Source: Gloeobacterales cyanobacterium
GTDB lineage: Bacteria > Cyanobacteriota > Cyanobacteriia > Gloeobacterales > PMM-0068
Assembly (NCBI GenBank): GCA_038245785.1
Contig: JBBRSB010000018.1
Span: 24,616 to 88,615 of the forward strand
Direction of reading: 5' to 3'
Length of the DNA: 64,000 nucleotides
A program made the position numbers and the translations under genes. Below are positions 1 to 64,000 of the stretch, in pieces; the first letter of the stretch is position 1; every line of letters begins with the position of its first letter. The notes beneath the pieces were generated by a model. It searched no databases. It was not told where the DNA came from and saw only the letters and a list, made by a program, of their open reading frames with translations.

Positions 1-654
1 ACCACGGTCCAAGGTGTCCTTGAGAAAAGGAGGATAGCCGAGGAGGACCACTTGCTCATAAGCGGGGCCTAGTTCCTGCACCACCCGAAGAATCTCAACT
101 TGGTTGTTGCCAGGAGTAATCACGGTAATTGGATAACCTTTGCTCGCCAGCCAACGGCAGCAGTTGGTCGTAAACATCCCACCTACCCAAGTGCCCAAGG
201 TGAAACAAATCACGGCCAAGGTGCGGCGCTGATCCGCCCCAAAGCTATCCCGAAATATCTGTTCAAACCGAGTAGCAATATGCAGTTCATCGGTCAAAAA
301 ACGGGGCCAAAAGGTTGGCTTTCCTGTGGAACCTGAGGAGGCGGCAATCATATCGCACTGTTCCAGTTGCCCATTGCGGCAGAGGTTGGAGAGTGGGTGC
401 TGAAGTATATAATTCCGCTTGGTGATCAGGGGCAGTTTCTGGAAATCTTCTAATGTTTGAACGGAAGTCGGGTTTAGATTATGTTCTTGCAAAAAAGTTT
501 GATAGGCCGGAACCGTAGTAGCGACCCTATGAAAAAGATCGAGCACAGCAGACTCTGCCTTTGTTGCTGCTGAAAGAGAAAGTAATTCTTCCAATGGAGT
601 GGCTAGAAAATTCTGTACTGCCTCAAGTGCTTGGTTCCGCCGTTCTTCGAGCAT
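1..654 (-). CDS. Phenylacetate-CoA ligase family (AMP-binding) protein, 5' part; runs off the window start
   Basis: Minus-strand frame from ATG at 654 reads MLEERRNQ...VPAYQTFL...FQKLPLITK...SSGSTGKPTFWPR...GYPPFLKD, with the adenylate-forming P-loop SSGSTGKP. Not in the ORF track because it is truncated. Confidence 0.8.
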   Translation of the reverse strand, partial: MLEERRNQALEAVQNFLATPLEELLSLSAATKAESAVLDLFHRVATTVPAYQTFLQEHNLNPTSVQTLEDFQKLPLITKRNYILQHPLSNLCRNGQLEQCDMIAASSGSTGKPTFWPRFLTDELHIATRFEQIFRDSFGADQRRTLAVICFTLGTWVGGMFTTNCCRWLASKGYPITVITPGNNQVEILRVVQELGPAYEQVVLLGYPPFLKDTLDRG

Positions 655-785
655 AGGGCTACCTAATCTACACAACCGTCAGCTCTATTTTCAAACTTTT
701 TTAGAATTTGGCGAAGGTTAGTCAGCCCGATTGATACGCTGAGGAGCAGGGGATGGATGATTAGAGAGCCGCAGGAGTAAAGGAA

Positions 786-2771
786 ATGGCAGACCAGCCG
801 ATCAAAATCTTATTGGTTGAAGATAATCCTGGAGATGTCCGTTTACTGCAGGAACTCTTAGAAGAGGTCGCTAATGCTCCATTCCTATTGACTGTAGTGG
901 AGCGGCTAGAGGGAGCACTTCACTATTTAGCAAAAGAACAGGTAGACCTTATTCTCTTGGATCTTTCCTTGCCAGACAGTCAGGGGCTAGAAACTTTTAC
1001 CAAGATCCATGATCATGCCGTTGCCATTCCAATCGTAGTACTTACAGGACTAGATCATGAAACCCTGACCAAACAAGTAATACAGGCAGGAGCTCAGGAT
1101 TATCTGGTCAAAGGGCAGGTGGATGGACCTTTGTTGGTGCGCTCTATGCGCTATGCCATCGAACGTAAACGGACAGAAGAGACCTTACGCAGAGTGAATG
1201 ATGAGCTGGAATTGAGAGTGGCAGAGCGAACTGCTGAACTTATTAATATCAACAGCCAGCTAGAACTGGAACTTGAAGAGCGAAAGCAAATAGAAGAGTC
1301 TCTCAGAGTTTCCCAAACTCGCTTTGCAGGCATCCTGGAAATTGCCAATGATGCCATTATTTCTGTGGATACGCATCAACGTATTACCTTATTTAATCAA
1401 GGGGCCGAAAAGATTTTTGGCTATTCTACCCAAGAAGTTTTAGGTCAACCCCTTAACTTGCTTTTGCCAGGACGGTTTGCCAGCGCTCATCGCCAACACG
1501 TCGTTGACTTTACCCATACTCCTGGGAAGGCCCGGAAAATGGGTGAGCGACAGGAGATTTTTGGCCGTCGTAAGGATGGAACCGAATTTCCGGCAGAAGC
1601 CTCGATTTCAAGGCTGGAAGTCGGAGGTGAACAGGTCTTTACGGCAATTTTGAGAGACATTAGTGACCGTAAGCAGGCAGAAGAAGCGCTAGAACAGCTC
1701 GGTCGTCAGAATGAACTGATTTTGACTTCCGTGGGGGAAGGGCTCTGCGGGGTGGACCTACAGGGAAAGACTACCTTTGTGAATCCAGCCGCCGCCAAAC
1801 TCTTGGGATACTCCGTGGAAGAGCTACTGGGTCAGTCGATAGAAGTCCTACTTCCTCCCTATAAAACAGACGGAACAGCCTATGATCTGACCTCATCACC
1901 CCTTTATGCCGCTCTGCGCAGAGGTCTGATTCATCAGGGCATGGATGAAATATTTCAGCGCAAAAATGGTTCTATTTTTCCAGTTGAATATATCTGTACA
2001 CCGATTCGAGAGCAGAAAGAGATTGTAGGCGTCGTTATTGCTTTTAAAGATATTACCGAACGGCAAATGGTCGAGCGCATGAAGGACGAGTTCGTCTCAG
2101 TAGTAAGCCATGAACTGCGAACGCCCTTAACCTCTATCCATGGGGCCTTAAGAATGCTTGCCAGCGGTTTGCTGAATAACCAACCGGAAAAGGGGAAGCG
2201 TCTACTAGAGATTGCGGTAGATAGTACAGACCGTTTAGCGCGCTTGATCAACGACATTTTGGATGTGGAACGCATCGAGTCAGGCAAAGTGACCATGAAT
2301 AAAAAAGTCTGCTACACGACTGACTTGATGGATCGGGCGGCAGATGTCATGCAAGCGATGGCAGAGAAAGGAGGTGTCACCCTATCGGCTTCTGCGGTAT
2401 CTGTTCCTCTATGGGTAGACCCAGACCGGATTATGCAGACCTTGACCAATCTACTCAGTAACGCGATTAAATTCTCTCCCCGAGGGGCGACCGTTTGGCT
2501 AAAAGCCGAGGAACAAGGCGAACATGTTCTGTTTCAGGTCAAAGATCAAGGCCGAGGGATTCCTCAAGATAAACTCGAATCTATTTTTGAGCGTTTCCAA
2601 CAGGTGGATACTTCTGATGCGCGTAACCATGAAGGTACAGGGTTAGGTTTAGCCATTTGCCGGAGTATCGTTCAGCAGCATGACGGCCAGATTTGGGTTG
2701 AAAGTACCCTTGGAGAAGGGAGCACATTTTACTTCACCCTCCCTCTAGCGCGTCCGAGAGGCAAGAAATGA
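786..2771 (+). CDS. Hybrid sensor histidine kinase (REC-coiled coil-PAS-PAS-HisKA-HATPase)
   Basis: N-terminal receiver (LLVEDNPGD, LLDLSLPD), two PAS domains, H-box SHELRTPL, N-box NLLSNAIKF, G-box GTGLGLAI. Confidence 0.95.
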   Translation: MADQPIKILLVEDNPGDVRLLQELLEEVANAPFLLTVVERLEGALHYLAKEQVDLILLDLSLPDSQGLETFTKIHDHAVAIPIVVLTGLDHETLTKQVIQAGAQDYLVKGQVDGPLLVRSMRYAIERKRTEETLRRVNDELELRVAERTAELININSQLELELEERKQIEESLRVSQTRFAGILEIANDAIISVDTHQRITLFNQGAEKIFGYSTQEVLGQPLNLLLPGRFASAHRQHVVDFTHTPGKARKMGERQEIFGRRKDGTEFPAEASISRLEVGGEQVFTAILRDISDRKQAEEALEQLGRQNELILTSVGEGLCGVDLQGKTTFVNPAAAKLLGYSVEELLGQSIEVLLPPYKTDGTAYDLTSSPLYAALRRGLIHQGMDEIFQRKNGSIFPVEYICTPIREQKEIVGVVIAFKDITERQMVERMKDEFVSVVSHELRTPLTSIHGALRMLASGLLNNQPEKGKRLLEIAVDSTDRLARLINDILDVERIESGKVTMNKKVCYTTDLMDRAADVMQAMAEKGGVTLSASAVSVPLWVDPDRIMQTLTNLLSNAIKFSPRGATVWLKAEEQGEHVLFQVKDQGRGIPQDKLESIFERFQQVDTSDARNHEGTGLGLAICRSIVQQHDGQIWVESTLGEGSTFYFTLPLARPRGKK

Positions 2772-3136
2772 AACGCATTCTGGTCATTGATAACGAGCCC
2801 TATATCCAAGAAGTGACTCAAATTAGCCTGGAAACTGTAGCGGGTTGGGAGGTTCTAACGGCTGGGTCGGGCCAGGAAGGATTAGTCGTGGCAGAACGGG
2901 AGCAGCCAGACGCCATTCTTTTAGATGTGATGATGCCTGATATGGACGGACCGACCACCTTTCAACAGCTGCAGAAGAATCCTCAGACCTGCCAGATCCC
3001 GGTGATTCTATTGACGGCTAAGGTTCAGGACTCCGACCGCCGCCGCTACCAAGAAATGGGCATGACGGCCACTATTGCAAAGCCTTTCGATCCTCTGCAA
3101 CTAGCCAATCAGGTGGCAGAAGCCTTGGGTTGGTAA
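2768..3136 (+). CDS. Single-domain response regulator (CheY/RcaF-like)
   Basis: 122-aa receiver, LLDVMMPDMDG, KPFDP; ATGA overlap with the kinase. Confidence 0.95.
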   Translation: MKRILVIDNEPYIQEVTQISLETVAGWEVLTAGSGQEGLVVAEREQPDAILLDVMMPDMDGPTTFQQLQKNPQTCQIPVILLTAKVQDSDRRRYQEMGMTATIAKPFDPLQLANQVAEALGW

Positions 3137-3169
3137 CCTCACAAGTTCCTCAAATTGTTTGTTTATCCT
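3137..3169 (+). promoter_or_regulatory. Direct-repeat box copy 1 (CCTCA-caagtt-CCTCA) + N11 + -10 element TATCCT, upstream of hsp20
   Basis: cctcacaagttcctca at 3137-3152; TATCCT at 3164-3169; same spacing as four other copies. Confidence 0.75.
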
Positions 3170-3237
3170 CAGAGTAGAGTTCATTGGGTTCTATACAGAA
3201 CCGATGACTCCTCTGCACTCCAAGGAGGTAAATCCTC

Positions 3238-3906
3238 ATGTCATTAATTCGTTGGCAGCCTTTTCATGAATTAGATAATTTACGAAATCAAATGAATCAT
3301 TTGTTTGAGGAGCTTGTCCATGGCGAACGTGAGATTCCATTCTTTCCTAAAGGTGAGATTGTTTGGTCTCCTGCTGTTGAACTAAAAGAAACAGAAACGG
3401 AAGTGATCCTGAAAGCTCAAATCCCTGGCATTGATGCCAAAGATCTCAATGTGGAAGTGAGCCAGGAATCTGTTTCAATTGCGGGAGAGCATCGAGAAGA
3501 GAAAAAGTCAGAAGAGAAAGGCTTTTTCCGTTCTGAATTCCGTTATGGGAAGTTTGAACGCTTAGTTCCATTGCCTGCCCCTATTAAAACAGACCAGATC
3601 CAGTCTGAATTCAAAAATGGTCTCTTGACCTTGACTATGCCGAAAATGGCACAAGCTGATCGGAAAGTAGTGAAAGTCAATCTAACGGAAGACACTCGAA
3701 AAGTTGCGACTGAAGCACGTCAGTATCAAGAACATCTGCAAGACACGATGACTAGCCGTTTGGCAGGAGATATAGATGCCCAACAAGCGTCTGACATTCA
3801 GCAAACCGCTAGAGAATTAGCGACGGAACAACATCAACAAGAAGGGCAAGTTCAGAAGAATATGCTGGAGCGCTCGGAAGAGAATCTAGCGAGTACTTCT
3901 TCTTAG
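3238..3906 (+). CDS. Hsp20/alpha-crystallin small heat-shock protein with ~70-aa C-terminal extension
   Basis: MSLIRWQPF..., SEFRYGKFER, FKNGLLTL, VKVNL; RBS AAGGAGG. Confidence 0.92.
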   Translation: MSLIRWQPFHELDNLRNQMNHLFEELVHGEREIPFFPKGEIVWSPAVELKETETEVILKAQIPGIDAKDLNVEVSQESVSIAGEHREEKKSEEKGFFRSEFRYGKFERLVPLPAPIKTDQIQSEFKNGLLTLTMPKMAQADRKVVKVNLTEDTRKVATEARQYQEHLQDTMTSRLAGDIDAQQASDIQQTARELATEQHQQEGQVQKNMLERSEENLASTSS

Positions 3907-3935
3907 AGAAAGGAGCCCCTGCTCTTTCTCTAAGA
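3901..3935 (+). terminator. Stem-loop at the hsp20 stop, probable terminator
   Basis: tcttagagaaa-g-gagc-ccct-gctc-tttctctaaga inverted repeat. Confidence 0.55.
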
Positions 3936-4174
3936 AGAGTAGTAAAAGGGTAGGGGCCGTTTATTTTAACTTTGAGGATTCACTATGTTGCCACAATATG
4001 ATCCTATTAAGCTTAAATTCCCCCTTGGGAAATACCTTTTTCAATTGCGCAGTAATTCTAGAATATGGAGTCCGATGGCATTTTGGTTTAAGTACAGAGT
4101 TGAACTCTTTGAAAAATGTTTGGCTCTGAACGCTTTGGAAGGAAAATATTAGATAGCCTCTAAAGGAGGCGAGT

Positions 4175-4582
4175 GTGGAGACTATCAGGAAGATAAATAA
4201 TGAACTGGCTATTGCTGGTAAAATCGGGCCAGAACAGCTTAAGCAGATTGCCCAGGAGGGTTTTAAATCTGTACTCAACTTGCAGATTCCAGAGGAAAAA
4301 GGCTTCCTGATCAATGAACAGCAGCAGGCTGAAGACTTAGGCTTGAAATATGTTCATATGCCTATTGCTCTTGAGGCTATTAATCATAATGAGATTACAG
4401 CTCAAGTCCTTCAGAAAATCGCAGAGCTAGCTAAACCTGTCTTAGTTCATTGCAGTAGTGATGTGCGGGCCGCTGCTATAGTTTTGATCTATATCTCTAC
4501 CCGCCAGGGAGTGCCCCTAGATAAGGCTTTTCAACAAGCAGAAAAACTGGGTTTATTTAGAGGATTAAGCCATATCTCCTAA
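4175..4582 (+). CDS. DUF442 / beta-lactamase-hydrolase-like phosphatase-fold (sulfur-transferase-like) protein
   Basis: GFKSVLNL and KPVLVHCSSDVRA (CX4R loop); GTG start with AAGGAGG. Confidence 0.8.
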   Translation: METIRKINNELAIAGKIGPEQLKQIAQEGFKSVLNLQIPEEKGFLINEQQQAEDLGLKYVHMPIALEAINHNEITAQVLQKIAELAKPVLVHCSSDVRAAAIVLIYISTRQGVPLDKAFQQAEKLGLFRGLSHIS

Positions 4583-4637
4583 TAGATATATTTGAGTCAT
4601 TTTTAATGCTAGATCAACTATAAGGAGGCGATAGATA

Positions 4638-5249
4638 ATGAGTATAGGTCAAAAAGTAGTTGGCATCGTCGGCAGTTATCGAAAAAATGGCATTATTGAC
4701 TCTGTTGTGACAGAGATTCTTGCAGAGGCTGAGCAGCAAGGTGCAGAAACCAAAAAGATTTACCTCCAGGACCAACATATTGAATTTTGTACCAACTGCC
4801 GTGTATGTCTTCAAGAACCAGGCTTGGAGAGAGGTCATTGTGTCCTAAAAGACGATATGGAAAATGTTTTGAAAGAAATTGAAAGTGCTGATTCTCTTGT
4901 CATTGGAGCACCCGTAAATTTTGGAAATATTAATGCACTGACAAGACAGTTCTTAGAAAGGTGCGTAGTTTACGGCTATTGGCCGTGGAATGCAGCAAGT
5001 CCCAAGATCAGGAATCCAAAGATGCGCAAAAAAGCGGTTCTCGTTTCATCCAGTGCTGCCCCTGCTTGGATGGGAAGGTTCCTGACAGGAGCACTCGGTG
5101 CTTTGAAAGACTTAGCTAAGATGCTGGGAGCAAAAACTATTGGGGTTATCTGGGTTAGTTTGGTGAACTCAAAAGAGGTGAAGCTCTCTGACAAGATTAA
5201 ACAAAAAGCGAAGCGATTAGGTCGGTCTCTGGTACTTGAGCCTCTTTAA
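4638..5249 (+). CDS. Flavodoxin family / iron-sulfur flavoprotein (NADPH-dependent FMN reductase fold)
   Basis: GSYRKNG FMN loop, CTNCRVC...C cluster motif, GAPVNFG. Confidence 0.88.
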   Translation: MSIGQKVVGIVGSYRKNGIIDSVVTEILAEAEQQGAETKKIYLQDQHIEFCTNCRVCLQEPGLERGHCVLKDDMENVLKEIESADSLVIGAPVNFGNINALTRQFLERCVVYGYWPWNAASPKIRNPKMRKKAVLVSSSAAPAWMGRFLTGALGALKDLAKMLGAKTIGVIWVSLVNSKEVKLSDKIKQKAKRLGRSLVLEPL

Positions 5250-5280
5250 CTCAATGAAAACTACTGGAGGACGCTCTGGA

Positions 5281-5367
5281 CGATTCATTTCCGGAAGAGT
5301 TATTTCAGGAACTTGGACACAGAGAGGGATTCAAGCTTGAGCTTATTATTTCCATGGGGCATACAAC
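5281..5367 (+). pseudogene. 87-bp diverged partial copy of the cupin gene at 6231-6563
   Basis: Colinear with 6269-6355; translates DSFPEELFQELGHREGFKLELIISMGHT versus DSLPEELFQELRYGKGFKLERIISMGHA. Confidence 0.85.
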
Positions 5368-5433
5368 GGTGGGCAGGAGACGTTGGGCTGTGACAAGATT
5401 GTGGTGCAGGCGGCATGGAAAAAATGAGGATTA

Positions 5434-5685
5434 ATGATGTCAACACCTACTGAACATTTATTGTCACGGATTGCGTTTGACCAGAAGGTTCTAGCAGGTG
5501 AGCCAATCATTCGAGGACTGAGGATTTCGGTGGCGATGATTTTAGAGCTGCTGGCGAAGGGAGCAACGGTACAAGAAATTCTAGAAGATTATCCAGATTT
5601 AGAAATGGACGATATTCACGCGGCGTTGCAATGGAGAATTAAGGACAGAAAATTATCAATTATGGAGGATAACGAGAATCAATAA
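5434..5685 (+). CDS. DUF433 family antitoxin-like protein (C-terminus looks rearranged; no DUF5615 partner)
   Basis: RIAFDQKVLAGEPIIRGLRISVAMILELLAKG...EILEDYPDL. Confidence 0.8.
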   Translation: MMSTPTEHLLSRIAFDQKVLAGEPIIRGLRISVAMILELLAKGATVQEILEDYPDLEMDDIHAALQWRIKDRKLSIMEDNENQ

Positions 5686-5689
5686 TGAT

Positions 5690-5908
5690 GTGATCGAATA
5701 TCTGACGGATACTCAAGGAAACCTTAGCACAGTTGTGATTCCTATTGCCTTTTGGCGACAGATCTTTCCTGAGAATGTCAGTTCTATGGAAGGTGCGGTT
5801 GAAGGTATTGAGGATTATTGCCTTAGTCGAGCCATGGATGAAGCTACGCAGACCTCTCTTCTAGGGCGTGATGAGGCGCTAGCATTTTTGGCCGAGGAAT
5901 CTGATTGA
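5690..5908 (+). CDS. Putative type II antitoxin
   Basis: IEYLTD..G...VVIPI, IEDYCLSRAMDE; overlaps the downstream RelE-like gene. Confidence 0.65.
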   Translation: MIEYLTDTQGNLSTVVIPIAFWRQIFPENVSSMEGAVEGIEDYCLSRAMDEATQTSLLGRDEALAFLAEESD

Positions 5909-6167
5909 AAGTTGAGCATCGACAGTTGTTCTTAAAGGACTTGAAGAAACTTATAAAGCAGCCCATTTATCAGCAGGTGCATGATCTGGCTTTTTCTACT
6001 CTACCAAATATAGACTCTCTTCAAGATTTACCCAATGTTAAAGCTCTTGTGGGAAGTGCTAATCATTATCGTATTCGGATTATCTTATAGGGATTGAGAT
6101 AAATGGAGATGCTTTGGAGTTATCTCGTGTTCTCCATCGCAGCGAATTCTATCGTTATTTTCCTTGA
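5905..6167 (+). pseudogene. RelE/ParE family toxin, frameshifted near 6078
   Basis: FLKDLKKL...YRIRI in one frame continues as DYLIGIEINGDALELSRVLHRSEFYRYFP* in another; the expected YRIRIGDYRIG is broken by a small deletion. Confidence 0.8.
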
Positions 6168-6230
6168 TCATCAATTATTAATGCTGACGAGAAACTGGGG
6201 ACATAACCAACCACTGAAATAGGCAAAACT

Positions 6231-6563
6231 ATGACAGATGCTTGCGGAAATATATTTGCACATCTCCCCGATTCGTTGCCAGAGGAATTATTTCAAGAAC
6301 TTAGGTACGGAAAGGGATTTAAGCTTGAGCGCATTATTTCCATGGGGCATGCAACCCCAGCCGACCAATGGTATGACCAAGAGCAGCATGAATGGGTAAT
6401 GTTGCTTTCCGGCTCGGCAGGTCTGCGTTTTGAAGGGGAAGAGAATGTACAAGAGTTGCGTCCTGGCGACTTTGTAGATATCCCCGCTCATAAGCGTCAC
6501 AGGGTGGAATGGACAGACCCAAAAGAAAAAACTATTTGGCTGGCTCTTCACTATGCGATGTGA
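6231..6563 (+). CDS. Cupin domain protein
   Basis: WYDQEQHEWVMLLSG and LRPGDFVDIPAHKRHRVEWT cupin motifs. Confidence 0.9.
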   Translation: MTDACGNIFAHLPDSLPEELFQELRYGKGFKLERIISMGHATPADQWYDQEQHEWVMLLSGSAGLRFEGEENVQELRPGDFVDIPAHKRHRVEWTDPKEKTIWLALHYAM

Positions 6564-6580
6564 GACAAGAGTACTGCTTA

Positions 6581-6613
6581 CTTCACAAGTTCCTCATTTT
6601 TGGCCTCTATTCT
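6581..6613 (+). promoter_or_regulatory. Direct-repeat box copy 2 (CTTCA-caagtt-CCTCA) + N11 + -10 element TATTCT, upstream of the sigma factor
   Basis: cttcacaagttcctca at 6581-6596; TATTCT at 6608-6613. Confidence 0.75.
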
Positions 6614-6667
6614 AGCTTCTAGGAGCAGATGAATAAAATGCAACGCTGATGGCAGAGGAAGAAGCAT

Positions 6668-7543
6668 ATGGAAAAGAAAGACTCTGTAGGACTTTACTTA
6701 AGAGAAATTGGCAGGATTCCCCTGCTGAAGCCAGAAGAGGAAGTGGCGTTAGCTCGCCAAATTGCCGGGGGAGGACCGAGAGCGGACCGAGCCAAAAGTA
6801 AATTAGTTCAGGCAAATCTGCGTTTGGTAGTTTCGATTGCCAAGAAATATCTTAATCGGGGAGTGCCTCTGATGGACCTTGTGCAAGAGGGTTCTATCGG
6901 GCTAATACGCGCTGCCGAGAAATTTGAATATGAGCGCGGATTTAAGTTCTCCACCTATGCCTATTGGTGGATTCGTCAAGCGATTACCCGTGCGGTGGCC
7001 TCTCAATCGCGCACCGTCCGCCTGCCTGTCCACATGGTTGAAAAGATTAATCGAGTCAAAAAAATTCGCCGACAACTCGCTCAGGAACTTGGCCGCACAC
7101 CCATTGCAGAAGAAATAGCCCAGGCGCTAGAAATTGATGTCGAAGAACTAGGGGATATTACTCGTGCTTCTCGTAGGACTATCTCTCTGAATGTGAGCGT
7201 AGGTAAGGAAGAAGATACAGAGTTGATCCAGTTGATTGAAGACCATGAAGTCCTTCCTCCTGAAGAGCATCTAGATCACGAAGCACTTTGTTCAGAAGTC
7301 TATGAACTCCTCCATCGCCATCTCACTCCTCGGGAGCGAGACATTTTGGTGTTGCGTTTTGGCCTACTAGATGGGCAACGCCATACGCTAGACCAAGTAG
7401 GCCAGACTTTTGGCCTTTCTCGGGAGCGGATTCGACAGCTCCAAGCTAAAGCCTTCCGTAAACTTCGTCGCACGCGTAGTCGTCAGCGTCTCTATGAGTG
7501 GATTAACCCAGTCGCCCTTGAGGAATCAGCTTTTTCAGGCTAG
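6668..7543 (+). CDS. Group 2 sigma-70 factor (RpoD/SigA family, short)
   Basis: DSVGLYLREIGRIPLL, ANLRLVVSIAKKY, GFKFSTYAYWWIRQAITRA, SRERIRQ. Confidence 0.95.
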   Translation: MEKKDSVGLYLREIGRIPLLKPEEEVALARQIAGGGPRADRAKSKLVQANLRLVVSIAKKYLNRGVPLMDLVQEGSIGLIRAAEKFEYERGFKFSTYAYWWIRQAITRAVASQSRTVRLPVHMVEKINRVKKIRRQLAQELGRTPIAEEIAQALEIDVEELGDITRASRRTISLNVSVGKEEDTELIQLIEDHEVLPPEEHLDHEALCSEVYELLHRHLTPRERDILVLRFGLLDGQRHTLDQVGQTFGLSRERIRQLQAKAFRKLRRTRSRQRLYEWINPVALEESAFSG

Positions 7544-8249
7544 GAAAACAAGCTTTTTCCTGCGACAAAGAAGAAAGGCTAATTATACAAATTCCTATGC
7601 TTTGGTTATGAGCAGTCGCTGTATAGGTCCTGATTATCTCTGTAGAATTTGTTCACGGGGCGTTGCAGACGTTATTTCTCTCACCTGCTATAGGCGATTT
7701 TCAGGCACATCAAGTTAGTGTTTTTACTGCGTTGCTGTTCATTTTGTTTACTGCATGGCGCACTCAAGATTCTTCTGACGTTTGGCGGAACCTAAAGAAC
7801 TAATTATAGCTAATTTCCGAGTATTAGCGCTGATGCAATGAGATAGACTATCTCATGACCCACTGGAAGTTTTTTGCTGACGAGTAATTGATTTTGGCTG
7901 TCATCTGTTTATACGAATATTAACTGCAACTAACTTACAATACTAATTACTAGCTTGGATTGTGGGTGATTCATATATGCTTTCAATGAGAAAATAAAAA
8001 CATAGCTATGTATCGCACTATACACGCCAAATAGATTTATTAATGGTTGAGTATAAAACGAACTAGTGATGCTAACGCACTTTCTAAAGTTAGAATCAAG
8101 GAAAAGCGATCCTCACGTTATGAACCGCACCTATATGGAGAGTTTCAGTAGTTATTAATGACTAAACAGAGCTAATTTGCCTATCACATGTGTGTTTTAA
8201 CTTTGCCCGAACACTTGATTTCCTACGCTTAAGTTGTGAGCAGAAAGTC

Positions 8250-9926
8250 GTGGATAGACAGCATGAATCAAGATATTTTTCTAGAAGAGACGCACTCAAG
8301 TTAGCTGCTGTAGGTAGTGCCACCCTTTATGGAATAGGTGCATTTTTGAGACCTGCCTCAGCTCAAGTGCTTAAGGCTGATGCGTATCAAGCTCCTACCG
8401 TCCCATGGCTCCCTCAGCATGATCCTGACCTTTCACAGCGGGCCATGCAGCTTGCTGATCAACAGCAACAGCATCAATACAACTTTACTTATTTTCCGCC
8501 TTTGCCCCTAGTGGACAAAGTCCCACCAGCAGATCAGTTTACCTTGCCGTGGCAACAACTGGCCAATGCGATAGAAACAGAAAGGCGTTCCAATACCACT
8601 CAAGCAGGTCAAGCCAGAACCATAGCGAATCTCGATGATTATGCTGCTCTTTTTCCAGTGATTCCCCTGCCTCAAATCAGTAAGACTTTTCAAGAAGATA
8701 GTGTATTTGCGCGTATGCGGGTTGCTGGTCCAAATCCTCTAGTCATTGAGCACGTAATGGCCCTGGATAACCGTTTTCCTGTTACCAATGAACATTATCA
8801 ATCAGCGATGGGAGAAGTGGATTCCTTAGCAGTAGCTGGGCAAGAGGGGAGGCTCTACCTGGCTGATTACGCAATCTTCGATGGAGCGGCCAATGGGAGC
8901 TACGCTGCGGGGCAGAAGTATCTCTATGCACCCCTGGCCCTGTTTGCTGTGCCACGTCCAAACCAGCGTTTACGGTCGCTAGTCCCTGTCGCTATTCAGT
9001 GTGGACAAAAGCCCGGACCGGATAACCCTATTTTCACCCCAAAGAACGGTACAAACTGGTTGCTTGCTAAAACCATCGTTCAGATCGCCGATGCCAACTT
9101 CCACGAACTGGTCATCCATCTTGGCAGCATTCATCTGTTTATCGAGCCGCTGGTCATTGCTACCCAGAGGCAACTTGCTGCCCGTCATCCCCTTGGAATC
9201 TTGTTGCGCCCGCACTTTGAAGGAACTCTAGCCACAAACTTCCGCGCGGTCTTCGAACTAATCAATCCAGGCGGACCCGTGGATAGGCTTCTGGGGACTA
9301 CCCTCTATAGCTCGCTAGCCTTTGCGGTCGAAGGGGTTCGCAGTTATCCGTTCAATGACTCGATGCTGCCTGATACCCTCAAACGCCGTGGAGTCGATGA
9401 CCGCAATCTGCTGCCTGACTCTGAATTGCAAAACTGGTTGTCAGAACTACTATCGGTCAACGGGGGAAGAATGGTTGGTATTGGTCAAGACGGTCGCATT
9501 CAAACACAAGCGTACCTGATTGAAGCCACCACCCTGATCCTCTTTACTGCCAGTGCCCAGCATGCTGCTATCGGCACACCTCAGGGGTCTTTAATGACCT
9601 ATGCACCAGCTTTCCCGCTGGCTGGCTATTCTCCAGCACCCGTATCTAATCAGGGTGCCACCGAATCGGACTATCTCAGATTGCTACCACCCTGGCTCCA
9701 AGCCCAAGGCCAACTGAGTACCCTCTACTTGCTGGGGACGGTGGATTACACCCGACTAGGAAGATATCAAAGTGGATATTTCAGCGATGAACGAGTACGG
9801 CCAAAGCTAGAGCGTTTTCAAGCCCGCCTCGAGCGAATTGAAGCGGTCATTGGCCGGAGAAACCAAACGCGGCCCGCCTATGAGTTTCTACTCCCCTCTC
9901 AAATTCCCCAGACCATCCAATGGTAG
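8250..9926 (+). CDS. Tat-exported lipoxygenase-family protein with atypical ligands and an in-frame internal deletion (possibly inactive)
   Basis: Twin-arginine SRRDALK + ASA cleavage site; FARMRVAGPNP, WLLAKT, HELVIHLGSIHL, TASAQHAA; ends IPQTIQW. GTG 8250 preferred over the ORF-track start 8190. Confidence 0.85.
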   Translation: MDRQHESRYFSRRDALKLAAVGSATLYGIGAFLRPASAQVLKADAYQAPTVPWLPQHDPDLSQRAMQLADQQQQHQYNFTYFPPLPLVDKVPPADQFTLPWQQLANAIETERRSNTTQAGQARTIANLDDYAALFPVIPLPQISKTFQEDSVFARMRVAGPNPLVIEHVMALDNRFPVTNEHYQSAMGEVDSLAVAGQEGRLYLADYAIFDGAANGSYAAGQKYLYAPLALFAVPRPNQRLRSLVPVAIQCGQKPGPDNPIFTPKNGTNWLLAKTIVQIADANFHELVIHLGSIHLFIEPLVIATQRQLAARHPLGILLRPHFEGTLATNFRAVFELINPGGPVDRLLGTTLYSSLAFAVEGVRSYPFNDSMLPDTLKRRGVDDRNLLPDSELQNWLSELLSVNGGRMVGIGQDGRIQTQAYLIEATTLILFTASAQHAAIGTPQGSLMTYAPAFPLAGYSPAPVSNQGATESDYLRLLPPWLQAQGQLSTLYLLGTVDYTRLGRYQSGYFSDERVRPKLERFQARLERIEAVIGRRNQTRPAYEFLLPSQIPQTIQW

Positions 9927-9952
9927 AGGTTGTGCCATAACCTGACTTTCCC

Positions 9953-10573
9953 CTATCTCGCTCTCACTGCTTTAGGCGCGGTTAGCACTACATAGTAGTA
10001 TTTGTAATAACTTCGGGGAGAGCAAGCTACCCCGATACCGATTTCTGAATGTTCAAGATAAAACGGATCCATCGCCAACAGATGAATTCGATGAGCAGGA
10101 GGATATACACCCTCATCGGCAATCAACTGATCAACCGCTTCAATGCCATTAGGAGCACCTGCCGCTAATGACTCTAGACTGTTGGATGCAGGATCTTCAG
10201 CATAATCAGCAGGTAGAGAATAGCCAGCGCGAATCACCCGTTGATTGGCACCTACTCCATCTGGATCGAAGTGAGAGACATAGTTGTCCTTAGCCATACG
10301 TTCAGCCGCTTGGCGAGCTATGGTAGCAAGCGGTTGATTCCAATGCAGGGCAGGAACAGGGCCACCAGGTAATTGAACCCCAAGTTTAGAAGCATAGTTT
10401 TTGGGCTCAGCCCGAAAATGATTCAGATAATCATAGGCTTGGACGGCTTCACGATTGGAGTCTATACAGGAATCGGCACGTGCTACTTCCTGGAGAAATC
10501 CAATCATAATGCAAGCAAAAATTACCCTCAGAAATAGATACTTCAGAGGTCTTTCTATGGATAAAAAAATCAT
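9953..10573 (-). CDS. Secreted CAP (SCP) domain protein
   Basis: Signal-peptide-like N-terminus; YLNHFR, MAKDNYVSH, HRIHLL, EIGIGVA. Confidence 0.8.
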   Translation of the reverse strand: MIFLSIERPLKYLFLRVIFACIMIGFLQEVARADSCIDSNREAVQAYDYLNHFRAEPKNYASKLGVQLPGGPVPALHWNQPLATIARQAAERMAKDNYVSHFDPDGVGANQRVIRAGYSLPADYAEDPASNSLESLAAGAPNGIEAVDQLIADEGVYPPAHRIHLLAMDPFYLEHSEIGIGVACSPRSYYKYYYVVLTAPKAVRAR

Positions 10574-10922
10574 AGGCTAGCGTCTTTAGAAGGATAGAGA
10601 TCTTGCGTTTGATCCAGATTGTGAAACTGCATCATTCGCTCTTGCAGGCAATGAGAAATTGGGTCTATTTTAATTGCTAGATCTACTTCATCCATAGGTT
10701 CTCTCTCTGAATACAGTGCTTCAGCCGTTTTATTAAAAAGATTGAAGTTATACTAAGCGAATTCTTAAGTGCTTAATATGAAGCGTTTATGAAGTTTCCG
10801 AAAAAACTAAAAAACATTTTCAGCAGTAGGTTTTATTTCATTTTTAGGGAACTCTATACTGCGCAAAACTCAACGGTCAAACTTAAAAAATAGCAGTTTT
10901 GCTCAGTGGAAGTTGCGATAGT

Positions 10923-10955
10923 CCTCACAAGTTCCTCAAATTGACGGTTTAACGT
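10923..10955 (+). promoter_or_regulatory. Direct-repeat box copy 3 (CCTCA-caagtt-CCTCA) + N11 + -10 element TAACGT, upstream of usp-osmC-PRTase
   Basis: cctcacaagttcctca at 10923-10938; TAACGT at 10950-10955. Confidence 0.75.
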
Positions 10956-10977
10956 GGAAGTAGAACTGGAGACGATT

Positions 10978-11496
10978 ATGTTTCAAAAGATTCTTGTAGC
11001 CGTAGACAACTCCGCCTCAGGCGAGTACGTCTTCCGTAAGGCTTTGGAACTAGCTAAGAAAACTGAGGCTAGCCTTATGCTTTTGCACGTTTTGTCCTCT
11101 GATGAAGAGGGCTATCCGGCAGTGCCTGGGTTTGATTTTGGGATAGGTGCCCAGGATGACGTGATGAGACTCTACTTGCAGCAGTGGCATGACTTTAGAG
11201 AACAAGGACTTGAGCTACTGCGGGCACGCATCTATGAAGCGACTGCAGCAGGGGTGAGTGCAGAATCCAATCAGGTGCCTGGGGATTCAGGTAAGGCTAT
11301 TTGTGAACAGGCACGTGCGTGGGGTGCAGACTTGATTGTGATCGGTCGTCGCGGCCGTTCTGGTCTTAGTGAACTCTTCCTCGGTAGTGCTAGCAATTAT
11401 GTCTTGCACCATGCTCATTGCTCGGTTCTGACGGTACAACCGCTCGTCCGTGTCCCTGATGAAGAGACTCAAACCGCACAAATGATGTCTATTTGA
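10978..11496 (+). CDS. Universal stress protein
   Basis: MFQKILVAVD; ADLIVIGRRGRSGLSELFLGSASNYVLHHAHCSVL. Confidence 0.95.
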   Translation: MFQKILVAVDNSASGEYVFRKALELAKKTEASLMLLHVLSSDEEGYPAVPGFDFGIGAQDDVMRLYLQQWHDFREQGLELLRARIYEATAAGVSAESNQVPGDSGKAICEQARAWGADLIVIGRRGRSGLSELFLGSASNYVLHHAHCSVLTVQPLVRVPDEETQTAQMMSI

Positions 11497-11505
11497 GGTG
11501 AGGCT

Positions 11506-11937
11506 ATGCAGGTCAAGGTTCAACATAAAGAGCATCTGCGATTTGAGGCAATGGCTAGGGGCCATCGTATTCTGGGCGACCAACCTCTGGAGAACGAGGG
11601 CGAAGACTCAGGAATGACGCCTACTGAGTGGTTCTTGGCATCTATTGGCGGATGTGTGGGTTTCTACGCCGTTAAGTACTGTCAGTCCAGAGGCTTAGAG
11701 GCCACAGGCCTTAGTGTGGATGTTTCTGCCCAGAAAACAACGGATATGCCTGTTCGTCTGGATGATATCCAGATTCAGGTAAATGTCCCCATAGTCTTAG
11801 ATGCTCACCACTACCAAGGGCTAGAAAGAGCGGTGGATGCCTGCTTAATTCATAAAACCCTGTCAAACCCGCCCCATACGACCATCCAGATTTCTACGTC
11901 TGTGGTTCAATCAGTCCAAGCACAAACCTCCCCCTAA
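11506..11937 (+). CDS. OsmC family protein
   Basis: DQP..NEGEDSGMTPTE..LASIGGC and C.IHKTL. Confidence 0.9.
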   Translation: MQVKVQHKEHLRFEAMARGHRILGDQPLENEGEDSGMTPTEWFLASIGGCVGFYAVKYCQSRGLEATGLSVDVSAQKTTDMPVRLDDIQIQVNVPIVLDAHHYQGLERAVDACLIHKTLSNPPHTTIQISTSVVQSVQAQTSP

Positions 11938-11992
11938 GCCCTTCGCAGCCCTAGTGCCAGCGAACTAGAATAAGAACAAAGTGGTGCATAAA

Positions 11993-12646
11993 ATGACTGC
12001 GCGATTCCGTAATCGGATTGAAGCAGGCCAATTACTAGCCCAAAAACTTACGGCCTATGCTTACCGTCCGGACGTATTGGTGTTGGGGTTGCCTCGGGGT
12101 GGAGTGCCTGTAGCCTTCGAAGTGGCTAGTGCTCTTCATGTCCCCCTGGACATCTGGTTGGTGAGGAAACTGGGAGTGCCAGGGCAAAAGGAACTAGCCA
12201 TGGGGGCTATTGCAACAGGGGGCATCCGAGTACTAAATCCTGAAACAATCTATTGGCTGCATATTGCTGAGCAGGACATTGCGCAGGTGGCCACGCAAGA
12301 ACAAAAGGAATTGGAGCGCCGTGAGCTTCTTTATCGAGGAAATCGCCCTGCTCCTGATGTGCGGAATCGGACCGTGATTCTAATAGATGACGGCCTAGCT
12401 ACAGGCTCAACCATGCGTGCAGCGATAGCTTCCCTTCGTCCACAACAGCCTGAACGAATCGTTGTCGCTGTTCCCGTTGCGCCTCCATCCGTGTACAGCG
12501 AATTCAAGACCGAAGCAGACGAAGTTGTCTGTCTGAGAACTCCTGAGCTATTCCATGCCATTGGTGCCTGGTACGAAGATTTTTCCCAAACCACGGATCA
12601 GGAAGTGCGTAATTTATTAGAGCGGGCTAGCCACGGAGTTTGTTAA
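11993..12646 (+). CDS. Phosphoribosyltransferase family protein
   Basis: [15 protein letters not shown] motif [13 protein letters not shown]. Confidence 0.92.
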
Positions 12647-12658
12647 TCAATGAGAATC

Positions 12659-12683
12659 TGACCTTCCCCCAATTTAGTGGACA
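12659..12683. mobile_element. Solo IS3-family-like terminal inverted repeat (scar)
   Basis: TGACCTTCCCCCAATTTAGTGGACA resembles IS3-family ends (TG start, C-run, GGACA); no transposase nearby. Confidence 0.45.
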
Positions 12684-12735
12684 TTCCCGAAGAGTCGATA
12701 ACTACTGAACTATCGATCGATTATTGGAGTTAAAG

Positions 12736-13374
12736 ATGAAACTCATTTCTGTCAACGTCGGACTGCCACGTGAAGTGACCTGGAAAGGGAAAACAGTTAC
12801 AACTGGAATTTTCAAAGAGCCAGTCAGTGCAAGGGTGATGGTGCGATCGCTCAATTTAGAGGGTGATGGACAGGCTGATCTAACTGTTCATGGGGGAGTA
12901 GACAAAGCCGTCTATGTCTATCCGTTTGAGCATTACGATTACTGGCGAAGTGAATTGCCTGATACAGAGTTGCCGCTAGGTATCTTTGGCGAAAATTTTA
13001 CCATCACTGGATTGAGAGAAGAGGAAGTGAACATTGGCGATCGCTTTAGTATCGGCACTGTAAACCTGATGGTGACACAACCGCGACTACCCTGCTATAA
13101 ACTGGGGATTCGGTTTGGACGACCGGATATGGTGAAACGATTTCTCGCAAGTCGTCGAACCGGATTTTACTTCCGTGTTTTGCAAGAGGGTGAAGTCGAA
13201 GCCGGAGACACTCTTGAGTTGGTGAGCCGAGATGAAAACAACATTACGGTTGCTGATATCACTCAACTTTATACCCGTGAGCAGAAAAATCCAGCGTTAC
13301 TTCACCGCGCGGCTCAACTGGAAGCGTTACCTGAAAGTTGGCGCGACTATTTCCAGCAACAGGGTCTTCATTAA
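12736..13374 (+). CDS. MOSC domain protein (YiiM-like, with 3-alpha domain)
   Basis: GDGQADLTVHGGVDKAVY, FGENFT, VTQPRLPCYKL, TGFYFRVLQEG. Confidence 0.93.
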   Translation: MKLISVNVGLPREVTWKGKTVTTGIFKEPVSARVMVRSLNLEGDGQADLTVHGGVDKAVYVYPFEHYDYWRSELPDTELPLGIFGENFTITGLREEEVNIGDRFSIGTVNLMVTQPRLPCYKLGIRFGRPDMVKRFLASRRTGFYFRVLQEGEVEAGDTLELVSRDENNITVADITQLYTREQKNPALLHRAAQLEALPESWRDYFQQQGLH

Positions 13375-13440
13375 TTCGTAGTACAAGGAGTGGGAATAGG
13401 TACGACAGTCAACCGTTTGTCCTCCCAGAAGGCAACTACT

Positions 13441-13830
13441 ATGAATGAAAATAACGGCATCATTAGCCAGCCCAGCCCATATTCAGTGACTGAAACAATC
13501 GATCGCTTAGAAGCCGTACTTCAGGCAAAAGGGATCACTATTTTTGCCCGTATCGATCAACAGGCTGAAGCCGAGAAGGTCGGACTAAGCCTACGTCCGA
13601 CGCAGTTGTTACTGTTTGGCAGCCCGAAAGCCGGAACTCCTTTGATGGTGGCAGAACCGACGATCGCCCTGGATTTACCCCTAAAAGTGCTGGCCTGGGA
13701 AGCGGCTGACGGCAAAGTGTGGCTGAGCTATAACGATCCCGATTATTTAAAACAGCGCTTCTCACTTTCCGATGAATTAGTCAAAAACATCGCGGTCATC
13801 GCCTCTTTAATCGAGCAAACACTGGCTTAA
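13441..13830 (+). CDS. DUF302 domain protein
   Basis: IFARIDQ, LLFGSPKAGTPLM, ALDLPLKVL. Confidence 0.9.
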   Translation: MNENNGIISQPSPYSVTETIDRLEAVLQAKGITIFARIDQQAEAEKVGLSLRPTQLLLFGSPKAGTPLMVAEPTIALDLPLKVLAWEAADGKVWLSYNDPDYLKQRFSLSDELVKNIAVIASLIEQTLA

Positions 13831-13839
13831 GTAAGGATC

Positions 13840-13995
13840 AAGGCAGTGGGCAAAGATACAGATGAAACGTATGCCTTGTGCGAAGTGATTGTTGCACCCC
13901 AGGGCGGTAGCACACCTCTTCATCGGCACAGTCGGAAAAATGAGTCATTTTACGTTCAAGAGAGAGAACTAGAATCCCAGCTTGACAAAGTATAA
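13840..13995 (+). pseudogene. Cupin (quercetinase-like) gene fragment
   Basis: Start-less frame KAVGKDTDETYALCEVIVAPQGGSTPLHRHSRKNESFYVQE... matches cupin motif 1 (PxHxH...ExFYV); truncated at both ends. Confidence 0.7.
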
Positions 13996-14067
13996 AACAA
14001 AGTAAAACCGCTAGAGGTATTGTTACGTAGACTGTTTAGAAGCTATTCCGAAGAACGCAACAACACC

Positions 14068-14739
14068 ATGTCCAACCACAACTTCATGTTCAATCGCCCT
14101 CTAGCAAGCCGTTTCGTGCTCCTTGCAATCACTTCCCTGGGTATTCTGTCTCCGACAATGCTGCCAGCGTACGCCACCAATATCCCAGCTGCGACAGGAA
14201 TAAAACCTCAGACAGCTGTTTTTGCAGGAGGTTGTTTCTGGGGAGTAGAAGCAGTTTTTGAGCATCTAAAAGGAGTCTCAGAGGTCGTTTCAGGTTATTC
14301 AGGGGGTAAGCCTAAAACCGCACAATATAAGACTGTCAGCTCGGGGCATACGGGCCATGCGGAGTCTGTGAGAGTAATCTATGATCCATCTAAGATCTCT
14401 TATCCCCAACTGCTGAAGATCTATTTTCTAGTCGCCCACAATCCGACTCAGCTAAATCGGCAAGGACCAGACTTCGGTACACAGTACCGTTCAGCGATCT
14501 TTTATGCCAATGATGAACAGAAAAAGGCCGCGCAAGCTTACATTATTCAGCTCAATAAACAACACTCTTTCCAACAACCAATCGTCACTGAACTTGCACC
14601 TTTGAACAAATTTTATCAGGCAGAAGAATACCATCAGGATTTCATCTCCCGTCATCCGTACGACCCTTATGTAGTATTTAATGACTTGCCCAAGCTATCT
14701 CAACTTCAGAAAAAGTTTCCTGATTTATATAAGCAATAG
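14068..14739 (+). CDS. msrA: Peptide-methionine (S)-S-oxide reductase, exported
   Basis: GGCFWGVE, TGHAESV, RQGPDFGTQYRSAIF, AEEYHQ; signal peptide ending AYA. Confidence 0.93.
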   Translation: MSNHNFMFNRPLASRFVLLAITSLGILSPTMLPAYATNIPAATGIKPQTAVFAGGCFWGVEAVFEHLKGVSEVVSGYSGGKPKTAQYKTVSSGHTGHAESVRVIYDPSKISYPQLLKIYFLVAHNPTQLNRQGPDFGTQYRSAIFYANDEQKKAAQAYIIQLNKQHSFQQPIVTELAPLNKFYQAEEYHQDFISRHPYDPYVVFNDLPKLSQLQKKFPDLYKQ

Positions 14740-14896
14740 ATTCATTTTATTGAGGTCTGAATGACTGAAAAGTAGAGAGAATAATGCAAAAAACTGCCAA
14801 TATTTGGGAGTTTTGGTGCTAATAATATTTATAAAAGTGGTTTCTCTCTTTTTTTCCTCTCTACAATAGGGGCAAAGCTTCTCTAGGAGCTTCCGA

Positions 14897-16759
14897 ATGA
14901 AAATTCTACTCGTAGAGGATGATGAACATACGGCTGCTGTCCTTGCAGAATCGCTAACAGCTCATCACTATCTGGTGGATACAACCAATAATGGTCAAAC
15001 TGCCCTAGAGTTTACAAAAGCGTATGACTATGATCTGATTGTTCTAGATGTAATGATGCCTGGATTGGATGGTGTGAGCCTGTGTCGCCAGCTCCGCTTG
15101 CAAGGCTATCGGATGGCCATTGTGATGTTGACGGCAAAGGATAGCACGAGCGATCGGATCATGGGGTTAGAGGCAGGTGCTGATGATTGTGTGATCAAGC
15201 CCTTTGATTTACCAGAATTGCTAGCTCGGATTCAAGCGCTACTAAGGCGGCCAAGAGAGACCTTTCAGGAGATTCTTAGCTGGGAAAACCTGAGGCTTAA
15301 TCTCAACACGAGCGAAGTTACTTATAGCGAAAATCCTATCCACCTGACTCCGAAAGAATATGGTCTACTGGAACTTTTTCTGCGAAATCCCGGCAGAATC
15401 TTCAGTAGATTTGCACTTTTAGACCGTGTCTGGCCTCTTGGTGAATTTCCTGGGGAACAGGCCGTTAATACGCAGATTAAGGGGCTGCGCCAGAAGCTAA
15501 AAGCAGCGGGAATGAGCAAGAATTTGATTGAGTCCTTATATGGATTGGGATACCAGCTTAAACCTGCTTCAAATCAGGAAGCTACAGCAAGGAAAGAGGA
15601 AACCAAGCAGAGCACAACGAAAGAATCCTTGCTCTCCCTAGTTGACATGGAAGTTATGGCTGATATTGCCAGGAGTTGGCTAAATTTTAAGGAGAAATTG
15701 AGCCAACAATTTGAATTGTTTGAGCAAATAATTACTGATCTTTCAGCTGGAACTTTGGATCGTGAACGGTGGCAGCAAGCAGAGGCAAACGCTCATCGCT
15801 TGATTGGTTCTCTGGGCACGTTTGGTTTATCGCAAGGCTCAGAGGTCGCACGACAAATCGAGCAATTACTTCAGTCTGAAATTGTTTCAAATCAGCGTGC
15901 AGCGCTACAGCTTGCAGAATGGGTAACGCTGTTGAGGCAAATTGTAGAGCGAAGGAAAAAAAGTCCAGAAGTAAGGGAAGCCCTTTTAAGCAATGCTCCA
16001 CCATTGCCTATTACCTCGGCTCGGTTACTGCTGATCAGTGTTGATAGTGTTTTGACAGAACAGATCAACACAGCAGCCCGCTTGTACGGCTTGCAGGTAG
16101 AAGCGGCAACCAACCTAGCGGCAGCGAGGAAAGCGATTGCCCGTGAGCTTCCTGATGTCATTCTCCTAGACCTTCTCTTTTCTACCCGTACTGAAGATGG
16201 ATTGAGGCTACTGGCAGAGTTAGCTAGACAGAACCCATCTCTGCCAGTTCTAGTGTTCATAGAGGGGAATCAACTGATTGAGCGAGTCGCTATTGCGCGG
16301 TTAGGAGGTCGGGCCTGCTTACAAAAACCTGTTTCCTCTGAGCAACTGCTCAAGGCAGTGATTCAGTCGCTCAATCCAGTGCAAAGTGTGGATGCTCGGG
16401 TGATGATAGTGGACGATGACCCTCAAATATTGCAGAAGCTCGTGACTCTACTGAAGCCTTTGGGGCTTCAAGTCACCACCCTGGATGACCCCCGAAAGTT
16501 TTGGGATGTATTAGAAGCATCTCGCCCCGATTTGCTGATTTTAGATATAAAAATGCCCAGTTTTAGCGGACTGGAACTGTGCCAAGTAGTGCGCAATGAT
16601 CCCTACTGGCGAGAACTCCCGATTCTGTTTTTGTCTGCTCTGACGGATGAAGAGATGGTAAAACGGGGCTTTGCTGCTGGCGTAGATGATTATGTGCGCA
16701 AGCCAGTAGTGGATACTGAACTCATTGCTCGTGTTCTGAATTGGTTGAAACGGTTTTAA
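14897..16759 (+). CDS. Multidomain response regulator REC-OmpR wHTH-Hpt-REC-REC (RcaC/RfpB-like architecture)
   Basis: REC (LDVMMP), wHTH (LTPKEYGLLELF...YGLGY), Hpt (AHRLIGSLGTFG), two C-terminal receivers. Confidence 0.9.
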   Translation: MKILLVEDDEHTAAVLAESLTAHHYLVDTTNNGQTALEFTKAYDYDLIVLDVMMPGLDGVSLCRQLRLQGYRMAIVMLTAKDSTSDRIMGLEAGADDCVIKPFDLPELLARIQALLRRPRETFQEILSWENLRLNLNTSEVTYSENPIHLTPKEYGLLELFLRNPGRIFSRFALLDRVWPLGEFPGEQAVNTQIKGLRQKLKAAGMSKNLIESLYGLGYQLKPASNQEATARKEETKQSTTKESLLSLVDMEVMADIARSWLNFKEKLSQQFELFEQIITDLSAGTLDRERWQQAEANAHRLIGSLGTFGLSQGSEVARQIEQLLQSEIVSNQRAALQLAEWVTLLRQIVERRKKSPEVREALLSNAPPLPITSARLLLISVDSVLTEQINTAARLYGLQVEAATNLAAARKAIARELPDVILLDLLFSTRTEDGLRLLAELARQNPSLPVLVFIEGNQLIERVAIARLGGRACLQKPVSSEQLLKAVIQSLNPVQSVDARVMIVDDDPQILQKLVTLLKPLGLQVTTLDDPRKFWDVLEASRPDLLILDIKMPSFSGLELCQVVRNDPYWRELPILFLSALTDEEMVKRGFAAGVDDYVRKPVVDTELIARVLNWLKRF

Positions 16760-16884
16760 ATTCAAAATCGTGAATTTAGTGCTTCAGGGAGCATAACGCT
16801 TCATACAGAAAGTTAAGGCTAAGTTGGCTGCCCAGATGTTTTTCTTGAGTATGATTTTTTACCCTACAGAAAGATGGCAAACAA

Positions 16885-17520
16885 ATGGAGCATCAAAAAA
16901 CGTATGATTCACAGGAGCAATCGCACAATTCTCCAGGCCTAGCATTTGATATTGTTGCTCTAGCAGCCTCTGCTGGCGGCTTGAACGCTTTGAGCCAGGT
17001 CCTCTCGCAACTACCTGCCAATTTTCCAGTGCCCATTTTGATCGTGCAGCATCTTGATCCCAGGCACCGCTCCCTGATGGCAGAGATTCTCAGTCGCAGA
17101 ACTCCGTTGCAGGTGAAGCAGGCTGAAGAAGGAGATCTCTTAACCGCAGGCATTGTCTACATTGCACCTCCCAATCGTCATCTTCTTGTCAATCCAGACC
17201 GGACCCTGTCGCTCAGTCAATCCGAGTTGGTGCATTTTCTACGACCCTCTGCAGACCTGATGTTTGACTCTATTGCGGCTAGCCACAAAGACCTCGCGAT
17301 CGCCTTCGTGCTAACAGGCACAGGGAAAGATGGAGCGATGGGCGTGCAAGCGATCCGCAAAATAGGTGGAACGGTGATTGCCCAGGATGAGGCAACGTCC
17401 GAATTCTTTAGCATGCCCAGCGCAGCTATCCAAATGGGAGCCGATTTTGTATTGCCCTTATCAGAAATTGCTGTTGCCTTAGTCTCTCTGGTCATGCAGC
17501 CTGCAGAAAATGATGCTTAG
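16885..17520 (+). CDS. cheB: Stand-alone CheB methylesterase
   Basis: Catalytic motifs ASAGG, VQHLDP, LTGTGKDGA; no receiver domain. Confidence 0.92.
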   Translation: MEHQKTYDSQEQSHNSPGLAFDIVALAASAGGLNALSQVLSQLPANFPVPILIVQHLDPRHRSLMAEILSRRTPLQVKQAEEGDLLTAGIVYIAPPNRHLLVNPDRTLSLSQSELVHFLRPSADLMFDSIAASHKDLAIAFVLTGTGKDGAMGVQAIRKIGGTVIAQDEATSEFFSMPSAAIQMGADFVLPLSEIAVALVSLVMQPAENDA

Positions 17521-17620
17521 TAAGCCATATGTGTAGTAATCAAATAATTGAGAGACACTCCAAGCGTTGTCCAATACCCTAGAGGGGAGGATAGGTCCTT
17601 AGGACAAGTGACCGTTCGCG

Positions 17621-19421
17621 ATGAAATCAGAGCAGCAAGAGCAAGCTTTTGGAGATCTTCTAAACCATCTACAACAAGAGCGGGGATTCGATTTTACCGG
17701 TTACAAGCCCGCCAGTCTGAAGCGACGGGTGCTAAAACAAATGCAGACCCATCGCCTGGAAAATTTTGGCGAATACCTGGACTATTTACAGGTTCACCCT
17801 GAAGAATTCTCGCTGCTCTTCAACACCATTTTAATTAATGTGACATCCTTTTTTAGGGACCGTGAAGCTTGGTCTTATCTACAGAAGGAGGTTCTACCGC
17901 AACTGATTGCCGCCAAACCAGAGCAATCACCGATTCGAGTATGGAGTGCGGGGTGTGCTTCAGGAGAAGAGCCTACACGCTGGCAATTATTTTGACTGAA
18001 ATCTTAGGAGAAGCGGCATTTCGGCAGCGGGTAAAAATTTATGCAACTGATGTAGATGAAGAAGCCCTAGAGCAGGCACGTCATTATGGCTATCGTGCCC
18101 AAGACTTGGAGTCTATCCCTGAAGAATTGCAAGCGCGATACTTCGATGCTGGAGGGCAATATGCAGATCTTCGCCGCTCAGTCATTTTCGGTCGTCATGA
18201 CCTAGTCCAAGATGCTCCTATCTCCCGTCTCGATCTGTTAGTTTGCCGCAATACCCTCATCTATCTCAACACTGAGACACAGACCAAGATTCTGCGCCGA
18301 TTTCACTTTGCCCTCAATGACACAGGGGTTCTATTTTTGGGCAAGGCAGAGATGCTGCTGAGCCACGCAGACCTGTTTACACCTATCAGCCTGACCCATC
18401 GGATCTTCCGCCAGGTATCGAGAAGCAATGGACGCGAATTTCTTCTAGAATTACCTCGGACAAGCCAAACCGCCCGTAAAACTCTTGAGTCTTGCCTGCG
18501 CTTACAAGAGTTGGGCTTTGACGCTGTTCCCTCGGCCCATCTCATCATCGACTTCAGCGGTAAGCTCGTGCTTGCTAATACCCTCGCTCAGACGATGTTC
18601 AGCATTACGGCCATGGATCTGGGCCGTCTTTTGCAAGATTTAGAAATTTCTTACCGTCCTCTAGAATTGCGGTCTTGTATCGAACAGGTATATCAGCAGC
18701 ATCGCCTAGTTCTGGTTCAAAATGTGATTTGGGATGTGCCGGGCAAGAGCAGGCAGTATGTGGATGTACAAATCAACCCCCTGGAAGAGGAGAATGGCGA
18801 AATCCTCGGGATAAGTGTCTTTTTTATCGAGTCAGCCGCGCCCACGAACTTCAAGAGGAGCTTCAGCACGCTAACCAGGAACTGGAAACTACGAATGAGA
18901 AACTACAATCGACCAATGAAGAGCTAGAGACTACCAACGAGGAACTGCAATCGACCAATGAAGAACTGGAAACCATCAACGAGGAGCTCCAGTCCACTAA
19001 CGTAGAATTGCAAACGATTAATGATGAGGTGCAGCAGCGTACAAACGACCTGAATCGGAGCAATGCCTTCTTGAATTCTATTCTGGCTTGCTTAAAGGCT
19101 GGCGTTATAGTGATTGACAATAGCTATAAAATTCTCAGTTGGAACAACGAAGCTGAAAATTTGTGGGGTTTACGCGCGCAGGAAGTTCAAGAGCAGTTTC
19201 TCTGGGCACTCGATATTGGCTTGCCTCTTGAACAGCTTAGGGAACCGTTGCGTAACTGCCTGACAGGGGCAACAGACCGACAAGAAAGCGTGATTTCAGC
19301 TACTAATCGCCGGGGCCAACCTATCCACTGTCGCCTCACGTACAATCCTTTAATGGGGCACGAGAAGGATATACAAGGTGTCATTATCTTGATGGAAGAG
19401 ACAGAGCTATGTAAACCGTAG
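17621..19421 (+). pseudogene. cheR: CheR methyltransferase-PAS-coiled coil-PAS protein split by two 1-bp deletions (~17970, ~18830)
   Basis: Three overlapping ORFs join as WSAGCASGEE|AYTL...CRNTLIY...FI(D)|VSRAHELQEEL...; true pseudogene or assembly error. Confidence 0.85.
18873..19028 (+). repeat. Degenerate 21-bp tandem repeat encoding heptads NEELETT/NEELQST
   Basis: About seven units (e.g. aatgaagagctagagactacc, aacgaggaactgcaatcgacc) in the CheR coiled coil. Confidence 0.8.
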
Positions 19422-19434
19422 AGAGTGTAGAAAA

Positions 19435-21927
19435 ATGGGTTTAGAGCAACAAATTCAAGGGGTCCAACAGCGGTTTGAGGCCATTCGACAGAATGCAGAG
19501 AATGCATCAACTCCGTCCCAGAATTTGCTGGAAGAAGCAATCACCGAACTGGGTATTACTCTAGAAGAGTTACAGGTCACCGCAGAAGAGTTATACCAGC
19601 AAAATGCGGAATTGCTGGCGACGCGCGAAGACCTAGAAGCAGAGCGCCAGCGCTACCGGATGCTCTTTGAGTTAGCGCCTGACGGCTACCTGGTGACCGA
19701 TGCCAAAGGCGTCATTCAAGAAGCGAACCGTGCATCGGAAATACTGCTCAACGTACCCCGATCCCTACTAATAGGCAAACCGCTTGTTGTCTTTGTTTCT
19801 CCAGCAGACCGTCCTTCTTTTCGAACTCAACTGACCCAACTAGAGGTATCAGCCGTTCAAGCTATGGACCCAACCAGTAAGCACTTGGATAAGGAGCAAG
19901 ATTGGGAAATACATATCCAACCACGGCAAGGGAAAGCCTTTCCGGTAGCGGTCTCTATTTCTGTAAGGTATACTCCCGCAAGCAAGAAGATAGCGAGCAT
20001 CCACTGGCTAATTCGTGACGTCACCGAGCGCGTACAGGCCAATACCCTTTTGCAGCAGAGTGAGCAACGCTATCGCACGTTGACTGAAGCAGTCCCAAAC
20101 ATGATCTGGGTGGCAAATGCTGAAGGTTTTAGCTACGACTTCAACGAGCCATACCAAGAGTACTTGGGGATGACCATTGAAGAAATCCGAGGTCACGGAT
20201 GGATAGAGGCTGTCCATCCCGATGACAGAGAGGTAGCTCTGACGAAGTGGCAAAAGTCTCTACAAAACAGTACCCCTTTTGAGGCAGAGTATCGGTTGCG
20301 GCGAGTAGACGGTGTTTACCGTTGGCATGTTGTGCGGGGGTTACCTGTCTATGACGACCAAAAGGTTGCCCTGTGGATTGGTTCATGTACAGATATTGAC
20401 GATTTAAAACAAATGGAGGCGGCGCAGGGAGAAATTGGAGAACGGCTCACCTTAGCGCTGGATGCCGCAAATTTGGGCACATGGGATTGGGATATGCAGA
20501 CCAATCGGATAATTTGGTCAGGGCACCACAGTGACCTATTCGGCTTACCCAGCGGCACGTTTGGCAACTCTTTCGCCTCCTTTATAGACTGTGTCCATCC
20601 TGAAGACCGTCCGCATATTCTGGAAGCGATTGAGTCAGCGAAGCAGGATAAAAGTTCCTATGCCTCTGATTTTCGGGTGATTTGGCCGGATGGTAGCCTT
20701 CACCATGTATCAGGAACAGGCAAGTACTACTACAACACAGAAGGGGAACCCATAAGGATGCTTGGGGTGGTGATGGACACCAGTAATCGTAAAAAGGTAG
20801 AAGAAACCCTAAAGAAATTCAGTAAAGAATTAGAAATCCGAGTTCAAGAGCGTACACAACAACTCCAAGAAAGTGAGGAGCGCTTTCGTCACGCCTTCGA
20901 CAATAGCGTCGCGGGCATAGCCTTAGTCGCCTTAGGCGGTCGCTGGCTAAAAGTCAATCCTGCTTTGTGTCAGCTTTTAGGTTATTCAGAGCAAGAATTG
21001 CTCAGGTTGGACTACCAGACCGTTACCCATCAGGATGACCTGGAGCAGTCCCTTAATGAGGTGTACCAACTTCTGACCAGCGAGATTGCCAGTGCCCAAA
21101 TCGAGAAACGTTTTTTGCATAAACAGGGACACTCTGTTTGGGTGATTTGTAGCATGTCGATGGTACGGGATGAACAGGGGCACCCTCTATATATTGTCAA
21201 ACAAATTCAAGACATCTCCGAACGTCGTGCGATAGAACAAATGAAGAGCGAGTTTATCTCCGTAGTCAGTCACGAACTGAGGACCCCCCTTGCTTCTATT
21301 CGTGGATCTTTAGGACTATTAGCTTCCGGTGTACTCGATGATGAACCTCTCACCACCAAGCAGATGTTGAGCATTGCAACCCATGAAGCTGAGCGCTTAG
21401 TACGCTTAGTCAATGACATCCTGGATTTGGAACGGTTTGAAGCTAGCAAAGTCGTGTTAGAGAAGCAGTGGTGCGATGCAGCCACTTTAATGCAACAAGT
21501 GGCTGAAGTGATCAAACCTCTGGCGGAGGAAAGCAAAATTACGGTTTCCCTTCTCCCTCAGTCTCATTCAGTACCCGTTTGGGCAGCTCCTGACCGACTG
21601 GTGCAAGTACTGGTCAATCTCTTGAGCAACGCAATCAAATTTTCTCCTAGAGAAAGCACCGTAACCCTAACGGCCCAAAATCAGATAGACCGAGTTTTGT
21701 TTCAGGTTCAAGATCGAGGAAGAGGAATCCCCGCTGATAAAATAGAGACTATCTTTAGACAGTTTCAACAGGTCGATGCCTCAGACGCGCGCGATAAGGG
21801 AGGTACAGGGCTGGGTTTAACCATCTGTCGCAACATCGTTCAGAAACATGGTGGACGAATCTGGGTCGAGAGTGCGTTAAGGAAGGGGAGTACGTTTTAT
21901 TTCACCTTACCGATTCCCTTGGAGTAG
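19435..21927 (+). CDS. Multi-PAS sensor histidine kinase with N-terminal EEL-rich coiled coil
   Basis: LEELQVTAEELYQQNAEL, four PAS/PAC units, SHELRTPL, NLLSNAIKF, GTGLGL. Confidence 0.95.
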   Translation: MGLEQQIQGVQQRFEAIRQNAENASTPSQNLLEEAITELGITLEELQVTAEELYQQNAELLATREDLEAERQRYRMLFELAPDGYLVTDAKGVIQEANRASEILLNVPRSLLIGKPLVVFVSPADRPSFRTQLTQLEVSAVQAMDPTSKHLDKEQDWEIHIQPRQGKAFPVAVSISVRYTPASKKIASIHWLIRDVTERVQANTLLQQSEQRYRTLTEAVPNMIWVANAEGFSYDFNEPYQEYLGMTIEEIRGHGWIEAVHPDDREVALTKWQKSLQNSTPFEAEYRLRRVDGVYRWHVVRGLPVYDDQKVALWIGSCTDIDDLKQMEAAQGEIGERLTLALDAANLGTWDWDMQTNRIIWSGHHSDLFGLPSGTFGNSFASFIDCVHPEDRPHILEAIESAKQDKSSYASDFRVIWPDGSLHHVSGTGKYYYNTEGEPIRMLGVVMDTSNRKKVEETLKKFSKELEIRVQERTQQLQESEERFRHAFDNSVAGIALVALGGRWLKVNPALCQLLGYSEQELLRLDYQTVTHQDDLEQSLNEVYQLLTSEIASAQIEKRFLHKQGHSVWVICSMSMVRDEQGHPLYIVKQIQDISERRAIEQMKSEFISVVSHELRTPLASIRGSLGLLASGVLDDEPLTTKQMLSIATHEAERLVRLVNDILDLERFEASKVVLEKQWCDAATLMQQVAEVIKPLAEESKITVSLLPQSHSVPVWAAPDRLVQVLVNLLSNAIKFSPRESTVTLTAQNQIDRVLFQVQDRGRGIPADKIETIFRQFQQVDASDARDKGGTGLGLTICRNIVQKHGGRIWVESALRKGSTFYFTLPIPLE

Positions 21928-21935
21928 AAATTGCT

Positions 21936-22325
21936 ATGTCCACCAAGTGCATTCTCTTGATTGATGATGAAAAAGACCTGAGTGCGGTGATTCAGACTTG
22001 TCTAAGAAAATTGGGGGGTTGGAAAGTACTGATGGCTCAATCAGGCCACGAAGGACTACAAAAAGCCGGAACTGAGCAACCTGATGCCATTTTGCTCGAT
22101 GTGATGATGCCGGATATGGATGGCTTTACCGTTCTAAGTAATCTCCAGGGGAATCCTGCGACCCAAAACATCCCCGTCATTTTGCTAACAGCCAAGGTTC
22201 AGCCTGCAGACCATCATCAATATGCCCTGTTAGGCATCGCCGGAGTGATTACCAAACCCTTCGACCCCTTGAAAATATCTCACCAAGTAGCGGAGAAGCT
22301 AGGCTGGTCCTCAGAAGCAAAATGA
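21936..22325 (+). CDS. Single-domain response regulator (paralogue of 2768-3136)
   Basis: EQPDAILLDVMMPDMDG and IPVILLTAKVQ shared with the first copy. Confidence 0.95.
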   Translation: MSTKCILLIDDEKDLSAVIQTCLRKLGGWKVLMAQSGHEGLQKAGTEQPDAILLDVMMPDMDGFTVLSNLQGNPATQNIPVILLTAKVQPADHHQYALLGIAGVITKPFDPLKISHQVAEKLGWSSEAK

Positions 22326-22398
22326 GGGATTCAGGAGATAAATGCGTAAATCCTGCATTTATTACCCTTTATTACAGAAAATAGGAAAAATTTCGCTT

Positions 22399-22431
22399 CC
22401 TCATCATTTCCTCACTTTTCCCCTTTACCTT
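22399..22431 (+). promoter_or_regulatory. Direct-repeat box copy 4 (CCTCA-tcattt-CCTCA) + N11 + -10 element TACCTT, upstream of DUF2949-crp-trx
   Basis: cctcatcatttcctca at 22399-22414; TACCTT at 22426-22431. Confidence 0.7.
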
Positions 22432-22485
22432 TGAACAACCATCTCCGAATCTCACATGTTCGCTCATAGGAAGGCTAAGGTACTC

Positions 22486-22701
22486 ATGACATACGAGAAC
22501 TACCTCCAGTTTATTCACTTCTTACAGGAAGAATTAGCAATTTCCACTCGTGCTATTGCTTGTGCGGAGCGTATACGTAAAAGGATCTCACCCTATGAGA
22601 AGAATCAAAGCTCTCACCTACTTTCCATGATTCTTTGGCAACATGGGCTGATGGACATTGAACAATTGAATCGCAGCTTTGCCTGGTTAGAAGGAGCCTA
22701 A
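22486..22701 (+). CDS. DUF2949 family protein
   Basis: FIHFLQEELAIS...LSMILWQHGLMDIEQLNRSFAWLE. Confidence 0.85.
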   Translation: MTYENYLQFIHFLQEELAISTRAIACAERIRKRISPYEKNQSSHLLSMILWQHGLMDIEQLNRSFAWLEGA

Positions 22702-22761
22702 TGCTAGATAGTTTCTACAAATCAATCCACTCTGAACTTATTTCTACAATGCAGGCATTCT

Positions 22762-23400
22762 ATGTACTCTTCTCCTCCTACCCTCACCCTGGCTGTTGAC
22801 CTGAAAGGACGAGTATTTAAGCAACAGGAACGGATTCCACTTCATGACAGCTATCTCTGGAAGATCAATGAAGGTACGGTTCGTACGCTCACATGGAGTA
22901 AAGAAGGAACCTTAGTTACTCTAGGGCTTTGGGGTCCAGGAGATGTCATTGGCAAACCCCTATCTAGGACAAATCCCTACCTGATTGAATGTTTGGAAAC
23001 TGTAAGAGTTGTGGCTGTGCCCACGTACCTGTGGAATCGAGAACTCGATGCCATACTCCTTCATGCTCAATATGTAGAAGAGCTACTCACTATTGTTCAC
23101 AATGAAACAATCTATTTGCGCTTATTGGAATTCTTAATTTGGCTTGCTAACAGGTTTGGTTTTGAAGTTGAGCAAGGAAGGTTAATTAATCTCCAATTGA
23201 CCCATCAAGAAATCGCTGAAACGATTGCTGCAACACGAGTAACCGTGACCCGTGTTCTTGGAGTTTTAGAACAGGAAGGTAAGCTCTTTCGGAAGAATAG
23301 AAAATTAATTTTGCCCTACTCAGTTTATTGTTCTAAGACGATCGCAGTCGAAAGAAGTCGCCCAACTGGAAGTTATTTAACTGAGGGAAAACAGCTATGA
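22762..23400 (+). CDS. Crp/Fnr family transcriptional regulator (copy A)
   Basis: LGLWGPGDVIG; HTH LTHQEIAETIAATRVTVTRVL. Confidence 0.92.
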   Translation: MYSSPPTLTLAVDLKGRVFKQQERIPLHDSYLWKINEGTVRTLTWSKEGTLVTLGLWGPGDVIGKPLSRTNPYLIECLETVRVVAVPTYLWNRELDAILLHAQYVEELLTIVHNETIYLRLLEFLIWLANRFGFEVEQGRLINLQLTHQEIAETIAATRVTVTRVLGVLEQEGKLFRKNRKLILPYSVYCSKTIAVERSRPTGSYLTEGKQL

Positions 23401-23747
23401 GCACACCAGTTAATTTAGCAAATAGCGAATGGCAGGAAATGTATACTTATAAGGGGCTCACTGTAGTCAATTGTTGGGCATCTTGGTGTGCCCAGTCTCA
23501 GAATATTATCCCTTTAGTTGACAAACTAGCTGATGAGTATAAAGACCGCATCAAAGTGCTCAAACTCAATATAGATGAGAACCAGGCAATAGCTAGTGAA
23601 CTTGGGCTCCTGGGTCTTAATAGCCTTCCTATTACTTTTATCTTCAAATCCGGCAAATTAGTGGAAACGGTAGCAGGTTTGGCTCCCTACGAAGCTTTTC
23701 GTGAAGCCATTCGCAAACATCTCAGGGAAGGAAAGAGCGTGCATTAA
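23397..23747 (+). CDS. Thioredoxin-like protein, monothiol WCAQS (copy A)
   Basis: NCWASWCAQS, KLNIDEN, SLPITFIFKSG. Confidence 0.85.
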   Translation: MSTPVNLANSEWQEMYTYKGLTVVNCWASWCAQSQNIIPLVDKLADEYKDRIKVLKLNIDENQAIASELGLLGLNSLPITFIFKSGKLVETVAGLAPYEAFREAIRKHLREGKSVH

Positions 23748-23769
23748 CTTCAGGTTGAGTATCTATTGC

Positions 23770-24523
23770 TCAAGATACTGCAATCTGACCGATATCTGCG
23801 GGTGTTAAATATGCTTGCAGCACTTGACCATCTAGAAACCAAATAATGCGACGGCTGCGACGGGCCATATCGGGTTCATGGGTGACCATCACTACAGTAA
23901 TTCCTTCCTCGTTCAGCGCTGAAAAAATGTCCATAACCTCCTGAGAAGTGCGTGAGTCTAAAGCTCCGGTCGGTTCATCCGCCAGTAAATAATACAGGCC
24001 GATTGACGATGGCACGAGCGATAGCAACCCGTTGCTGTTGGCCTCCAGAGAGTTGGTTCGGTTTGTTATTGATGCGATTTCCCAATCCCATACGTTCTAA
24101 TGCTTCCATCGCTTTTTGGCGACGTTCTTGTGTATGAATCCCTGCATAGACCATTGGTAACATCACATTTTCTAGGGCTGTAAGCTGTGATAAGAGATGA
24201 AATTGTTGGAAAACAAAGCCGATTTTCAAATTGCGAATATGGGCTAAAGCTTGGTCATCTAACTGTGACACATCCACTCCATCCAGTTCATAGTGACCAG
24301 AAGTAGGTTTATCGAGACAGCCAATGATATTCATCGCCGTAGACTTGCCTGAACCAGAGGCCCCCATAATTGCGCAGTATTCCCCTTTTCCTATGGTCAA
24401 ATTGACATCAGAGAGAGCTTTTACTTCCGTATCTCCCGAACCATATAGCTTATAAATATGCTCTAGACGAATAATAGGCTGTTCATTGGTTTTTGATAAC
24501 GCTGAACTATTGTTACTTTCCAT
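23770..24523 (-). pseudogene. MacB/LolD-type ABC ATP-binding subunit, frameshifted (+1 T) near 23988
   Basis: Walker A GASGSGKS and [14 protein letters not shown] in ORF 23975-24523; [11 protein letters not shown]...MVTHE continues in ORF 23770-24027. Confidence 0.85.
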
Positions 24524-24526
24524 CCT

Positions 24527-25744
24527 TCAAATCCCTCTCAAAGCAACAATCGGATCTAACTTTGCCGCTTGTCGTGCTGGAAATACGCCAAAGAAAAGAC
24601 CAATACCTCCAGAAACGGTCAAGGAAATCAAGATAGCCAGCGGAGACACCGTTGCTTTCAAAGGACTAAGAACACTGATAAGCAAAGTTCCTCCAGCACC
24701 AAGCAAGGTGCCGATTAAGCCTCCTACGGCAGATAGAATGACGGCCTCAATCATGAACTGAATCAAAATATCCTGTTGCGAAGCGCCAATCGCTTTGCGC
24801 AATCCAATTTCATGGGTACGCTCGGTCACTGAGACCAGCATGATATTCATAATGCCAATCCCCCCGACCAAGAGGGAAATACCAGCAATCGCACCCAACA
24901 TAATCGTTAGTCCGCCAGTAATATTACCAATAATGTCTAGAACATCTTTTTGGGTTTGGACATTAAAGTCATCTTCAACCGTGATTTTATGTCTCAGGCG
25001 CAGTAGATTGGTAATCTGAAACTGGGCTGCTCGGATACTCGATTCATTTTTAGCAGAGGCTGCAATAAACGTTAGCTCAATGCCATAGGGAGAAGTTCTG
25101 CCCACAATCCGGCTAGCCATCGTGCTCAAAGGGATATAGGCTATATCATCTTGATTATTGCCTAGGAAAGCGCCTTTAGCTTTCATCACCCCAATCACTA
25201 GAAAACTGACATTCTTAATCCGAATCTGTTGTCCTATTGGGTTTTGATTACCAAAAAGTTTCTTGGCCAATTCTGAACCTAAAGCTACCACTCGGTCGTC
25301 TCTTTTGACATCATCATTGGAGAGAAAACGCCCCCTAGCCACATCAAAGCTACGAACCGTGAGGAAACTTGGAGTTGCTCCTACCAATCCAGTATTGGTA
25401 GTTTTATTGCGGTATACGACCAATCCGCTAGCATTAACCTGCGGGGCAACGGATGTGATGGAAGGAACCTCCGCCGCAATAGCATCTGCATCGGCTAATA
25501 CTAAAGTTTTCGGCAGATTGGTGGTATGTCTCCGAGAAGTTTGGGTCCCAGCCGTTATAAACAATACATTCGGACCCAAAGATTCAAACTGTTCTGCCGC
25601 TAATCTTTGCGCCCCTTCTCCAATACCAATCATCGCAATCACAGAGGCAATACCAATAATAATGCCCAACATCGTAAGGCTACTGCGTAGCTTATTTGCT
25701 ATCAGCGTCGTCGATGCCATCTTGATGCTTTCTAAAATATCCAT
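24527..25744 (-). CDS. MacB/FtsX family ABC permease
   Basis: RSSLTMLGIIIG, GIGIMNIMLVSVTERTHEIGLRKAIGA, PARQAAKLDPI. Confidence 0.95.
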   Translation of the reverse strand: MDILESIKMASTTLIANKLRSSLTMLGIIIGIASVIAMIGIGEGAQRLAAEQFESLGPNVLFITAGTQTSRRHTTNLPKTLVLADADAIAAEVPSITSVAPQVNASGLVVYRNKTTNTGLVGATPSFLTVRSFDVARGRFLSNDDVKRDDRVVALGSELAKKLFGNQNPIGQQIRIKNVSFLVIGVMKAKGAFLGNNQDDIAYIPLSTMASRIVGRTSPYGIELTFIAASAKNESSIRAAQFQITNLLRLRHKITVEDDFNVQTQKDVLDIIGNITGGLTIMLGAIAGISLLVGGIGIMNIMLVSVTERTHEIGLRKAIGASQQDILIQFMIEAVILSAVGGLIGTLLGAGGTLLISVLSPLKATVSPLAILISLTVSGGIGLFFGVFPARQAAKLDPIVALRGI

Positions 25745-25748
25745 ATAC

Positions 25749-27071
25749 TTACTTACTGCTTGTTTCTAACTCTTTAGGCAGGTCTACAAATACCCGTTCA
25801 CCAGGTTTTACTCCTTTAAGAATCTGCGTTTGATTACCAATACTGGAACCCAGGGTGACGGGCCGGAATTGGGCTTTCCCTTTTAAATCGGGAATCATTA
25901 CTCCGGTTTGCCCTTGCTGGGTAACCACAGCCACCGTAGGAATGACCAAAGAATGATTTAACTGTTTACCAAGAAACGTGGCATCCACATTCATGTGTGA
26001 GCGCAACAAGACAAGACCTGTTTTAATCGTTACCCGCACTTCAAAGGAGGTGACATCCTGTTGAACTACGGCCTCTGGTGCAATCAGCCGGACTTGTCCC
26101 CGAAACGTTTTATCTGGATAGGAATCCGCCACAATTTCCACAGGCTGACCAAGCTTGACTTGACTAAGATCTACCTCAGGCACCTTGGCTAGGACTTCTA
26201 GACCATTGGCGATGGCAACAATCGAGGTTGAAGTGGCCGAAGAAGTGCTGGAAGCGGTTGTGGTTGGGGTGACGAAAGCGCCAACTGTGGCATATTTCTG
26301 GGTCACCACTCCGGAGAAAGGGGCACGGACTAAAGTATCTTCCTGCTGTACTTCGATAGCCTGTAATCGCCCCTTAGCTTCAGCAACAGCGGCGGCAGCT
26401 TGAGCAATTTGTTCTGGTCGCGTGCCCTTGCGCAACAGCTGTAAACGCTGCTCTGCCTCACGCACACTGGCCTGGGCGCGCTCCAGTCCTGCTCTCGCCG
26501 TTCGCTCTTCATTGAGCACGGCATCTAATTGGTCACGGGAAATAGCACCCTCTGAAGCCAGTGCTTGGTTCCGGTTGACCCGTTCACGGGCTAAATTCAA
26601 ACGAGCTTGAGCATCGGCCACTTGCGCTTGATTTTGAACTACATTTGCCTGAGCTTGCTCGATTTCCTCAGGCCGATTCCCCACCTGCAGTTCTTCTAAA
26701 CGAGCCTGGACCTGAGCGATATTTGCCTTTGCTTGCACCCGTTGCGCCTCAATGTCTCTGCTCTCCATTCGGGCAATCACTTCCCCCGACTTCACCTTGT
26801 CCCCTTGCTCCACATATAGCTGGGCAATACGACCCGACGTTTTGGGACTCAAGTTCACAGTCTGAATGGGAACGACCGTGCCACTTTCGGTAATCCGTAC
26901 CGCTAAGTTCTTCTCCTGCACTGGAACGGTTAGCGCATTGATATCTAGGGGCGCAGTGGCCCTAAGCACAGCCAAGTAAATCGCTATCGATAATCCCGAC
27001 AGCCCAACTAGCGCCAAGGCAATCAACCAGAGGGTCGATTTACTGACTTTGCCTATAAGAGGAAGTTGCAT
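25749..27071 (-). CDS. HlyD/MacA family periplasmic adaptor
   Basis: N-terminal TM; lipoyl halves GRIAQLYVEQGD and VRAPFSGVV; long coiled coil. Confidence 0.93.
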   Translation of the reverse strand: MQLPLIGKVSKSTLWLIALALVGLSGLSIAIYLAVLRATAPLDINALTVPVQEKNLAVRITESGTVVPIQTVNLSPKTSGRIAQLYVEQGDKVKSGEVIARMESRDIEAQRVQAKANIAQVQARLEELQVGNRPEEIEQAQANVVQNQAQVADAQARLNLARERVNRNQALASEGAISRDQLDAVLNEERTARAGLERAQASVREAEQRLQLLRKGTRPEQIAQAAAAVAEAKGRLQAIEVQQEDTLVRAPFSGVVTQKYATVGAFVTPTTTASSTSSATSTSIVAIANGLEVLAKVPEVDLSQVKLGQPVEIVADSYPDKTFRGQVRLIAPEAVVQQDVTSFEVRVTIKTGLVLLRSHMNVDATFLGKQLNHSLVIPTVAVVTQQGQTGVMIPDLKGKAQFRPVTLGSSIGNQTQILKGVKPGERVFVDLPKELETSSK

Positions 27072-27134
27072 TGGAGGAGCAATCCTAAAATCAGGGAAAT
27101 CTTTGCCTAGAGATATTCCCTCTTATGTAAGTTC

Positions 27135-27167
27135 AGACTAGATCTCAAAATTGAAGAACTTGTGAGG
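27135..27167 (-). promoter_or_regulatory. Direct-repeat box copy 5 (CCTCA-caagtt-CTTCA) + N11 + -10 element TAGTCT, upstream of the ABC exporter operon
   Basis: Reverse complement of 27152-27167 is cctcacaagttcttca; reverse complement of 27135-27140 is TAGTCT. Confidence 0.75.
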
Positions 27168-27247
27168 AAGACTGCTAGGATTTCGGCTCATTATTGGGTA
27201 TGAATTTGGTATAACTGAGGAGTAACAAGTACTTGAGGAGCCTGGTT

Positions 27248-27484
27248 GTGAAAACTGCTATTTCTCTTCCAGACCCAGTTTTTGAGGAAGCAGAAGCACT
27301 TGCTCAACAGTTGGGAATGTCCCGGAGTGAACTTTATGCTGAAGCATTGAAAGCATATTTGCGTCGACATAACCGAGAGCAAATTCTAGCAAAACTGAAC
27401 GAGGTTTACGCTAATGAGTCATCAGAATTAGATCCGGTTATGGCAAAAATGCAGTTCATCTCTCTACCACATGAGGATTGGTAG
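27248..27484 (+). CDS. MazE/ChpI-like RHH antitoxin
   Basis: MKTAISLPDPVFEEAEALAQQLGMSRSELY; overlaps the PemK toxin gene. Confidence 0.88.
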   Translation: MKTAISLPDPVFEEAEALAQQLGMSRSELYAEALKAYLRRHNREQILAKLNEVYANESSELDPVMAKMQFISLPHEDW

Positions 27485-27825
27485 TGTATCGCGGAGAGAT
27501 TTGGTGGGCAAACCTCCCCGAACTAGAAGGTTCTGCACCTGGCTATCGTAGACCTGTCCTGATTATTCAGGATGATATATTTATACAAAGTCGTCTTAGA
27601 ACGGTAATTGTCATCATTATCACCTCTAACCTTGAACTTGCAAACGCACCGGGAAATGTTCTATTACTGGGTAATGCAACGGGTCTATCAAGAAGTTCAG
27701 TTGCACATGTCTCCCAAATATTTACCGTAGACAAAACATTTTTAACTGAGCGTATTGGTTCATTACCAGCAAGTTCACAAGACGAAGTGGATGAAGGTTT
27801 GCGGACAATTTTGTATCTACAATAA
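27478..27825 (+). CDS. PemK/MazF family toxin
   Basis: RGEIWWANL..GS.PGYRRPVLIIQ, ITSNL, SQIFTVDK. Confidence 0.92.
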   Translation: MVVYRGEIWWANLPELEGSAPGYRRPVLIIQDDIFIQSRLRTVIVIIITSNLELANAPGNVLLLGNATGLSRSSVAHVSQIFTVDKTFLTERIGSLPASSQDEVDEGLRTILYLQ

Positions 27826-27853
27826 ATATTAGTTAATGGTTGTGTCCAAAGCC

Positions 27854-28129
27854 ATGTAAACAAAAATAACGCTGAGAATTGATAAGGCGCTGGTTGAGAA
27901 AGCCAAGCGACTGGCGGCTGCCCAAGGAATGAGCGTATCAAAAATGGTTGCCCGCTTGATCGAAGTGATGCCGGAATCTGAAGGGCAGTATGAGAGCCGA
28001 GAACAAGATTTAGACCCGTGGACGCGCAGCCTCATTGGAATGCTGAATACTGATAAGACCAACCCACCGCTGACCAACGAACAATCGAAAGAGCAGTACT
28101 ATCAATATCTTGAGGAAAAGTATCGTTGA
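27854..28129 (+). pseudogene. DUF6364-like RHH antitoxin with a stop at codon 2; no toxin partner
   Basis: ATG TAA ACA AAA ATA ACG CTG AGA... reads M*TKITLRIDKALVEKAKRLA...SVSKMV, in frame with ORF 27929-28129. Confidence 0.7.
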
Positions 28130-28146
28130 GATCCCCGCTTTTTGAG

Positions 28147-28752
28147 TTAGCCTTTTCTGGAAACAGCCGAACAATTGCGTAGATACCAGCGCCAGGGTAA
28201 ATCAGTGCCTTTCGTCAAGCCAATTCGAATTGTTTGCGCAATCGTCAATGTGCCCTTCTCTGTCTGCTGCTGAAAATTAGCGTGGCGATGCTCAAGCCAT
28301 AAGGGACAATTTGGCTCTAGCGTTGTTGCATTCAAAGACAAATCAATTTTAAGCGCGCGACAGAGTTTTCCTGGTCCTGCGGCAATGCGAGCAGGTTTGG
28401 GTTCCTTCTGTGGATCGATCCATGCGGGGACAGAATCAAGTTGGAGTGCGCGAATCAGAACAGCGCTGGGAGTTCCCTCTTGATCAGTAACGATGTTTAA
28501 ACAGTGGTAGACGCCATAGATAAAGTAAACGTAGGCTGTTCCAGCGGGACCAAACAAAGCGCCGTTCCGCTGGGTGCGGCTACGGTACGCGTGCATCGCC
28601 GGATCGCCGTGCATGTAAGCTTCCGTCTCTACAATCAGTCCTCTCACAATGGTTTCGTCCGGGAACCTACGAACGAGCGTGCAGCCGATCAGTTCTGGCG
28701 CAACGGCTGTAGACAAGCGATTTAACCAGGATGGAGCAATGGGAGCGATCAC
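28147..28752 (-). CDS. mpg: DNA-3-methyladenine glycosylase (MPG/AAG)
   Basis: IVETEAY, YVYFIYGVYHCLNIV, AVLIRA, GPGKLCRAL, RIGL. Confidence 0.93.
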   Translation of the reverse strand: MIAPIAPSWLNRLSTAVAPELIGCTLVRRFPDETIVRGLIVETEAYMHGDPAMHAYRSRTQRNGALFGPAGTAYVYFIYGVYHCLNIVTDQEGTPSAVLIRALQLDSVPAWIDPQKEPKPARIAAGPGKLCRALKIDLSLNATTLEPNCPLWLEHRHANFQQQTEKGTLTIAQTIRIGLTKGTDLPWRWYLRNCSAVSRKG

Positions 28753-28986
28753 GGGGATCTCAGCAAAGTAGAGATTTTTAGATTAAATCAAGTGGAAGTT
28801 AATTTCGTCTTTTAGCTACTGCTCATGAGCAGTAGCGGGATCACCAAAGTTTCTACGCTGTATGTTTTTGAGGAGAAATCATACTTATTTTTCGTGGCAA
28901 AGCGCATCTGGACTGAGGTTCTAAGCGCGCGTAGAATAGAAGGTAGGAATAGTGTTCACCTGATGTGGACGCGAGGAGAATACCCT

Positions 28987-30123
28987 ATGACCGACACCCC
29001 TTTGCTTAAATTGCAAGACTATGGCCAAAGCGTCTGGTTAGATTATCTTAGACGTAGCTTGGTCACTTCTGGGGAATTGGCTCAAAAAATTGAGAACGAT
29101 GGACTGCGTGGGTTGACCTCTAACCCAGCCATTTTTAAGGAAGCGATTGTGGGCAGCCCTGATTACGATGATGCAATTCGGGAACTAACGGCCCAAGGTT
29201 TAAAAGAAGACGCCATTTACGAAACGATGTCTGTTGAAGACATCCAAGGCGCAGCTGACGCCTTTCGGCCTCTCTATGACCGCTTAGATGGTAAAGATGG
29301 CTTTGTCAGTCTCGAAGTCTCTCCGTATTTGGCGAGGGATACGGCTGGAACGGTCGCTGAAGCTAAGCATCTCTGGCAAAAAGTTAATCGCCCCAATCTA
29401 ATGATCAAGGTACCCGGAACTCCTGAAGGATTACCCGCCATCCAAGAACTGATTGGCGAAGGCATCAATGTTAACGTCACGCTTCTGTTCTCACGGGAAG
29501 CCTACAGAGGCTGTGCCGAAGCCTACATCGCTGGGTTGGAAGCCTACCATGCTAAGGGCGGAAATCTAAGCCGAGTGGCGAGTGTAGCCAGTTTCTTCCT
29601 CAGCCGCATTGATAGTTTGATCGATTCCAAACTAGAAGCTTTGATTGCCAAAGCAACGGACCCGGCAGAAGTAGAGAAGCTCCATGGACTGATGGGAAGC
29701 GTGGCGATTGCCAATGCCAAACTGGCCTATCAGGACTACAAAGAACTCTTCACCAGTGAACGGTTCAAAGTGCTTGCTCAAGCAGGAGCTTTTCCTCAAA
29801 GACTCTTGTGGGCTAGTACAGGCACCAAAAACCCCCATTACCGGGATGTGCGCTACGTAGAAGAGCTGGTTGGGCCTAATACCGTCAATACGATGCCCGT
29901 CTCAACCCTCAATGCCTGTGCAGATCACTGTGAGCTGCGTTCTAGCTTAGAAGAAAATCTAGAGCAAGCTCAAAACTCTCTAACAGACCTGGAATCTGTG
30001 GGCATTAGCTTAGACCAAATTACCCTGGACCTTCTGGTAGATGGTTTGAGCAAATTCACAGGTCCTTTTGATGAATTGCTCCTAAGCATCCGCAATAAGC
30101 GGGCGCTCGTGGCCAGTCCTTAG
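28987..30123 (+). CDS. tal: Transaldolase
   Basis: GQSVWLD, GLTSNPAIF, NLMIKVPGT, NVTLLFS, ASFFLSRID, LWASTGTKNP. Confidence 0.95.
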   Translation: MTDTPLLKLQDYGQSVWLDYLRRSLVTSGELAQKIENDGLRGLTSNPAIFKEAIVGSPDYDDAIRELTAQGLKEDAIYETMSVEDIQGAADAFRPLYDRLDGKDGFVSLEVSPYLARDTAGTVAEAKHLWQKVNRPNLMIKVPGTPEGLPAIQELIGEGINVNVTLLFSREAYRGCAEAYIAGLEAYHAKGGNLSRVASVASFFLSRIDSLIDSKLEALIAKATDPAEVEKLHGLMGSVAIANAKLAYQDYKELFTSERFKVLAQAGAFPQRLLWASTGTKNPHYRDVRYVEELVGPNTVNTMPVSTLNACADHCELRSSLEENLEQAQNSLTDLESVGISLDQITLDLLVDGLSKFTGPFDELLLSIRNKRALVASP

Positions 30124-30179
30124 GCTGATTAGGTTCACTTCAGGTTCATTTCGTCGTACTTAATCTATGGGAAACCTCT

Positions 30180-31589
30180 ATGTCTAAACCGAGTATTGGT
30201 CTGATTGGTTTGGCCGTGATGGGAGAAAACCTGGCGCTCAATATTGAGAGTCGGGGCTTTCCGATTGCTGTATATAACCGCACCACTTCCGTCACGGAGA
30301 AATTTTTAGCAACCCGTGCTAAGGGTAAGCAATTTTACGGCTCCTCCACCCTGGAAGAATTTGTCGAGAGTATGGAATCTCCCCGCAAAATCATCATCCT
30401 GGTCAAAGCTGGTGCTCCGGTAGATGCGGTGATCGACCAACTCAAGCCACTCCTGAGTCCTGGAGACATCATCATTGATGGTGGCAACTCTCTCTATGAA
30501 GACACCGAACGCCGGGCCGTTGCCATAGAAGCCTCAGGCTTGCGGTTTATGGGCATGGGCGTTAGCGGAGGGGAAGAAGGGGCTCTAAACGGTCCCTCTT
30601 TGATGCCTGGTGGCCCGAAAGAAGGCTACGAAGAAATGGCACCGATTCTTACCAAGATTGCCGCTCAAGTAGATGATGGTCCTTGCGTGACCTACATTGG
30701 TCCTCGCGGAGCGGGTCATTACGTGAAGATGGTCCACAACGGTATTGAGTATGGAGACATGCAGCTGATTGCTGAAGCCTATGACTTACTAAGAAGAGTC
30801 TTGGGTCTAAACGCCGGAGAATTGCACGAAGTTTTCACTGAGTGGAATAAGACCGAGCTGGAATCCTACCTGATTGAAATCACCGCCGACATTTTCACCA
30901 AGATGGATGACCAGACAGGCAAGCCTTTGGTGGACATGGTCATGGATAAAGCGGCTCAAAAAGGGACCGGCAAGTGGACGATCATGAGTGCCCTAGACCT
31001 GGGAATCCCGATTCCGACTATGGATGCAGCCGTGAATGCTCGAATCTTGTCTTCCCAGAAAGACCAACGGGTGGCGGCATCTGCCATGCTCAAAGGGCCG
31101 GAAGTAGCCTTTACAGGTGACCGTCAGGTCTTTATCAATGCTGTACGCGATGCCCTCTACTGCTCGAAGATCTGTTCTTATGCTCAGGGAATGGCCCTGA
31201 TCAAAGCGGCTTCCGATTCTTTTGAGTACAACCTGAACTTGGGAGAAATTGCCCGGATCTGGAAGGGAGGATGCATCATCCGCGCAGGTTTCTTAGACAA
31301 GATTAAGCTGGCTTTTCAGAAGAATCCTCAGCTCGCTAACCTTCTTTTGGATGATAGCTTCCGAGGAGATATTGAGCAAAAGCAAAAAGGTTGGCGCTAT
31401 GTCGTTGAAACGGCAGCTACCCAGGGCGTACCGATCTATGCCCTGGGCGCTTCCCTAGCCTATTTCGATGCCTATCGTCAGGCCAACCTACCCCAAAATC
31501 TGACCCAGGCCCAGCGTGATTACTTTGGCGCGCATACCTATGAGCGCATTGACCAACCAGGGTCCTTCCATACGGAATGGGCAGAATAA
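30180..31589 (+). CDS. gnd: 6-phosphogluconate dehydrogenase (decarboxylating)
   Basis: GLAVMGENLA, KMVHNGIEYGDMQ, QAQRDYFGAHTYER. Confidence 0.98.
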   Translation: MSKPSIGLIGLAVMGENLALNIESRGFPIAVYNRTTSVTEKFLATRAKGKQFYGSSTLEEFVESMESPRKIIILVKAGAPVDAVIDQLKPLLSPGDIIIDGGNSLYEDTERRAVAIEASGLRFMGMGVSGGEEGALNGPSLMPGGPKEGYEEMAPILTKIAAQVDDGPCVTYIGPRGAGHYVKMVHNGIEYGDMQLIAEAYDLLRRVLGLNAGELHEVFTEWNKTELESYLIEITADIFTKMDDQTGKPLVDMVMDKAAQKGTGKWTIMSALDLGIPIPTMDAAVNARILSSQKDQRVAASAMLKGPEVAFTGDRQVFINAVRDALYCSKICSYAQGMALIKAASDSFEYNLNLGEIARIWKGGCIIRAGFLDKIKLAFQKNPQLANLLLDDSFRGDIEQKQKGWRYVVETAATQGVPIYALGASLAYFDAYRQANLPQNLTQAQRDYFGAHTYERIDQPGSFHTEWAE

Positions 31590-31590
31590 T

Positions 31591-31680
31591 GCCCTCACCC
31601 CTCATCCCATCTTCCATGCGGCATAAGGTGACATTCCCCTCTCCCGAGGGAGAGGGGTGCCCGTAGGGCGGGGTGAGGGT
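31591..31680. repeat. REP-like nested palindrome
   Basis: CCCTCACCCC...CCCCTCTCCC-GA-GGGAGAGGGG...GCCC-GTA-GGGC-GGGGTGAGGG; outer and inner inverted repeats between gnd and prlC. Confidence 0.75.
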
Positions 31681-31736
31681 GAGATACTATCAAGATATAA
31701 CCCCATATGGCATGCCCTTTTTTAGAGGATCTCCCT

Positions 31737-33842
31737 GTGAACACTGCAACAATCCTGAATAATCCTCTACTCCTCGGTCAAGGACTGCCCCCTTTTGATA
31801 CCATCACGCCGGAACATGTTGTACCAGGCATCACACAGTTACTTTCTGAATTAGATAGTGAGCTGACCAAACTGGAATCAGAAGTGGTACCAACCTGGCA
31901 AGGCTTGGTGGAACCGCTAGACCGTATTACAGAACGATTGACATGGAGCTGGGGTGCCGCAGGACATCTGATGGGCGTCAAGAATAGCCCGGAATTGCGG
32001 GAAGCCTACCAAGCGATGGAACCGCTCGTGGTCCAATTCGCGAGCAAATTGGGGCAGAGCAAGCCTCTTTATCGAGCCTTTAAAGCGATGATGGAAGGAG
32101 AGCCTTGGGCAACGCTGGATGAAGGTCAAAAGCGGCTTGTAGAGGCGGCGATCAAAGAGGCACAACTTTCTGGGGTGGGACTGGAAGGGGAAGAGCGGGA
32201 ACGGTTTAATGCTATTCAGATGGAGCTGGCTGAGCTGGCGACTAAATTTTCTAACCATGTGTTGGATGCGACTAAAGCTTTTGGTATGACCCTGACGACC
32301 AAGGAAGAAGTGGATGGCCTACCGCCGAGTTTGCTTAGTCTGACGGCTCAGATCGCTCGGGCCTCCGGCGAGACCCTGTTAGAGAACGCCACGCCGGAAG
32401 CAGGTCCCTGGCGCATTACGCTGGACGCTCCTAGCTATGGTCCTTTTTTACAGCACAGCACGCGACGGGATTTGCGAGAAAAAATCTATCGGGCTCTGAT
32501 CAGCCGAGCCTCTTCCGGGGATTTGGACAATAGCCCTTTGATTGATCAGATCCTAACTTTGCGTAAAGAAAAGGCGAATCTGCTTGGGTTTGATAATTTT
32601 GCGGCGCTGAGTCTCGCCAGTAAAATGGCTCCATCAGTAGAAGCAGTGGAAAAACTACTGGAAGAGCTACGGGTGGCGAGCTTTGATGCAGCCACCGAAG
32701 AATTGCAAGAGTTAAAAGCGTTTGCTAAAGCCAAGGGCTTCCAAGACGAACTGCTGCACTGGGATATGGGCTTCTGGTCAGAGCGTCAACGGGAAGAAAA
32801 GTTTGCCTTTAATGATGAAGAGCTACGGCCCTATTTTCCGCTGGCTCAAGTTTTGGATGGTCTATTCGATCTCAGCCACCGCATTTTTGGCGTAACGGTG
32901 AAGGCTGCAGACGGTCAAGCGCCTGTTTGGCATGAAGATATACGTTATTTCCAAATCGCTGATGCCTCTGGTAGAGCGATTGCCTACTTCTATCTTGACC
33001 CCTATAGCCGTCCTGCGGAGAAACGGGGGGGAGCCTGGATGGATGTCTGCATCAACCGTGGCAAAATCACCCACGAGGGCGTCACCGTCACCCGTTTGCC
33101 CGTTGCCTATTTGGTCTGTAACCAGACCCCTCCTGTAGACGGCAAGCCGAGCCTGATGAATTTCCGGGAAGTGGAAACGCTATTTCATGAGTTTGGTCAT
33201 GGTCTGCAACATATGCTGACGACGGTGGATTACAGCGGAGTGGCTGGTATCAACAATGTGGAATGGGATGCAGTGGAACTGCCCAGCCAGTTTATGGAAA
33301 ATTGGTGCTACGACCGGGCGACTTTACTGAGCTTGGGCAAACACTATGAAACAGGAGAATCTTTGCCGGAGCATTATTACCAGAAGCTCCTGGCTGCTCG
33401 AAACTACATGAGTGGCAGTGCCATGCTCCGACAGGTCCACTTTAGCCTGGTAGACCTGGAACTCCATAACCGCTATCAGCCTGGAGGTTCTGAGTCTGTC
33501 CGTGGTTTGCGCAATCGGATTGCCCAAACCACTACGGTTCTACAGCCTCTACCTGAAGATGCTTTCCTCTGCTCCTTTGGCCATATCTTCGCCGGAGGCT
33601 ATGCGGCGGGCTACTACAGCTACAAATGGGCGGAAGTACTCAGCGCTGATGCTTTTGCGGCCTTTGAAGATGCTGGTTTAGAAGACGAGGAGGCCGTAGC
33701 CGCCACGGGTCAACTCTTCCGCGATACAGTTCTTGCTTTGGGCGGTAGTAAGCACCCGATGGAAGTCTTCAAGAAATTCCGGGGTCGTGAGCCGAGTACA
33801 GAGCCTCTGCTTCGTCACAGTGGTTTGGTAATAGCTTCTTGA
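31737..33842 (+). CDS. prlC: Oligopeptidase A (M3 metallopeptidase)
   Basis: EKRGGAWM, HEFGH, AVELPSQFMENW, GYYSYKWAEVL. Confidence 0.95.
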   Translation: MNTATILNNPLLLGQGLPPFDTITPEHVVPGITQLLSELDSELTKLESEVVPTWQGLVEPLDRITERLTWSWGAAGHLMGVKNSPELREAYQAMEPLVVQFASKLGQSKPLYRAFKAMMEGEPWATLDEGQKRLVEAAIKEAQLSGVGLEGEERERFNAIQMELAELATKFSNHVLDATKAFGMTLTTKEEVDGLPPSLLSLTAQIARASGETLLENATPEAGPWRITLDAPSYGPFLQHSTRRDLREKIYRALISRASSGDLDNSPLIDQILTLRKEKANLLGFDNFAALSLASKMAPSVEAVEKLLEELRVASFDAATEELQELKAFAKAKGFQDELLHWDMGFWSERQREEKFAFNDEELRPYFPLAQVLDGLFDLSHRIFGVTVKAADGQAPVWHEDIRYFQIADASGRAIAYFYLDPYSRPAEKRGGAWMDVCINRGKITHEGVTVTRLPVAYLVCNQTPPVDGKPSLMNFREVETLFHEFGHGLQHMLTTVDYSGVAGINNVEWDAVELPSQFMENWCYDRATLLSLGKHYETGESLPEHYYQKLLAARNYMSGSAMLRQVHFSLVDLELHNRYQPGGSESVRGLRNRIAQTTTVLQPLPEDAFLCSFGHIFAGGYAAGYYSYKWAEVLSADAFAAFEDAGLEDEEAVAATGQLFRDTVLALGGSKHPMEVFKKFRGREPSTEPLLRHSGLVIAS

Positions 33843-33930
33843 AGCGTTAAACCTGAATTATGCAGCAAATAGCAAATAGTGGGTTGCGTAGGCTAACGAT
33901 GTTTCTGAGGCCCCATAAGGAGGGTACACG

Positions 33931-34059
33931 ATGACCTTTGAATTGTTTAGTCACGCAGTCAGTGAAATGATTGCTGTTTTGGTCGTATCAGAAGCTCAAA
34001 TAGAGCCGTTGCTCAATAGTGAAGTGATGCACATTAGGGTCCTAGATGAAGCAGTGTGA
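33931..34059 (+). pseudogene. DUF4926-like gene with large internal deletion
   Basis: RBS AAGGAGG; MTFELFSH|AVSEMIAVLVVSEAQIEPLLNSEVMHIRVL* keeps the family's N- and C-terminal ends but lacks the middle. Confidence 0.55.
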
Positions 34060-34154
34060 CACTCCAGCGGTCTCAGAGTTCACACAATAGGCCCTGAGTA
34101 GAACGAGAAGTCCTTCAGCGGTTCAGTGAGCGATAATAGTTAGTACCTTTTGAT

Positions 34155-34388
34155 ATGAGTACTTTAGCGATGACTGACTTACTGGAACAGGCGATTGCTC
34201 GATTGAAGACTATACCAGCCAGTGATCAGGATGCAATTGCTGCACTGATTTTGGAAGAACTTGAAGATGAAGCCCGATGGGATGCAAGCTTTGCAAAGTC
34301 TCAAGATGCCCTTGCCAAGTTTGCCTCTGAGGCAATGGCTGAGTACCGTACAGGTAAAACCCAAGCGTTAGATCCAGAGACGTTGTGA
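34155..34388 (+). CDS. Putative type II antitoxin
   Basis: MTDLLEQAIARLK...QDAIAALILEELEDEARWD; overlaps the toxin gene. Confidence 0.8.
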   Translation: MSTLAMTDLLEQAIARLKTIPASDQDAIAALILEELEDEARWDASFAKSQDALAKFASEAMAEYRTGKTQALDPETL

Positions 34389-34654
34389 AGTCACGTACTA
34401 CTCTCCAATTCCGTAAAGCGCTTGAGAGACTACCTGAGCAAGTTCAAGAGCAGGCACGCGGAGCATATCGCCAATTCATACAAGATCCTAGTCATCCAAG
34501 TTTACGCTTCAAAAAAGTGCATCCAGAATTACCAGTTTATTCCGCTCGGATCAGTAAAAGTTATCGAGCAGTGGGACAGCTAGATGGAGATACTGTCGTT
34601 TGGTTTTGGGTCGGTTCACATGCAGAATACGACAGGTTAATCTCTCAGTTATAG
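34385..34654 (+). CDS. ParE/RelE-like toxin
   Basis: DPSHPSLRFKKV, SARISKSYRAVG, WFWVGSHAEYD. Confidence 0.85.
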   Translation: MKSRTTLQFRKALERLPEQVQEQARGAYRQFIQDPSHPSLRFKKVHPELPVYSARISKSYRAVGQLDGDTVVWFWVGSHAEYDRLISQL

Positions 34655-34779
34655 CGCAAGCAACTAACCAGTACGTTGCAGCGGATGAAGCAAAGAATAA
34701 CAGAGCAAAACTTGATCAGAAGACTTCTTAAATTGAGCTCAATTGGAGAAACTATCCTCAACGGTTGAAGGCAGTGGGC

Positions 34780-35748
34780 TTATGAACCTCCTATTTCGGT
34801 ATCTAAGCGTTCTGCTTTTTCAGCCTCTAATTGCTGCACCGTTCGCTGTAAGGTTTCAATAATCTCGTACATTTCCACGGGGTCAAAGATGCGTAACAAG
34901 CTGGTTTGAGTGACAATTCCCAGGTTTCTACCCCAATTCCAGGACACTACTAAGCGCCGGACATGGAGATGCTGCATTTGTTGATGCGCTGTCCATAGAG
35001 AATCCTCAGGACTGAGAAGGCAAAGGGGGGTACTCATCACAGCTTCAGCCTTAGTTTTTGCCAGATCCAGTCTGAGTGCCTGAAATTGTACAATATCCCG
35101 CTCCGTAACAATCCCAAGCGGCTGGTTATGCTCTTCAGCATCTTTTTCGGTAATCAGGATGCAACTGACCTGCTGCTCTGCCATCATTTGGGCCAAGTCC
35201 AATACCGAGGCCGTCTTAGAGGCGTGAACTACTTGATGGGTCATCACATCTGCAACTCGCCGCAGCTTGAGAAGATTAGCTGGTCTCAGTACTTGACGAA
35301 TACTTTCAGGGGAGACAACCCCTACAAGCTGACCTTGGACATTCACCACCACCAAATGACGGATCCGATAGCGCCGAAATAAAAATAAAACGGCGAATAG
35401 ATCTTGAAAATCAGTTTCAGTCAAAGTAATCACGGGATGGGTCATCACCTCAGCAATTTGTACCCCTTCGAAATCCTTGCCCTTGGCCGTGAGCCGCACA
35501 ATATCTCGTTCTGTGAAAATTCCGACGACCTCTGTTCCTTGCGTCACCAAAGCATAGCTGGAGCGAGCACTACGAGTAGACAACGACTCTTCATCAGCAG
35601 AAAGCTCTATATCCCGTACGGGTCTCTGTGTCAGACTCATGAAGGCAATGACATCCATGAGGGAAGTAGTGGGGGGTACCGTCAGCGGATGACGATCGAT
35701 GGCTTCTTCTACGCCTGGAATAGCAATACGTGGGTCGTTAAAGGGCAT
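34780..35748 (-). CDS. CBS-domain protein (two CBS pairs, no output domain)
   Basis: GIFTERDIV, RIRHLVVV, GIVTERDIV, VRRLVV..GIVTQTSLL, then a short coiled coil. Confidence 0.88.
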   Translation of the reverse strand: MPFNDPRIAIPGVEEAIDRHPLTVPPTTSLMDVIAFMSLTQRPVRDIELSADEESLSTRSARSSYALVTQGTEVVGIFTERDIVRLTAKGKDFEGVQIAEVMTHPVITLTETDFQDLFAVLFLFRRYRIRHLVVVNVQGQLVGVVSPESIRQVLRPANLLKLRRVADVMTHQVVHASKTASVLDLAQMMAEQQVSCILITEKDAEEHNQPLGIVTERDIVQFQALRLDLAKTKAEAVMSTPLCLLSPEDSLWTAHQQMQHLHVRRLVVSWNWGRNLGIVTQTSLLRIFDPVEMYEIIETLQRTVQQLEAEKAERLDTEIGGS

Positions 35749-35931
35749 CCAAAAATCCGGTTAAACACTGAGAGGAGAGACTCAGGCAAGGTCCAGGAGA
35801 GATGTTACACCAAAACCTTCAAATGTCCTAAAAAGAACATCTTTACGGTTCCTAGAGGTGTATCCTTGAGGGATGTTACAGAAAAAGCCAATGAAACACT
35901 CTTACTAAGGGATTTTTAGCCTTTTTTGGTT

Positions 35932-36279
35932 TCACCTACTATCCCTGGCTACGCCAGACATTTTGGGGTTCTGCCCATAGAGTCTATCCAAAACCCGCTT
36001 GACCGAGATACGCTTCCATTCTTGTTTCCGCTTGGTCTGGTATCCCTGCTGATTCAGCCAGTCTGCAATCTGTTGCAGAGACTTACCCGACTTATGGTGG
36101 CGGCGAATGAGTTCAATGACTTGCTGCTCTTCGGGAACTGCTACCAGTTCACCTTCTACCGATTTCAGGCCAAACGCTGGCGAACCATAACCTGCATAAC
36201 CACCCTCGGCAGCTTTCGCCTTTCTCCCTTGGTTTAGGCGTTCCCAAATCGAAAAATTTTCCAGGTTTTCAGCAGCCAT
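35932..36279 (-). CDS. Stand-alone serine-recombinase-type DNA-binding ('Recombinase') domain protein
   Basis: GYGSPAFG, EEQQVIELI, SLQQIADWLNQQG..TKR..W; no catalytic resolvase domain. Confidence 0.75.
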   Translation of the reverse strand: MAAENLENFSIWERLNQGRKAKAAEGGYAGYGSPAFGLKSVEGELVAVPEEQQVIELIRRHHKSGKSLQQIADWLNQQGYQTKRKQEWKRISVKRVLDRLYGQNPKMSGVARDSR

Positions 36280-36366
36280 CGTTACTAAAATTTAGCGCTT
36301 TGTCCATCGTACCTCCCATCGGAAAGCAAATCTAGTGAATTAGAAATTTCTCAAACTCGGAGTTCT

Positions 36367-36951
36367 ATGTCTTATTCCAATCTCACTTCTAATGTAATTT
36401 CTGGCTTGACGGAACGAGTGTTTAAGGAACAAGAACGGATTCCACTTAGTGATAGTGTTCTCTGGAAGATTGAGCAAGGTATAGTTCGTACGCTGACATG
36501 GAGTGGGGAAGGAACAGCCGTTACTCTTGGGATTTGGGGACCAGGAGATGTTGTTGGCAAGCCACTATCCAAGGCTGAACCCTATGAAATTGAATGTTTG
36601 GATTGTGTAAGAGTTCTGGCTTTACCTCTTTCCCTTTGGGCTCAAGAACTAAACGCAATAATTTTACATGCTCAGCAAATAGAAGAATTGCTCAGCATTG
36701 TTAACAGTGAAAAAATACATACACGTTTATTAGAGTTCTTAATTTGGCTTACGCAAAAATTTGGTCATGGAGTTAGTCAAGGATGGTTGCTTGAACTGTG
36801 CTTGACCCACCAAGAAATTGCTGAATCGATTGCTACAACGCGAGTGACTGTGACGCGGATGCTTGGAATTCTAGAACAGGAAGGCAAAATTATCCGAAAT
36901 CACCACCAATTAATCTTGCCCTATGACCTTATTCTTTCTGATAACGATTGA
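36367..36951 (+). CDS. Crp/Fnr family transcriptional regulator (copy B)
   Basis: Paralogue of 22762-23400; LTHQEIAESIATTRVTVTRML. Confidence 0.92.
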   Translation: MSYSNLTSNVISGLTERVFKEQERIPLSDSVLWKIEQGIVRTLTWSGEGTAVTLGIWGPGDVVGKPLSKAEPYEIECLDCVRVLALPLSLWAQELNAIILHAQQIEELLSIVNSEKIHTRLLEFLIWLTQKFGHGVSQGWLLELCLTHQEIAESIATTRVTVTRMLGILEQEGKIIRNHHQLILPYDLILSDND

Positions 36952-36984
36952 TAGTAGAAAATCCTTCAGCTAAGGGAAAATACG

Positions 36985-37335
36985 ATGGACAACACAACTA
37001 ACTTAGAAAATAATGAACGGCATAAATTATTTACCTACCAACGACCCGTTGTAATCTATTGTTGGGCTCATTGGTGTACCGATTGCCATACAGTCAGTCC
37101 TTTGATCGACCAACTTGCTGAAGAGTATAGAGGATATATCAAAGTAATCAAGCTCAATATAGATGAAAAGTCTAAAATAGCTAGTAAACTTGGAATCCTT
37201 GGTGTCAATAGCATTCCGATTATGTTCATTTTTAAAGGTGGTAAACTTGTAGAAAAAATAGCAGGTATTGCTCCTTATGAATTATTTTGCAGCGCTATTA
37301 GAAAACACCTTTCTGATGAGCGGTGCATGCATTGA
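36985..37335 (+). CDS. Thioredoxin-like protein, WCTDC (copy B)
   Basis: CWAHWCTDC, KLNIDE, SIPIMFIFKGG. Confidence 0.85.
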   Translation: MDNTTNLENNERHKLFTYQRPVVIYCWAHWCTDCHTVSPLIDQLAEEYRGYIKVIKLNIDEKSKIASKLGILGVNSIPIMFIFKGGKLVEKIAGIAPYELFCSAIRKHLSDERCMH

Positions 37336-37346
37336 CTTCATCATCA

Positions 37347-38312
37347 TTAATGTTGGCCCGGTACTAACAAAGCAGCCAAAATAGCCTTCTGGGCATGTAG
37401 CCTATTTTCTGCTTGGTCCCAGACTCTTGATTGAGGGCCTTCTAGAGCTTCTGCGCTGATTTCTTCTCCGCGATGGGCAGGCAAACAATGCAAGATAATC
37501 GCCTTTGGGTCGGCCAGAGCGCAGAGCGCATCATTGACTTGATAGTCAGCAAAGGCTTTCTGTCGCGTTGCGGATTCTTCCTCTTGCCCCATACTGGCCC
37601 ACACATCCGTGTAGAGGGCATGGGCATCCTGAGCGGCTTCGGCTGGGTCTTTCAGAAGGCTAATCGTACACTCCGTATGAGCAGCAATCTCTTGAGCCCG
37701 TTGAACAACGGTACTTAGGGGTTCATAGCCTGGTGGAGTGGCTACCTTTAGATTCATGCCCACCTTGGCACAGCCCAACAAGAGTGAATGAACAATATTG
37801 TTTCCATCCCCGATATAGGCTATGGTCAGCCCTTTTAGAGTGCCAAAGGTCTCTTTCATCGTCAGCAAATCAGCCAGAATTTGACAAGGATGTTCAAGAT
37901 CCGTCAGGGCATTAATGACAGGAATCGAACAATAATTGGCAAACTCCTCTAGCTCAGCTTGTTCAAAAGTACGGATGGCTAAAGCATCTACATATCGGGA
38001 AAGGACCCGAGCAGTATCCTTTACCGATTCTCCTCTGCCCACCTGAATCACATTCGGGTTTAGGTCAATCGCTTCGCCACCCAAGTGATACATGGCCACC
38101 ATAAAACTAACCCGAGTCCGGGTAGAGGCTTTACGAAAAAGCAACCCTAAGGTCTGGCCTGCGAGTGGTTTTACGGCTCGATTCGCTTTGTAGTATTGGG
38201 CCGAATCCAACAACGCATGCAGTTGAAGGGTGTTCAACTCATCCAAGCTCAACAGGTCTTTGCCTGAGAGTGTACGAATCGCATCGATCGAGGGTCCTTC
38301 TGCAGAAATCAC
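37347..38312 (-). CDS. argF: Ornithine carbamoyltransferase
   Basis: STRTR, HPCQ, DVWASMGQE, HCLP. Confidence 0.97.
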   Translation of the reverse strand: MISAEGPSIDAIRTLSGKDLLSLDELNTLQLHALLDSAQYYKANRAVKPLAGQTLGLLFRKASTRTRVSFMVAMYHLGGEAIDLNPNVIQVGRGESVKDTARVLSRYVDALAIRTFEQAELEEFANYCSIPVINALTDLEHPCQILADLLTMKETFGTLKGLTIAYIGDGNNIVHSLLLGCAKVGMNLKVATPPGYEPLSTVVQRAQEIAAHTECTISLLKDPAEAAQDAHALYTDVWASMGQEEESATRQKAFADYQVNDALCALADPKAIILHCLPAHRGEEISAEALEGPQSRVWDQAENRLHAQKAILAALLVPGQH

Positions 38313-39682
38313 GGTGTGCTAGCGCCCTTATCTTCAGGTTGCGTTCCCTGAGAAACAGGCGTTTGAGGCTGATTGGCATCGGCTGCAGGCGTCACTGGTG
38401 TACCTGCTTTCGCTTCTGCAATCACTTTAGTCAGTGCCTGCACGGCCCGGACATACTGGGGGTCAGAAGCAGTTGCAATCTCTATGCCTTTTGCTTTATT
38501 TTTCTTAGTCAGCTTAGGCAACTCCACTTGGATATCTGGTTGAATACCCTTTTTGTGAATATCCGCTCCAGAGGGGGTTTTGTAATGAGCAATGGTCACG
38601 GCCATTCCAGAACCATCAGATAGAGAGTGAACGGATTGAACCAGCCCTTTACCGAACGTTTTGGTACCTACCAAAACAGCCCGCTTGTTGTCCTTAAGTG
38701 CTCCAGAAAGAATTTCACTGGCACTGGCTGACCCGCCGTCCACCAGAATCACCAAAGGTTTATCCGTTAAGGAGTGATGGTTTGCACTCAGACGTTCTAC
38801 CTCTCCTTCACGGTTTTGGGTGGAGACGATAGTACCTTCTTCCATAAACAATTCAGCAATCTCGGCAGAAGCATAGAGCAAACCACCAGGATTTTGTCTA
38901 AGGTCTAGAACAAATCCTTCCACTTGCTTCTTATTGAGGTCTTGCACCGCTTGGCGCATTTCCTTTGCGGCCGTACCTGTAAATTGCGTTAGGCGGATGT
39001 AGCCCAGCTGACCCGGCTGCGTTCCCACCGCACCTACAATCGGGCGAGCATCACTCTTGACCGCTTTTAGTTCGATCCGGCTACGGACCAAATCGACATT
39101 AAATACTTCGGTGCCGCGACGGATTGTAAACTTTACAGAACTTCCGGCTTTGCCCCGAATTTTGCCTACCGCTTCTTCCCTGCTCATCCCTTTAGTAGGT
39201 GTGCCATCAATGGCCTGAACGATATCCTTGGATACTATTCCAGCCTTCGCCGCAGGAGTGTCTTCAATAGGGGCGATGACCAACAATTCTTTGGTTTTGG
39301 GCTCAATATCAATTTGGATGCCTACTCCCGTGAGTTCGCCTGAGGTGTCAACCTGCATACTGGCGTATGCTTTTGGGTCCATGAAGCGGGTATAGGGGTC
39401 TTTAAGTTTGGCCAACATCTGGCGGACAGAAGTGTAGGCTTCTTCTTTGCTCTTGTATTCTTTGCTTAGATATTCTGTGCGAACTTTTTCCCAATTGCTT
39501 TTATTAAAAGTTCCGTCTACATACTCTGAGTTAACAATCTGCCAAGCCTCATCCACAATTGCCTTTGGGTTTTCCTCAAAGGCTGCCAATACTGCGGTTG
39601 GATGACCAACTACACCTGTAGTCCATAGGGTGAGAGCAAGAGATGCCGTAGCGCCAAAACTTAAGAGGATTTTTTTATTCAT
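38309..39682 (-). CDS. Carboxyl-terminal processing protease (S41, CtpA/B/C family)
   Basis: Signal peptide, PDZ, DLRQNPGG, SASASE, TFGKG. Confidence 0.95.
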   Translation of the reverse strand: MNKKILLSFGATASLALTLWTTGVVGHPTAVLAAFEENPKAIVDEAWQIVNSEYVDGTFNKSNWEKVRTEYLSKEYKSKEEAYTSVRQMLAKLKDPYTRFMDPKAYASMQVDTSGELTGVGIQIDIEPKTKELLVIAPIEDTPAAKAGIVSKDIVQAIDGTPTKGMSREEAVGKIRGKAGSSVKFTIRRGTEVFNVDLVRSRIELKAVKSDARPIVGAVGTQPGQLGYIRLTQFTGTAAKEMRQAVQDLNKKQVEGFVLDLRQNPGGLLYASAEIAELFMEEGTIVSTQNREGEVERLSANHHSLTDKPLVILVDGGSASASEILSGALKDNKRAVLVGTKTFGKGLVQSVHSLSDGSGMAVTIAHYKTPSGADIHKKGIQPDIQVELPKLTKKNKAKGIEIATASDPQYVRAVQALTKVIAEAKAGTPVTPAADANQPQTPVSQGTQPEDKGASTP

Positions 39683-39791
39683 TTCAGGTCAGCAGCGATA
39701 AGGGGAATAAGGGCAGCGAGATTACTACGAAGTTTGTAGAAATGCTGTAACGCCAATCTAGCATAGGCATCCAGGCAGACCGTCATTTGCT

Positions 39792-40178
39792 TCATAGTTT
39801 CTCTATCAATTCTATAGGCAAGCGGTCCGGGTCTAAGACAAAGGCTACCCGATAACGTTCTGAGCCTATCTGCTGTTCTATCGTTTCCATCAGAATCGGA
39901 ATCTCATAACTTTTGAGGTTTTTGAGTGATTCCTCGACGTTTTGCACCAATAGAGACAAATGATAGTATCCAGTGTAGTGCTCGTCTAACCAAATTTCTG
40001 GAGCAGGCTTAGGTTCTAGCATCTGGATCAGTTCGATGCGTCCGCCTCGTTCCGATTCCATCCAGCAAGCTAACGTTTCTCCTGTCTGGAATCGTTCATG
40101 GACAACAAATTCCAAGCGTTCATAGAAAGCAATGGACCGAAAAATATCTGCGGTGCGGATCGAGACGTGGTGCAGCAT
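39792..40178 (-). CDS. VOC/glyoxalase family protein
   Basis: MLHHVSIRT, GYYHLSL, AFVLDPD.LPIELIE. Confidence 0.88.
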   Translation of the reverse strand: MLHHVSIRTADIFRSIAFYERLEFVVHERFQTGETLACWMESERGGRIELIQMLEPKPAPEIWLDEHYTGYYHLSLLVQNVEESLKNLKSYEIPILMETIEQQIGSERYRVAFVLDPDRLPIELIEKL

Positions 40179-40265
40179 GGCATTTTGGGCATTCTTATTC
40201 CATCGTGACATGGGCATGTGCATTGTGTACGTCCCAACCACCCAACTCAACAAGGGCAGAGCAGC

Positions 40266-41180
40266 GTGGCAATAGATGAAAGAGTGCAGCGATTATTGAA
40301 CAATCTGGGCCAGGCGATTGTCGGCAAAGAAAAACCTCTGAAGTTGGCGCTAGTAGCGCTATTTAGTGGAGGCCATGCCCTGCTAGAAGATGTACCTGGT
40401 GTCGGCAAAACGCTATTGGCAAAATCCCTCGCTAGTAGCATTGATGGCACTTTTCAACGGGTGCAGTTTACACCAGACCTCCTGCCCAGTGATGTGACAG
40501 GAACCAATATCTGGAATCCGAAGAATGGAACGTTTGATTTTATGGCGGGTCCTGTTTTTGCCAATGTGCTGTTGGCTGATGAAATTAACCGGGCCACTCC
40601 ACGGACCCAAGCTTCCTTACTAGAGGTGATGGAAGAGCATCAGGTGACCATCGATGGCATCACCCGCAAGGTGCAAGAACCATTTTTCGTGATTGCGACC
40701 CAAAACCCTGTGGAGTATCAAGGGACCTTTCCGCTGCCAGAAGCTCAGTTGGACCGTTTTGCATTGTCTTTCAGTTTGGGCTATCCCACGGAAGAAGAAG
40801 AGCTAACCATGCTCCAGCGGCTGCAGTCCGGCACTTTGGGCGGACCGCTCAACGCTTGTCTGTCCCTGGAGGAAGTGCAAGCCATCCGCAAGGGAGTAGC
40901 CAAAGTTCCTGTCTCCGATGCCCTACAGCGCTACATTTTGGCGTTGGTCCGCAATACCCGTGAAGATAAACAAATTACGCTGGGCGTCAGTCCTCGGGGG
41001 GCTGTAGCCCTCCAGAAAGCGGTACAGGCTCTCACCTATTTGGAAGGCCGCTCCTATCCTGAACCCGATGATATTAAATGGCTCGCTCCTGCAGTGCTTT
41101 CCCATCGCCTGATACCGGCCAGCGGACAATCGAGAGTGCAGATTGTGAAGCGACTTTTAGACACCGTTGCCGTTCCCTGA
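40266..41180 (+). CDS. MoxR family AAA+ ATPase
   Basis: LEDVPGVGKT, QFTPDLLPSD, DEINRATPRTQ, ATQNP. Confidence 0.95.
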   Translation: MAIDERVQRLLNNLGQAIVGKEKPLKLALVALFSGGHALLEDVPGVGKTLLAKSLASSIDGTFQRVQFTPDLLPSDVTGTNIWNPKNGTFDFMAGPVFANVLLADEINRATPRTQASLLEVMEEHQVTIDGITRKVQEPFFVIATQNPVEYQGTFPLPEAQLDRFALSFSLGYPTEEEELTMLQRLQSGTLGGPLNACLSLEEVQAIRKGVAKVPVSDALQRYILALVRNTREDKQITLGVSPRGAVALQKAVQALTYLEGRSYPEPDDIKWLAPAVLSHRLIPASGQSRVQIVKRLLDTVAVP

Positions 41181-41236
41181 TCTTGTCCCCATTGCTCCTC
41201 CATAATTTGGCACAATAGAGCTTAGTCAGCCCGGTA

Positions 41237-42220
41237 TTGTCTGTGTTCGCCTACGCTCTGAAACGTCTTCTAGCTTCACTCCCGCTGCTATTCCTAGTAT
41301 CCCTGCTCAGTTTTACCTTGATCAAGCTGGCACCGGGAGATGCTTTGGACACCTTGAGAGCCAATCCAGCGGTCTCTCAGCAATTCATCCAGTCAGAAGT
41401 GGACCGTTTAGGGCTAGACCGACCAGCTCAGGAGCAGTATTTCATCTGGTTGAAGAATGCACTCCAAGGTGATTTAGGCAGTAGCTATACCTATCAAATT
41501 CCTGCGGTGAGTTTGGTGGTACAGCGAGCAGGGAATACCCTACTGATGGCGATAACTTCTTTTCTCTTTACTTGGTTAGTGGCCATTCCCCTCGGTATCT
41601 ATGGGGCCGTACGGCAATACTCTCTAGCTGATAAAATTTTGTCTTTTTTCAGCTATTTGAGTCAGGGATTTCCTAGTTTTGTTCTGTGCATCGGCTTGTT
41701 ATTTCTCGCATCGACTAGTGGTGGACTTTTGCCCACAGGAGGTATGACCAGTATCAATTATTCTCAGCTCAATCCATTTCAACAAGTATTAGATACAGGA
41801 TGGCATTTGATCCTGCCAACCCTGGCGATTGGATTAGTCGGCTTTGCCGGACTACAGCGCATCACGCGCGGCAATTTGCTCGATGTTCTCAGAGAAGACT
41901 ATATCCGCACCGCACGAGCCAAAGGATTAGATGAAAACCGAGTCATCTATGTCCATGCATTACGCAATTCTGTTAACACGCTGATTACTCTACTAGGCTT
42001 TGAATTTGCAGGTTTACTGAGTGGAGCCTTCATTGCCGAATTTTTCTTCTCTTGGCCTGGTTTAGGCATGCTTATCCTAGAGGCTTTCAAGAGCTACGAC
42101 ATCAACGTAATAATGGCCAGTCTGCTCCTTGGAACCTTTATGCTCGTACTCGGAAACCTATTTGCAGACTTGCTGCTCAAAGTCGTAGACCCTCGCATTC
42201 GCTTGGAAGAAGCAGAATAG
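41237..42220 (+). CDS. Oligopeptide/dipeptide ABC permease (OppB/DppB)
   Basis: LAPGD, GDLGSS, EDYIRTARAKGL, DPRIR. Confidence 0.93.
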   Translation: MSVFAYALKRLLASLPLLFLVSLLSFTLIKLAPGDALDTLRANPAVSQQFIQSEVDRLGLDRPAQEQYFIWLKNALQGDLGSSYTYQIPAVSLVVQRAGNTLLMAITSFLFTWLVAIPLGIYGAVRQYSLADKILSFFSYLSQGFPSFVLCIGLLFLASTSGGLLPTGGMTSINYSQLNPFQQVLDTGWHLILPTLAIGLVGFAGLQRITRGNLLDVLREDYIRTARAKGLDENRVIYVHALRNSVNTLITLLGFEFAGLLSGAFIAEFFFSWPGLGMLILEAFKSYDINVIMASLLLGTFMLVLGNLFADLLLKVVDPRIRLEEAE

Positions 42221-42224
42221 CAAA

Positions 42225-43049
42225 TTAGCCTCTTACCCTAGACTGTTTCCAGGCCTTTAAGGCAATGCCGAGCAGCCCAAATAGAACGAAAGCAATTGGA
42301 TTTGGATTTTCAGGAATCGCTTGTACATTGGCTAAATTATCCGTGAATACTGACAGCGTTACGCTAGTCGGTTGATTGAAGAAGTAATTAAATGAACCAT
42401 TGACAGAAGCCTGCGCTGATTCCTGATTTTCGCCAGTGAGACTTTGCAGGATAGGAGTACTTCCTAAGGCTACATTGTCACTTTGAAGGTTCAGAAAATC
42501 ATCATTATTTTGAGTTGCTAAGCTGCCAGAGAGGCCGAAAGCGCCATAGATATTCTGACTAGTGTTATCACTGACCACAAAAGATAGATTTCCCGCCGAA
42601 TTCGCACTTTCGAGAGATGGATTGTCGGCTATTGCTTGTAGAGATAGCAAACTTTCAAAATTAAACGATAAGGATTGGTTGGCTCCAATATCAAACGTGC
42701 CAAGGTTTTGGGTCTGACTTTGAGCGAGTCCTGCATACGTATTACCTTGTCCAAAAGCTAAGCTTGCCGAACTGTTGGAAGCATTGGCTAAAGGGGCTGC
42801 GATAAAGTTTGCTTCAGCCGTACTGGTCGCAAAAGCAGTATCTAACGGGTTTGGAGCAGAGGCAAAAGCATTCGTATTGGTGGCACTGTTTGTGTTCTGA
42901 GGACCTTGGCTAAAGTTAGAAAAATTGAGCATTCCTTCAGACAAAGATAAAGTAGCAGCCTGGCTCGGGAACGATGTCAGCGTAGAGCTTAGGACCAGAG
43001 GCGCTATCAAAAATAGAATGGGCTGAACAACTCCTCGACATAGCTTCAT
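42225..43049 (-). CDS. Secreted PEP-CTERM-like surface protein
   Basis: Signal peptide; S/N/A-rich body; C-terminal IPE + hydrophobic segment + basic tail. Confidence 0.7.
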   Translation of the reverse strand: MKLCRGVVQPILFLIAPLVLSSTLTSFPSQAATLSLSEGMLNFSNFSQGPQNTNSATNTNAFASAPNPLDTAFATSTAEANFIAAPLANASNSSASLAFGQGNTYAGLAQSQTQNLGTFDIGANQSLSFNFESLLSLQAIADNPSLESANSAGNLSFVVSDNTSQNIYGAFGLSGSLATQNNDDFLNLQSDNVALGSTPILQSLTGENQESAQASVNGSFNYFFNQPTSVTLSVFTDNLANVQAIPENPNPIAFVLFGLLGIALKAWKQSRVRG

Positions 43050-43230
43050 CAGTGCCCCTCACGAACTATTGAGCAGCGCTAACCTGCGCTGGGATCAATA
43101 ATAGATGAATTTTACAGAGCTGATGAGCGTGGCTGACTACGAGGGGCAATACGGGTATTTACTGCCAATTATTCTTACTTAGTAAAAATGAAAGCCTTCG
43201 ATCTCTATTCGCAAATTGCTACAACTATTA

Positions 43231-43281
43231 CAGAGATGGGATTCGTAGCTTGCGCCCGAAGGGTACCCACGGTAAGTTGCC
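43231..43281 (-). pseudogene. Degenerate partial copy of the adjacent tRNA-Ser with an 18-bp insertion in the T-loop
   Basis: tgggattcg and the 17-mer acccacggtaagttgcc (43265-43281) repeat tRNA positions 43316-43342. Confidence 0.65.
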
Positions 43282-43302
43282 TTGTAGGACTTTAGAACAA
43301 AA

Positions 43303-43391
<89 letters not shown>

Positions 43392-43455
43392 AGAGATGGA
43401 CACAGGGGATAATCGTATCGCTGTGTCTGTACGATGTCCAGAAAATTGGTAAAGC

Positions 43456-44457
43456 CTAAGCCAAAGCCTGACGATTGAGCTGGCCCGCAAAATGACATCG
43501 AGCATAATGCCCTGCGTTGGACACATCCAATAAATCCGGCATCGTGGCGCAAATATCTTGGGCCAAAGGACAACGGGGGCGGAAGGAACAGCCACTGATG
43601 GGTTCTGTAAGACGAGGCGGTTGCCCCAGAATCGGATATAGACGCTTCAAACCTGGTCGCGGTAAAGAATCCAACAGACCAACCGTATAGGGATGCTGTG
43701 GGGCCTCGAAAAGCTGCTCCACAGGCGCTTGCTCCACTACTTGACCTGCGTACATCACCAGCACCTGATCGCACATCTGAGCCACCACGCCGAGGTCATG
43801 GGTGATCAGAATCATGCCCATCCCTCGTTCTCGCTGCAGACGGCTAAGGAGGTCCAGCACCTGAGCCTGAATCGTCACATCCAGAGCCGTAGTCGGTTCA
43901 TCGGCCAGAAGCAATTTGGGCTCATTTGCAAGCGCCATGGCAATCATCGCTCGCTGTCGCATCCCACCGGAAAATTCATGGGGATAGTTCCTGTAGCGGC
44001 TCTCCGAATCAGGAATTCCAACCTGTTGCATCAGGTCTACCGCTTTCTTCTGTGCTTCTGGCTTAGAACAAGTCTCATGGGCTAGTACTGCTTCTCGAAT
44101 TTGGTCCCCAATCGAGTAGACCGGATTAAATCCTGTCAGTGGATCTTGACTGATCAGAGCTATCTCTTTACCCCGGTAACGAGCCCGCTGGGTTTGGGGT
44201 AAGGCTAGAATGTTCTGGCCTTGGACGTTTTGGCCTCGATAGATGACTTGGCCTTCTGTCACTTCTGCGTTTTCTGGAAGCAATCCCAAAAGAGCAAAGG
44301 CGGTGACCGACTTGCCACAGCCTGACTCGCCGACAATTCCTAGAACCGTACCAGTTTCTACGCTAAAACTGACGCCATTGACGGCATAAATGTAGCCAGA
44401 GCCTGTTTTAAAACGGATATGGAGATTTTTTACAGAGAGAAGTGGTTTGTCAGCCAT
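43456..44457 (-). CDS. Oligopeptide/dipeptide ABC ATP-binding subunit (OppD/DppD)
   Basis: GESGCGKS, YPHEFSGGMRQR, ADEPTTALD, HPYT, C-terminal Cys motif. Confidence 0.95.
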   Translation of the reverse strand: MADKPLLSVKNLHIRFKTGSGYIYAVNGVSFSVETGTVLGIVGESGCGKSVTAFALLGLLPENAEVTEGQVIYRGQNVQGQNILALPQTQRARYRGKEIALISQDPLTGFNPVYSIGDQIREAVLAHETCSKPEAQKKAVDLMQQVGIPDSESRYRNYPHEFSGGMRQRAMIAMALANEPKLLLADEPTTALDVTIQAQVLDLLSRLQRERGMGMILITHDLGVVAQMCDQVLVMYAGQVVEQAPVEQLFEAPQHPYTVGLLDSLPRPGLKRLYPILGQPPRLTEPISGCSFRPRCPLAQDICATMPDLLDVSNAGHYARCHFAGQLNRQALA

Positions 44458-44464
44458 AGGGTAC

Positions 44465-44803
44465 TCAAGATGGGCCAGGCAATGCAGGTATATGGAACGA
44501 GCCATCTACGTTAGCGGGTAAATCAAGCACATCGCAGACGGCATCTAAGTTCAAAGAACCATAGATATGGGGATAGCTATCTCCTGCCGCCGATTCATAG
44601 CGAATTTCTGCGTGGACCTTGGCAGGGTCAATGCACAGGAGCACTAGGGCCTTTTGCCCTTTGAAGAAGACCGTAGCAACTCGGGCAACCTGCTTTGGAG
44701 TAGAGCAGTGTATAAACCCCTCTGTGGCGAGGGTATCGCTGTGATAGACCCCTATCTGTTTACCCTGTTCCCAAGATTGCTGTGGGGTGATATGAAAAAT
44801 CAT
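44465..44803 (-). CDS. DUF952 domain protein
   Basis: MIFHIT, EGFIHCST, YPHIYGSLNLDAV. Confidence 0.92.
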   Translation of the reverse strand: MIFHITPQQSWEQGKQIGVYHSDTLATEGFIHCSTPKQVARVATVFFKGQKALVLLCIDPAKVHAEIRYESAAGDSYPHIYGSLNLDAVCDVLDLPANVDGSFHIPALPGPS

Positions 44804-44805
44804 CG

Positions 44806-45051
44806 CTAGGAGCGCCCAAAACGAGACAGATGGGTAGGCTGGTCGATAGTCGTTTCGTACCACTGGACATACTGACCAGGCCCAAAGTTCAGTTCGCAGG
44901 CCGTATCGAGCATATTTTGAAGCATCTTCTCCAAAGCTTCTCCCTCCAGAGACTCCTGCTTGGCAACCAGAGGCCGCAGATAGTCCATGAGTTCGATATC
45001 CGTCAAAAAGCGCTCATCTTGTCCTGTTTCCAGTAGTACGTAATCGGTCAT
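44806..45051 (-). CDS. Chlororespiratory reduction protein 7 (CRR7, NDH assembly) family
   Basis: DYVLLE..Q.E.FLT..E...LDTACEL..GPGQYVQWYE. Confidence 0.78.
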   Translation of the reverse strand: MTDYVLLETGQDERFLTDIELMDYLRPLVAKQESLEGEALEKMLQNMLDTACELNFGPGQYVQWYETTIDQPTHLSRFGRS

Positions 45052-45671
45052 ACTTTTCCTTTTGTTTTACCCGTTCCTCTGGTTTTACCTGTGCCACCTT
45101 TTCCACCTGTTTTGTCTGCTTTACTGAGCTCACCCGTTGCCTTGCCTGATTCGCTTCCACTAGAGTGAGTCACCCGTTTGCGCAGAGATTGGGCACGACG
45201 AAGCGCTACATCATTTTTGGGTTCCAGCTCAAGCACTTTTTCATAAGCTTCCAAAGCCTGAGGGAGGAGCATCTTGCGCTCATAAGAGTGTCCTAAATTG
45301 CTCCAAGCCACCGCGTAGTCAGGCTTTAGGCGCAGAGCATCTTTGTACTGGCGGATGGCCAAGTCGTACTGCTCCTGACGAAAATAGGAATAGCCCAGGT
45401 TGTTATAGCCCGGTGCATACTCCGCATCTGCCTGAACAGACTTTTGGAACTGCTTAGCCGCCTCTTCAAAGAGCTGTTTTTCCAGATAGGCACTACCCAG
45501 TTCGTAATGTTCTTGTGCCGTTCCTTTACCCCGTATCAGCTTAGGGCTCAGGTCAGCGATCACTTTCTCAAGCCCTCGGCTCCGAAACACTTGGCGAAAG
45601 ACAAGCCAGCAACCTACCCCAAGGAGGAGGAGTAGACCGACAAGGTAGACAGAGATGTACGTCGTTTCCAT
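45048..45671 (-). CDS. ycf37: Ycf37/Pyg7-like membrane-anchored TPR protein (PSI assembly)
   Basis: N-terminal TM, RQVFRSR..E, YELGS.YL.K, NNLGYSYF.QEQY.LAIRQYK.A. Confidence 0.8.
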   Translation of the reverse strand: METTYISVYLVGLLLLLGVGCWLVFRQVFRSRGLEKVIADLSPKLIRGKGTAQEHYELGSAYLEKQLFEEAAKQFQKSVQADAEYAPGYNNLGYSYFRQEQYDLAIRQYKDALRLKPDYAVAWSNLGHSYERKMLLPQALEAYEKVLELEPKNDVALRRAQSLRKRVTHSSGSESGKATGELSKADKTGGKGGTGKTRGTGKTKGKV

Positions 45672-45741
45672 ATTTCTCAGTTTATCGCTCTATGTGAAGT
45701 CAAGACGTAGACTATGGAAAAGTGAATGGAGAAAGACTTCT

Positions 45742-45933
45742 ATGGGCTTTGCTGATATCTCGATCGAAGACTTGGCTGAAGACTATAGCCTCCCGGTGTC
45801 TCAAGTCATTGAATTGTGTGACCAGATGGCGATTCCCTATCAAAACCAAAAGAGTAACTTGGCGCTAGAAGATGCCAAAAAGATTATTCTGGCTGTTTTA
45901 GAACTAAAAAGTAGTACATCTGGGGCTGTCTAA
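45742..45933 (+). CDS. Small cyanobacterial protein with IF2 N-terminal-like domain
   Basis: MGFADISIEDLAEDY...LCDQMAIPY...LALEDAKKII. Confidence 0.75.
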   Translation: MGFADISIEDLAEDYSLPVSQVIELCDQMAIPYQNQKSNLALEDAKKIILAVLELKSSTSGAV

Positions 45934-46022
45934 ATGCTGCCTAGTGACCAAGTGATGTACAATCCGCACTAGCAGTTTTTGGGCTGTTGGGAAAAGGGGC
46001 AGGTCTATTAAGGAGAACTCAG

Positions 46023-46562
46023 GTGAAAAAAGCAGTTTGGATGGTATTGGCTGCCGTGGCTGTAACGGTTACGGCATGCTCAGGTGAGCAAGGTGGAGAT
46101 GCAGGTAAGGCCAGTGAACCTGTAGCGACTACAGGGGAAGCGAGTACTATAGCCGTCGTGGCTGATGCCGCTGGCACGAAACAAAACTTTACAGGTGCCC
46201 AATTCAAAGAAGGGCAGAAATTATTTAAAGCGAACTGTGGAAAGTGTCATGTGGGTGGTCAAACGTACGGCACCTATAACGTCAAAGAAGTCAACCTTTC
46301 GATGAAGGCCCTTTCAGAAGCAACACCGCCTCGCAATAATATTGCTTCCCTAATTAGCTACATGGCCGAACCCACTAGCTATGACGGAACGGATAAGCTC
46401 TACGACACAGGACGCCATCCCAAGTATGTAGAGCAGGGTAAAGCGGGTCCTGATAATCAGGTTATCGTTCGCACCAAAGAAGAACTAACTTTAATTGCCG
46501 CTTTCATTTTGAAAGAAGCCACGTACAACACCTCTTGGGGAAAAGGTAAAGATGTCCGCTAG
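46023..46562 (+). CDS. psbV: Cytochrome c550 (PsbV-like) with lipoprotein signal
   Basis: CGKCH, L..ATPPRNNI.SL.SYM.EPTSYDG, distal HP, WGKGK end; MKK...VTAC lipobox after GTG 46023. Confidence 0.8.
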   Translation: MKKAVWMVLAAVAVTVTACSGEQGGDAGKASEPVATTGEASTIAVVADAAGTKQNFTGAQFKEGQKLFKANCGKCHVGGQTYGTYNVKEVNLSMKALSEATPPRNNIASLISYMAEPTSYDGTDKLYDTGRHPKYVEQGKAGPDNQVIVRTKEELTLIAAFILKEATYNTSWGKGKDVR

Positions 46563-47034
46563 AGAAGCTCTAATTGCTCTAGTTCTACTCTTGGGCATCA
46601 TCAGCCCTCTGCAAGCCCAGGAAGACCGATATGTGGTGCAATACCTGAAAGTGGCGGGCAAGGTAGCCTTGCCCCTCGATAACTCCGGCAAGCTGGTGTC
46701 CTTTACCACCAAGGACCTGAGCGAAGGGAAATCCCTTTTTGAGAACAACTGCAAAAACTGTCATCTCGGTGGGAATAACGTTCCCGGCGGACCAAATCTA
46801 GCGCTTAACACGCTGAAGGGGGCCACTCCACCTCGGGACAACCTAGTGACCTTGGTCCAGTTCTCTCGCAAACCCGTTGATTACAAAGGAAAAAGACCTG
46901 CGGTTTGCCGAGACATTCCCAAAAGCTATCTTTCGGACCTCCAGCTCAAGAAGCTATACGCTTTTGTGCTCAGGGCTGCAGATTTAGCACCAGGGTGGGC
47001 AACTATTCCTAGCGGCGGTACGGTTGGGAAGTAG
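46552..47034 (+). CDS. psbV2: PsbV2-like cytochrome c550 paralogue
   Basis: DRYVVQYL, GKSLFENNCKNCHLGG, GATPPRDN, distal Cys (AVCR), APGW. Confidence 0.8.
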   Translation: MSAREALIALVLLLGIISPLQAQEDRYVVQYLKVAGKVALPLDNSGKLVSFTTKDLSEGKSLFENNCKNCHLGGNNVPGGPNLALNTLKGATPPRDNLVTLVQFSRKPVDYKGKRPAVCRDIPKSYLSDLQLKKLYAFVLRAADLAPGWATIPSGGTVGK

Positions 47035-47073
47035 CCTAGTATCATCGGAATAAGTGTTTAACAGGTTTCTTGG

Positions 47074-48279
47074 GTGAATACAGCCGCCAAGCCCACCACT
47101 AAGGGCGCACGTATTATCTTATTTACGGGTAAAGGTGGAGTGGGTAAAACTTCCTGCGCTGCAGCTACAGGCTTACGCTGTGCAGAATTAGGCTATCGCA
47201 CCCTCGTCCTCTCTACAGATCCAGCTCATTCCCTCGCCGATAGTTTTGATGAACCTCTATCTCATGTCCCCAAGCAAGTCAAACCCAATCTATGGGGAGC
47301 TGAACTGGATGCCTTAATTGAGCTAGAAGACAATTGGGGCGCGGTGAAAACCTATATCACGAAGGTCCTACAAGCCCGTGGTTTAGAAGGAATTCAAGCA
47401 GAAGAACTCGCTGTTTTACCCGGCATGGATGAAATCTTTGGCCTGGTACGGGTCAAGCGAGAGTATGACGACGGTCAGTTCGACGTGTTGATCATCGATT
47501 CCGCGCCTACAGGTACGGCCCTTAGGCTTTTAAGCCTGCCAGAAATTTCCGGCTGGTATATGCGTAAGTTCTACAAGCCGTTGCAGGGTTTAGCTAAAGT
47601 TCTGACGCCCGTCTTCAATCCTGTGTTTAAACAGGTGATTGGCGCACCCTTGCCCGGTCAAGACATTTATGATGCTGGCTATGAGTTCTACGAAAAGATT
47701 GAAGCGCTGGAACGCATTCTCACGGATAACACGACCACTTCCGTCCGGTTGGTCACCAATCCAGAAAAGATGGTCCTTAAAGAGTCCTTGAGAGCCCATG
47801 CTTATTTAAGTTTGTACAACGTTTCTACGGATATGGTGATTGCTAACCGAGTAATCCCTGATTCGGTGGAAGACCCCTATTTTGATGGCTGGAAGAAATC
47901 CCAGCGAGTATATAGAGACCAGATTCGCAATGACTTTAGTCCCCTGCCCGTCATAGAAGTCCCTCTGTATAAGGAAGAATTGGTCGGCTTTGAGGCTTTG
48001 GACCGTCTGAAGGAAGACCTCTATCACGATACGGACCCTGCGCAGGTAATGTACAGAGAGAACACACTTAGCGTTACGGTACAAGGAACAGGTTATTGCT
48101 TAAATCTCTATCTGCCTGGAGTCCCTAAATCAGAAGTGAAACTCTCAAAATCTGGAGATGAGTTGAATATCCGTATTGGTAATCATCGCCGCAATATGGT
48201 TCTTCCTCAATCCTTAGCGGCTTTGCAACCGAGCAGTGCCAAGATGGAAGAAGACTATTTACGGATTAGCTTTAGCTGA
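47074..48279 (+). CDS. ArsA/GET3 family ATPase with C-terminal HSP20-like domain
   Basis: [36 protein letters not shown]. Confidence 0.93.
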
Positions 48280-48283
48280 TTTT

Positions 48284-48408
48284 TAGGTACCTAGGTGGAA
48301 TTAAATAGCAGCCCCCCTCATAGTCCCCCTTGGAACTAGACGTAGCCTTCCCGGAGGACGGCGGTAGCCGGGGGTTATGTTCGCTTTAATTAAGCGCCCA
48401 CCTACTTA
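48284..48408. mobile_element. MITE/REP-like intergenic element with imperfect terminal inverted repeats
   Basis: Left end taggtacctaggtggaattaaa; right end tttaattaagcgcccacctactta; internal C-rich/G-rich arms; right end includes the TAA of the glycosyltransferase. Confidence 0.55.
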
Positions 48409-49338
48409 GGTAATTCGCCTCTTAGTTGAGCTCTTTTGCCACAGGGAAAGGACATTCTTTAAGCGGCTAAGGGGATGGGCTGTGGGAAACCTAAGAGCTT
48501 GTAAAGAGAGTTTCAGCGTATCGTATCCATCCCCATGTTGCCATCTACGATATTGATAAGGCCAGTGGTCTTCAAGGCGAACACGCTGAGCAACATTTAA
48601 ACTTTCTAGAGTTTCATTGAGACAGGAAACAAGAGTTTCATAAAGTGCTCGTTCTCCCTCATTCCCCCACGTGAGATGATCATTAGCTCCGTGAATTCGA
48701 TAATAGGCTAGGACCTGATTGAGCCCTACAATTTCGCCAAAAAAAGGAGCAAGACAAGCTAAGTAAGCATCAGGAGCTCTCTTGCAACTTTCTTCCGGAA
48801 CATTCATGACCTTTTCTAAAAATTCTCTCTGGAAACAGAGTCCAGAGGTTGGAGGATAGCGCCACCACCCGCCTGACCTAGACACCCGTTCAACCATTTG
48901 GCCTTGCCATAGCATATAGGGCCAAGGCTTGCCATAGGGAACACCCTCTGAGGAGATCCATTGCATTCGGTGGTAAATCAAACTTGCTTGCGGATGGTTT
49001 GATGCCGCTTTAGCCAATTCTTCCAATTTCGAAGGCTCGTAGAGATCATCTGAGTCTAGTAGACAAATATAATTACCACGACTCATAGCAAATCCTGCAT
49101 TGATAGCAGACGCAAGCCCCCCATTCTCTTTGTAAATTGGAACTACTAAATCCTTGTAACTTTCAATAATTTCTCTCGATTTGTCGATGGAACCGTCATC
49201 TACTACGATGATTTCTACATTTTTGTAGGTTTGCTGAATGACACTATCGATAGCTTCGTTTAGGTACTGCTCATAGTTATAACTAGGAATAATGACGCTC
49301 ATTAAAGGTCCAGTCATACTTTCTGTGTCAATTTTCAT
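48406..49338 (-). CDS. Glycosyltransferase family 2
   Basis: SVIIPSYNY, VVDDGS, NGG.ASA.N.G, LDSDD, YRIHGAN. Confidence 0.93.
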   Translation of the reverse strand: MKIDTESMTGPLMSVIIPSYNYEQYLNEAIDSVIQQTYKNVEIIVVDDGSIDKSREIIESYKDLVVPIYKENGGLASAINAGFAMSRGNYICLLDSDDLYEPSKLEELAKAASNHPQASLIYHRMQWISSEGVPYGKPWPYMLWQGQMVERVSRSGGWWRYPPTSGLCFQREFLEKVMNVPEESCKRAPDAYLACLAPFFGEIVGLNQVLAYYRIHGANDHLTWGNEGERALYETLVSCLNETLESLNVAQRVRLEDHWPYQYRRWQHGDGYDTLKLSLQALRFPTAHPLSRLKNVLSLWQKSSTKRRIT

Positions 49339-49507
49339 AGGGAGGATGGGATAAACTGTGAATGTAGCATTGCAAACAAGCCTATATGCTCTGCACGTGT
49401 TAACTTACTGATATCACTAAGTGTTTAATTACTGATATTCGGCCTATTGTACATCTTCAGAAGCCGAGAAAAAGTTGCTGCCAATACTAGCATGAGGAAA
49501 GTGGCTA

Positions 49508-50725
49508 GTGGATATTTTAAGACCTATCCGTTCTAAGGAACGGTTCCTTGTTTTCGGTGCGCCTGCTATTGAAGACGATGAAATTCAAGAAGTGATCAGC
49601 AGTATGAAGAGCGGTTGGCTGGGAACTGGACCGAAGGTCATGCGTTTTGAAAACGATTTTAAGACTTACAAAGATGTTTCCCACGCTATCGCTGTTAACT
49701 CCTGCACAGCAGCGCTGCACCTAAGCCTTCTTGCCGCCGGTCTCCAACCAGGGGATGAAGTAATCACATCTCCTGTAACGTTTTGCGCTACGGTCAATGC
49801 CATCATCCATTCAGGAGCGACTCCTGTTTTGGCTGATGTAGACCCGATAACCATGAACCTTGATCCTCAAGCAGTCAAGAGCAAGCTCACTCCAAAAACC
49901 CGTGCTATCGTTCCTGTCCATTTCGCAGGACGTCCCTGTGATATGGATACACTAGTTGGTCTAGCTGCTCGTCATAACCTAAAGATTATTGAGGACTGTG
50001 CCCATGCTGTTGAAACAGAGTACAAAGGGCAAAAAGCCGGTACCATAGGCGATTTTGGCTGTTTTAGTTTCTATGCCACCAAAAATATTGTGACGGGCGA
50101 AGGAGGGATGGTTTTGACGCAACAGGAAGAAGATGCTGCTCGCATCAAAGTCCTAGCCTTGCACGGAATGAGCAAGGATGCCTGGAAACGCTTTGGGGAT
50201 GAAGGATACAAGCATTATCAAGTGGTGGAAGCTGGTTTTAAATACAACATGATGGATCTGCAAGCAGGCATAGGTATCCATCAGCTAAAACGGATTGAGC
50301 CCTATTGGCAAAGACGTGCAGAAATTTGGCAACGCTACCAGCAGGCTTTTGCAGAACTGCCTCTTGGACTTCCTGCTCCTGTAGAGTCTGGAACCCGCCA
50401 TGCCTATCACCTCTACACGATCATGGTGGATGAGGCGAGAACAGGACTTTCTCGTGACGCATTTCTCTGTGCGATGACCAAACAAAATATTGGGGTGGGT
50501 GTGCACTACATGAGTATCGCGGAGCATCCTTACTATAAGAAGACGTTCCAATGGCGGCCAGAAGATTTTCCTCATTCCATGCGCATCGGACGCCAAACGG
50601 TAAGTTTACCTATCTCCGCAAAATTGACCGATGCCGATGTAGAAGATGTGATTGCAGCAGTGAAAAGATGTCTGGCGATGAGCGACTTGCGCCGCCGAGT
50701 TAATCTATTGACTCCTGCAGAGTAG
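49508..50725 (+). CDS. DegT/DnrJ/EryC1/StrS sugar aminotransferase
   Basis: NSCTAALHL, IEDCAHA, FSFYATKNIVTGEGG. Confidence 0.95.
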   Translation: MDILRPIRSKERFLVFGAPAIEDDEIQEVISSMKSGWLGTGPKVMRFENDFKTYKDVSHAIAVNSCTAALHLSLLAAGLQPGDEVITSPVTFCATVNAIIHSGATPVLADVDPITMNLDPQAVKSKLTPKTRAIVPVHFAGRPCDMDTLVGLAARHNLKIIEDCAHAVETEYKGQKAGTIGDFGCFSFYATKNIVTGEGGMVLTQQEEDAARIKVLALHGMSKDAWKRFGDEGYKHYQVVEAGFKYNMMDLQAGIGIHQLKRIEPYWQRRAEIWQRYQQAFAELPLGLPAPVESGTRHAYHLYTIMVDEARTGLSRDAFLCAMTKQNIGVGVHYMSIAEHPYYKKTFQWRPEDFPHSMRIGRQTVSLPISAKLTDADVEDVIAAVKRCLAMSDLRRRVNLLTPAE

Positions 50726-50769
50726 AGATCTTCCCTTTTAGATGCTACTAAGAAGACAGGCACACTTGT

Positions 50770-51222
50770 TTATTTTGCCAGGAGTTCTTTCACGGCAACG
50801 CTGATCATTTTGCCATCAGCCTGGCCAGCAAGCTGTTTGTTTGCTACTCCCATCACCTTCCCCATATCCGCTATGGAAGTCGCCCCTATTTGCTCAATGA
50901 TCTTTACTAAAATTGCTTTCAAGGCATCAGAGCTTAGCTGTTGCGGCAAAAAGTTTTCAATTATTGCAATCTCTTCTTCCTCTTTCTGGGCAAGATCTAC
51001 ACGATTCTGCTGCTGATAAATTTCGAGAGAATCTTTGCGCTGCTTTACCAACTTTTGCAGAATCTTGATTTCTTCCTCAGGGCTAATTTCCCCACCAGCC
51101 CCTTCTGCGGTCTTCGCCAGAATAATAGCAGCTTTAACCGCCCGTAAGCTGCGGAGTGCTTTTTCATCTTTTGCGAGCATGGCCTTTTTTAATTCAGCCA
51201 TAATTGTTTGTTCGAGGCTCAT
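50770..51222 (-). CDS. GatB/YqeY domain protein
   Basis: LKKAMLAKD, KLVKQRKDS, FLPQQLS, DMGKVMG, GQADGK. Confidence 0.93.
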   Translation of the reverse strand: MSLEQTIMAELKKAMLAKDEKALRSLRAVKAAIILAKTAEGAGGEISPEEEIKILQKLVKQRKDSLEIYQQQNRVDLAQKEEEEIAIIENFLPQQLSSDALKAILVKIIEQIGATSIADMGKVMGVANKQLAGQADGKMISVAVKELLAK

Positions 51223-51284
51223 GAGATTTTCTACGGTAAAGGCTATGACTCTGATTCTAGTTTAAATTAAAAAACAAGAAGACT

Positions 51285-51752
51285 CTACTTCCCTTTCAGC
51301 CAGCAATAGAGCGCTTTTTGCGGAGATTGAATCTCTTCTACAGACGTGTAGTAGTAATCTTCCCAATCAACTTCTGGCAGACCAGCAAAGAGCATTAAAT
51401 TGAGGGGATATTGTTCACTATCGGTACAACGGCGAAAATCATCTCGGAATAGAAAAATTGCTTTATTGAGCGCGATGGCGATGCCTAGCTCCACCATCAC
51501 TCCTTCATCCGGCGGCGTTCCATTGACAACGGCAAAAATTCCATCGCAGTTTTTCACATCTTTTAGATCTGCCTGTGCCACTCTATACGCCCAGCCTGTC
51601 TGAGAGAAATCGATTTGATTATTGCGAGCAAATGGCTCCCAAACGTTTGCCCCCATTGCTTCCAAAGATTGCACTAGCGGAGGCAGCAGCAATGACTTCT
51701 GCTGTTGCGAAAAGCCGTAGGGGCTTGCCAAATAGATGGTTTTGCCAGTCAC
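51285..51752 (-). CDS. Nucleoside 2-deoxyribosyltransferase family protein
   Basis: IYLASPYGF, DEGVMVELGIA, LNLML. Confidence 0.9.
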   Translation of the reverse strand: MTGKTIYLASPYGFSQQQKSLLLPPLVQSLEAMGANVWEPFARNNQIDFSQTGWAYRVAQADLKDVKNCDGIFAVVNGTPPDEGVMVELGIAIALNKAIFLFRDDFRRCTDSEQYPLNLMLFAGLPEVDWEDYYYTSVEEIQSPQKALYCWLKGK

Positions 51753-51841
51753 GGCTGTTTCCTTATGGAGGTAATTATCAACGTATCTCTAACATACGTT
51801 GAATGGAGCAGTTTCTCATAGTCAGTCGATTGGATCGCCTG

Positions 51842-52396
51842 CTAGATTCGTTTCTCAAAATACTGACCGATCATCTGCTCTTTACCTGCTCGAGAAATAA
51901 TGGTTTGCCGGGTGCGGAAGTCTGCATTCAAACCGATAAGCTTGATTTCTTCACTAAAAGTAGAACCGCCATACTCCGTCTTCAGGTGCATGGTTTTAGG
52001 GTCTGGGAAGGAAAACTGAGCTGTAACAGGCTTTGCCGTAGCAAAGCCCCTGTCCCGATACAAAGTGCCACCCAAGACTCCGAATACGGTTGAGCCCGTT
52101 AATTGCTTATGGCTAGGCCCACGATAGGTACTTTCCCAAGAAGTCTGAACGCCACAGACCAAAGCCGTTTCATCAGATAGCCCATGCACACGGGCTAGTT
52201 CTATAAGATCAGCACTTTCCTTTTCTAGGAAATGAATTTTTAAAAGGCTTTCTACTTCCTGCACATCCCCATCTTTCAAGGTGTAGTAGCGCCGCTCAGA
52301 CCGCCATTCTCCTTCTGATTTCCTGAAAAATTCTTCGACAAGCGAATGGAGCAAGGATTCAGAGGACTGCTGAATGGGTGGGGTAGAGAAGGGCAT
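51842..52396 (-). CDS. Phycobiliprotein lyase, CpcS/CpeS family
   Basis: FFRKSEGEWRSERRYY, LYRDRGF, EEI.L....RTRQT, E.R end. Confidence 0.85.
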   Translation of the reverse strand: MPFSTPPIQQSSESLLHSLVEEFFRKSEGEWRSERRYYTLKDGDVQEVESLLKIHFLEKESADLIELARVHGLSDETALVCGVQTSWESTYRGPSHKQLTGSTVFGVLGGTLYRDRGFATAKPVTAQFSFPDPKTMHLKTEYGGSTFSEEIKLIGLNADFRTRQTIISRAGKEQMIGQYFEKRI

Positions 52397-52560
52397 GAAG
52401 GTTTGACCTCTTAGCAAAACAGGGCGCCACCCCTCAAGGGTGTTATGTAACAAGATCTTTACAAAACAATGTTAGTTCATGGCTTGGCTTAATGGCAAAC
52501 CTCTTGCGGACATATTAGCTTAGTCAATTTACGGCCTCAGATGCCACGCGCGTGTACCCA

Positions 52561-53130
52561 TCAGCAATCGGTCGGCCCTGATTTCCATTGATTGGTTTCT
52601 GCCCATACTTCTGCACCGCCCATAATGATGTCACACACAGGATCTTTGACGTCGTAATAGGCATCAATGTCGTGCTCATGATATTTGGCAAGAGCGCATT
52701 TCACCTGAGCGTAGGCCTCTGCGGTTGCAGGGTTAGCTCGCAGGTAATCTCGAAATAGGAGTGGATACCGTTGATTGGCTCTTCCTGAGAGTCGCACATG
52801 AACATTTACGGGACGCTGAGAGGAAGACGGTTTGAATAGCCACTTCATCCAGTCGCTCATTGGGTAAGCATTCCCCGACGGAAGATGGTCTTGAGTAACA
52901 TGTTCAATACGGTGATATCCAGCCCGATTAAGGGCTAGTTCAATAACTGGATCAAAACTCAGAGCGCTAATTTGAATGTCGATGATGTCCTTTGCCGCTA
53001 AACCAGAAATAGACGTGGAACCAATGTGATCAATACGCTGCGCAAGATCACCAAGGGTTTGGCGCAGGATTATCCCTAGCGTTAAGAACTCATTAGGCCA
53101 GGTTGTTTGATAGGGTACTATCGTAATCAT
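52561..53130 (-). CDS. GrpB/dephospho-CoA kinase-like nucleotidyltransferase
   Basis: IDHIGSTS..GLAAKDIIDI, FRDYLR, Y...K. Confidence 0.9.
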   Translation of the reverse strand: MITIVPYQTTWPNEFLTLGIILRQTLGDLAQRIDHIGSTSISGLAAKDIIDIQISALSFDPVIELALNRAGYHRIEHVTQDHLPSGNAYPMSDWMKWLFKPSSSQRPVNVHVRLSGRANQRYPLLFRDYLRANPATAEAYAQVKCALAKYHEHDIDAYYDVKDPVCDIIMGGAEVWAETNQWKSGPTDC

Positions 53131-53181
53131 TTTATAAATCTAGCCTAAGCGTTAACGTGCTATCTAACTAAGTCAACCGCA

Positions 53182-54045
53182 CTACAGTAAGCCAAGGTCT
53201 TTGAAACAACGGCGCATTAACTCCAGGCGAGCGGATGTATCCTTTTTGTTGCGGACCTCGATATTGATAGCAAAGAAGTAGACATTTTGAGCACGTTCTA
53301 AATAACCGACATACCATCCAATTTGAGGGGTTACTTTACCATCAAAACCAACCAAACCTGTCTTACCTCTAATGGTATAGTCTGGAGTTTTCTCGCTCAC
53401 CATGATGTCTTTGACGATAGAGAAGGAGCGTTCAGAGAAGGGTAAATCGTTATTATAGAAACGGCGGAGAAACTGAATTTGCTCTTGAGGCGTAATGCGC
53501 AATGCTCCCTCTAGCCAGAATTTATCAATATCCTCTTTGCCACCGAGTTTCTGGTTACCATATCCCGCTTCAGTAACGAATTTTTGCATGCGCTCATGCT
53601 CAACTTTACGAGCTAGAACTTGGTAGAACCAGGGAGCTGAAACCTTGATCGCTTCTCTCATGTTCAGGTCCCGATTCCACTCAGGAACTTCTCTCTGAAT
53701 TCCATCCCACGTCAGAACAGCGATTTCATTAGGAATCACACCAGTCTCTAGCGAAATTAGAGAATTGAGAATCTTAAAGGAAGATCCTGGCAAGTATGCC
53801 GTTGCATTGCGCTGTGGATTGTGTTGATAGGTTCGATTGTTATTTGAATCGTAGATCAGGGCAGAGCCTTCAACGCCCAGTTCTTGAAAATGTCGTCCAA
53901 AATTGATTTGCTGTTTAGTATCTCTGCTGGTTGGCGACTGGCTTATTGGTAATGCTGATACTAATGACGTTGGCTGAAATAGGATCGAGGCCAGGCAACT
54001 TAACGCGATTAGGCTAACAGTTCTGAGCAGAGGTTTACAGTGCAT
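53182..54045 (-). CDS. Class D beta-lactamase-like protein
   Basis: PGSSFKI, SAPWFY, YGN, FWL.G.L.I, KTG, GWYVG; signal peptide. Confidence 0.9.
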   Translation of the reverse strand: MHCKPLLRTVSLIALSCLASILFQPTSLVSALPISQSPTSRDTKQQINFGRHFQELGVEGSALIYDSNNNRTYQHNPQRNATAYLPGSSFKILNSLISLETGVIPNEIAVLTWDGIQREVPEWNRDLNMREAIKVSAPWFYQVLARKVEHERMQKFVTEAGYGNQKLGGKEDIDKFWLEGALRITPQEQIQFLRRFYNNDLPFSERSFSIVKDIMVSEKTPDYTIRGKTGLVGFDGKVTPQIGWYVGYLERAQNVYFFAINIEVRNKKDTSARLELMRRCFKDLGLL

Positions 54046-54194
54046 AGGCTTCCCGTGCGTTAGATGGAATAAAGGGCTGCGAACATCGTCCCGCTTCTGT
54101 TGTTTTCTACTTAAACTCAAGGATATTCCGGCAAATTCAAGTAGGGTAAGAATATAACAGTCTAGTCCAGCCCCAAACTCTTGAGGTGCACACT

Positions 54195-56207
54195 ATGACC
54201 AACACTCAACCCTCGCTCGAAGCACTATGCATCAATACCATCCGTTTTCTGGCGGTAGATGCCGTCGAAAAAGCAAATTCAGGTCATCCAGGACTGCCCA
54301 TGGGAGCCGCTCCCATGGCTTTTGTCCTCTGGGACCGCTTTTTAAGGTTTAACCCGAAGAACCCTAAGTGGCTGAATCGAGACCGTTTCATTCTGTCGGC
54401 GGGACATGGTTCGATGCTGCTGTATTCTCTACTCTATTTAACCGGGTATGAGAATCTCACCCTGGAAGACCTTAAGCAGTTCCGTCAGTGGGGATCTAAA
54501 ACGCCTGGTCATCCAGAAAACATCATGCATCCTGGGATTGAAGTAACCACCGGACCTCTGGGTCAGGGGATTGCCAACGCCGTGGGCATGGCCATAGCCG
54601 AAGCTCACTTAGCCACTGTGTTTAACAAGCCCGACTGCACCGTGATTGACCAGTACACCTATGTGCTAATGGGAGATGGCGACAACATGGAAGGCGTCGC
54701 TTCTGAAGCCTGTTCTCTGGCGGGTCATTTGGGCCTTGGCAAGCTGATTGTCTTCTACGATGACAACCACATCTCCATCGATGGTTCTACGAACTTGGCC
54801 TTCACTGAAGATGTGAGCGGCCGCTATGAAAAATATGGTTGGCATGTGCAGAGGGTGGCGCAGGGAGATACAGACCTCGCCGCGATTGAGGGCGCGATTA
54901 GAGCAGCTCAAGCAGTGACCGACAAGCCTTCCTTGATTCAAGTTCGGACCACGATTGGCTATGGCTCTCCAGCGCTAGCCGGAACCCAGAAGATCCATAG
55001 TGATGCCTTGGGTTCTGCAGAAGTCCAGGCAACCCGTAAGAATTTAGGCTGGGACTATGAACCCTTTGTGGTGCCCGAAGAAGCCCTTGACCATTGGCGC
55101 AAAGCGATTGAACGGGGAGCGAAGTTAGAAGCTGATTGGAATCAGCGGTTCGCTTTCTACCAAGAGCACTATCCCGAAGAAGCGCAAACACTGGAGCGGA
55201 TGCATCGAGCAGAACTGCCACAGGGATGGGAACAGTGCTTACCGACCTATCCTCCGGTGACTCCCCCAGAAAAAGATGCAACGCGCAATCATTCCGGTAA
55301 AGTCCTCAATGCGCTAGCAGGTGTGCTTCCCGAATTGATTGGAGGCTCTGCTGACCTTGCTCCTTCCAACAAGACCTTGCTTAAGTCTTCTGGAGATTTC
55401 CAAAAAGGCCAGTACCAAAATCGCAACCTCCGTTTTGGGGTACGAGAACATGCGATGGGCGCTATTTGTAATGGTCTTGCCCGACATGGTTCAGGATTAA
55501 TTCCCTATGGGGCAACCTTTCTAATATTTACCGACTACATGCGGGCAGCGATTCGGCTATCGGCCTTGTCCGAAGCAGGGGTGATTTATGTGATGACCCA
55601 TGATTCGATTGCGGTTGGAGAAGATGGCCCGACACACCAACCCGTTGAACATCTGGCTACGCTTAGGGCTATTCCGCATCTGCTGGTGCTGCGTCCAGCC
55701 GATGGCAATGAAACCTCCGGTGCCTATAAAGTTGCTATCCAGAATCGCACACGACCTTCTCTCCTCGCGCTATCTCGGCAATCAGTTCCCAATCTAGCAG
55801 GGACTTCTCTGGAAGCAGTGGCCAAGGGTGCTTATATCGTCTCAGACAGTGAAGGGCTACCTGATTTGATTTTGTTAGGTACAGGCAGCGAGTTGCAGCT
55901 TTGTGTACAGGCTGCCGAACAGTTGCGCAATGAAGGTAAAAAAGTGCGCGTCGTCTCTATGGTTTGCTGGAAGCTTTTTGAGGAGCAGGACGCAGCCTAT
56001 CGAGAATCTGTTCTACCGAAAGCTGTTCGTAAGCGACTAGGCGTAGAAGCGGCAGTCAGTTTTGGCTGGTGTCGTTATCTAGGAGATGAAGGAGTGAGCA
56101 TTAGCGTTGAAACCTTTGGTTCTTCCGCTCCAGGTAATGTCTGCCTTGAACGATTTGGTTTTACGGTGGATAACGTATTGGCGAAGGCTAAGGAGCTGCT
56201 TAGATAG
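54195..56207 (+). CDS. tkt: Transketolase
   Basis: [44 protein letters not shown]. Confidence 0.98.
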
Positions 56208-56242
56208 GATTAGGTTGGTCCGTAGCAGCACAGGGTTTCACG

Positions 56243-57721
56243 TCATAAAACCTGTGCCCATTTTTGAATACCTATTTGAATTTGCTGCGGCGTGAGTTCG
56301 GCATAGCCCAAAATAAAGGCTCCGCTTCCCTTTGCCTTGAGATAGTGGGGTTGGGCAGACAAAAGACCAATACCTACTTGTGCAGCCCGTTGAACGATTT
56401 CTGGATCGCTTAGATGCGTATGTAACTGCACCATCAGATGTATTCCAGCTTTGTCTCCGAGAATGGTGACCCGCTCTTGAAAGTGGGTCTTTAGCGATTG
56501 AACTAGAATTTGGCGACACTGGTCATAGTAGGAACGCATCTTACGGACATGACGTTCTAAATGCCCTTCCTCCATAAAATCAGTCAAAACTTGTTGCTCC
56601 AGGATCGGTAAATGTCGATCACTCAACCACTTGGCGCGGCCAAACAGTGAAATTAGATTGGGGGGCAAAACTAGATAGCCAATGCGCAAGGAAGGAAACA
56701 ACACTTTCGAAAATGTTCCAATATAGAAAACTGATTGGCTACGGTCCAAACCCTGTAAAGCTGGAATCGGTCGGTCCCCGTAGCGATATTCACTGTCATA
56801 ATCATCCTCAATCAGAATTGTTCCTGTCTGTTGCGCCCAGGCAAGAAGTTCCAATCGTCGAGCTAAAGATAGCGTTGCGCCTGTTGGGAACTGGTGAGAG
56901 GGTGTGATATAAACCAGTCGAATCTCTTCAGTTGAATTATTGAGCAGTTTTTGCACGACTAAACCCGACGCATCGACGGCAATTGGTAAGATCTTTGCGC
57001 TCTGGCTGAGGAAAACCCGTCGTGCGCTCAAGTAGCCGGGATCTTCCATCGCAACCGTATCTCCTGGATCAAGCAGCAGCCGTGCTATCAAATTCAGAGC
57101 TTGCTGGGTGCCATTGGTAATTAGAATCTGGTTCGATTCGCATTGCACGGCGCGGGCACGGGAGAGATAACGAGCGATCGCTTGGCGTAAAGGTTGGTAT
57201 CCAAGCGGATCCGTTGAATAGTCTAGCCAACCGGACTGAGCACGACAGTGCCGAGATAGAAGCTTACGCCATAGTTCTAACGGAAATAACTCAAGGGCTG
57301 GTCGTCCATAGCGAAAATTAATCGGGGCCTGAGTTTCTGGCGTCCATGGGACCTCGGTTTCCGCCAATTGAGCGGCATACTTGGATAGCTTGACTGCTGA
57401 ACAATTGAGTTTATCAGATAGCTCAACAGAAGGAGCACGTAGGAGGTCATCAGGAAGTTGGGCACAGACAAAAGTACCGGAACCCACCATCGTCTCCAGA
57501 TAGCCCTCACTTAATAGTTGCTCATAGCTTTGTGTCACTGTACTTCGAGAAATTTCCAGTGACTGCGCCAGCGCGCGCGTTGAAGGCAGTTTCTGACGAG
57601 GTGACAACCGACCATCAAGAATCGCTCGTCGCAGTTCTTCGTAGAGTTTTTGATGTAGAGGCAAATTCCTTTGGGGACTATCGCTTACAGCCTGACTGTC
57701 GAGAGTGATGGTGAAATCCAA
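56243..57721 (-). CDS. MocR/PdxR family GntR-aminotransferase regulator
   Basis: LPSTRALA HTH, TPSHQFPTG, EDDYDSEY, GTFSK, LRIGY. Confidence 0.95.
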   Translation of the reverse strand: MDFTITLDSQAVSDSPQRNLPLHQKLYEELRRAILDGRLSPRQKLPSTRALAQSLEISRSTVTQSYEQLLSEGYLETMVGSGTFVCAQLPDDLLRAPSVELSDKLNCSAVKLSKYAAQLAETEVPWTPETQAPINFRYGRPALELFPLELWRKLLSRHCRAQSGWLDYSTDPLGYQPLRQAIARYLSRARAVQCESNQILITNGTQQALNLIARLLLDPGDTVAMEDPGYLSARRVFLSQSAKILPIAVDASGLVVQKLLNNSTEEIRLVYITPSHQFPTGATLSLARRLELLAWAQQTGTILIEDDYDSEYRYGDRPIPALQGLDRSQSVFYIGTFSKVLFPSLRIGYLVLPPNLISLFGRAKWLSDRHLPILEQQVLTDFMEEGHLERHVRKMRSYYDQCRQILVQSLKTHFQERVTILGDKAGIHLMVQLHTHLSDPEIVQRAAQVGIGLLSAQPHYLKAKGSGAFILGYAELTPQQIQIGIQKWAQVL

Positions 57722-57735
57722 AAGTGCTCAACCAA

Positions 57736-57784
57736 AAGTGGACTGCTACTAAAGTAGCAAAGTGGCTCTTGAGCGGGTCCACTT
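57736..57784. promoter_or_regulatory. Probable MocR operator (two direct + one inverted AAGTGG)
   Basis: AAGTGG at 57736 and 57760, CCACTT at 57779, in the divergent intergenic region. Confidence 0.65.
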
Positions 57785-57828
57785 AGGTAGATAAGTTAAG
57801 GGTAGATTCGTTTAGTGGACCCTCTTAA

Positions 57829-58536
57829 ATGAGTACTTCCGAGCCTCAATCCTTCGCGGTAACGCAGCGCAATCAGCTCAAACGGTTACCTCAACGCGGC
57901 CAATACGAGCGAAAAGTCATCCATCAAATCTTAGATGAGGGCCTAGTCTGCCACCTTGGCTTTAGCGTTGATGGCCAACCCTTTGTCATTCCGACGGCCT
58001 ATGGTCGCATCGATGACTGCCTCTATATTCATGGCTCTCCGGCAAGTCGGATGCTGCAATCGCTTCAAAGCGGTCTTGAAGTCTGTGTGACGGTGACACT
58101 TCTGGATGGATTGGTGTTAGCGCGGTCATCCTTTCATCACTCAATGAACTATCGCTCGGTCGTAATTTTTGGGACCGCAACGCTCGTGCAATCCTTCGAA
58201 CAGAAGTTAGAAGCGCTGCGTGCCTTTACAGAGCACGTTGTGCCAGAACGTTGGGCAGAAGTCCGCCAGCCAACGCGCCAAGAGATACAAGGAACGATGG
58301 TGCTTTCTCTTCCCTTAGCGGAAGCTTCTGCGAAGATACGAACGGGTGGGCCTTTAGATGATGAAGCAGATTACGCACTTCCGGTTTGGGCAGGTGTGAT
58401 TCCACTAGCTTTGGCCCCAGGTCCTTCTATACCAGATGCTCAGTTACATACTGATATTCGCCTACCTGATTATGTGCAGAACTACACACGTATTCAGAGC
58501 AGTAGATCAATGGATTCTGTAGAGATTTTCAAATAG
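57829..58536 (+). CDS. Pyridoxamine 5'-phosphate oxidase-like flavin-binding protein
   Basis: PFVIPT, YIHGS, DGLVLARSSFHHSMNYRSVV, WAGVIP. Confidence 0.92.
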   Translation: MSTSEPQSFAVTQRNQLKRLPQRGQYERKVIHQILDEGLVCHLGFSVDGQPFVIPTAYGRIDDCLYIHGSPASRMLQSLQSGLEVCVTVTLLDGLVLARSSFHHSMNYRSVVIFGTATLVQSFEQKLEALRAFTEHVVPERWAEVRQPTRQEIQGTMVLSLPLAEASAKIRTGGPLDDEADYALPVWAGVIPLALAPGPSIPDAQLHTDIRLPDYVQNYTRIQSSRSMDSVEIFK

Positions 58537-58546
58537 GAATTTAAAA

Positions 58547-59407
58547 ATGAAGCAGGAAGGACAAGCCTATGCTTGGGGGCTTTTAGGCATTAGTGGATTT
58601 GCTCTAACTTTGCCTGCAACCAAAGCCGCTGTCCCTCTATTTGGTGTGATTGGGGTTGGCATTGGCCGGGCCGTGATTGCCGGAATCATCGCTGCAGGAA
58701 TGTTAATTGTGTCGCGTAGCCCATTGCCTAATCGTAATCAGTTAGGACGATTAGCAGTAGTTTCCTTAGGCGTTATTTTTGGATTTCCCCTATTTAGTGC
58801 TTATGCCATGCAATACGTACCTGCCTCCCACGGTGCGATTATTACGGGTTTGATCCCACTATGTACGGCTTTATTCGCAGTGATCTTTGCCCATGAACGT
58901 CCATCTTTTAGCTATTGGCTGGCTGGCTTTGTGGGCAGTGCTGCGATAGTGATCTATTCCGTTCATGAGGGAGGCGGCAGTCTCCATCCTGCAGACGGAG
59001 CCATGTTGCTCTCAGTAGTCAGTGCGGCCATTGGCTATGCAGAGGGCGTGAGACTGGCAAAAGAAATGGAAAGCTGGCATGTTATTTGCTATTCCTTAGT
59101 TCTATCTCTGCCCTTGACAATTCTAATCTGTCTGACTGCGGGTAAGTTCAATTGGGCGGCTAGTTCGACCACCGCTTGGACTGGTTTTCTCTATGTTAGC
59201 TTGGTCAGTATGTTATTAGCTTTCTTCGCTTGGTATAGAGGCTTAGAGTTAGGAGGCATTGCCAAAATTGGTCAATTACAGCTTATTCAACCCTTCATTA
59301 CTATCTTCGCTTCCGCGCTCCTTTTTGCTGAAAAACTTTCTTTCGAAATGTTTACGACCTTAGGAATTGTTCTACTATCGGTATACTTTGGCCGCAAATC
59401 GCTTTAA
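58547..59407 (+). CDS. DMT/EamA family transporter
   Basis: About ten TM segments; TLPATK, VPASHGA, AFFAWYRGL. Confidence 0.92.
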   Translation: MKQEGQAYAWGLLGISGFALTLPATKAAVPLFGVIGVGIGRAVIAGIIAAGMLIVSRSPLPNRNQLGRLAVVSLGVIFGFPLFSAYAMQYVPASHGAIITGLIPLCTALFAVIFAHERPSFSYWLAGFVGSAAIVIYSVHEGGGSLHPADGAMLLSVVSAAIGYAEGVRLAKEMESWHVICYSLVLSLPLTILICLTAGKFNWAASSTTAWTGFLYVSLVSMLLAFFAWYRGLELGGIAKIGQLQLIQPFITIFASALLFAEKLSFEMFTTLGIVLLSVYFGRKSL

Positions 59408-59549
59408 TTTGCACGGGAAGTGGTTTGGTTGGAGGCAAGAACAGATGGTCGAATTCGCGCGGTGTGACTTGATCCATCACGCCAGCCTTGTGCAGTCCCT
59501 TTGCCGTTTCATGAACGGCCTCAAGAATCGCTGATTTGGTCTTCCGCAT
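59352..59549 (-). pseudogene. Truncated XRE/HigA-like antitoxin remnant
   Basis: SAILEAVHETAKGLHKAGVMDQVT.REFD matches the N-terminus of these antitoxins; the HTH is missing and the ORF runs into the DMT gene. Confidence 0.65.
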
Positions 59550-59603
59550 CGCAATTTACCTCTATCAATTCAAGTGCTATAGATAGCAAGGCTAATAGTC
59601 ACT

Positions 59604-59927
59604 CTATTCCCCCTCCGGTTGCCATCGATACTTTTGCAAATCGACTTTGTTCTTTGGACTGAACGGGATGCCTTCTTCTTTGAGGAGTGTGCGCTGCACG
59701 TGGTCGCAACCATCACGGAAGATAGATTCTGAAATTTCTCCTTTGGCATTGATCACTCTGTGCCAGGGGAGATCGGAGAACTTTCCATCTACGCGGAAAA
59801 GGGCGTATCCCACTAGACGGGCTTGGCCTGGGAGATTTGCCAGCTTTGCTACTTGCCCATAGGTGGCCACTTTCCCTTTAGGGATTTGGCGCACAACGGC
59901 ATAAATCTTGTCATAGGTAGAAGACAT
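59604..59927 (-). CDS. Alkyltransferase-like (ATL/MGMT family) DNA-binding protein
   Basis: IPKGKVATYGQVA, ARLVG, PWHRVIN (Trp replaces the catalytic Cys). Confidence 0.92.
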   Translation of the reverse strand: MSSTYDKIYAVVRQIPKGKVATYGQVAKLANLPGQARLVGYALFRVDGKFSDLPWHRVINAKGEISESIFRDGCDHVQRTLLKEEGIPFSPKNKVDLQKYRWQPEGE

Positions 59928-59929
59928 GC

Positions 59930-60547
59930 TTAGGCGGGGCGGAATAAAAGCTGAAGTAGGATCACCGTTAGGACCAAACCGAGAAAGCCTCCGACGACGA
60001 CTTGGCCAACGGTGTGTCTGTTCATAACAACACGGGAAACCCCAACCAGCGGAACCAATAAAAAGAACGGTACGACCCAGAGGCCAAATTGGTAGGTGAG
60101 GGCTACTAAAGGGCCACTCATGGCAATAGTGTGGACGCTGACTTTCCACCAAAAGGTGATCAAACCCACGACTAGGGTATTGGTGGCATAGCAAAACATC
60201 AATCCCTGGACTAAGTTTGGGGCATGGAGAGAGGAAAGTATTCCAAACCCAAAGAAATAATTGAGCGCTGCCAGAGTCAGAGGCCAGGGACGTTGTTCCC
60301 GTATCACCACATCAGCCGATTCAATGGTGCCTTTCTGAAGGAGATACCAGATAGAGACTGTTGGAAACACGCAGGAAAAGGAAATAGCAATACTGGTAAA
60401 AATCACTTTTTCTGATAAGCTCAGCGATTCGTTGGTCGCAATCAGTAGGAAAAAAGCCACCGCTGGCGTGATCAGTGGGTGAAACACGGCCGAGATTATT
60501 TTTGCACTAGAAGAACTCATAAGAGTGTCAGTCACACTATTCTCCAA
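59930..60547 (-). CDS. PAP2-like integral membrane protein
   Basis: Multi-TM; WKVSVH and SRV..NRHT..QV..G motifs. Confidence 0.75.
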   Translation of the reverse strand: MENSVTDTLMSSSSAKIISAVFHPLITPAVAFFLLIATNESLSLSEKVIFTSIAISFSCVFPTVSIWYLLQKGTIESADVVIREQRPWPLTLAALNYFFGFGILSSLHAPNLVQGLMFCYATNTLVVGLITFWWKVSVHTIAMSGPLVALTYQFGLWVVPFFLLVPLVGVSRVVMNRHTVGQVVVGGFLGLVLTVILLQLLFRPA

Positions 60548-60557
60548 AAGAGTAATA

Positions 60558-60577
60558 TGAACATGAATTCAAATTCA
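60558..60577. promoter_or_regulatory. Palindromic TetR operator candidate
   Basis: TGAA-ca-TGAATTCA-aa-TTCA between the divergent PAP2 and TetR genes. Confidence 0.6.
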
Positions 60578-60654
60578 GTATAAAGGTTTACTTATGTCTG
60601 ATTCTTGCTGTTTATTCATAACTTACACGCTCAACTTACCCAAGGCGGTATTTG

Positions 60655-61287
60655 ATGAGTCCATCCCTTCCTAACCTACTGGCTGGCCAAGATTTACCGG
60701 CACCTCCGCAGCAAGAGCGCAGTCGTCTCAAACGCCAAAAGCTTCTAGATGCGGCCTTGCTGCTGTTCCAAGAACATGGCTATGATGCGACTTCTATCGA
60801 GGATATGGCCCAACAGGCTGACGTGGCTGTTGGTGGCTTCTATCAGCACTTTCGCTCTAAGCGTCAAGTGTTATTGGTGCTGATGGATAGACTTTTACAA
60901 GAATTCAGCAAGATGGATTTACAGTTGGGTCCAGAGGCTAATATCGTGACCCTGGAGTCTACAGTCCGCAAGGCGCTTTCCGTTGATTGGGCTTATGCAG
61001 GGGCTTACCGGGCATGGCGAGAAGCTATTTTGCAGGACTCAGCGCTAAGTACATTAAACCGTCAGGTAACAGATTGGACCCGAACCCGCCTCGTCGAGGT
61101 TCTAAGAGGAATGCAACAACTATCCGGTGCCCGGCCTGATTTAGATATAGCGACCATGGCTTGGGTTTTGGACCTATGGTTTTGGCAATTGGCGGGGGCG
61201 CCAGCGGATAACCTCGATGCGGTTGTGCAGGTGGTAACGGATATGCTGTATCACGCCTTGTTTCAGGATGAACCCTCTTTGGGATGA
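60655..61287 (+). CDS. TetR/AcrR family regulator
   Basis: QQERS, LLDAALLLF..HGYDATSIEDMA..A.VAVGGFYQHFRSK. Confidence 0.93.
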   Translation: MSPSLPNLLAGQDLPAPPQQERSRLKRQKLLDAALLLFQEHGYDATSIEDMAQQADVAVGGFYQHFRSKRQVLLVLMDRLLQEFSKMDLQLGPEANIVTLESTVRKALSVDWAYAGAYRAWREAILQDSALSTLNRQVTDWTRTRLVEVLRGMQQLSGARPDLDIATMAWVLDLWFWQLAGAPADNLDAVVQVVTDMLYHALFQDEPSLG

Positions 61288-61389
61288 AGCTGCATTTTGT
61301 CAGAGAGGAACATTCCTATAATGGCGAAAAGCTACAGTAATCTATAGAGGCGTGTATGTTATGCGCAATAGCAATCGAGGGGAAAAGCA

Positions 61390-63327
61390 GTGGCTAAAAG
61401 TCTGACCTATAAAATTCTGGAAGCCCATTTGGTATCAGGGACCTTAAAGGCTGGGGAAGAAATTGGGATTCGTATTGACCAGACCTTGACCCAGGATGCC
61501 ACGGGCACCATGGCCTATCTCCAGTTTGAAGCCATGGATATTCCTAAAGTTCAAACCGAGCTTTCGGTTAGCTATGTAGACCACAACATGCTCCAAACAG
61601 GCTTTGAGAATGCTGATGACCACCGCTATCTCCAGTCTGTCGCTGCAAAGTACGGCATCTATTTTTCTCGTCCCGGCAATGGCATTTGTCACCAAGTCCA
61701 TCGGGAACGTTTTGCCATCCCTGGAAAGACACTCCTCGGTTCTGATTCCCATACGCCAACAGCGGGTGGTTTAGGCATGATTGCCATTGGTGCTGGTGGC
61801 CTAGATGTGGCAGTGGCAATGGCGGGTGAACCTTATTTCCTGACCTGTCCTAAGGTTTTGGGCGTCAAACTAACCGGAACCCTACAGCCCTGGTGTGCAG
61901 GAAAAGATGTGATTCTAGAACTCCTGCGCCGCCTGACGGTTAAAGGGGGCGTGGGCAAAATTGTTGAGTATCACGGTCCTGGTGTAGCTAGCCTCAGCGT
62001 TTCCCATCGATTCACGATTACGAATATGGGCGCGGAACTGGGTGCAACTACCAGTGTTTTCCCCTCCGATAGCAGAACCAAAGACTTTATGGAAGCGCAA
62101 GGTCGTGGGGATTCCTGGGTAGCCTGGGTCGCTGATGAAGGGGCTGTTTATGATGAGTTGGTCGAGATTGACCTGGATACGCTAGAGCCCTTAGTCGCCT
62201 GTCCTTCCTCTCCCGATAAGGTCGTGAAGGTTCGGGAAGTCCAAGGAACGGCGGTCAGTCAGGTGTGCATTGGTTCTTGTACCAATTCCTCTTACGAAGA
62301 CCTGGCGACCGCAGCCTTGATGCTTCGGGATAAACAGGTCCATCCGAATGTGAGCATGACCCTTACCCCTGGCTCAAAACAAGTCTTTGAAATGATTGTT
62401 CGCGATGGCTACTTCTCCGATTTGATTACGGCAGGCGCGAGAATCTTAGAATCTTCCTGCGGTCCCTGTATCGGGATGGGACAGGCTCCGGCGACGGGTA
62501 CGGTTTCGATGCGCAGCTTTAACCGGAACTTTAAAGGTCGTTCTGGAACCAGTGAGGATTTGGTCTATCTCTCCAGTCCAGAAGTGTGTGTGGCTGCGGC
62601 TCTTACCGGACAAATCACAGACCCCAGAGATTTGGGTATCGAACCGATCCAGATTGAGATTCCTCACCAATATCTGGTCCATGACAATATGATTGTGCCG
62701 CCTGCGAAGGATGGTCAAGTCACCGTCGAGCGTGGACCGAATATCAAACCCGTTCCGCTGGCAGAACCGTTGCCCAATGAAGTGAAAGCGCCTGTACTCT
62801 TGGTCACGGGCGATGACATCACTACAGACCACATCATGCCTGCTGGTGCCAAAGTTCTACCTCTGCGCTCGAATATCCCAGCTATTTCTGAATTCGTCTT
62901 TATGCGGGTAGACCCGACATTCCCCGAACGGGCGAAAGCAGCAGGTAAGTCTATCGTGGTCGGCGGTACAAACTATGGACAAGGCTCTTCTCGAGAGCAC
63001 GCAGCGCTGGCTCCTATGTACCTGGGCGTACGGGCCGTGCTGGTGAAGAGTTTTGCCCGCATTCACCGAGCGAATTTGATTAACTTTGGTATTCTGCCTG
63101 CTACGTTTGCCGATGAAAAGGACTACGACAGCATCACCCAGGGAGATGAACTCCAGTTTGCTGACTTGCATCAAGCGATGGAAACAGGAGAAGTGACAGC
63201 CCATAACCTAACCAAGGGCACTTCTTTTACGGCTAAGGTCGACCTCACCCCACGGGAAGCCCAATTGCTGAAAGCGGGCGGTTTACTCAGTGAGATTAAG
63301 GCGAAAAAGGCAGCTACTCCGGTTTAG
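61390..63327 (+). CDS. Aconitate hydratase, short single-chain (Aquifex/Firmicutes-like) type
   Basis: QDATGTMA, DHN, GICHQ, DSHTP, IGSCTN, CGPCIG, NRNF, TTDHI, NYGQGSSREHAA. Confidence 0.93.
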   Translation: MAKSLTYKILEAHLVSGTLKAGEEIGIRIDQTLTQDATGTMAYLQFEAMDIPKVQTELSVSYVDHNMLQTGFENADDHRYLQSVAAKYGIYFSRPGNGICHQVHRERFAIPGKTLLGSDSHTPTAGGLGMIAIGAGGLDVAVAMAGEPYFLTCPKVLGVKLTGTLQPWCAGKDVILELLRRLTVKGGVGKIVEYHGPGVASLSVSHRFTITNMGAELGATTSVFPSDSRTKDFMEAQGRGDSWVAWVADEGAVYDELVEIDLDTLEPLVACPSSPDKVVKVREVQGTAVSQVCIGSCTNSSYEDLATAALMLRDKQVHPNVSMTLTPGSKQVFEMIVRDGYFSDLITAGARILESSCGPCIGMGQAPATGTVSMRSFNRNFKGRSGTSEDLVYLSSPEVCVAAALTGQITDPRDLGIEPIQIEIPHQYLVHDNMIVPPAKDGQVTVERGPNIKPVPLAEPLPNEVKAPVLLVTGDDITTDHIMPAGAKVLPLRSNIPAISEFVFMRVDPTFPERAKAAGKSIVVGGTNYGQGSSREHAALAPMYLGVRAVLVKSFARIHRANLINFGILPATFADEKDYDSITQGDELQFADLHQAMETGEVTAHNLTKGTSFTAKVDLTPREAQLLKAGGLLSEIKAKKAATPV

Positions 63328-63364
63328 AAACGATATGCAAGCTCTATGCTTTATACGGTGGTGC

Positions 63365-63403
63365 CATAGACTTGTCCAAAGAAACTTTCAGACAAAGTCT
63401 ATG
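63365..63403 (+). terminator. Inverted repeat downstream of aconitase
   Basis: catagacttgtc ... gacaaagtctatg. Confidence 0.4.
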
Positions 63404-63625
63404 AAAGAGAGTTCTACATAAAAAAGGATAGTAGGCAGCAAATTCTCAGAGAGTTACTAGAGGTTACATCAAGGTTATCTATATAGTCCTCTTTTTCAGT
63501 GACAGCATACGTTAAAACTGTCTTTATAGTATGCTGTGTCAAGAGCTTGGCAAACTTTTTCAGCCTAAGATTCCCCGATTGGGTGATTAGACCGTGAAAA
63601 TGCTTGTAGTAAATAGTCTATATAA

Positions 63626-64000
63626 TATAGCAGCCGCCAAGTTAGTTAGGACGCCAAATATAGAACATGCTCCATCGCATCTCGCAAACAATTAAACTGG
63701 TCCAGCTGTTTGCGAATTCGACTTTTCAACCAAGACCAGCATTTCTCAATCTTGTTCAGGTCCGGCGAATATGGCGGTAAGTACAGCACTTCACACCCAG
63801 CTTGCTCTATCAGGTGCTCAATGCGTCCACCCTTGTGAAACGTCGCATTATCCATCACCACCGATTGGCCTGGTTTGAGTACGGGCAGTAGGCAATTCTC
63901 TAACCAAATCTCAAACACCGAACGATTGCAGGCTCCCTCTACCGTGAACGGGGCCATCAGTTGCTGGTTGCACAGGGCCGCAATCATATTGACTCGGCCC
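63626..64000 (-). mobile_element. IS630-family insertion sequence (right part) with terminal inverted repeat
   Basis: TA + TAGCAGCCGCCAAGTTAGTTAGGAC end at 63626-63652, overlapping the transposase stop. Confidence 0.85.
63646..64000 (-). CDS. IS630 DDE transposase, C-terminal part (truncated by the window)
   Basis: VVMDNATFHK and LYLPPYSPDLNKIEKCWSWLK. Confidence 0.93.
   Translation of the reverse strand, partial: GRVNMIAALCNQQLMAPFTVEGACNRSVFEIWLENCLLPVLKPGQSVVMDNATFHKGGRIEHLIEQAGCEVLYLPPYSPDLNKIEKCWSWLKSRIRKQLDQFNCLRDAMEHVLYLAS

Follow-up and report, generated by a model that had tools for sequence, protein, structure and literature searches.

A conserved TTCCTCA tandem-repeat promoter element of cyanobacteria and its candidate RcaC-type regulator

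The question raised by this locus, a 64,000-nucleotide stretch of a contig from a Gloeobacterales cyanobacterium (the window), is whether a 16-bp box found before five of its genes and operons marks a shared regulon, and which protein would read it. The initial annotation had listed five intergenic boxes, each pointing toward the next gene and followed at exactly 11 bp by TAnnnT, and their coordinates, position, orientation and spacing were all confirmed in the sequence; the targets it had named (hsp20, a sigma-70 factor with regions 1.2 to 4, Usp-OsmC-PRTase, DUF2949-Crp-thioredoxin and HlyD-MacB-ABC) were likewise borne out by Pfam. The relevant features are as follows.

786..2771, plus strand: candidate sensor kinase, REC-PAS (FixL-like haem-PAS)-PAS-HisKA-HATPase (sequence comparison)
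2768..3136, plus strand: single-domain receiver directly before the hsp20 box, candidate relay in the RcaF position (Pfam)
3137..3169, plus strand: box CCTCACAAGTTCCTCA (3137-3152), 11-bp spacer and TATCCT (3164-3169); hsp20 promoter, PWM score 27.0
3238..3906, plus strand: hsp20, 222 aa, target gene (PF00011)
6581..6613, plus strand: box CTTCACAAGTTCCTCA, 11-bp spacer and TATTCT; sigma factor gene promoter, PWM score 27.0
6668..7543, plus strand: sigma-70 family factor, 291 aa, regions 1.2, 2, 3 and 4, group-2 type, target (Pfam); its match to the cyanobacterial RpoD/SigA subfamily model lies below the cut-off
10923..10955, plus strand: box CCTCACAAGTTCCTCA, 11-bp spacer and TAACGT; usp operon promoter, PWM score 26.7
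10954..13830, plus strand: target operon Usp-OsmC-PRTase-MOSC-DUF302 (Pfam)
14897..16759, plus strand: hybrid regulator REC-wHTH-HPt-REC-REC, 620 aa, paralogue of the 351-aa regulator described below
19435-21927, plus strand: second kinase, three PAS domains-HisKA-HATPase
21936-22325, plus strand: second single-domain receiver, directly before box 22399, 59% identical to receiver 2768-3136 (Pfam)
22399..22431, plus strand: box CCTCATCATTTCCTCA, 11-bp spacer and TACCTT; DUF2949-crp-trx promoter, PWM score 23.6
22456..23747, plus strand: target operon of DUF2949, Crp-family regulator and thioredoxin (Pfam)
23975..27071, minus strand: target operon of HlyD-type adaptor, MacB/FtsX permease and ABC ATPase (Pfam)
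27135..27167, minus strand: box CCTCACAAGTTCTTCA (27167 to 27152), 11-bp spacer and TAGTCT (27140 to 27135); exporter operon promoter, PWM score 27.4

The pattern CYTCA-N6-CYTCA is matched seven times in the window against 0.70 expected, and at least seven matches were reached in none of 100 shuffles. In full the element reads TTCCTCA-N4-TTCCTCA with an AATT-rich stretch after it, and four of the five window boxes have the spacer CAAGTT in common. Both half-sites read TTCCTCA, lie 11 bp apart and overlap the position of the -35, such that the box occupies the place of a would-be -35 element and ends 11 bp before an atypical -10 (TAnnnT with a C-rich middle). This is a real regulon-type element with the PhoB/OmpR class II geometry proposed for it at the outset, namely 11-bp tandem repeats over the -35 at a fixed distance to the -10.

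A weight matrix scan of the genome and its relatives had been suggested as a check for intergenic enrichment. In the source genome, a matrix of the box only, built from 14 seeds chosen by eye (13 of them for having a -10, so that the seed part is circular), placed TAnnn[T/C] at +11 in 19 of its top 21 hits (score at least 19.3), and the non-seed hits among them had a -10 at +11 in six of six cases (five TAnnnT and one TAnnnC). Intergenic enrichment was indeed seen: 18 of the 21 top hits fall in the 16% of the genome outside crude ORF calls, and lower-scoring hits are mostly in coding DNA. In all, about 19 transcription units of this genome have box promoters. No RNA run was found that covers this stretch of DNA. 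Beyond it, the box with its -10 recurs in 113 of 401 sampled cyanobacterial genomes, representing 70 of 167 genera, and the reversed-pattern control gave no hit in any of the 401; in five other genomes TAnnnT stands at exactly +11 after 38 of 48 boxes (reversed-pattern control, 0), and 77 of the 80 titled match rows name cyanobacteria. The 122 distinct instances also agree at positions that the pattern left free, with T at -2 in 63% and at -1 in 77%, and with the AATT just 3' of the box conserved at 66, 68, 86 and 96% per position. The five window boxes are copies of a conserved cyanobacterial promoter element. The box and close orthologues of the regulator discussed below are both absent from the 13 relatives of the same order (tables, read by eye).

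The genes that the element serves were expected to form a stress regulon with a sigma/Crp second tier. The tier is there, in that a group-2 sigma factor and a Crp-family gene are among the targets in the source genome, but the content is wider than stress. Across genera the box precedes hsp20, usp, pyruvate:ferredoxin oxidoreductase (PFOR), phosphofructokinase (PFK), pyruvate kinase and hox/hyp genes; the 76 downstream ORFs in other genera include seven HSP20, five PFOR, four Usp, three PFK, three radical SAM and two protoglobin proteins, with single cases of HypA, a HoxE-type protein, an NrdG-like protein, Hsp70 and the D1 protein. In the source genome itself, further box genes encode pyruvate kinase, a HoxW-like protease with HypA and ADP-forming acetyl-CoA synthetase, TPR-HoxF, 2-hydroxyacid dehydrogenase, PTOX, an SQR-like oxidoreductase and HPF. 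This reads as a low-oxygen, fermentation and hydrogenase set joined to a stress set, and given that such content recurs across genera and that a FixL-like haem-PAS kinase is linked to the boxes, the regulon appears to be more than a general stress set.

As for the regulator, the likely candidate is a 351-aa REC-wHTH-HPt protein of the RcaC type, with its gene some 1.4 kb outside the window on the upstream side (G000:C18:22134-23189). The genome has 12 OmpR-family genes, of which only two are near boxes, both on the window's contig. Orthologues of the 351-aa protein (57-63% identity) lie no more than 5 kb from a box in G024, G365, G183, G282, G274, G401 and G316, with the recognition helix A[VI]RTHIK[GC]LR conserved in the box-linked orthologues, and more distant relatives do so in G298, G116 and G389, such that at least nine genera show the linkage. 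Among genomes outside the genus with a best regulator match below 1e-70, the box was present in 22 of 24 against 110 of 398 overall (tables, by eye), a comparison in which orthology by E-value is rough, since the family reaches about ten paralogues per genome, and in which related genomes are non-independent. Only nine of the roughly 36 genomes listed with both regulator and box have them within 5 kb (tables, by eye), and many genomes have their best orthologue on a different contig or a long way from the listed boxes; G116 has ten boxes, yet its regulator match is only 51% identical, and several genomes hold REC-wHTH-HPt paralogues at E of about 1e-50 to 1e-66 with the box absent. In the source genome the regulator's own promoter does not carry the box, so the gene may lie where it does as one member of a stress island rather than as its controller. 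In NCBIfam the RppA, PhoB and CreB models rank top for the candidate, all below cut-off.

Kinase 786-2771 is the likely, predicted sensor. Its PAS domain matches FixL haem domains at E of 1e-22 to 1e-24 with the proximal histidine aligned, and it is 63-70% identical both to the PAS domain that the regulator orthologues of G183, G401, G436 and G365 carry as a fusion and to that of a kinase encoded beside the G024 orthologue; in Nostocales a FixL-like haem-PAS domain is fused into the regulator itself. The low-oxygen signal is predicted from this likeness to FixL together with the gene content.

Taken together, it is somewhat more probable than its converse that the boxes are binding sites of an RcaC-type response regulator that would activate transcription when the haem-PAS kinase reports low oxygen. 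A dimer of the 351-aa protein would bind the two half-sites head to tail and, like PhoB or like RcaC at the L-box, would bring in RNA polymerase. Phosphate would reach it by a relay from kinase 786-2771 through the single-domain receivers (2768-3136 and 21936-22325), and low oxygen or a related redox signal would switch the regulon on. Its output would take in genes for fermentation, hydrogenase, exporters, small heat-shock proteins and universal stress proteins, with the group-2 sigma factor and the Crp-family regulator forming a second regulatory tier.

The closest known parallel is the RcaE-RcaF-RcaC system of type III chromatic acclimation in Fremyella diplosiphon and Synechococcus PCC 7335, in which the regulator is also a complex OmpR-class REC-wHTH-HPt protein with a kinase and a single-domain receiver upstream. 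The half-site had been judged to match none of four cyanobacterial boxes (RpaB HLR1, SphR pho box, RcaC L-box and CcaR G-box). No description of the box was found in the literature searched, and to that extent the earlier view of it as undescribed stands; the RcaC L-box is nonetheless akin, with two 7-bp direct-repeat half-sites, a 4-bp spacer and agreement at five of seven half-site positions (TTGCACA in the L-box, TTCCTCA here). Of 81 Nostocaceae-type genomes, 23 have the L-box pattern itself (35 hits, against one in the control), and there it precedes genes for bilin reductase, phycobilisome and lyase proteins. In G436 the pattern directly follows a gene for a 662-aa REC-wHTH-HPt-REC protein, 50% identical to the 351-aa candidate, an arrangement that parallels the candidate beside the TTCCTCA box. 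The systems differ in half-site and recognition helix (VRSHIRRLR in RcaC, VRTHIKGLR here) and in output, phycobiliprotein genes as opposed to fermentation, hydrogenase and stress genes; the input to RcaC comes from a bilin photoreceptor, whereas the sensor linked here is a predicted haem-PAS kinase, and the 351-aa protein is without the C-terminal receiver(s) present in RcaC and in its own orthologues. Phosphorylated RcaC binds promoter L-boxes and activates pcyA and cpc2 (PMC8256508).

Other systems resemble this one in part. Among them are DosP and the rhizobial FixL oxygen sensor kinases: the linked kinase PAS aligns with FixL haem domains at the proximal histidine and the following Arg-containing strand; haem binding is a prediction here, and the partner would be an OmpR/RcaC-type protein rather than FixJ, which is a LuxR-type regulator. 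In Mycobacterium tuberculosis the haem sensor kinases DosS and DosT act through DosR to turn on many usp genes, alpha-crystallin/hsp20 and anaerobic metabolism, which is a similar way of working, but DosR is of the NarL/LuxR type, with a different site and an output domain not homologous to that of the box regulator. The E. coli pho box of PhoB and the cre-tag of CreB are likewise tandem direct repeats with an 11-bp period that stand in for the -35. They stop about 10-11 bp short of the -10, and the expected mode of binding is that of a winged-helix regulator arranged head to tail; half-site, signal and regulon all differ. The cyanobacterial Hik2/Hik34-Rre1 proteostasis regulon likewise targets a group-2 sigma factor and chaperone genes. 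Rre1 is of the LuxR/NarL type with a proposed motif, GTNCGGK (PMC13421787), that does not match the box.

That some other factor binds the box, be it a relative of Hrr1 or any of the ten remaining OmpR-family regulators, with the RcaC-type genes as mere neighbours or targets, is unlikely. In its favour, the regulator and boxes are unlinked in many genomes, and family f30 has two conserved variant boxes in six of six genomes and no close RcaC-type orthologue (best match only E 1e-33 to 1e-51). Furthermore, the OmpR-type Hrr1 of Nostoc flagelliforme, which responds to hydration, activates a sigB-type gene through an H box of two 11-nt direct repeats, AGGAATTTACM, in which AGGAA is the complement of the TTCCT core (PMC13079394). 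The repeat nevertheless differs from AGGAACTTGTG at four of 11 positions, and close Hrr1 homologues are reported mostly from Nostoc (PMC13079394), against a box found in 70 genera. None of the other ten OmpR-family genes is on any contig holding one of the 19 boxes, and the repeated box linkage and the kinase fusion favour the RcaC-type family.

The hybrid regulator 14897-16759, whose winged helix had been put forward as the binder, is distinctly unlikely to read the box, alone or with its 351-aa paralogue. Like the paralogue, it is a member of this family, and the two share their N-terminal module (46-47% identity across the first 350-360 residues); it sits 4.4 kb from box 10923, and its architecture comes nearer to that of RcaC and of the orthologues found in other genera. 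Its recognition helix, however, reads AVNTQIKGLR, two differences from that of all box-linked proteins, to which it is only 43-47% identical, and five box-bearing genomes hold no match to it above 50% identity. The 351-aa protein is favoured over it because of these helix differences and because the orthologues of the former stand beside boxes.

It is very improbable that no activator is involved and that an alternative sigma factor, such as the one whose gene the box precedes, reads the box as its upstream promoter element. The box does stand before both the sigma-70 family gene and a decayed copy of that gene, and the -10 is atypical, but repetition of one half-site at an 11-bp interval is the signature of a dimeric factor, the ends of the proximal (about 12 bp from the -10) and distal (about 21-22 bp) half-sites both miss a workable -35 distance, and regions 2 and 4 of the sigma factor are of the ordinary RpoD type. 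Last, the reading that the boxes share no regulation, being chance matches or copied pieces of a mobile or duplicated promoter, can be dismissed almost entirely: the sigma promoter region does have one true duplicate, at C16:93940, but the remaining sites have in common only the box, the spacer bias and the -10, they precede unrelated genes in a pattern conserved across 70 genera with zero control hits, and the window shuffles, genome scan and 401-genome survey already contradict this explanation.

The box is likely, then, to be the site of a so far unstudied RcaC-type regulator, predicted from sequence to switch on fermentation, hydrogenase and stress genes at low oxygen.

Some smaller points concern the window itself. 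A loose match at 10779-10794 (minus strand; PWM score 12.3, TAAGAA at +11) is weak and doubtful as a site, and another at 16192-16207 (minus strand), inside a coding region, is probably due to chance. The listed GTG start of usp at 10954 overlaps the -10 hexamer, and the ATG at 10978 is the more plausible start.

The five promoters named in the initial annotation carry the repeat TTCCTCA-N4-TTCCTCA at the places claimed for it, with a TAnnnT hexamer exactly 11 bp further on and each copy aimed at the next gene, and a Pfam scan bore out the identities proposed for all five targets:

Box at 3137, plus strand: hsp20
Box at 6581, plus strand: sigma-70 family factor, regions 1.2 to 4
Box at 10923, plus strand: Usp-OsmC-PRTase, then MOSC and DUF302
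Box at 22399, plus strand: DUF2949-Crp-thioredoxin
Box at 27167, minus strand: HlyD-MacB-ABC

The looser pattern CYTCA-N6-CYTCA occurs seven times in the window against 0.70 expected, a count reached in none of 100 shuffles. One such loose match (16192-16207, minus strand) is intragenic. A weak box-like repeat, CTTCATAAACGCTTCA (10779-10794, minus strand), has TAAGAA at +11 and a weight-matrix score of only 12.3; the distance from it to a downstream CAP-domain gene (9953-10573) is 205 nt, and it is placed back to back with the usp box. At usp itself, the listed GTG start at 10954 (ORF 10954-11496) overlaps the -10 hexamer, and an ATG further in, at 10978, is consistent with the Pfam match starting at residue 9 and would make the leader about 16 nt long.

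A reading of the box as a sigma -35 element is rejected because of the spacing. The direct repeats have a period of 11 bp, within the 10-11 bp that characterizes OmpR/PhoB class II promoters, and the -35 position is occupied by box bases that carry no -35 consensus and lie at a fixed distance from the -10, as is also characteristic of that class. The class II geometry claimed at the outset is confirmed on both counts, and the arrangement of identical 7-bp half-sites set 11 bp apart, with the -10 a further 11 bp on, is that predicted for a winged-helix response regulator acting at -35.

Across the source assembly (5.0 Mb, 255 contigs), in which the window is C18:24616-88615, a box-only weight matrix was built from 14 seeds hand-picked by eye from 66 loose matches, and gave 208 matches scoring at least 12, with a sharp break in the scores. 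The top 21 (score of at least 19.3) have TAnnnT exactly 11 bp downstream in 18 cases and TAnnnC in one, a step that is partly circular because 13 of the 14 seeds were chosen for having the -10; among the non-seed matches in this set, all six have the -10 (TAnnn[T/C]) at +11. The intergenic enrichment that such a scan had been proposed to reveal is evident, as 18 of the top 21 fall outside crude ORF calls that cover 84% of the genome, and weaker matches are mostly coding. Approximately 19 box promoters are thus counted in the genome, and they are clustered: six on the contig of the window (C18), one of them just before the window, six on C8 and four on C2. The box targets outside the window are as follows:

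Second hsp20 and hibernation factor
Pyruvate kinase
HoxW-like protease, HypA and ADP-forming acetyl-CoA synthetase
TPR gene and HoxF, adjoining HoxE and pyruvate:ferredoxin oxidoreductase
P-type ATPase
2-hydroxyacid dehydrogenase
Alternative oxidase and two Usp genes
SQR-like oxidoreductase and RND pump
HlyD-ABC exporter
Amine oxidases

The sigma-factor promoter, with its leader and 5' coding part, recurs on another contig of the same genome, C16 (L002:5700-6000, 79% mean column identity), and this second copy is taken to be a decayed duplicate because the alignment appears to show an in-frame stop. Its box (C16:93940, minus strand) is intact, and now faces YHS/DUF2933, ICMT and amine-oxidase genes.

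Within the class, 401 genomes were sampled, and 113 of them, spread over 70 of 167 genera, have the box with its spacer and TAnnnT, while a reversed-pattern control gave no match in any of the 401. The pattern was not found in the 13 relatives of the same order or in families f4 (0/46, small genomes) and f6 (0/19), and was rare in family f7 (3/46 genomes). Among named genome records at least 122 stretches bear it, and the 80 titled matches listed comprise 77 cyanobacteria of many genera, two entries titled 'uncultured bacterium' and one Fimbriimonadaceae MAG. Flanking positions left free by the pattern are themselves conserved in 122 distinct instances (T at -2 in 63%, T at -1 in 77%, and AATT after the box), and both half-sites are therefore TTCCTCA. 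When boxes were sought in five further genomes with no -10 condition imposed, TAnnnT stood at exactly +11 in 38 of 48. These data establish the box as a real, ancient and tightly built element. In family f30, six genomes (G058, G191, G207, G333, G376 and G396) all share two variant boxes, CTTCATAATTTCCTCA and CTTCATAAGTTCTTCA, each with a -10, and their best matches to the candidate regulator considered below reach only E 1e-33 to 1e-51; perhaps the variants form a related site at which a different paralogue acts.

Downstream genes in other genera were assigned by a crude rule (the longest ORF starting within 450 bp of a box), and the 76 ORFs so obtained were scanned with Pfam. They include eight small BLH/PTP-like phosphatases, seven HSP20, five pyruvate:ferredoxin oxidoreductases (PFOR), four Usp, three PFK, three radical SAM, two protoglobin and two HlyD proteins, and 25 have no Pfam family; among the single cases are HypA, a HoxE-type protein, an NrdG-like protein, Hsp70 and the D1 protein. 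The common theme of the box genes is low-oxygen or fermentative metabolism together with stress protection. As such, the original view of a stress regulon, which the stress genes and the presence of a sigma factor and Crp among the targets favor, captures one part of the theme but leaves out its low-oxygen and fermentative side.

It had also been held that the half-site matches no known cyanobacterial box, and this is true of exact matches. To our knowledge, RpaB HLR1, the SphR pho box and the CcaR G-box do not match it. According to the accessible portion of a review (PMC13421787), the Rre1 motif is GTNCGGK and that of RppA is AAMAWCTCYYWCCCC; Rre1 as the box regulator is ruled out both by motif and by family, and the box does not match the RppA sequence. 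The Hrr1 H box, given as two copies of AGGAATTTACM in the available text of PMC13079394, contains the TTCCT core on its opposite strand, yet 4 of its 11 positions differ from the box, and it is no match in the form given there.

The L-box is a closer relation. RcaC reportedly has the order REC-OmpR domain-HPt-REC and binds TTGCACA-N4-TTGCACA. The TTCCTCA box is not an L-box, but the two have a 7+4+7 layout in common and agree at 5 of 7 half-site letters, and the box system accordingly has the look of a paralogous pair of regulator and site. The L-box pattern, when checked against 81 genomes of family f33, was found in 23 of them, with 35 matches against one control match, and it precedes bilin reductase, phycobilisome and PBS-lyase genes. 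In one genome (G436) an L-box directly follows a gene for a 662-aa REC-wHTH-HPt-REC protein with 50% identity to our 351-aa candidate regulator, and the helix of the 662-aa protein differs (VRSHIRRLR). The functions also diverge: RcaC controls phycobiliprotein and bilin genes, whereas the Pfam-scanned box targets, here and in other genera, contain no phycobiliprotein or bilin-reductase domain, and RcaC responds to light color through a bilin photoreceptor kinase, whereas the box-linked kinase has a FixL-like PAS. According to excerpts of PMC8256508, RcaC in its phosphorylated form binds L-boxes and activates pcyA and cpc2, and one table of PMC12282138 lists all5323 as an rcaC homologue.

The genome contains 12 OmpR-family genes, only two of which are near boxes; both are on C18, and both carry an unusual REC-wHTH-HPt module:

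C18:22134-23189: 351-aa regulator gene, with a box 0.5 kb away and the window beginning about 1.4 kb beyond it
Window 14897-16759: 620-aa regulator gene, REC-wHTH-HPt module

BLASTP gives 44% identity between the two proteins, and alignment of their first 350-360 residues gives 46-47%. The initial annotation had put forward the winged helix of the 620-aa protein as the one to test for binding, and while this paralogue does share the REC-wHTH-HPt module, its helix reads AVNTQIKGLR where all box-linked proteins keep A[VI]RTHIK[GC]LR, and its best matches in five box-bearing genomes are only 46-50% identical, being in four of the five the same box-linked protein. In seven genomes (G024, G365, G183, G282, G274, G401 and G316) less than 5 kb separates an orthologue of the 351-aa protein (57-63% identity) from a box, and the same holds for more distant relatives in G298, G116 and G389; the genomes with this linkage span nine families, the window's own included. 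These box-linked proteins read REC-wHTH-HPt-REC(-REC), followed by GGDEF or PAS-HisKA-HATPase-REC, and the 351-aa candidate is REC-wHTH-HPt only. In three of them (stretches L133, L134 and L136, from G282, G274 and G024) the regulator ends in GGDEF and the kinase is absent there, which suggests that this one protein may also have an output or input of the c-di-GMP type.

By counts read by eye from the box and regulator tables, 24 genomes from other genera have a best regulator match below 1e-70, and 22 of these (all but G173 and G310) carry the box, compared with 110 of 398 overall. Several observations speak against the link: regulator and boxes are not close in the majority of genomes with both positions listed, family f30 combines its two conserved variant boxes with only weak regulator matches, and G116 has ten boxes with a regulator match of only 51%. 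Furthermore, no box indicative of autoregulation occurs within 157 bp upstream of the 351-aa gene, which also counts against it.

A candidate sensor is encoded at 786-2771. Its PAS domain matches DosP and, at E 1e-22 to 1e-24, the haem domains of FixL, with the proximal histidine aligned, and is joined to HisKA-HATPase in the manner of a FixL-type kinase, so that haem binding is predicted. PAS domains of 63-70% identity are fused within the regulator orthologues of G183, G401, G436 and G365, and another lies in a kinase encoded directly after the G024 orthologue, all five retaining the proximal histidine; it is this fusion that ties the window kinase to the regulator family. The order kinase, receiver, box occurs twice, at 786-3136 (before the hsp20 box) and at 19435-22325 (before the box at 22399), and the two single-domain receivers, 59% identical to each other, have a putative RcaF-type relay role. 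The second kinase (19435-21927) gave no clear haem-PAS match.

From linkage, fusion and likeness to RcaC and FixL, we infer the binder, the phosphorelay and the low-oxygen signal. A search of sequencing runs for this stretch turned up one DNA run and no RNA run. Our tentative proposal, of which we are slightly more doubtful than confident, is that many cyanobacteria share a dedicated oxygen-sensing pathway in which a FixL-like haem-PAS kinase would act through a phosphorelay on an RcaC-type regulator; bound to TTCCTCA repeats, the regulator would switch on genes for hydrogenase, fermentation, small heat-shock proteins and universal stress proteins, as well as a second tier of sigma factor and Crp. 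Anoxia sensing and the induction of hydrogenase, pyruvate:ferredoxin oxidoreductase and fermentation are not settled beyond the Synechocystis model, and the regulators named in the literature covered here (PMC11368403) are cyAbrB2, LexA and SigE. What is offered here is a sharply defined cis-element that is conserved in 70 of 167 sampled genera, together with a single candidate regulator family and a single candidate haem sensor. If true, this would give cyanobacteria an equivalent of the DosR dormancy regulon of mycobacteria, its sensor, regulator and DNA site all having been identified from sequence; the large, unstudied family of RcaC-like complex regulators would gain a second function beside light-color acclimation, and engineers of cyanobacteria a natural low-oxygen-inducible promoter.

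The box 16-mer is absent from the searchable literature, a scope that excludes subscription papers, the original RcaC L-box papers included, and neither its reverse complement nor its 12-13-letter parts led to a cyanobacterial paper among the matches listed. The string TTCCTCA appears once or twice each in seven papers that also mention cyanobacteria and response regulators, and searches on anoxia or microoxic regulators and on RcaC homologues returned nothing functional. No description of the box switch was thus found in the searchable literature, and the switch no longer appears unrelated to known ones, being probable kin of RcaC and the L-box.

Several neighboring genes in the window deserve mention. 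Between the hybrid regulator and the second kinase (16885-19421) are a CheB methylesterase, a CheR methyltransferase-PAS protein and a further PAS ORF, which look like a methylation module attached to the two-component cluster; no chemoreceptor was seen in the vicinity. A likely toxin-antitoxin pair at 27233-27825, with a PemK/MazF-like toxin gene behind a small ORF, is oriented divergently to the exporter's box promoter. Lipoxygenase-domain genes are uncommon in bacteria, and one (8190-9926, 578 aa) separates the sigma factor gene from the usp operon.
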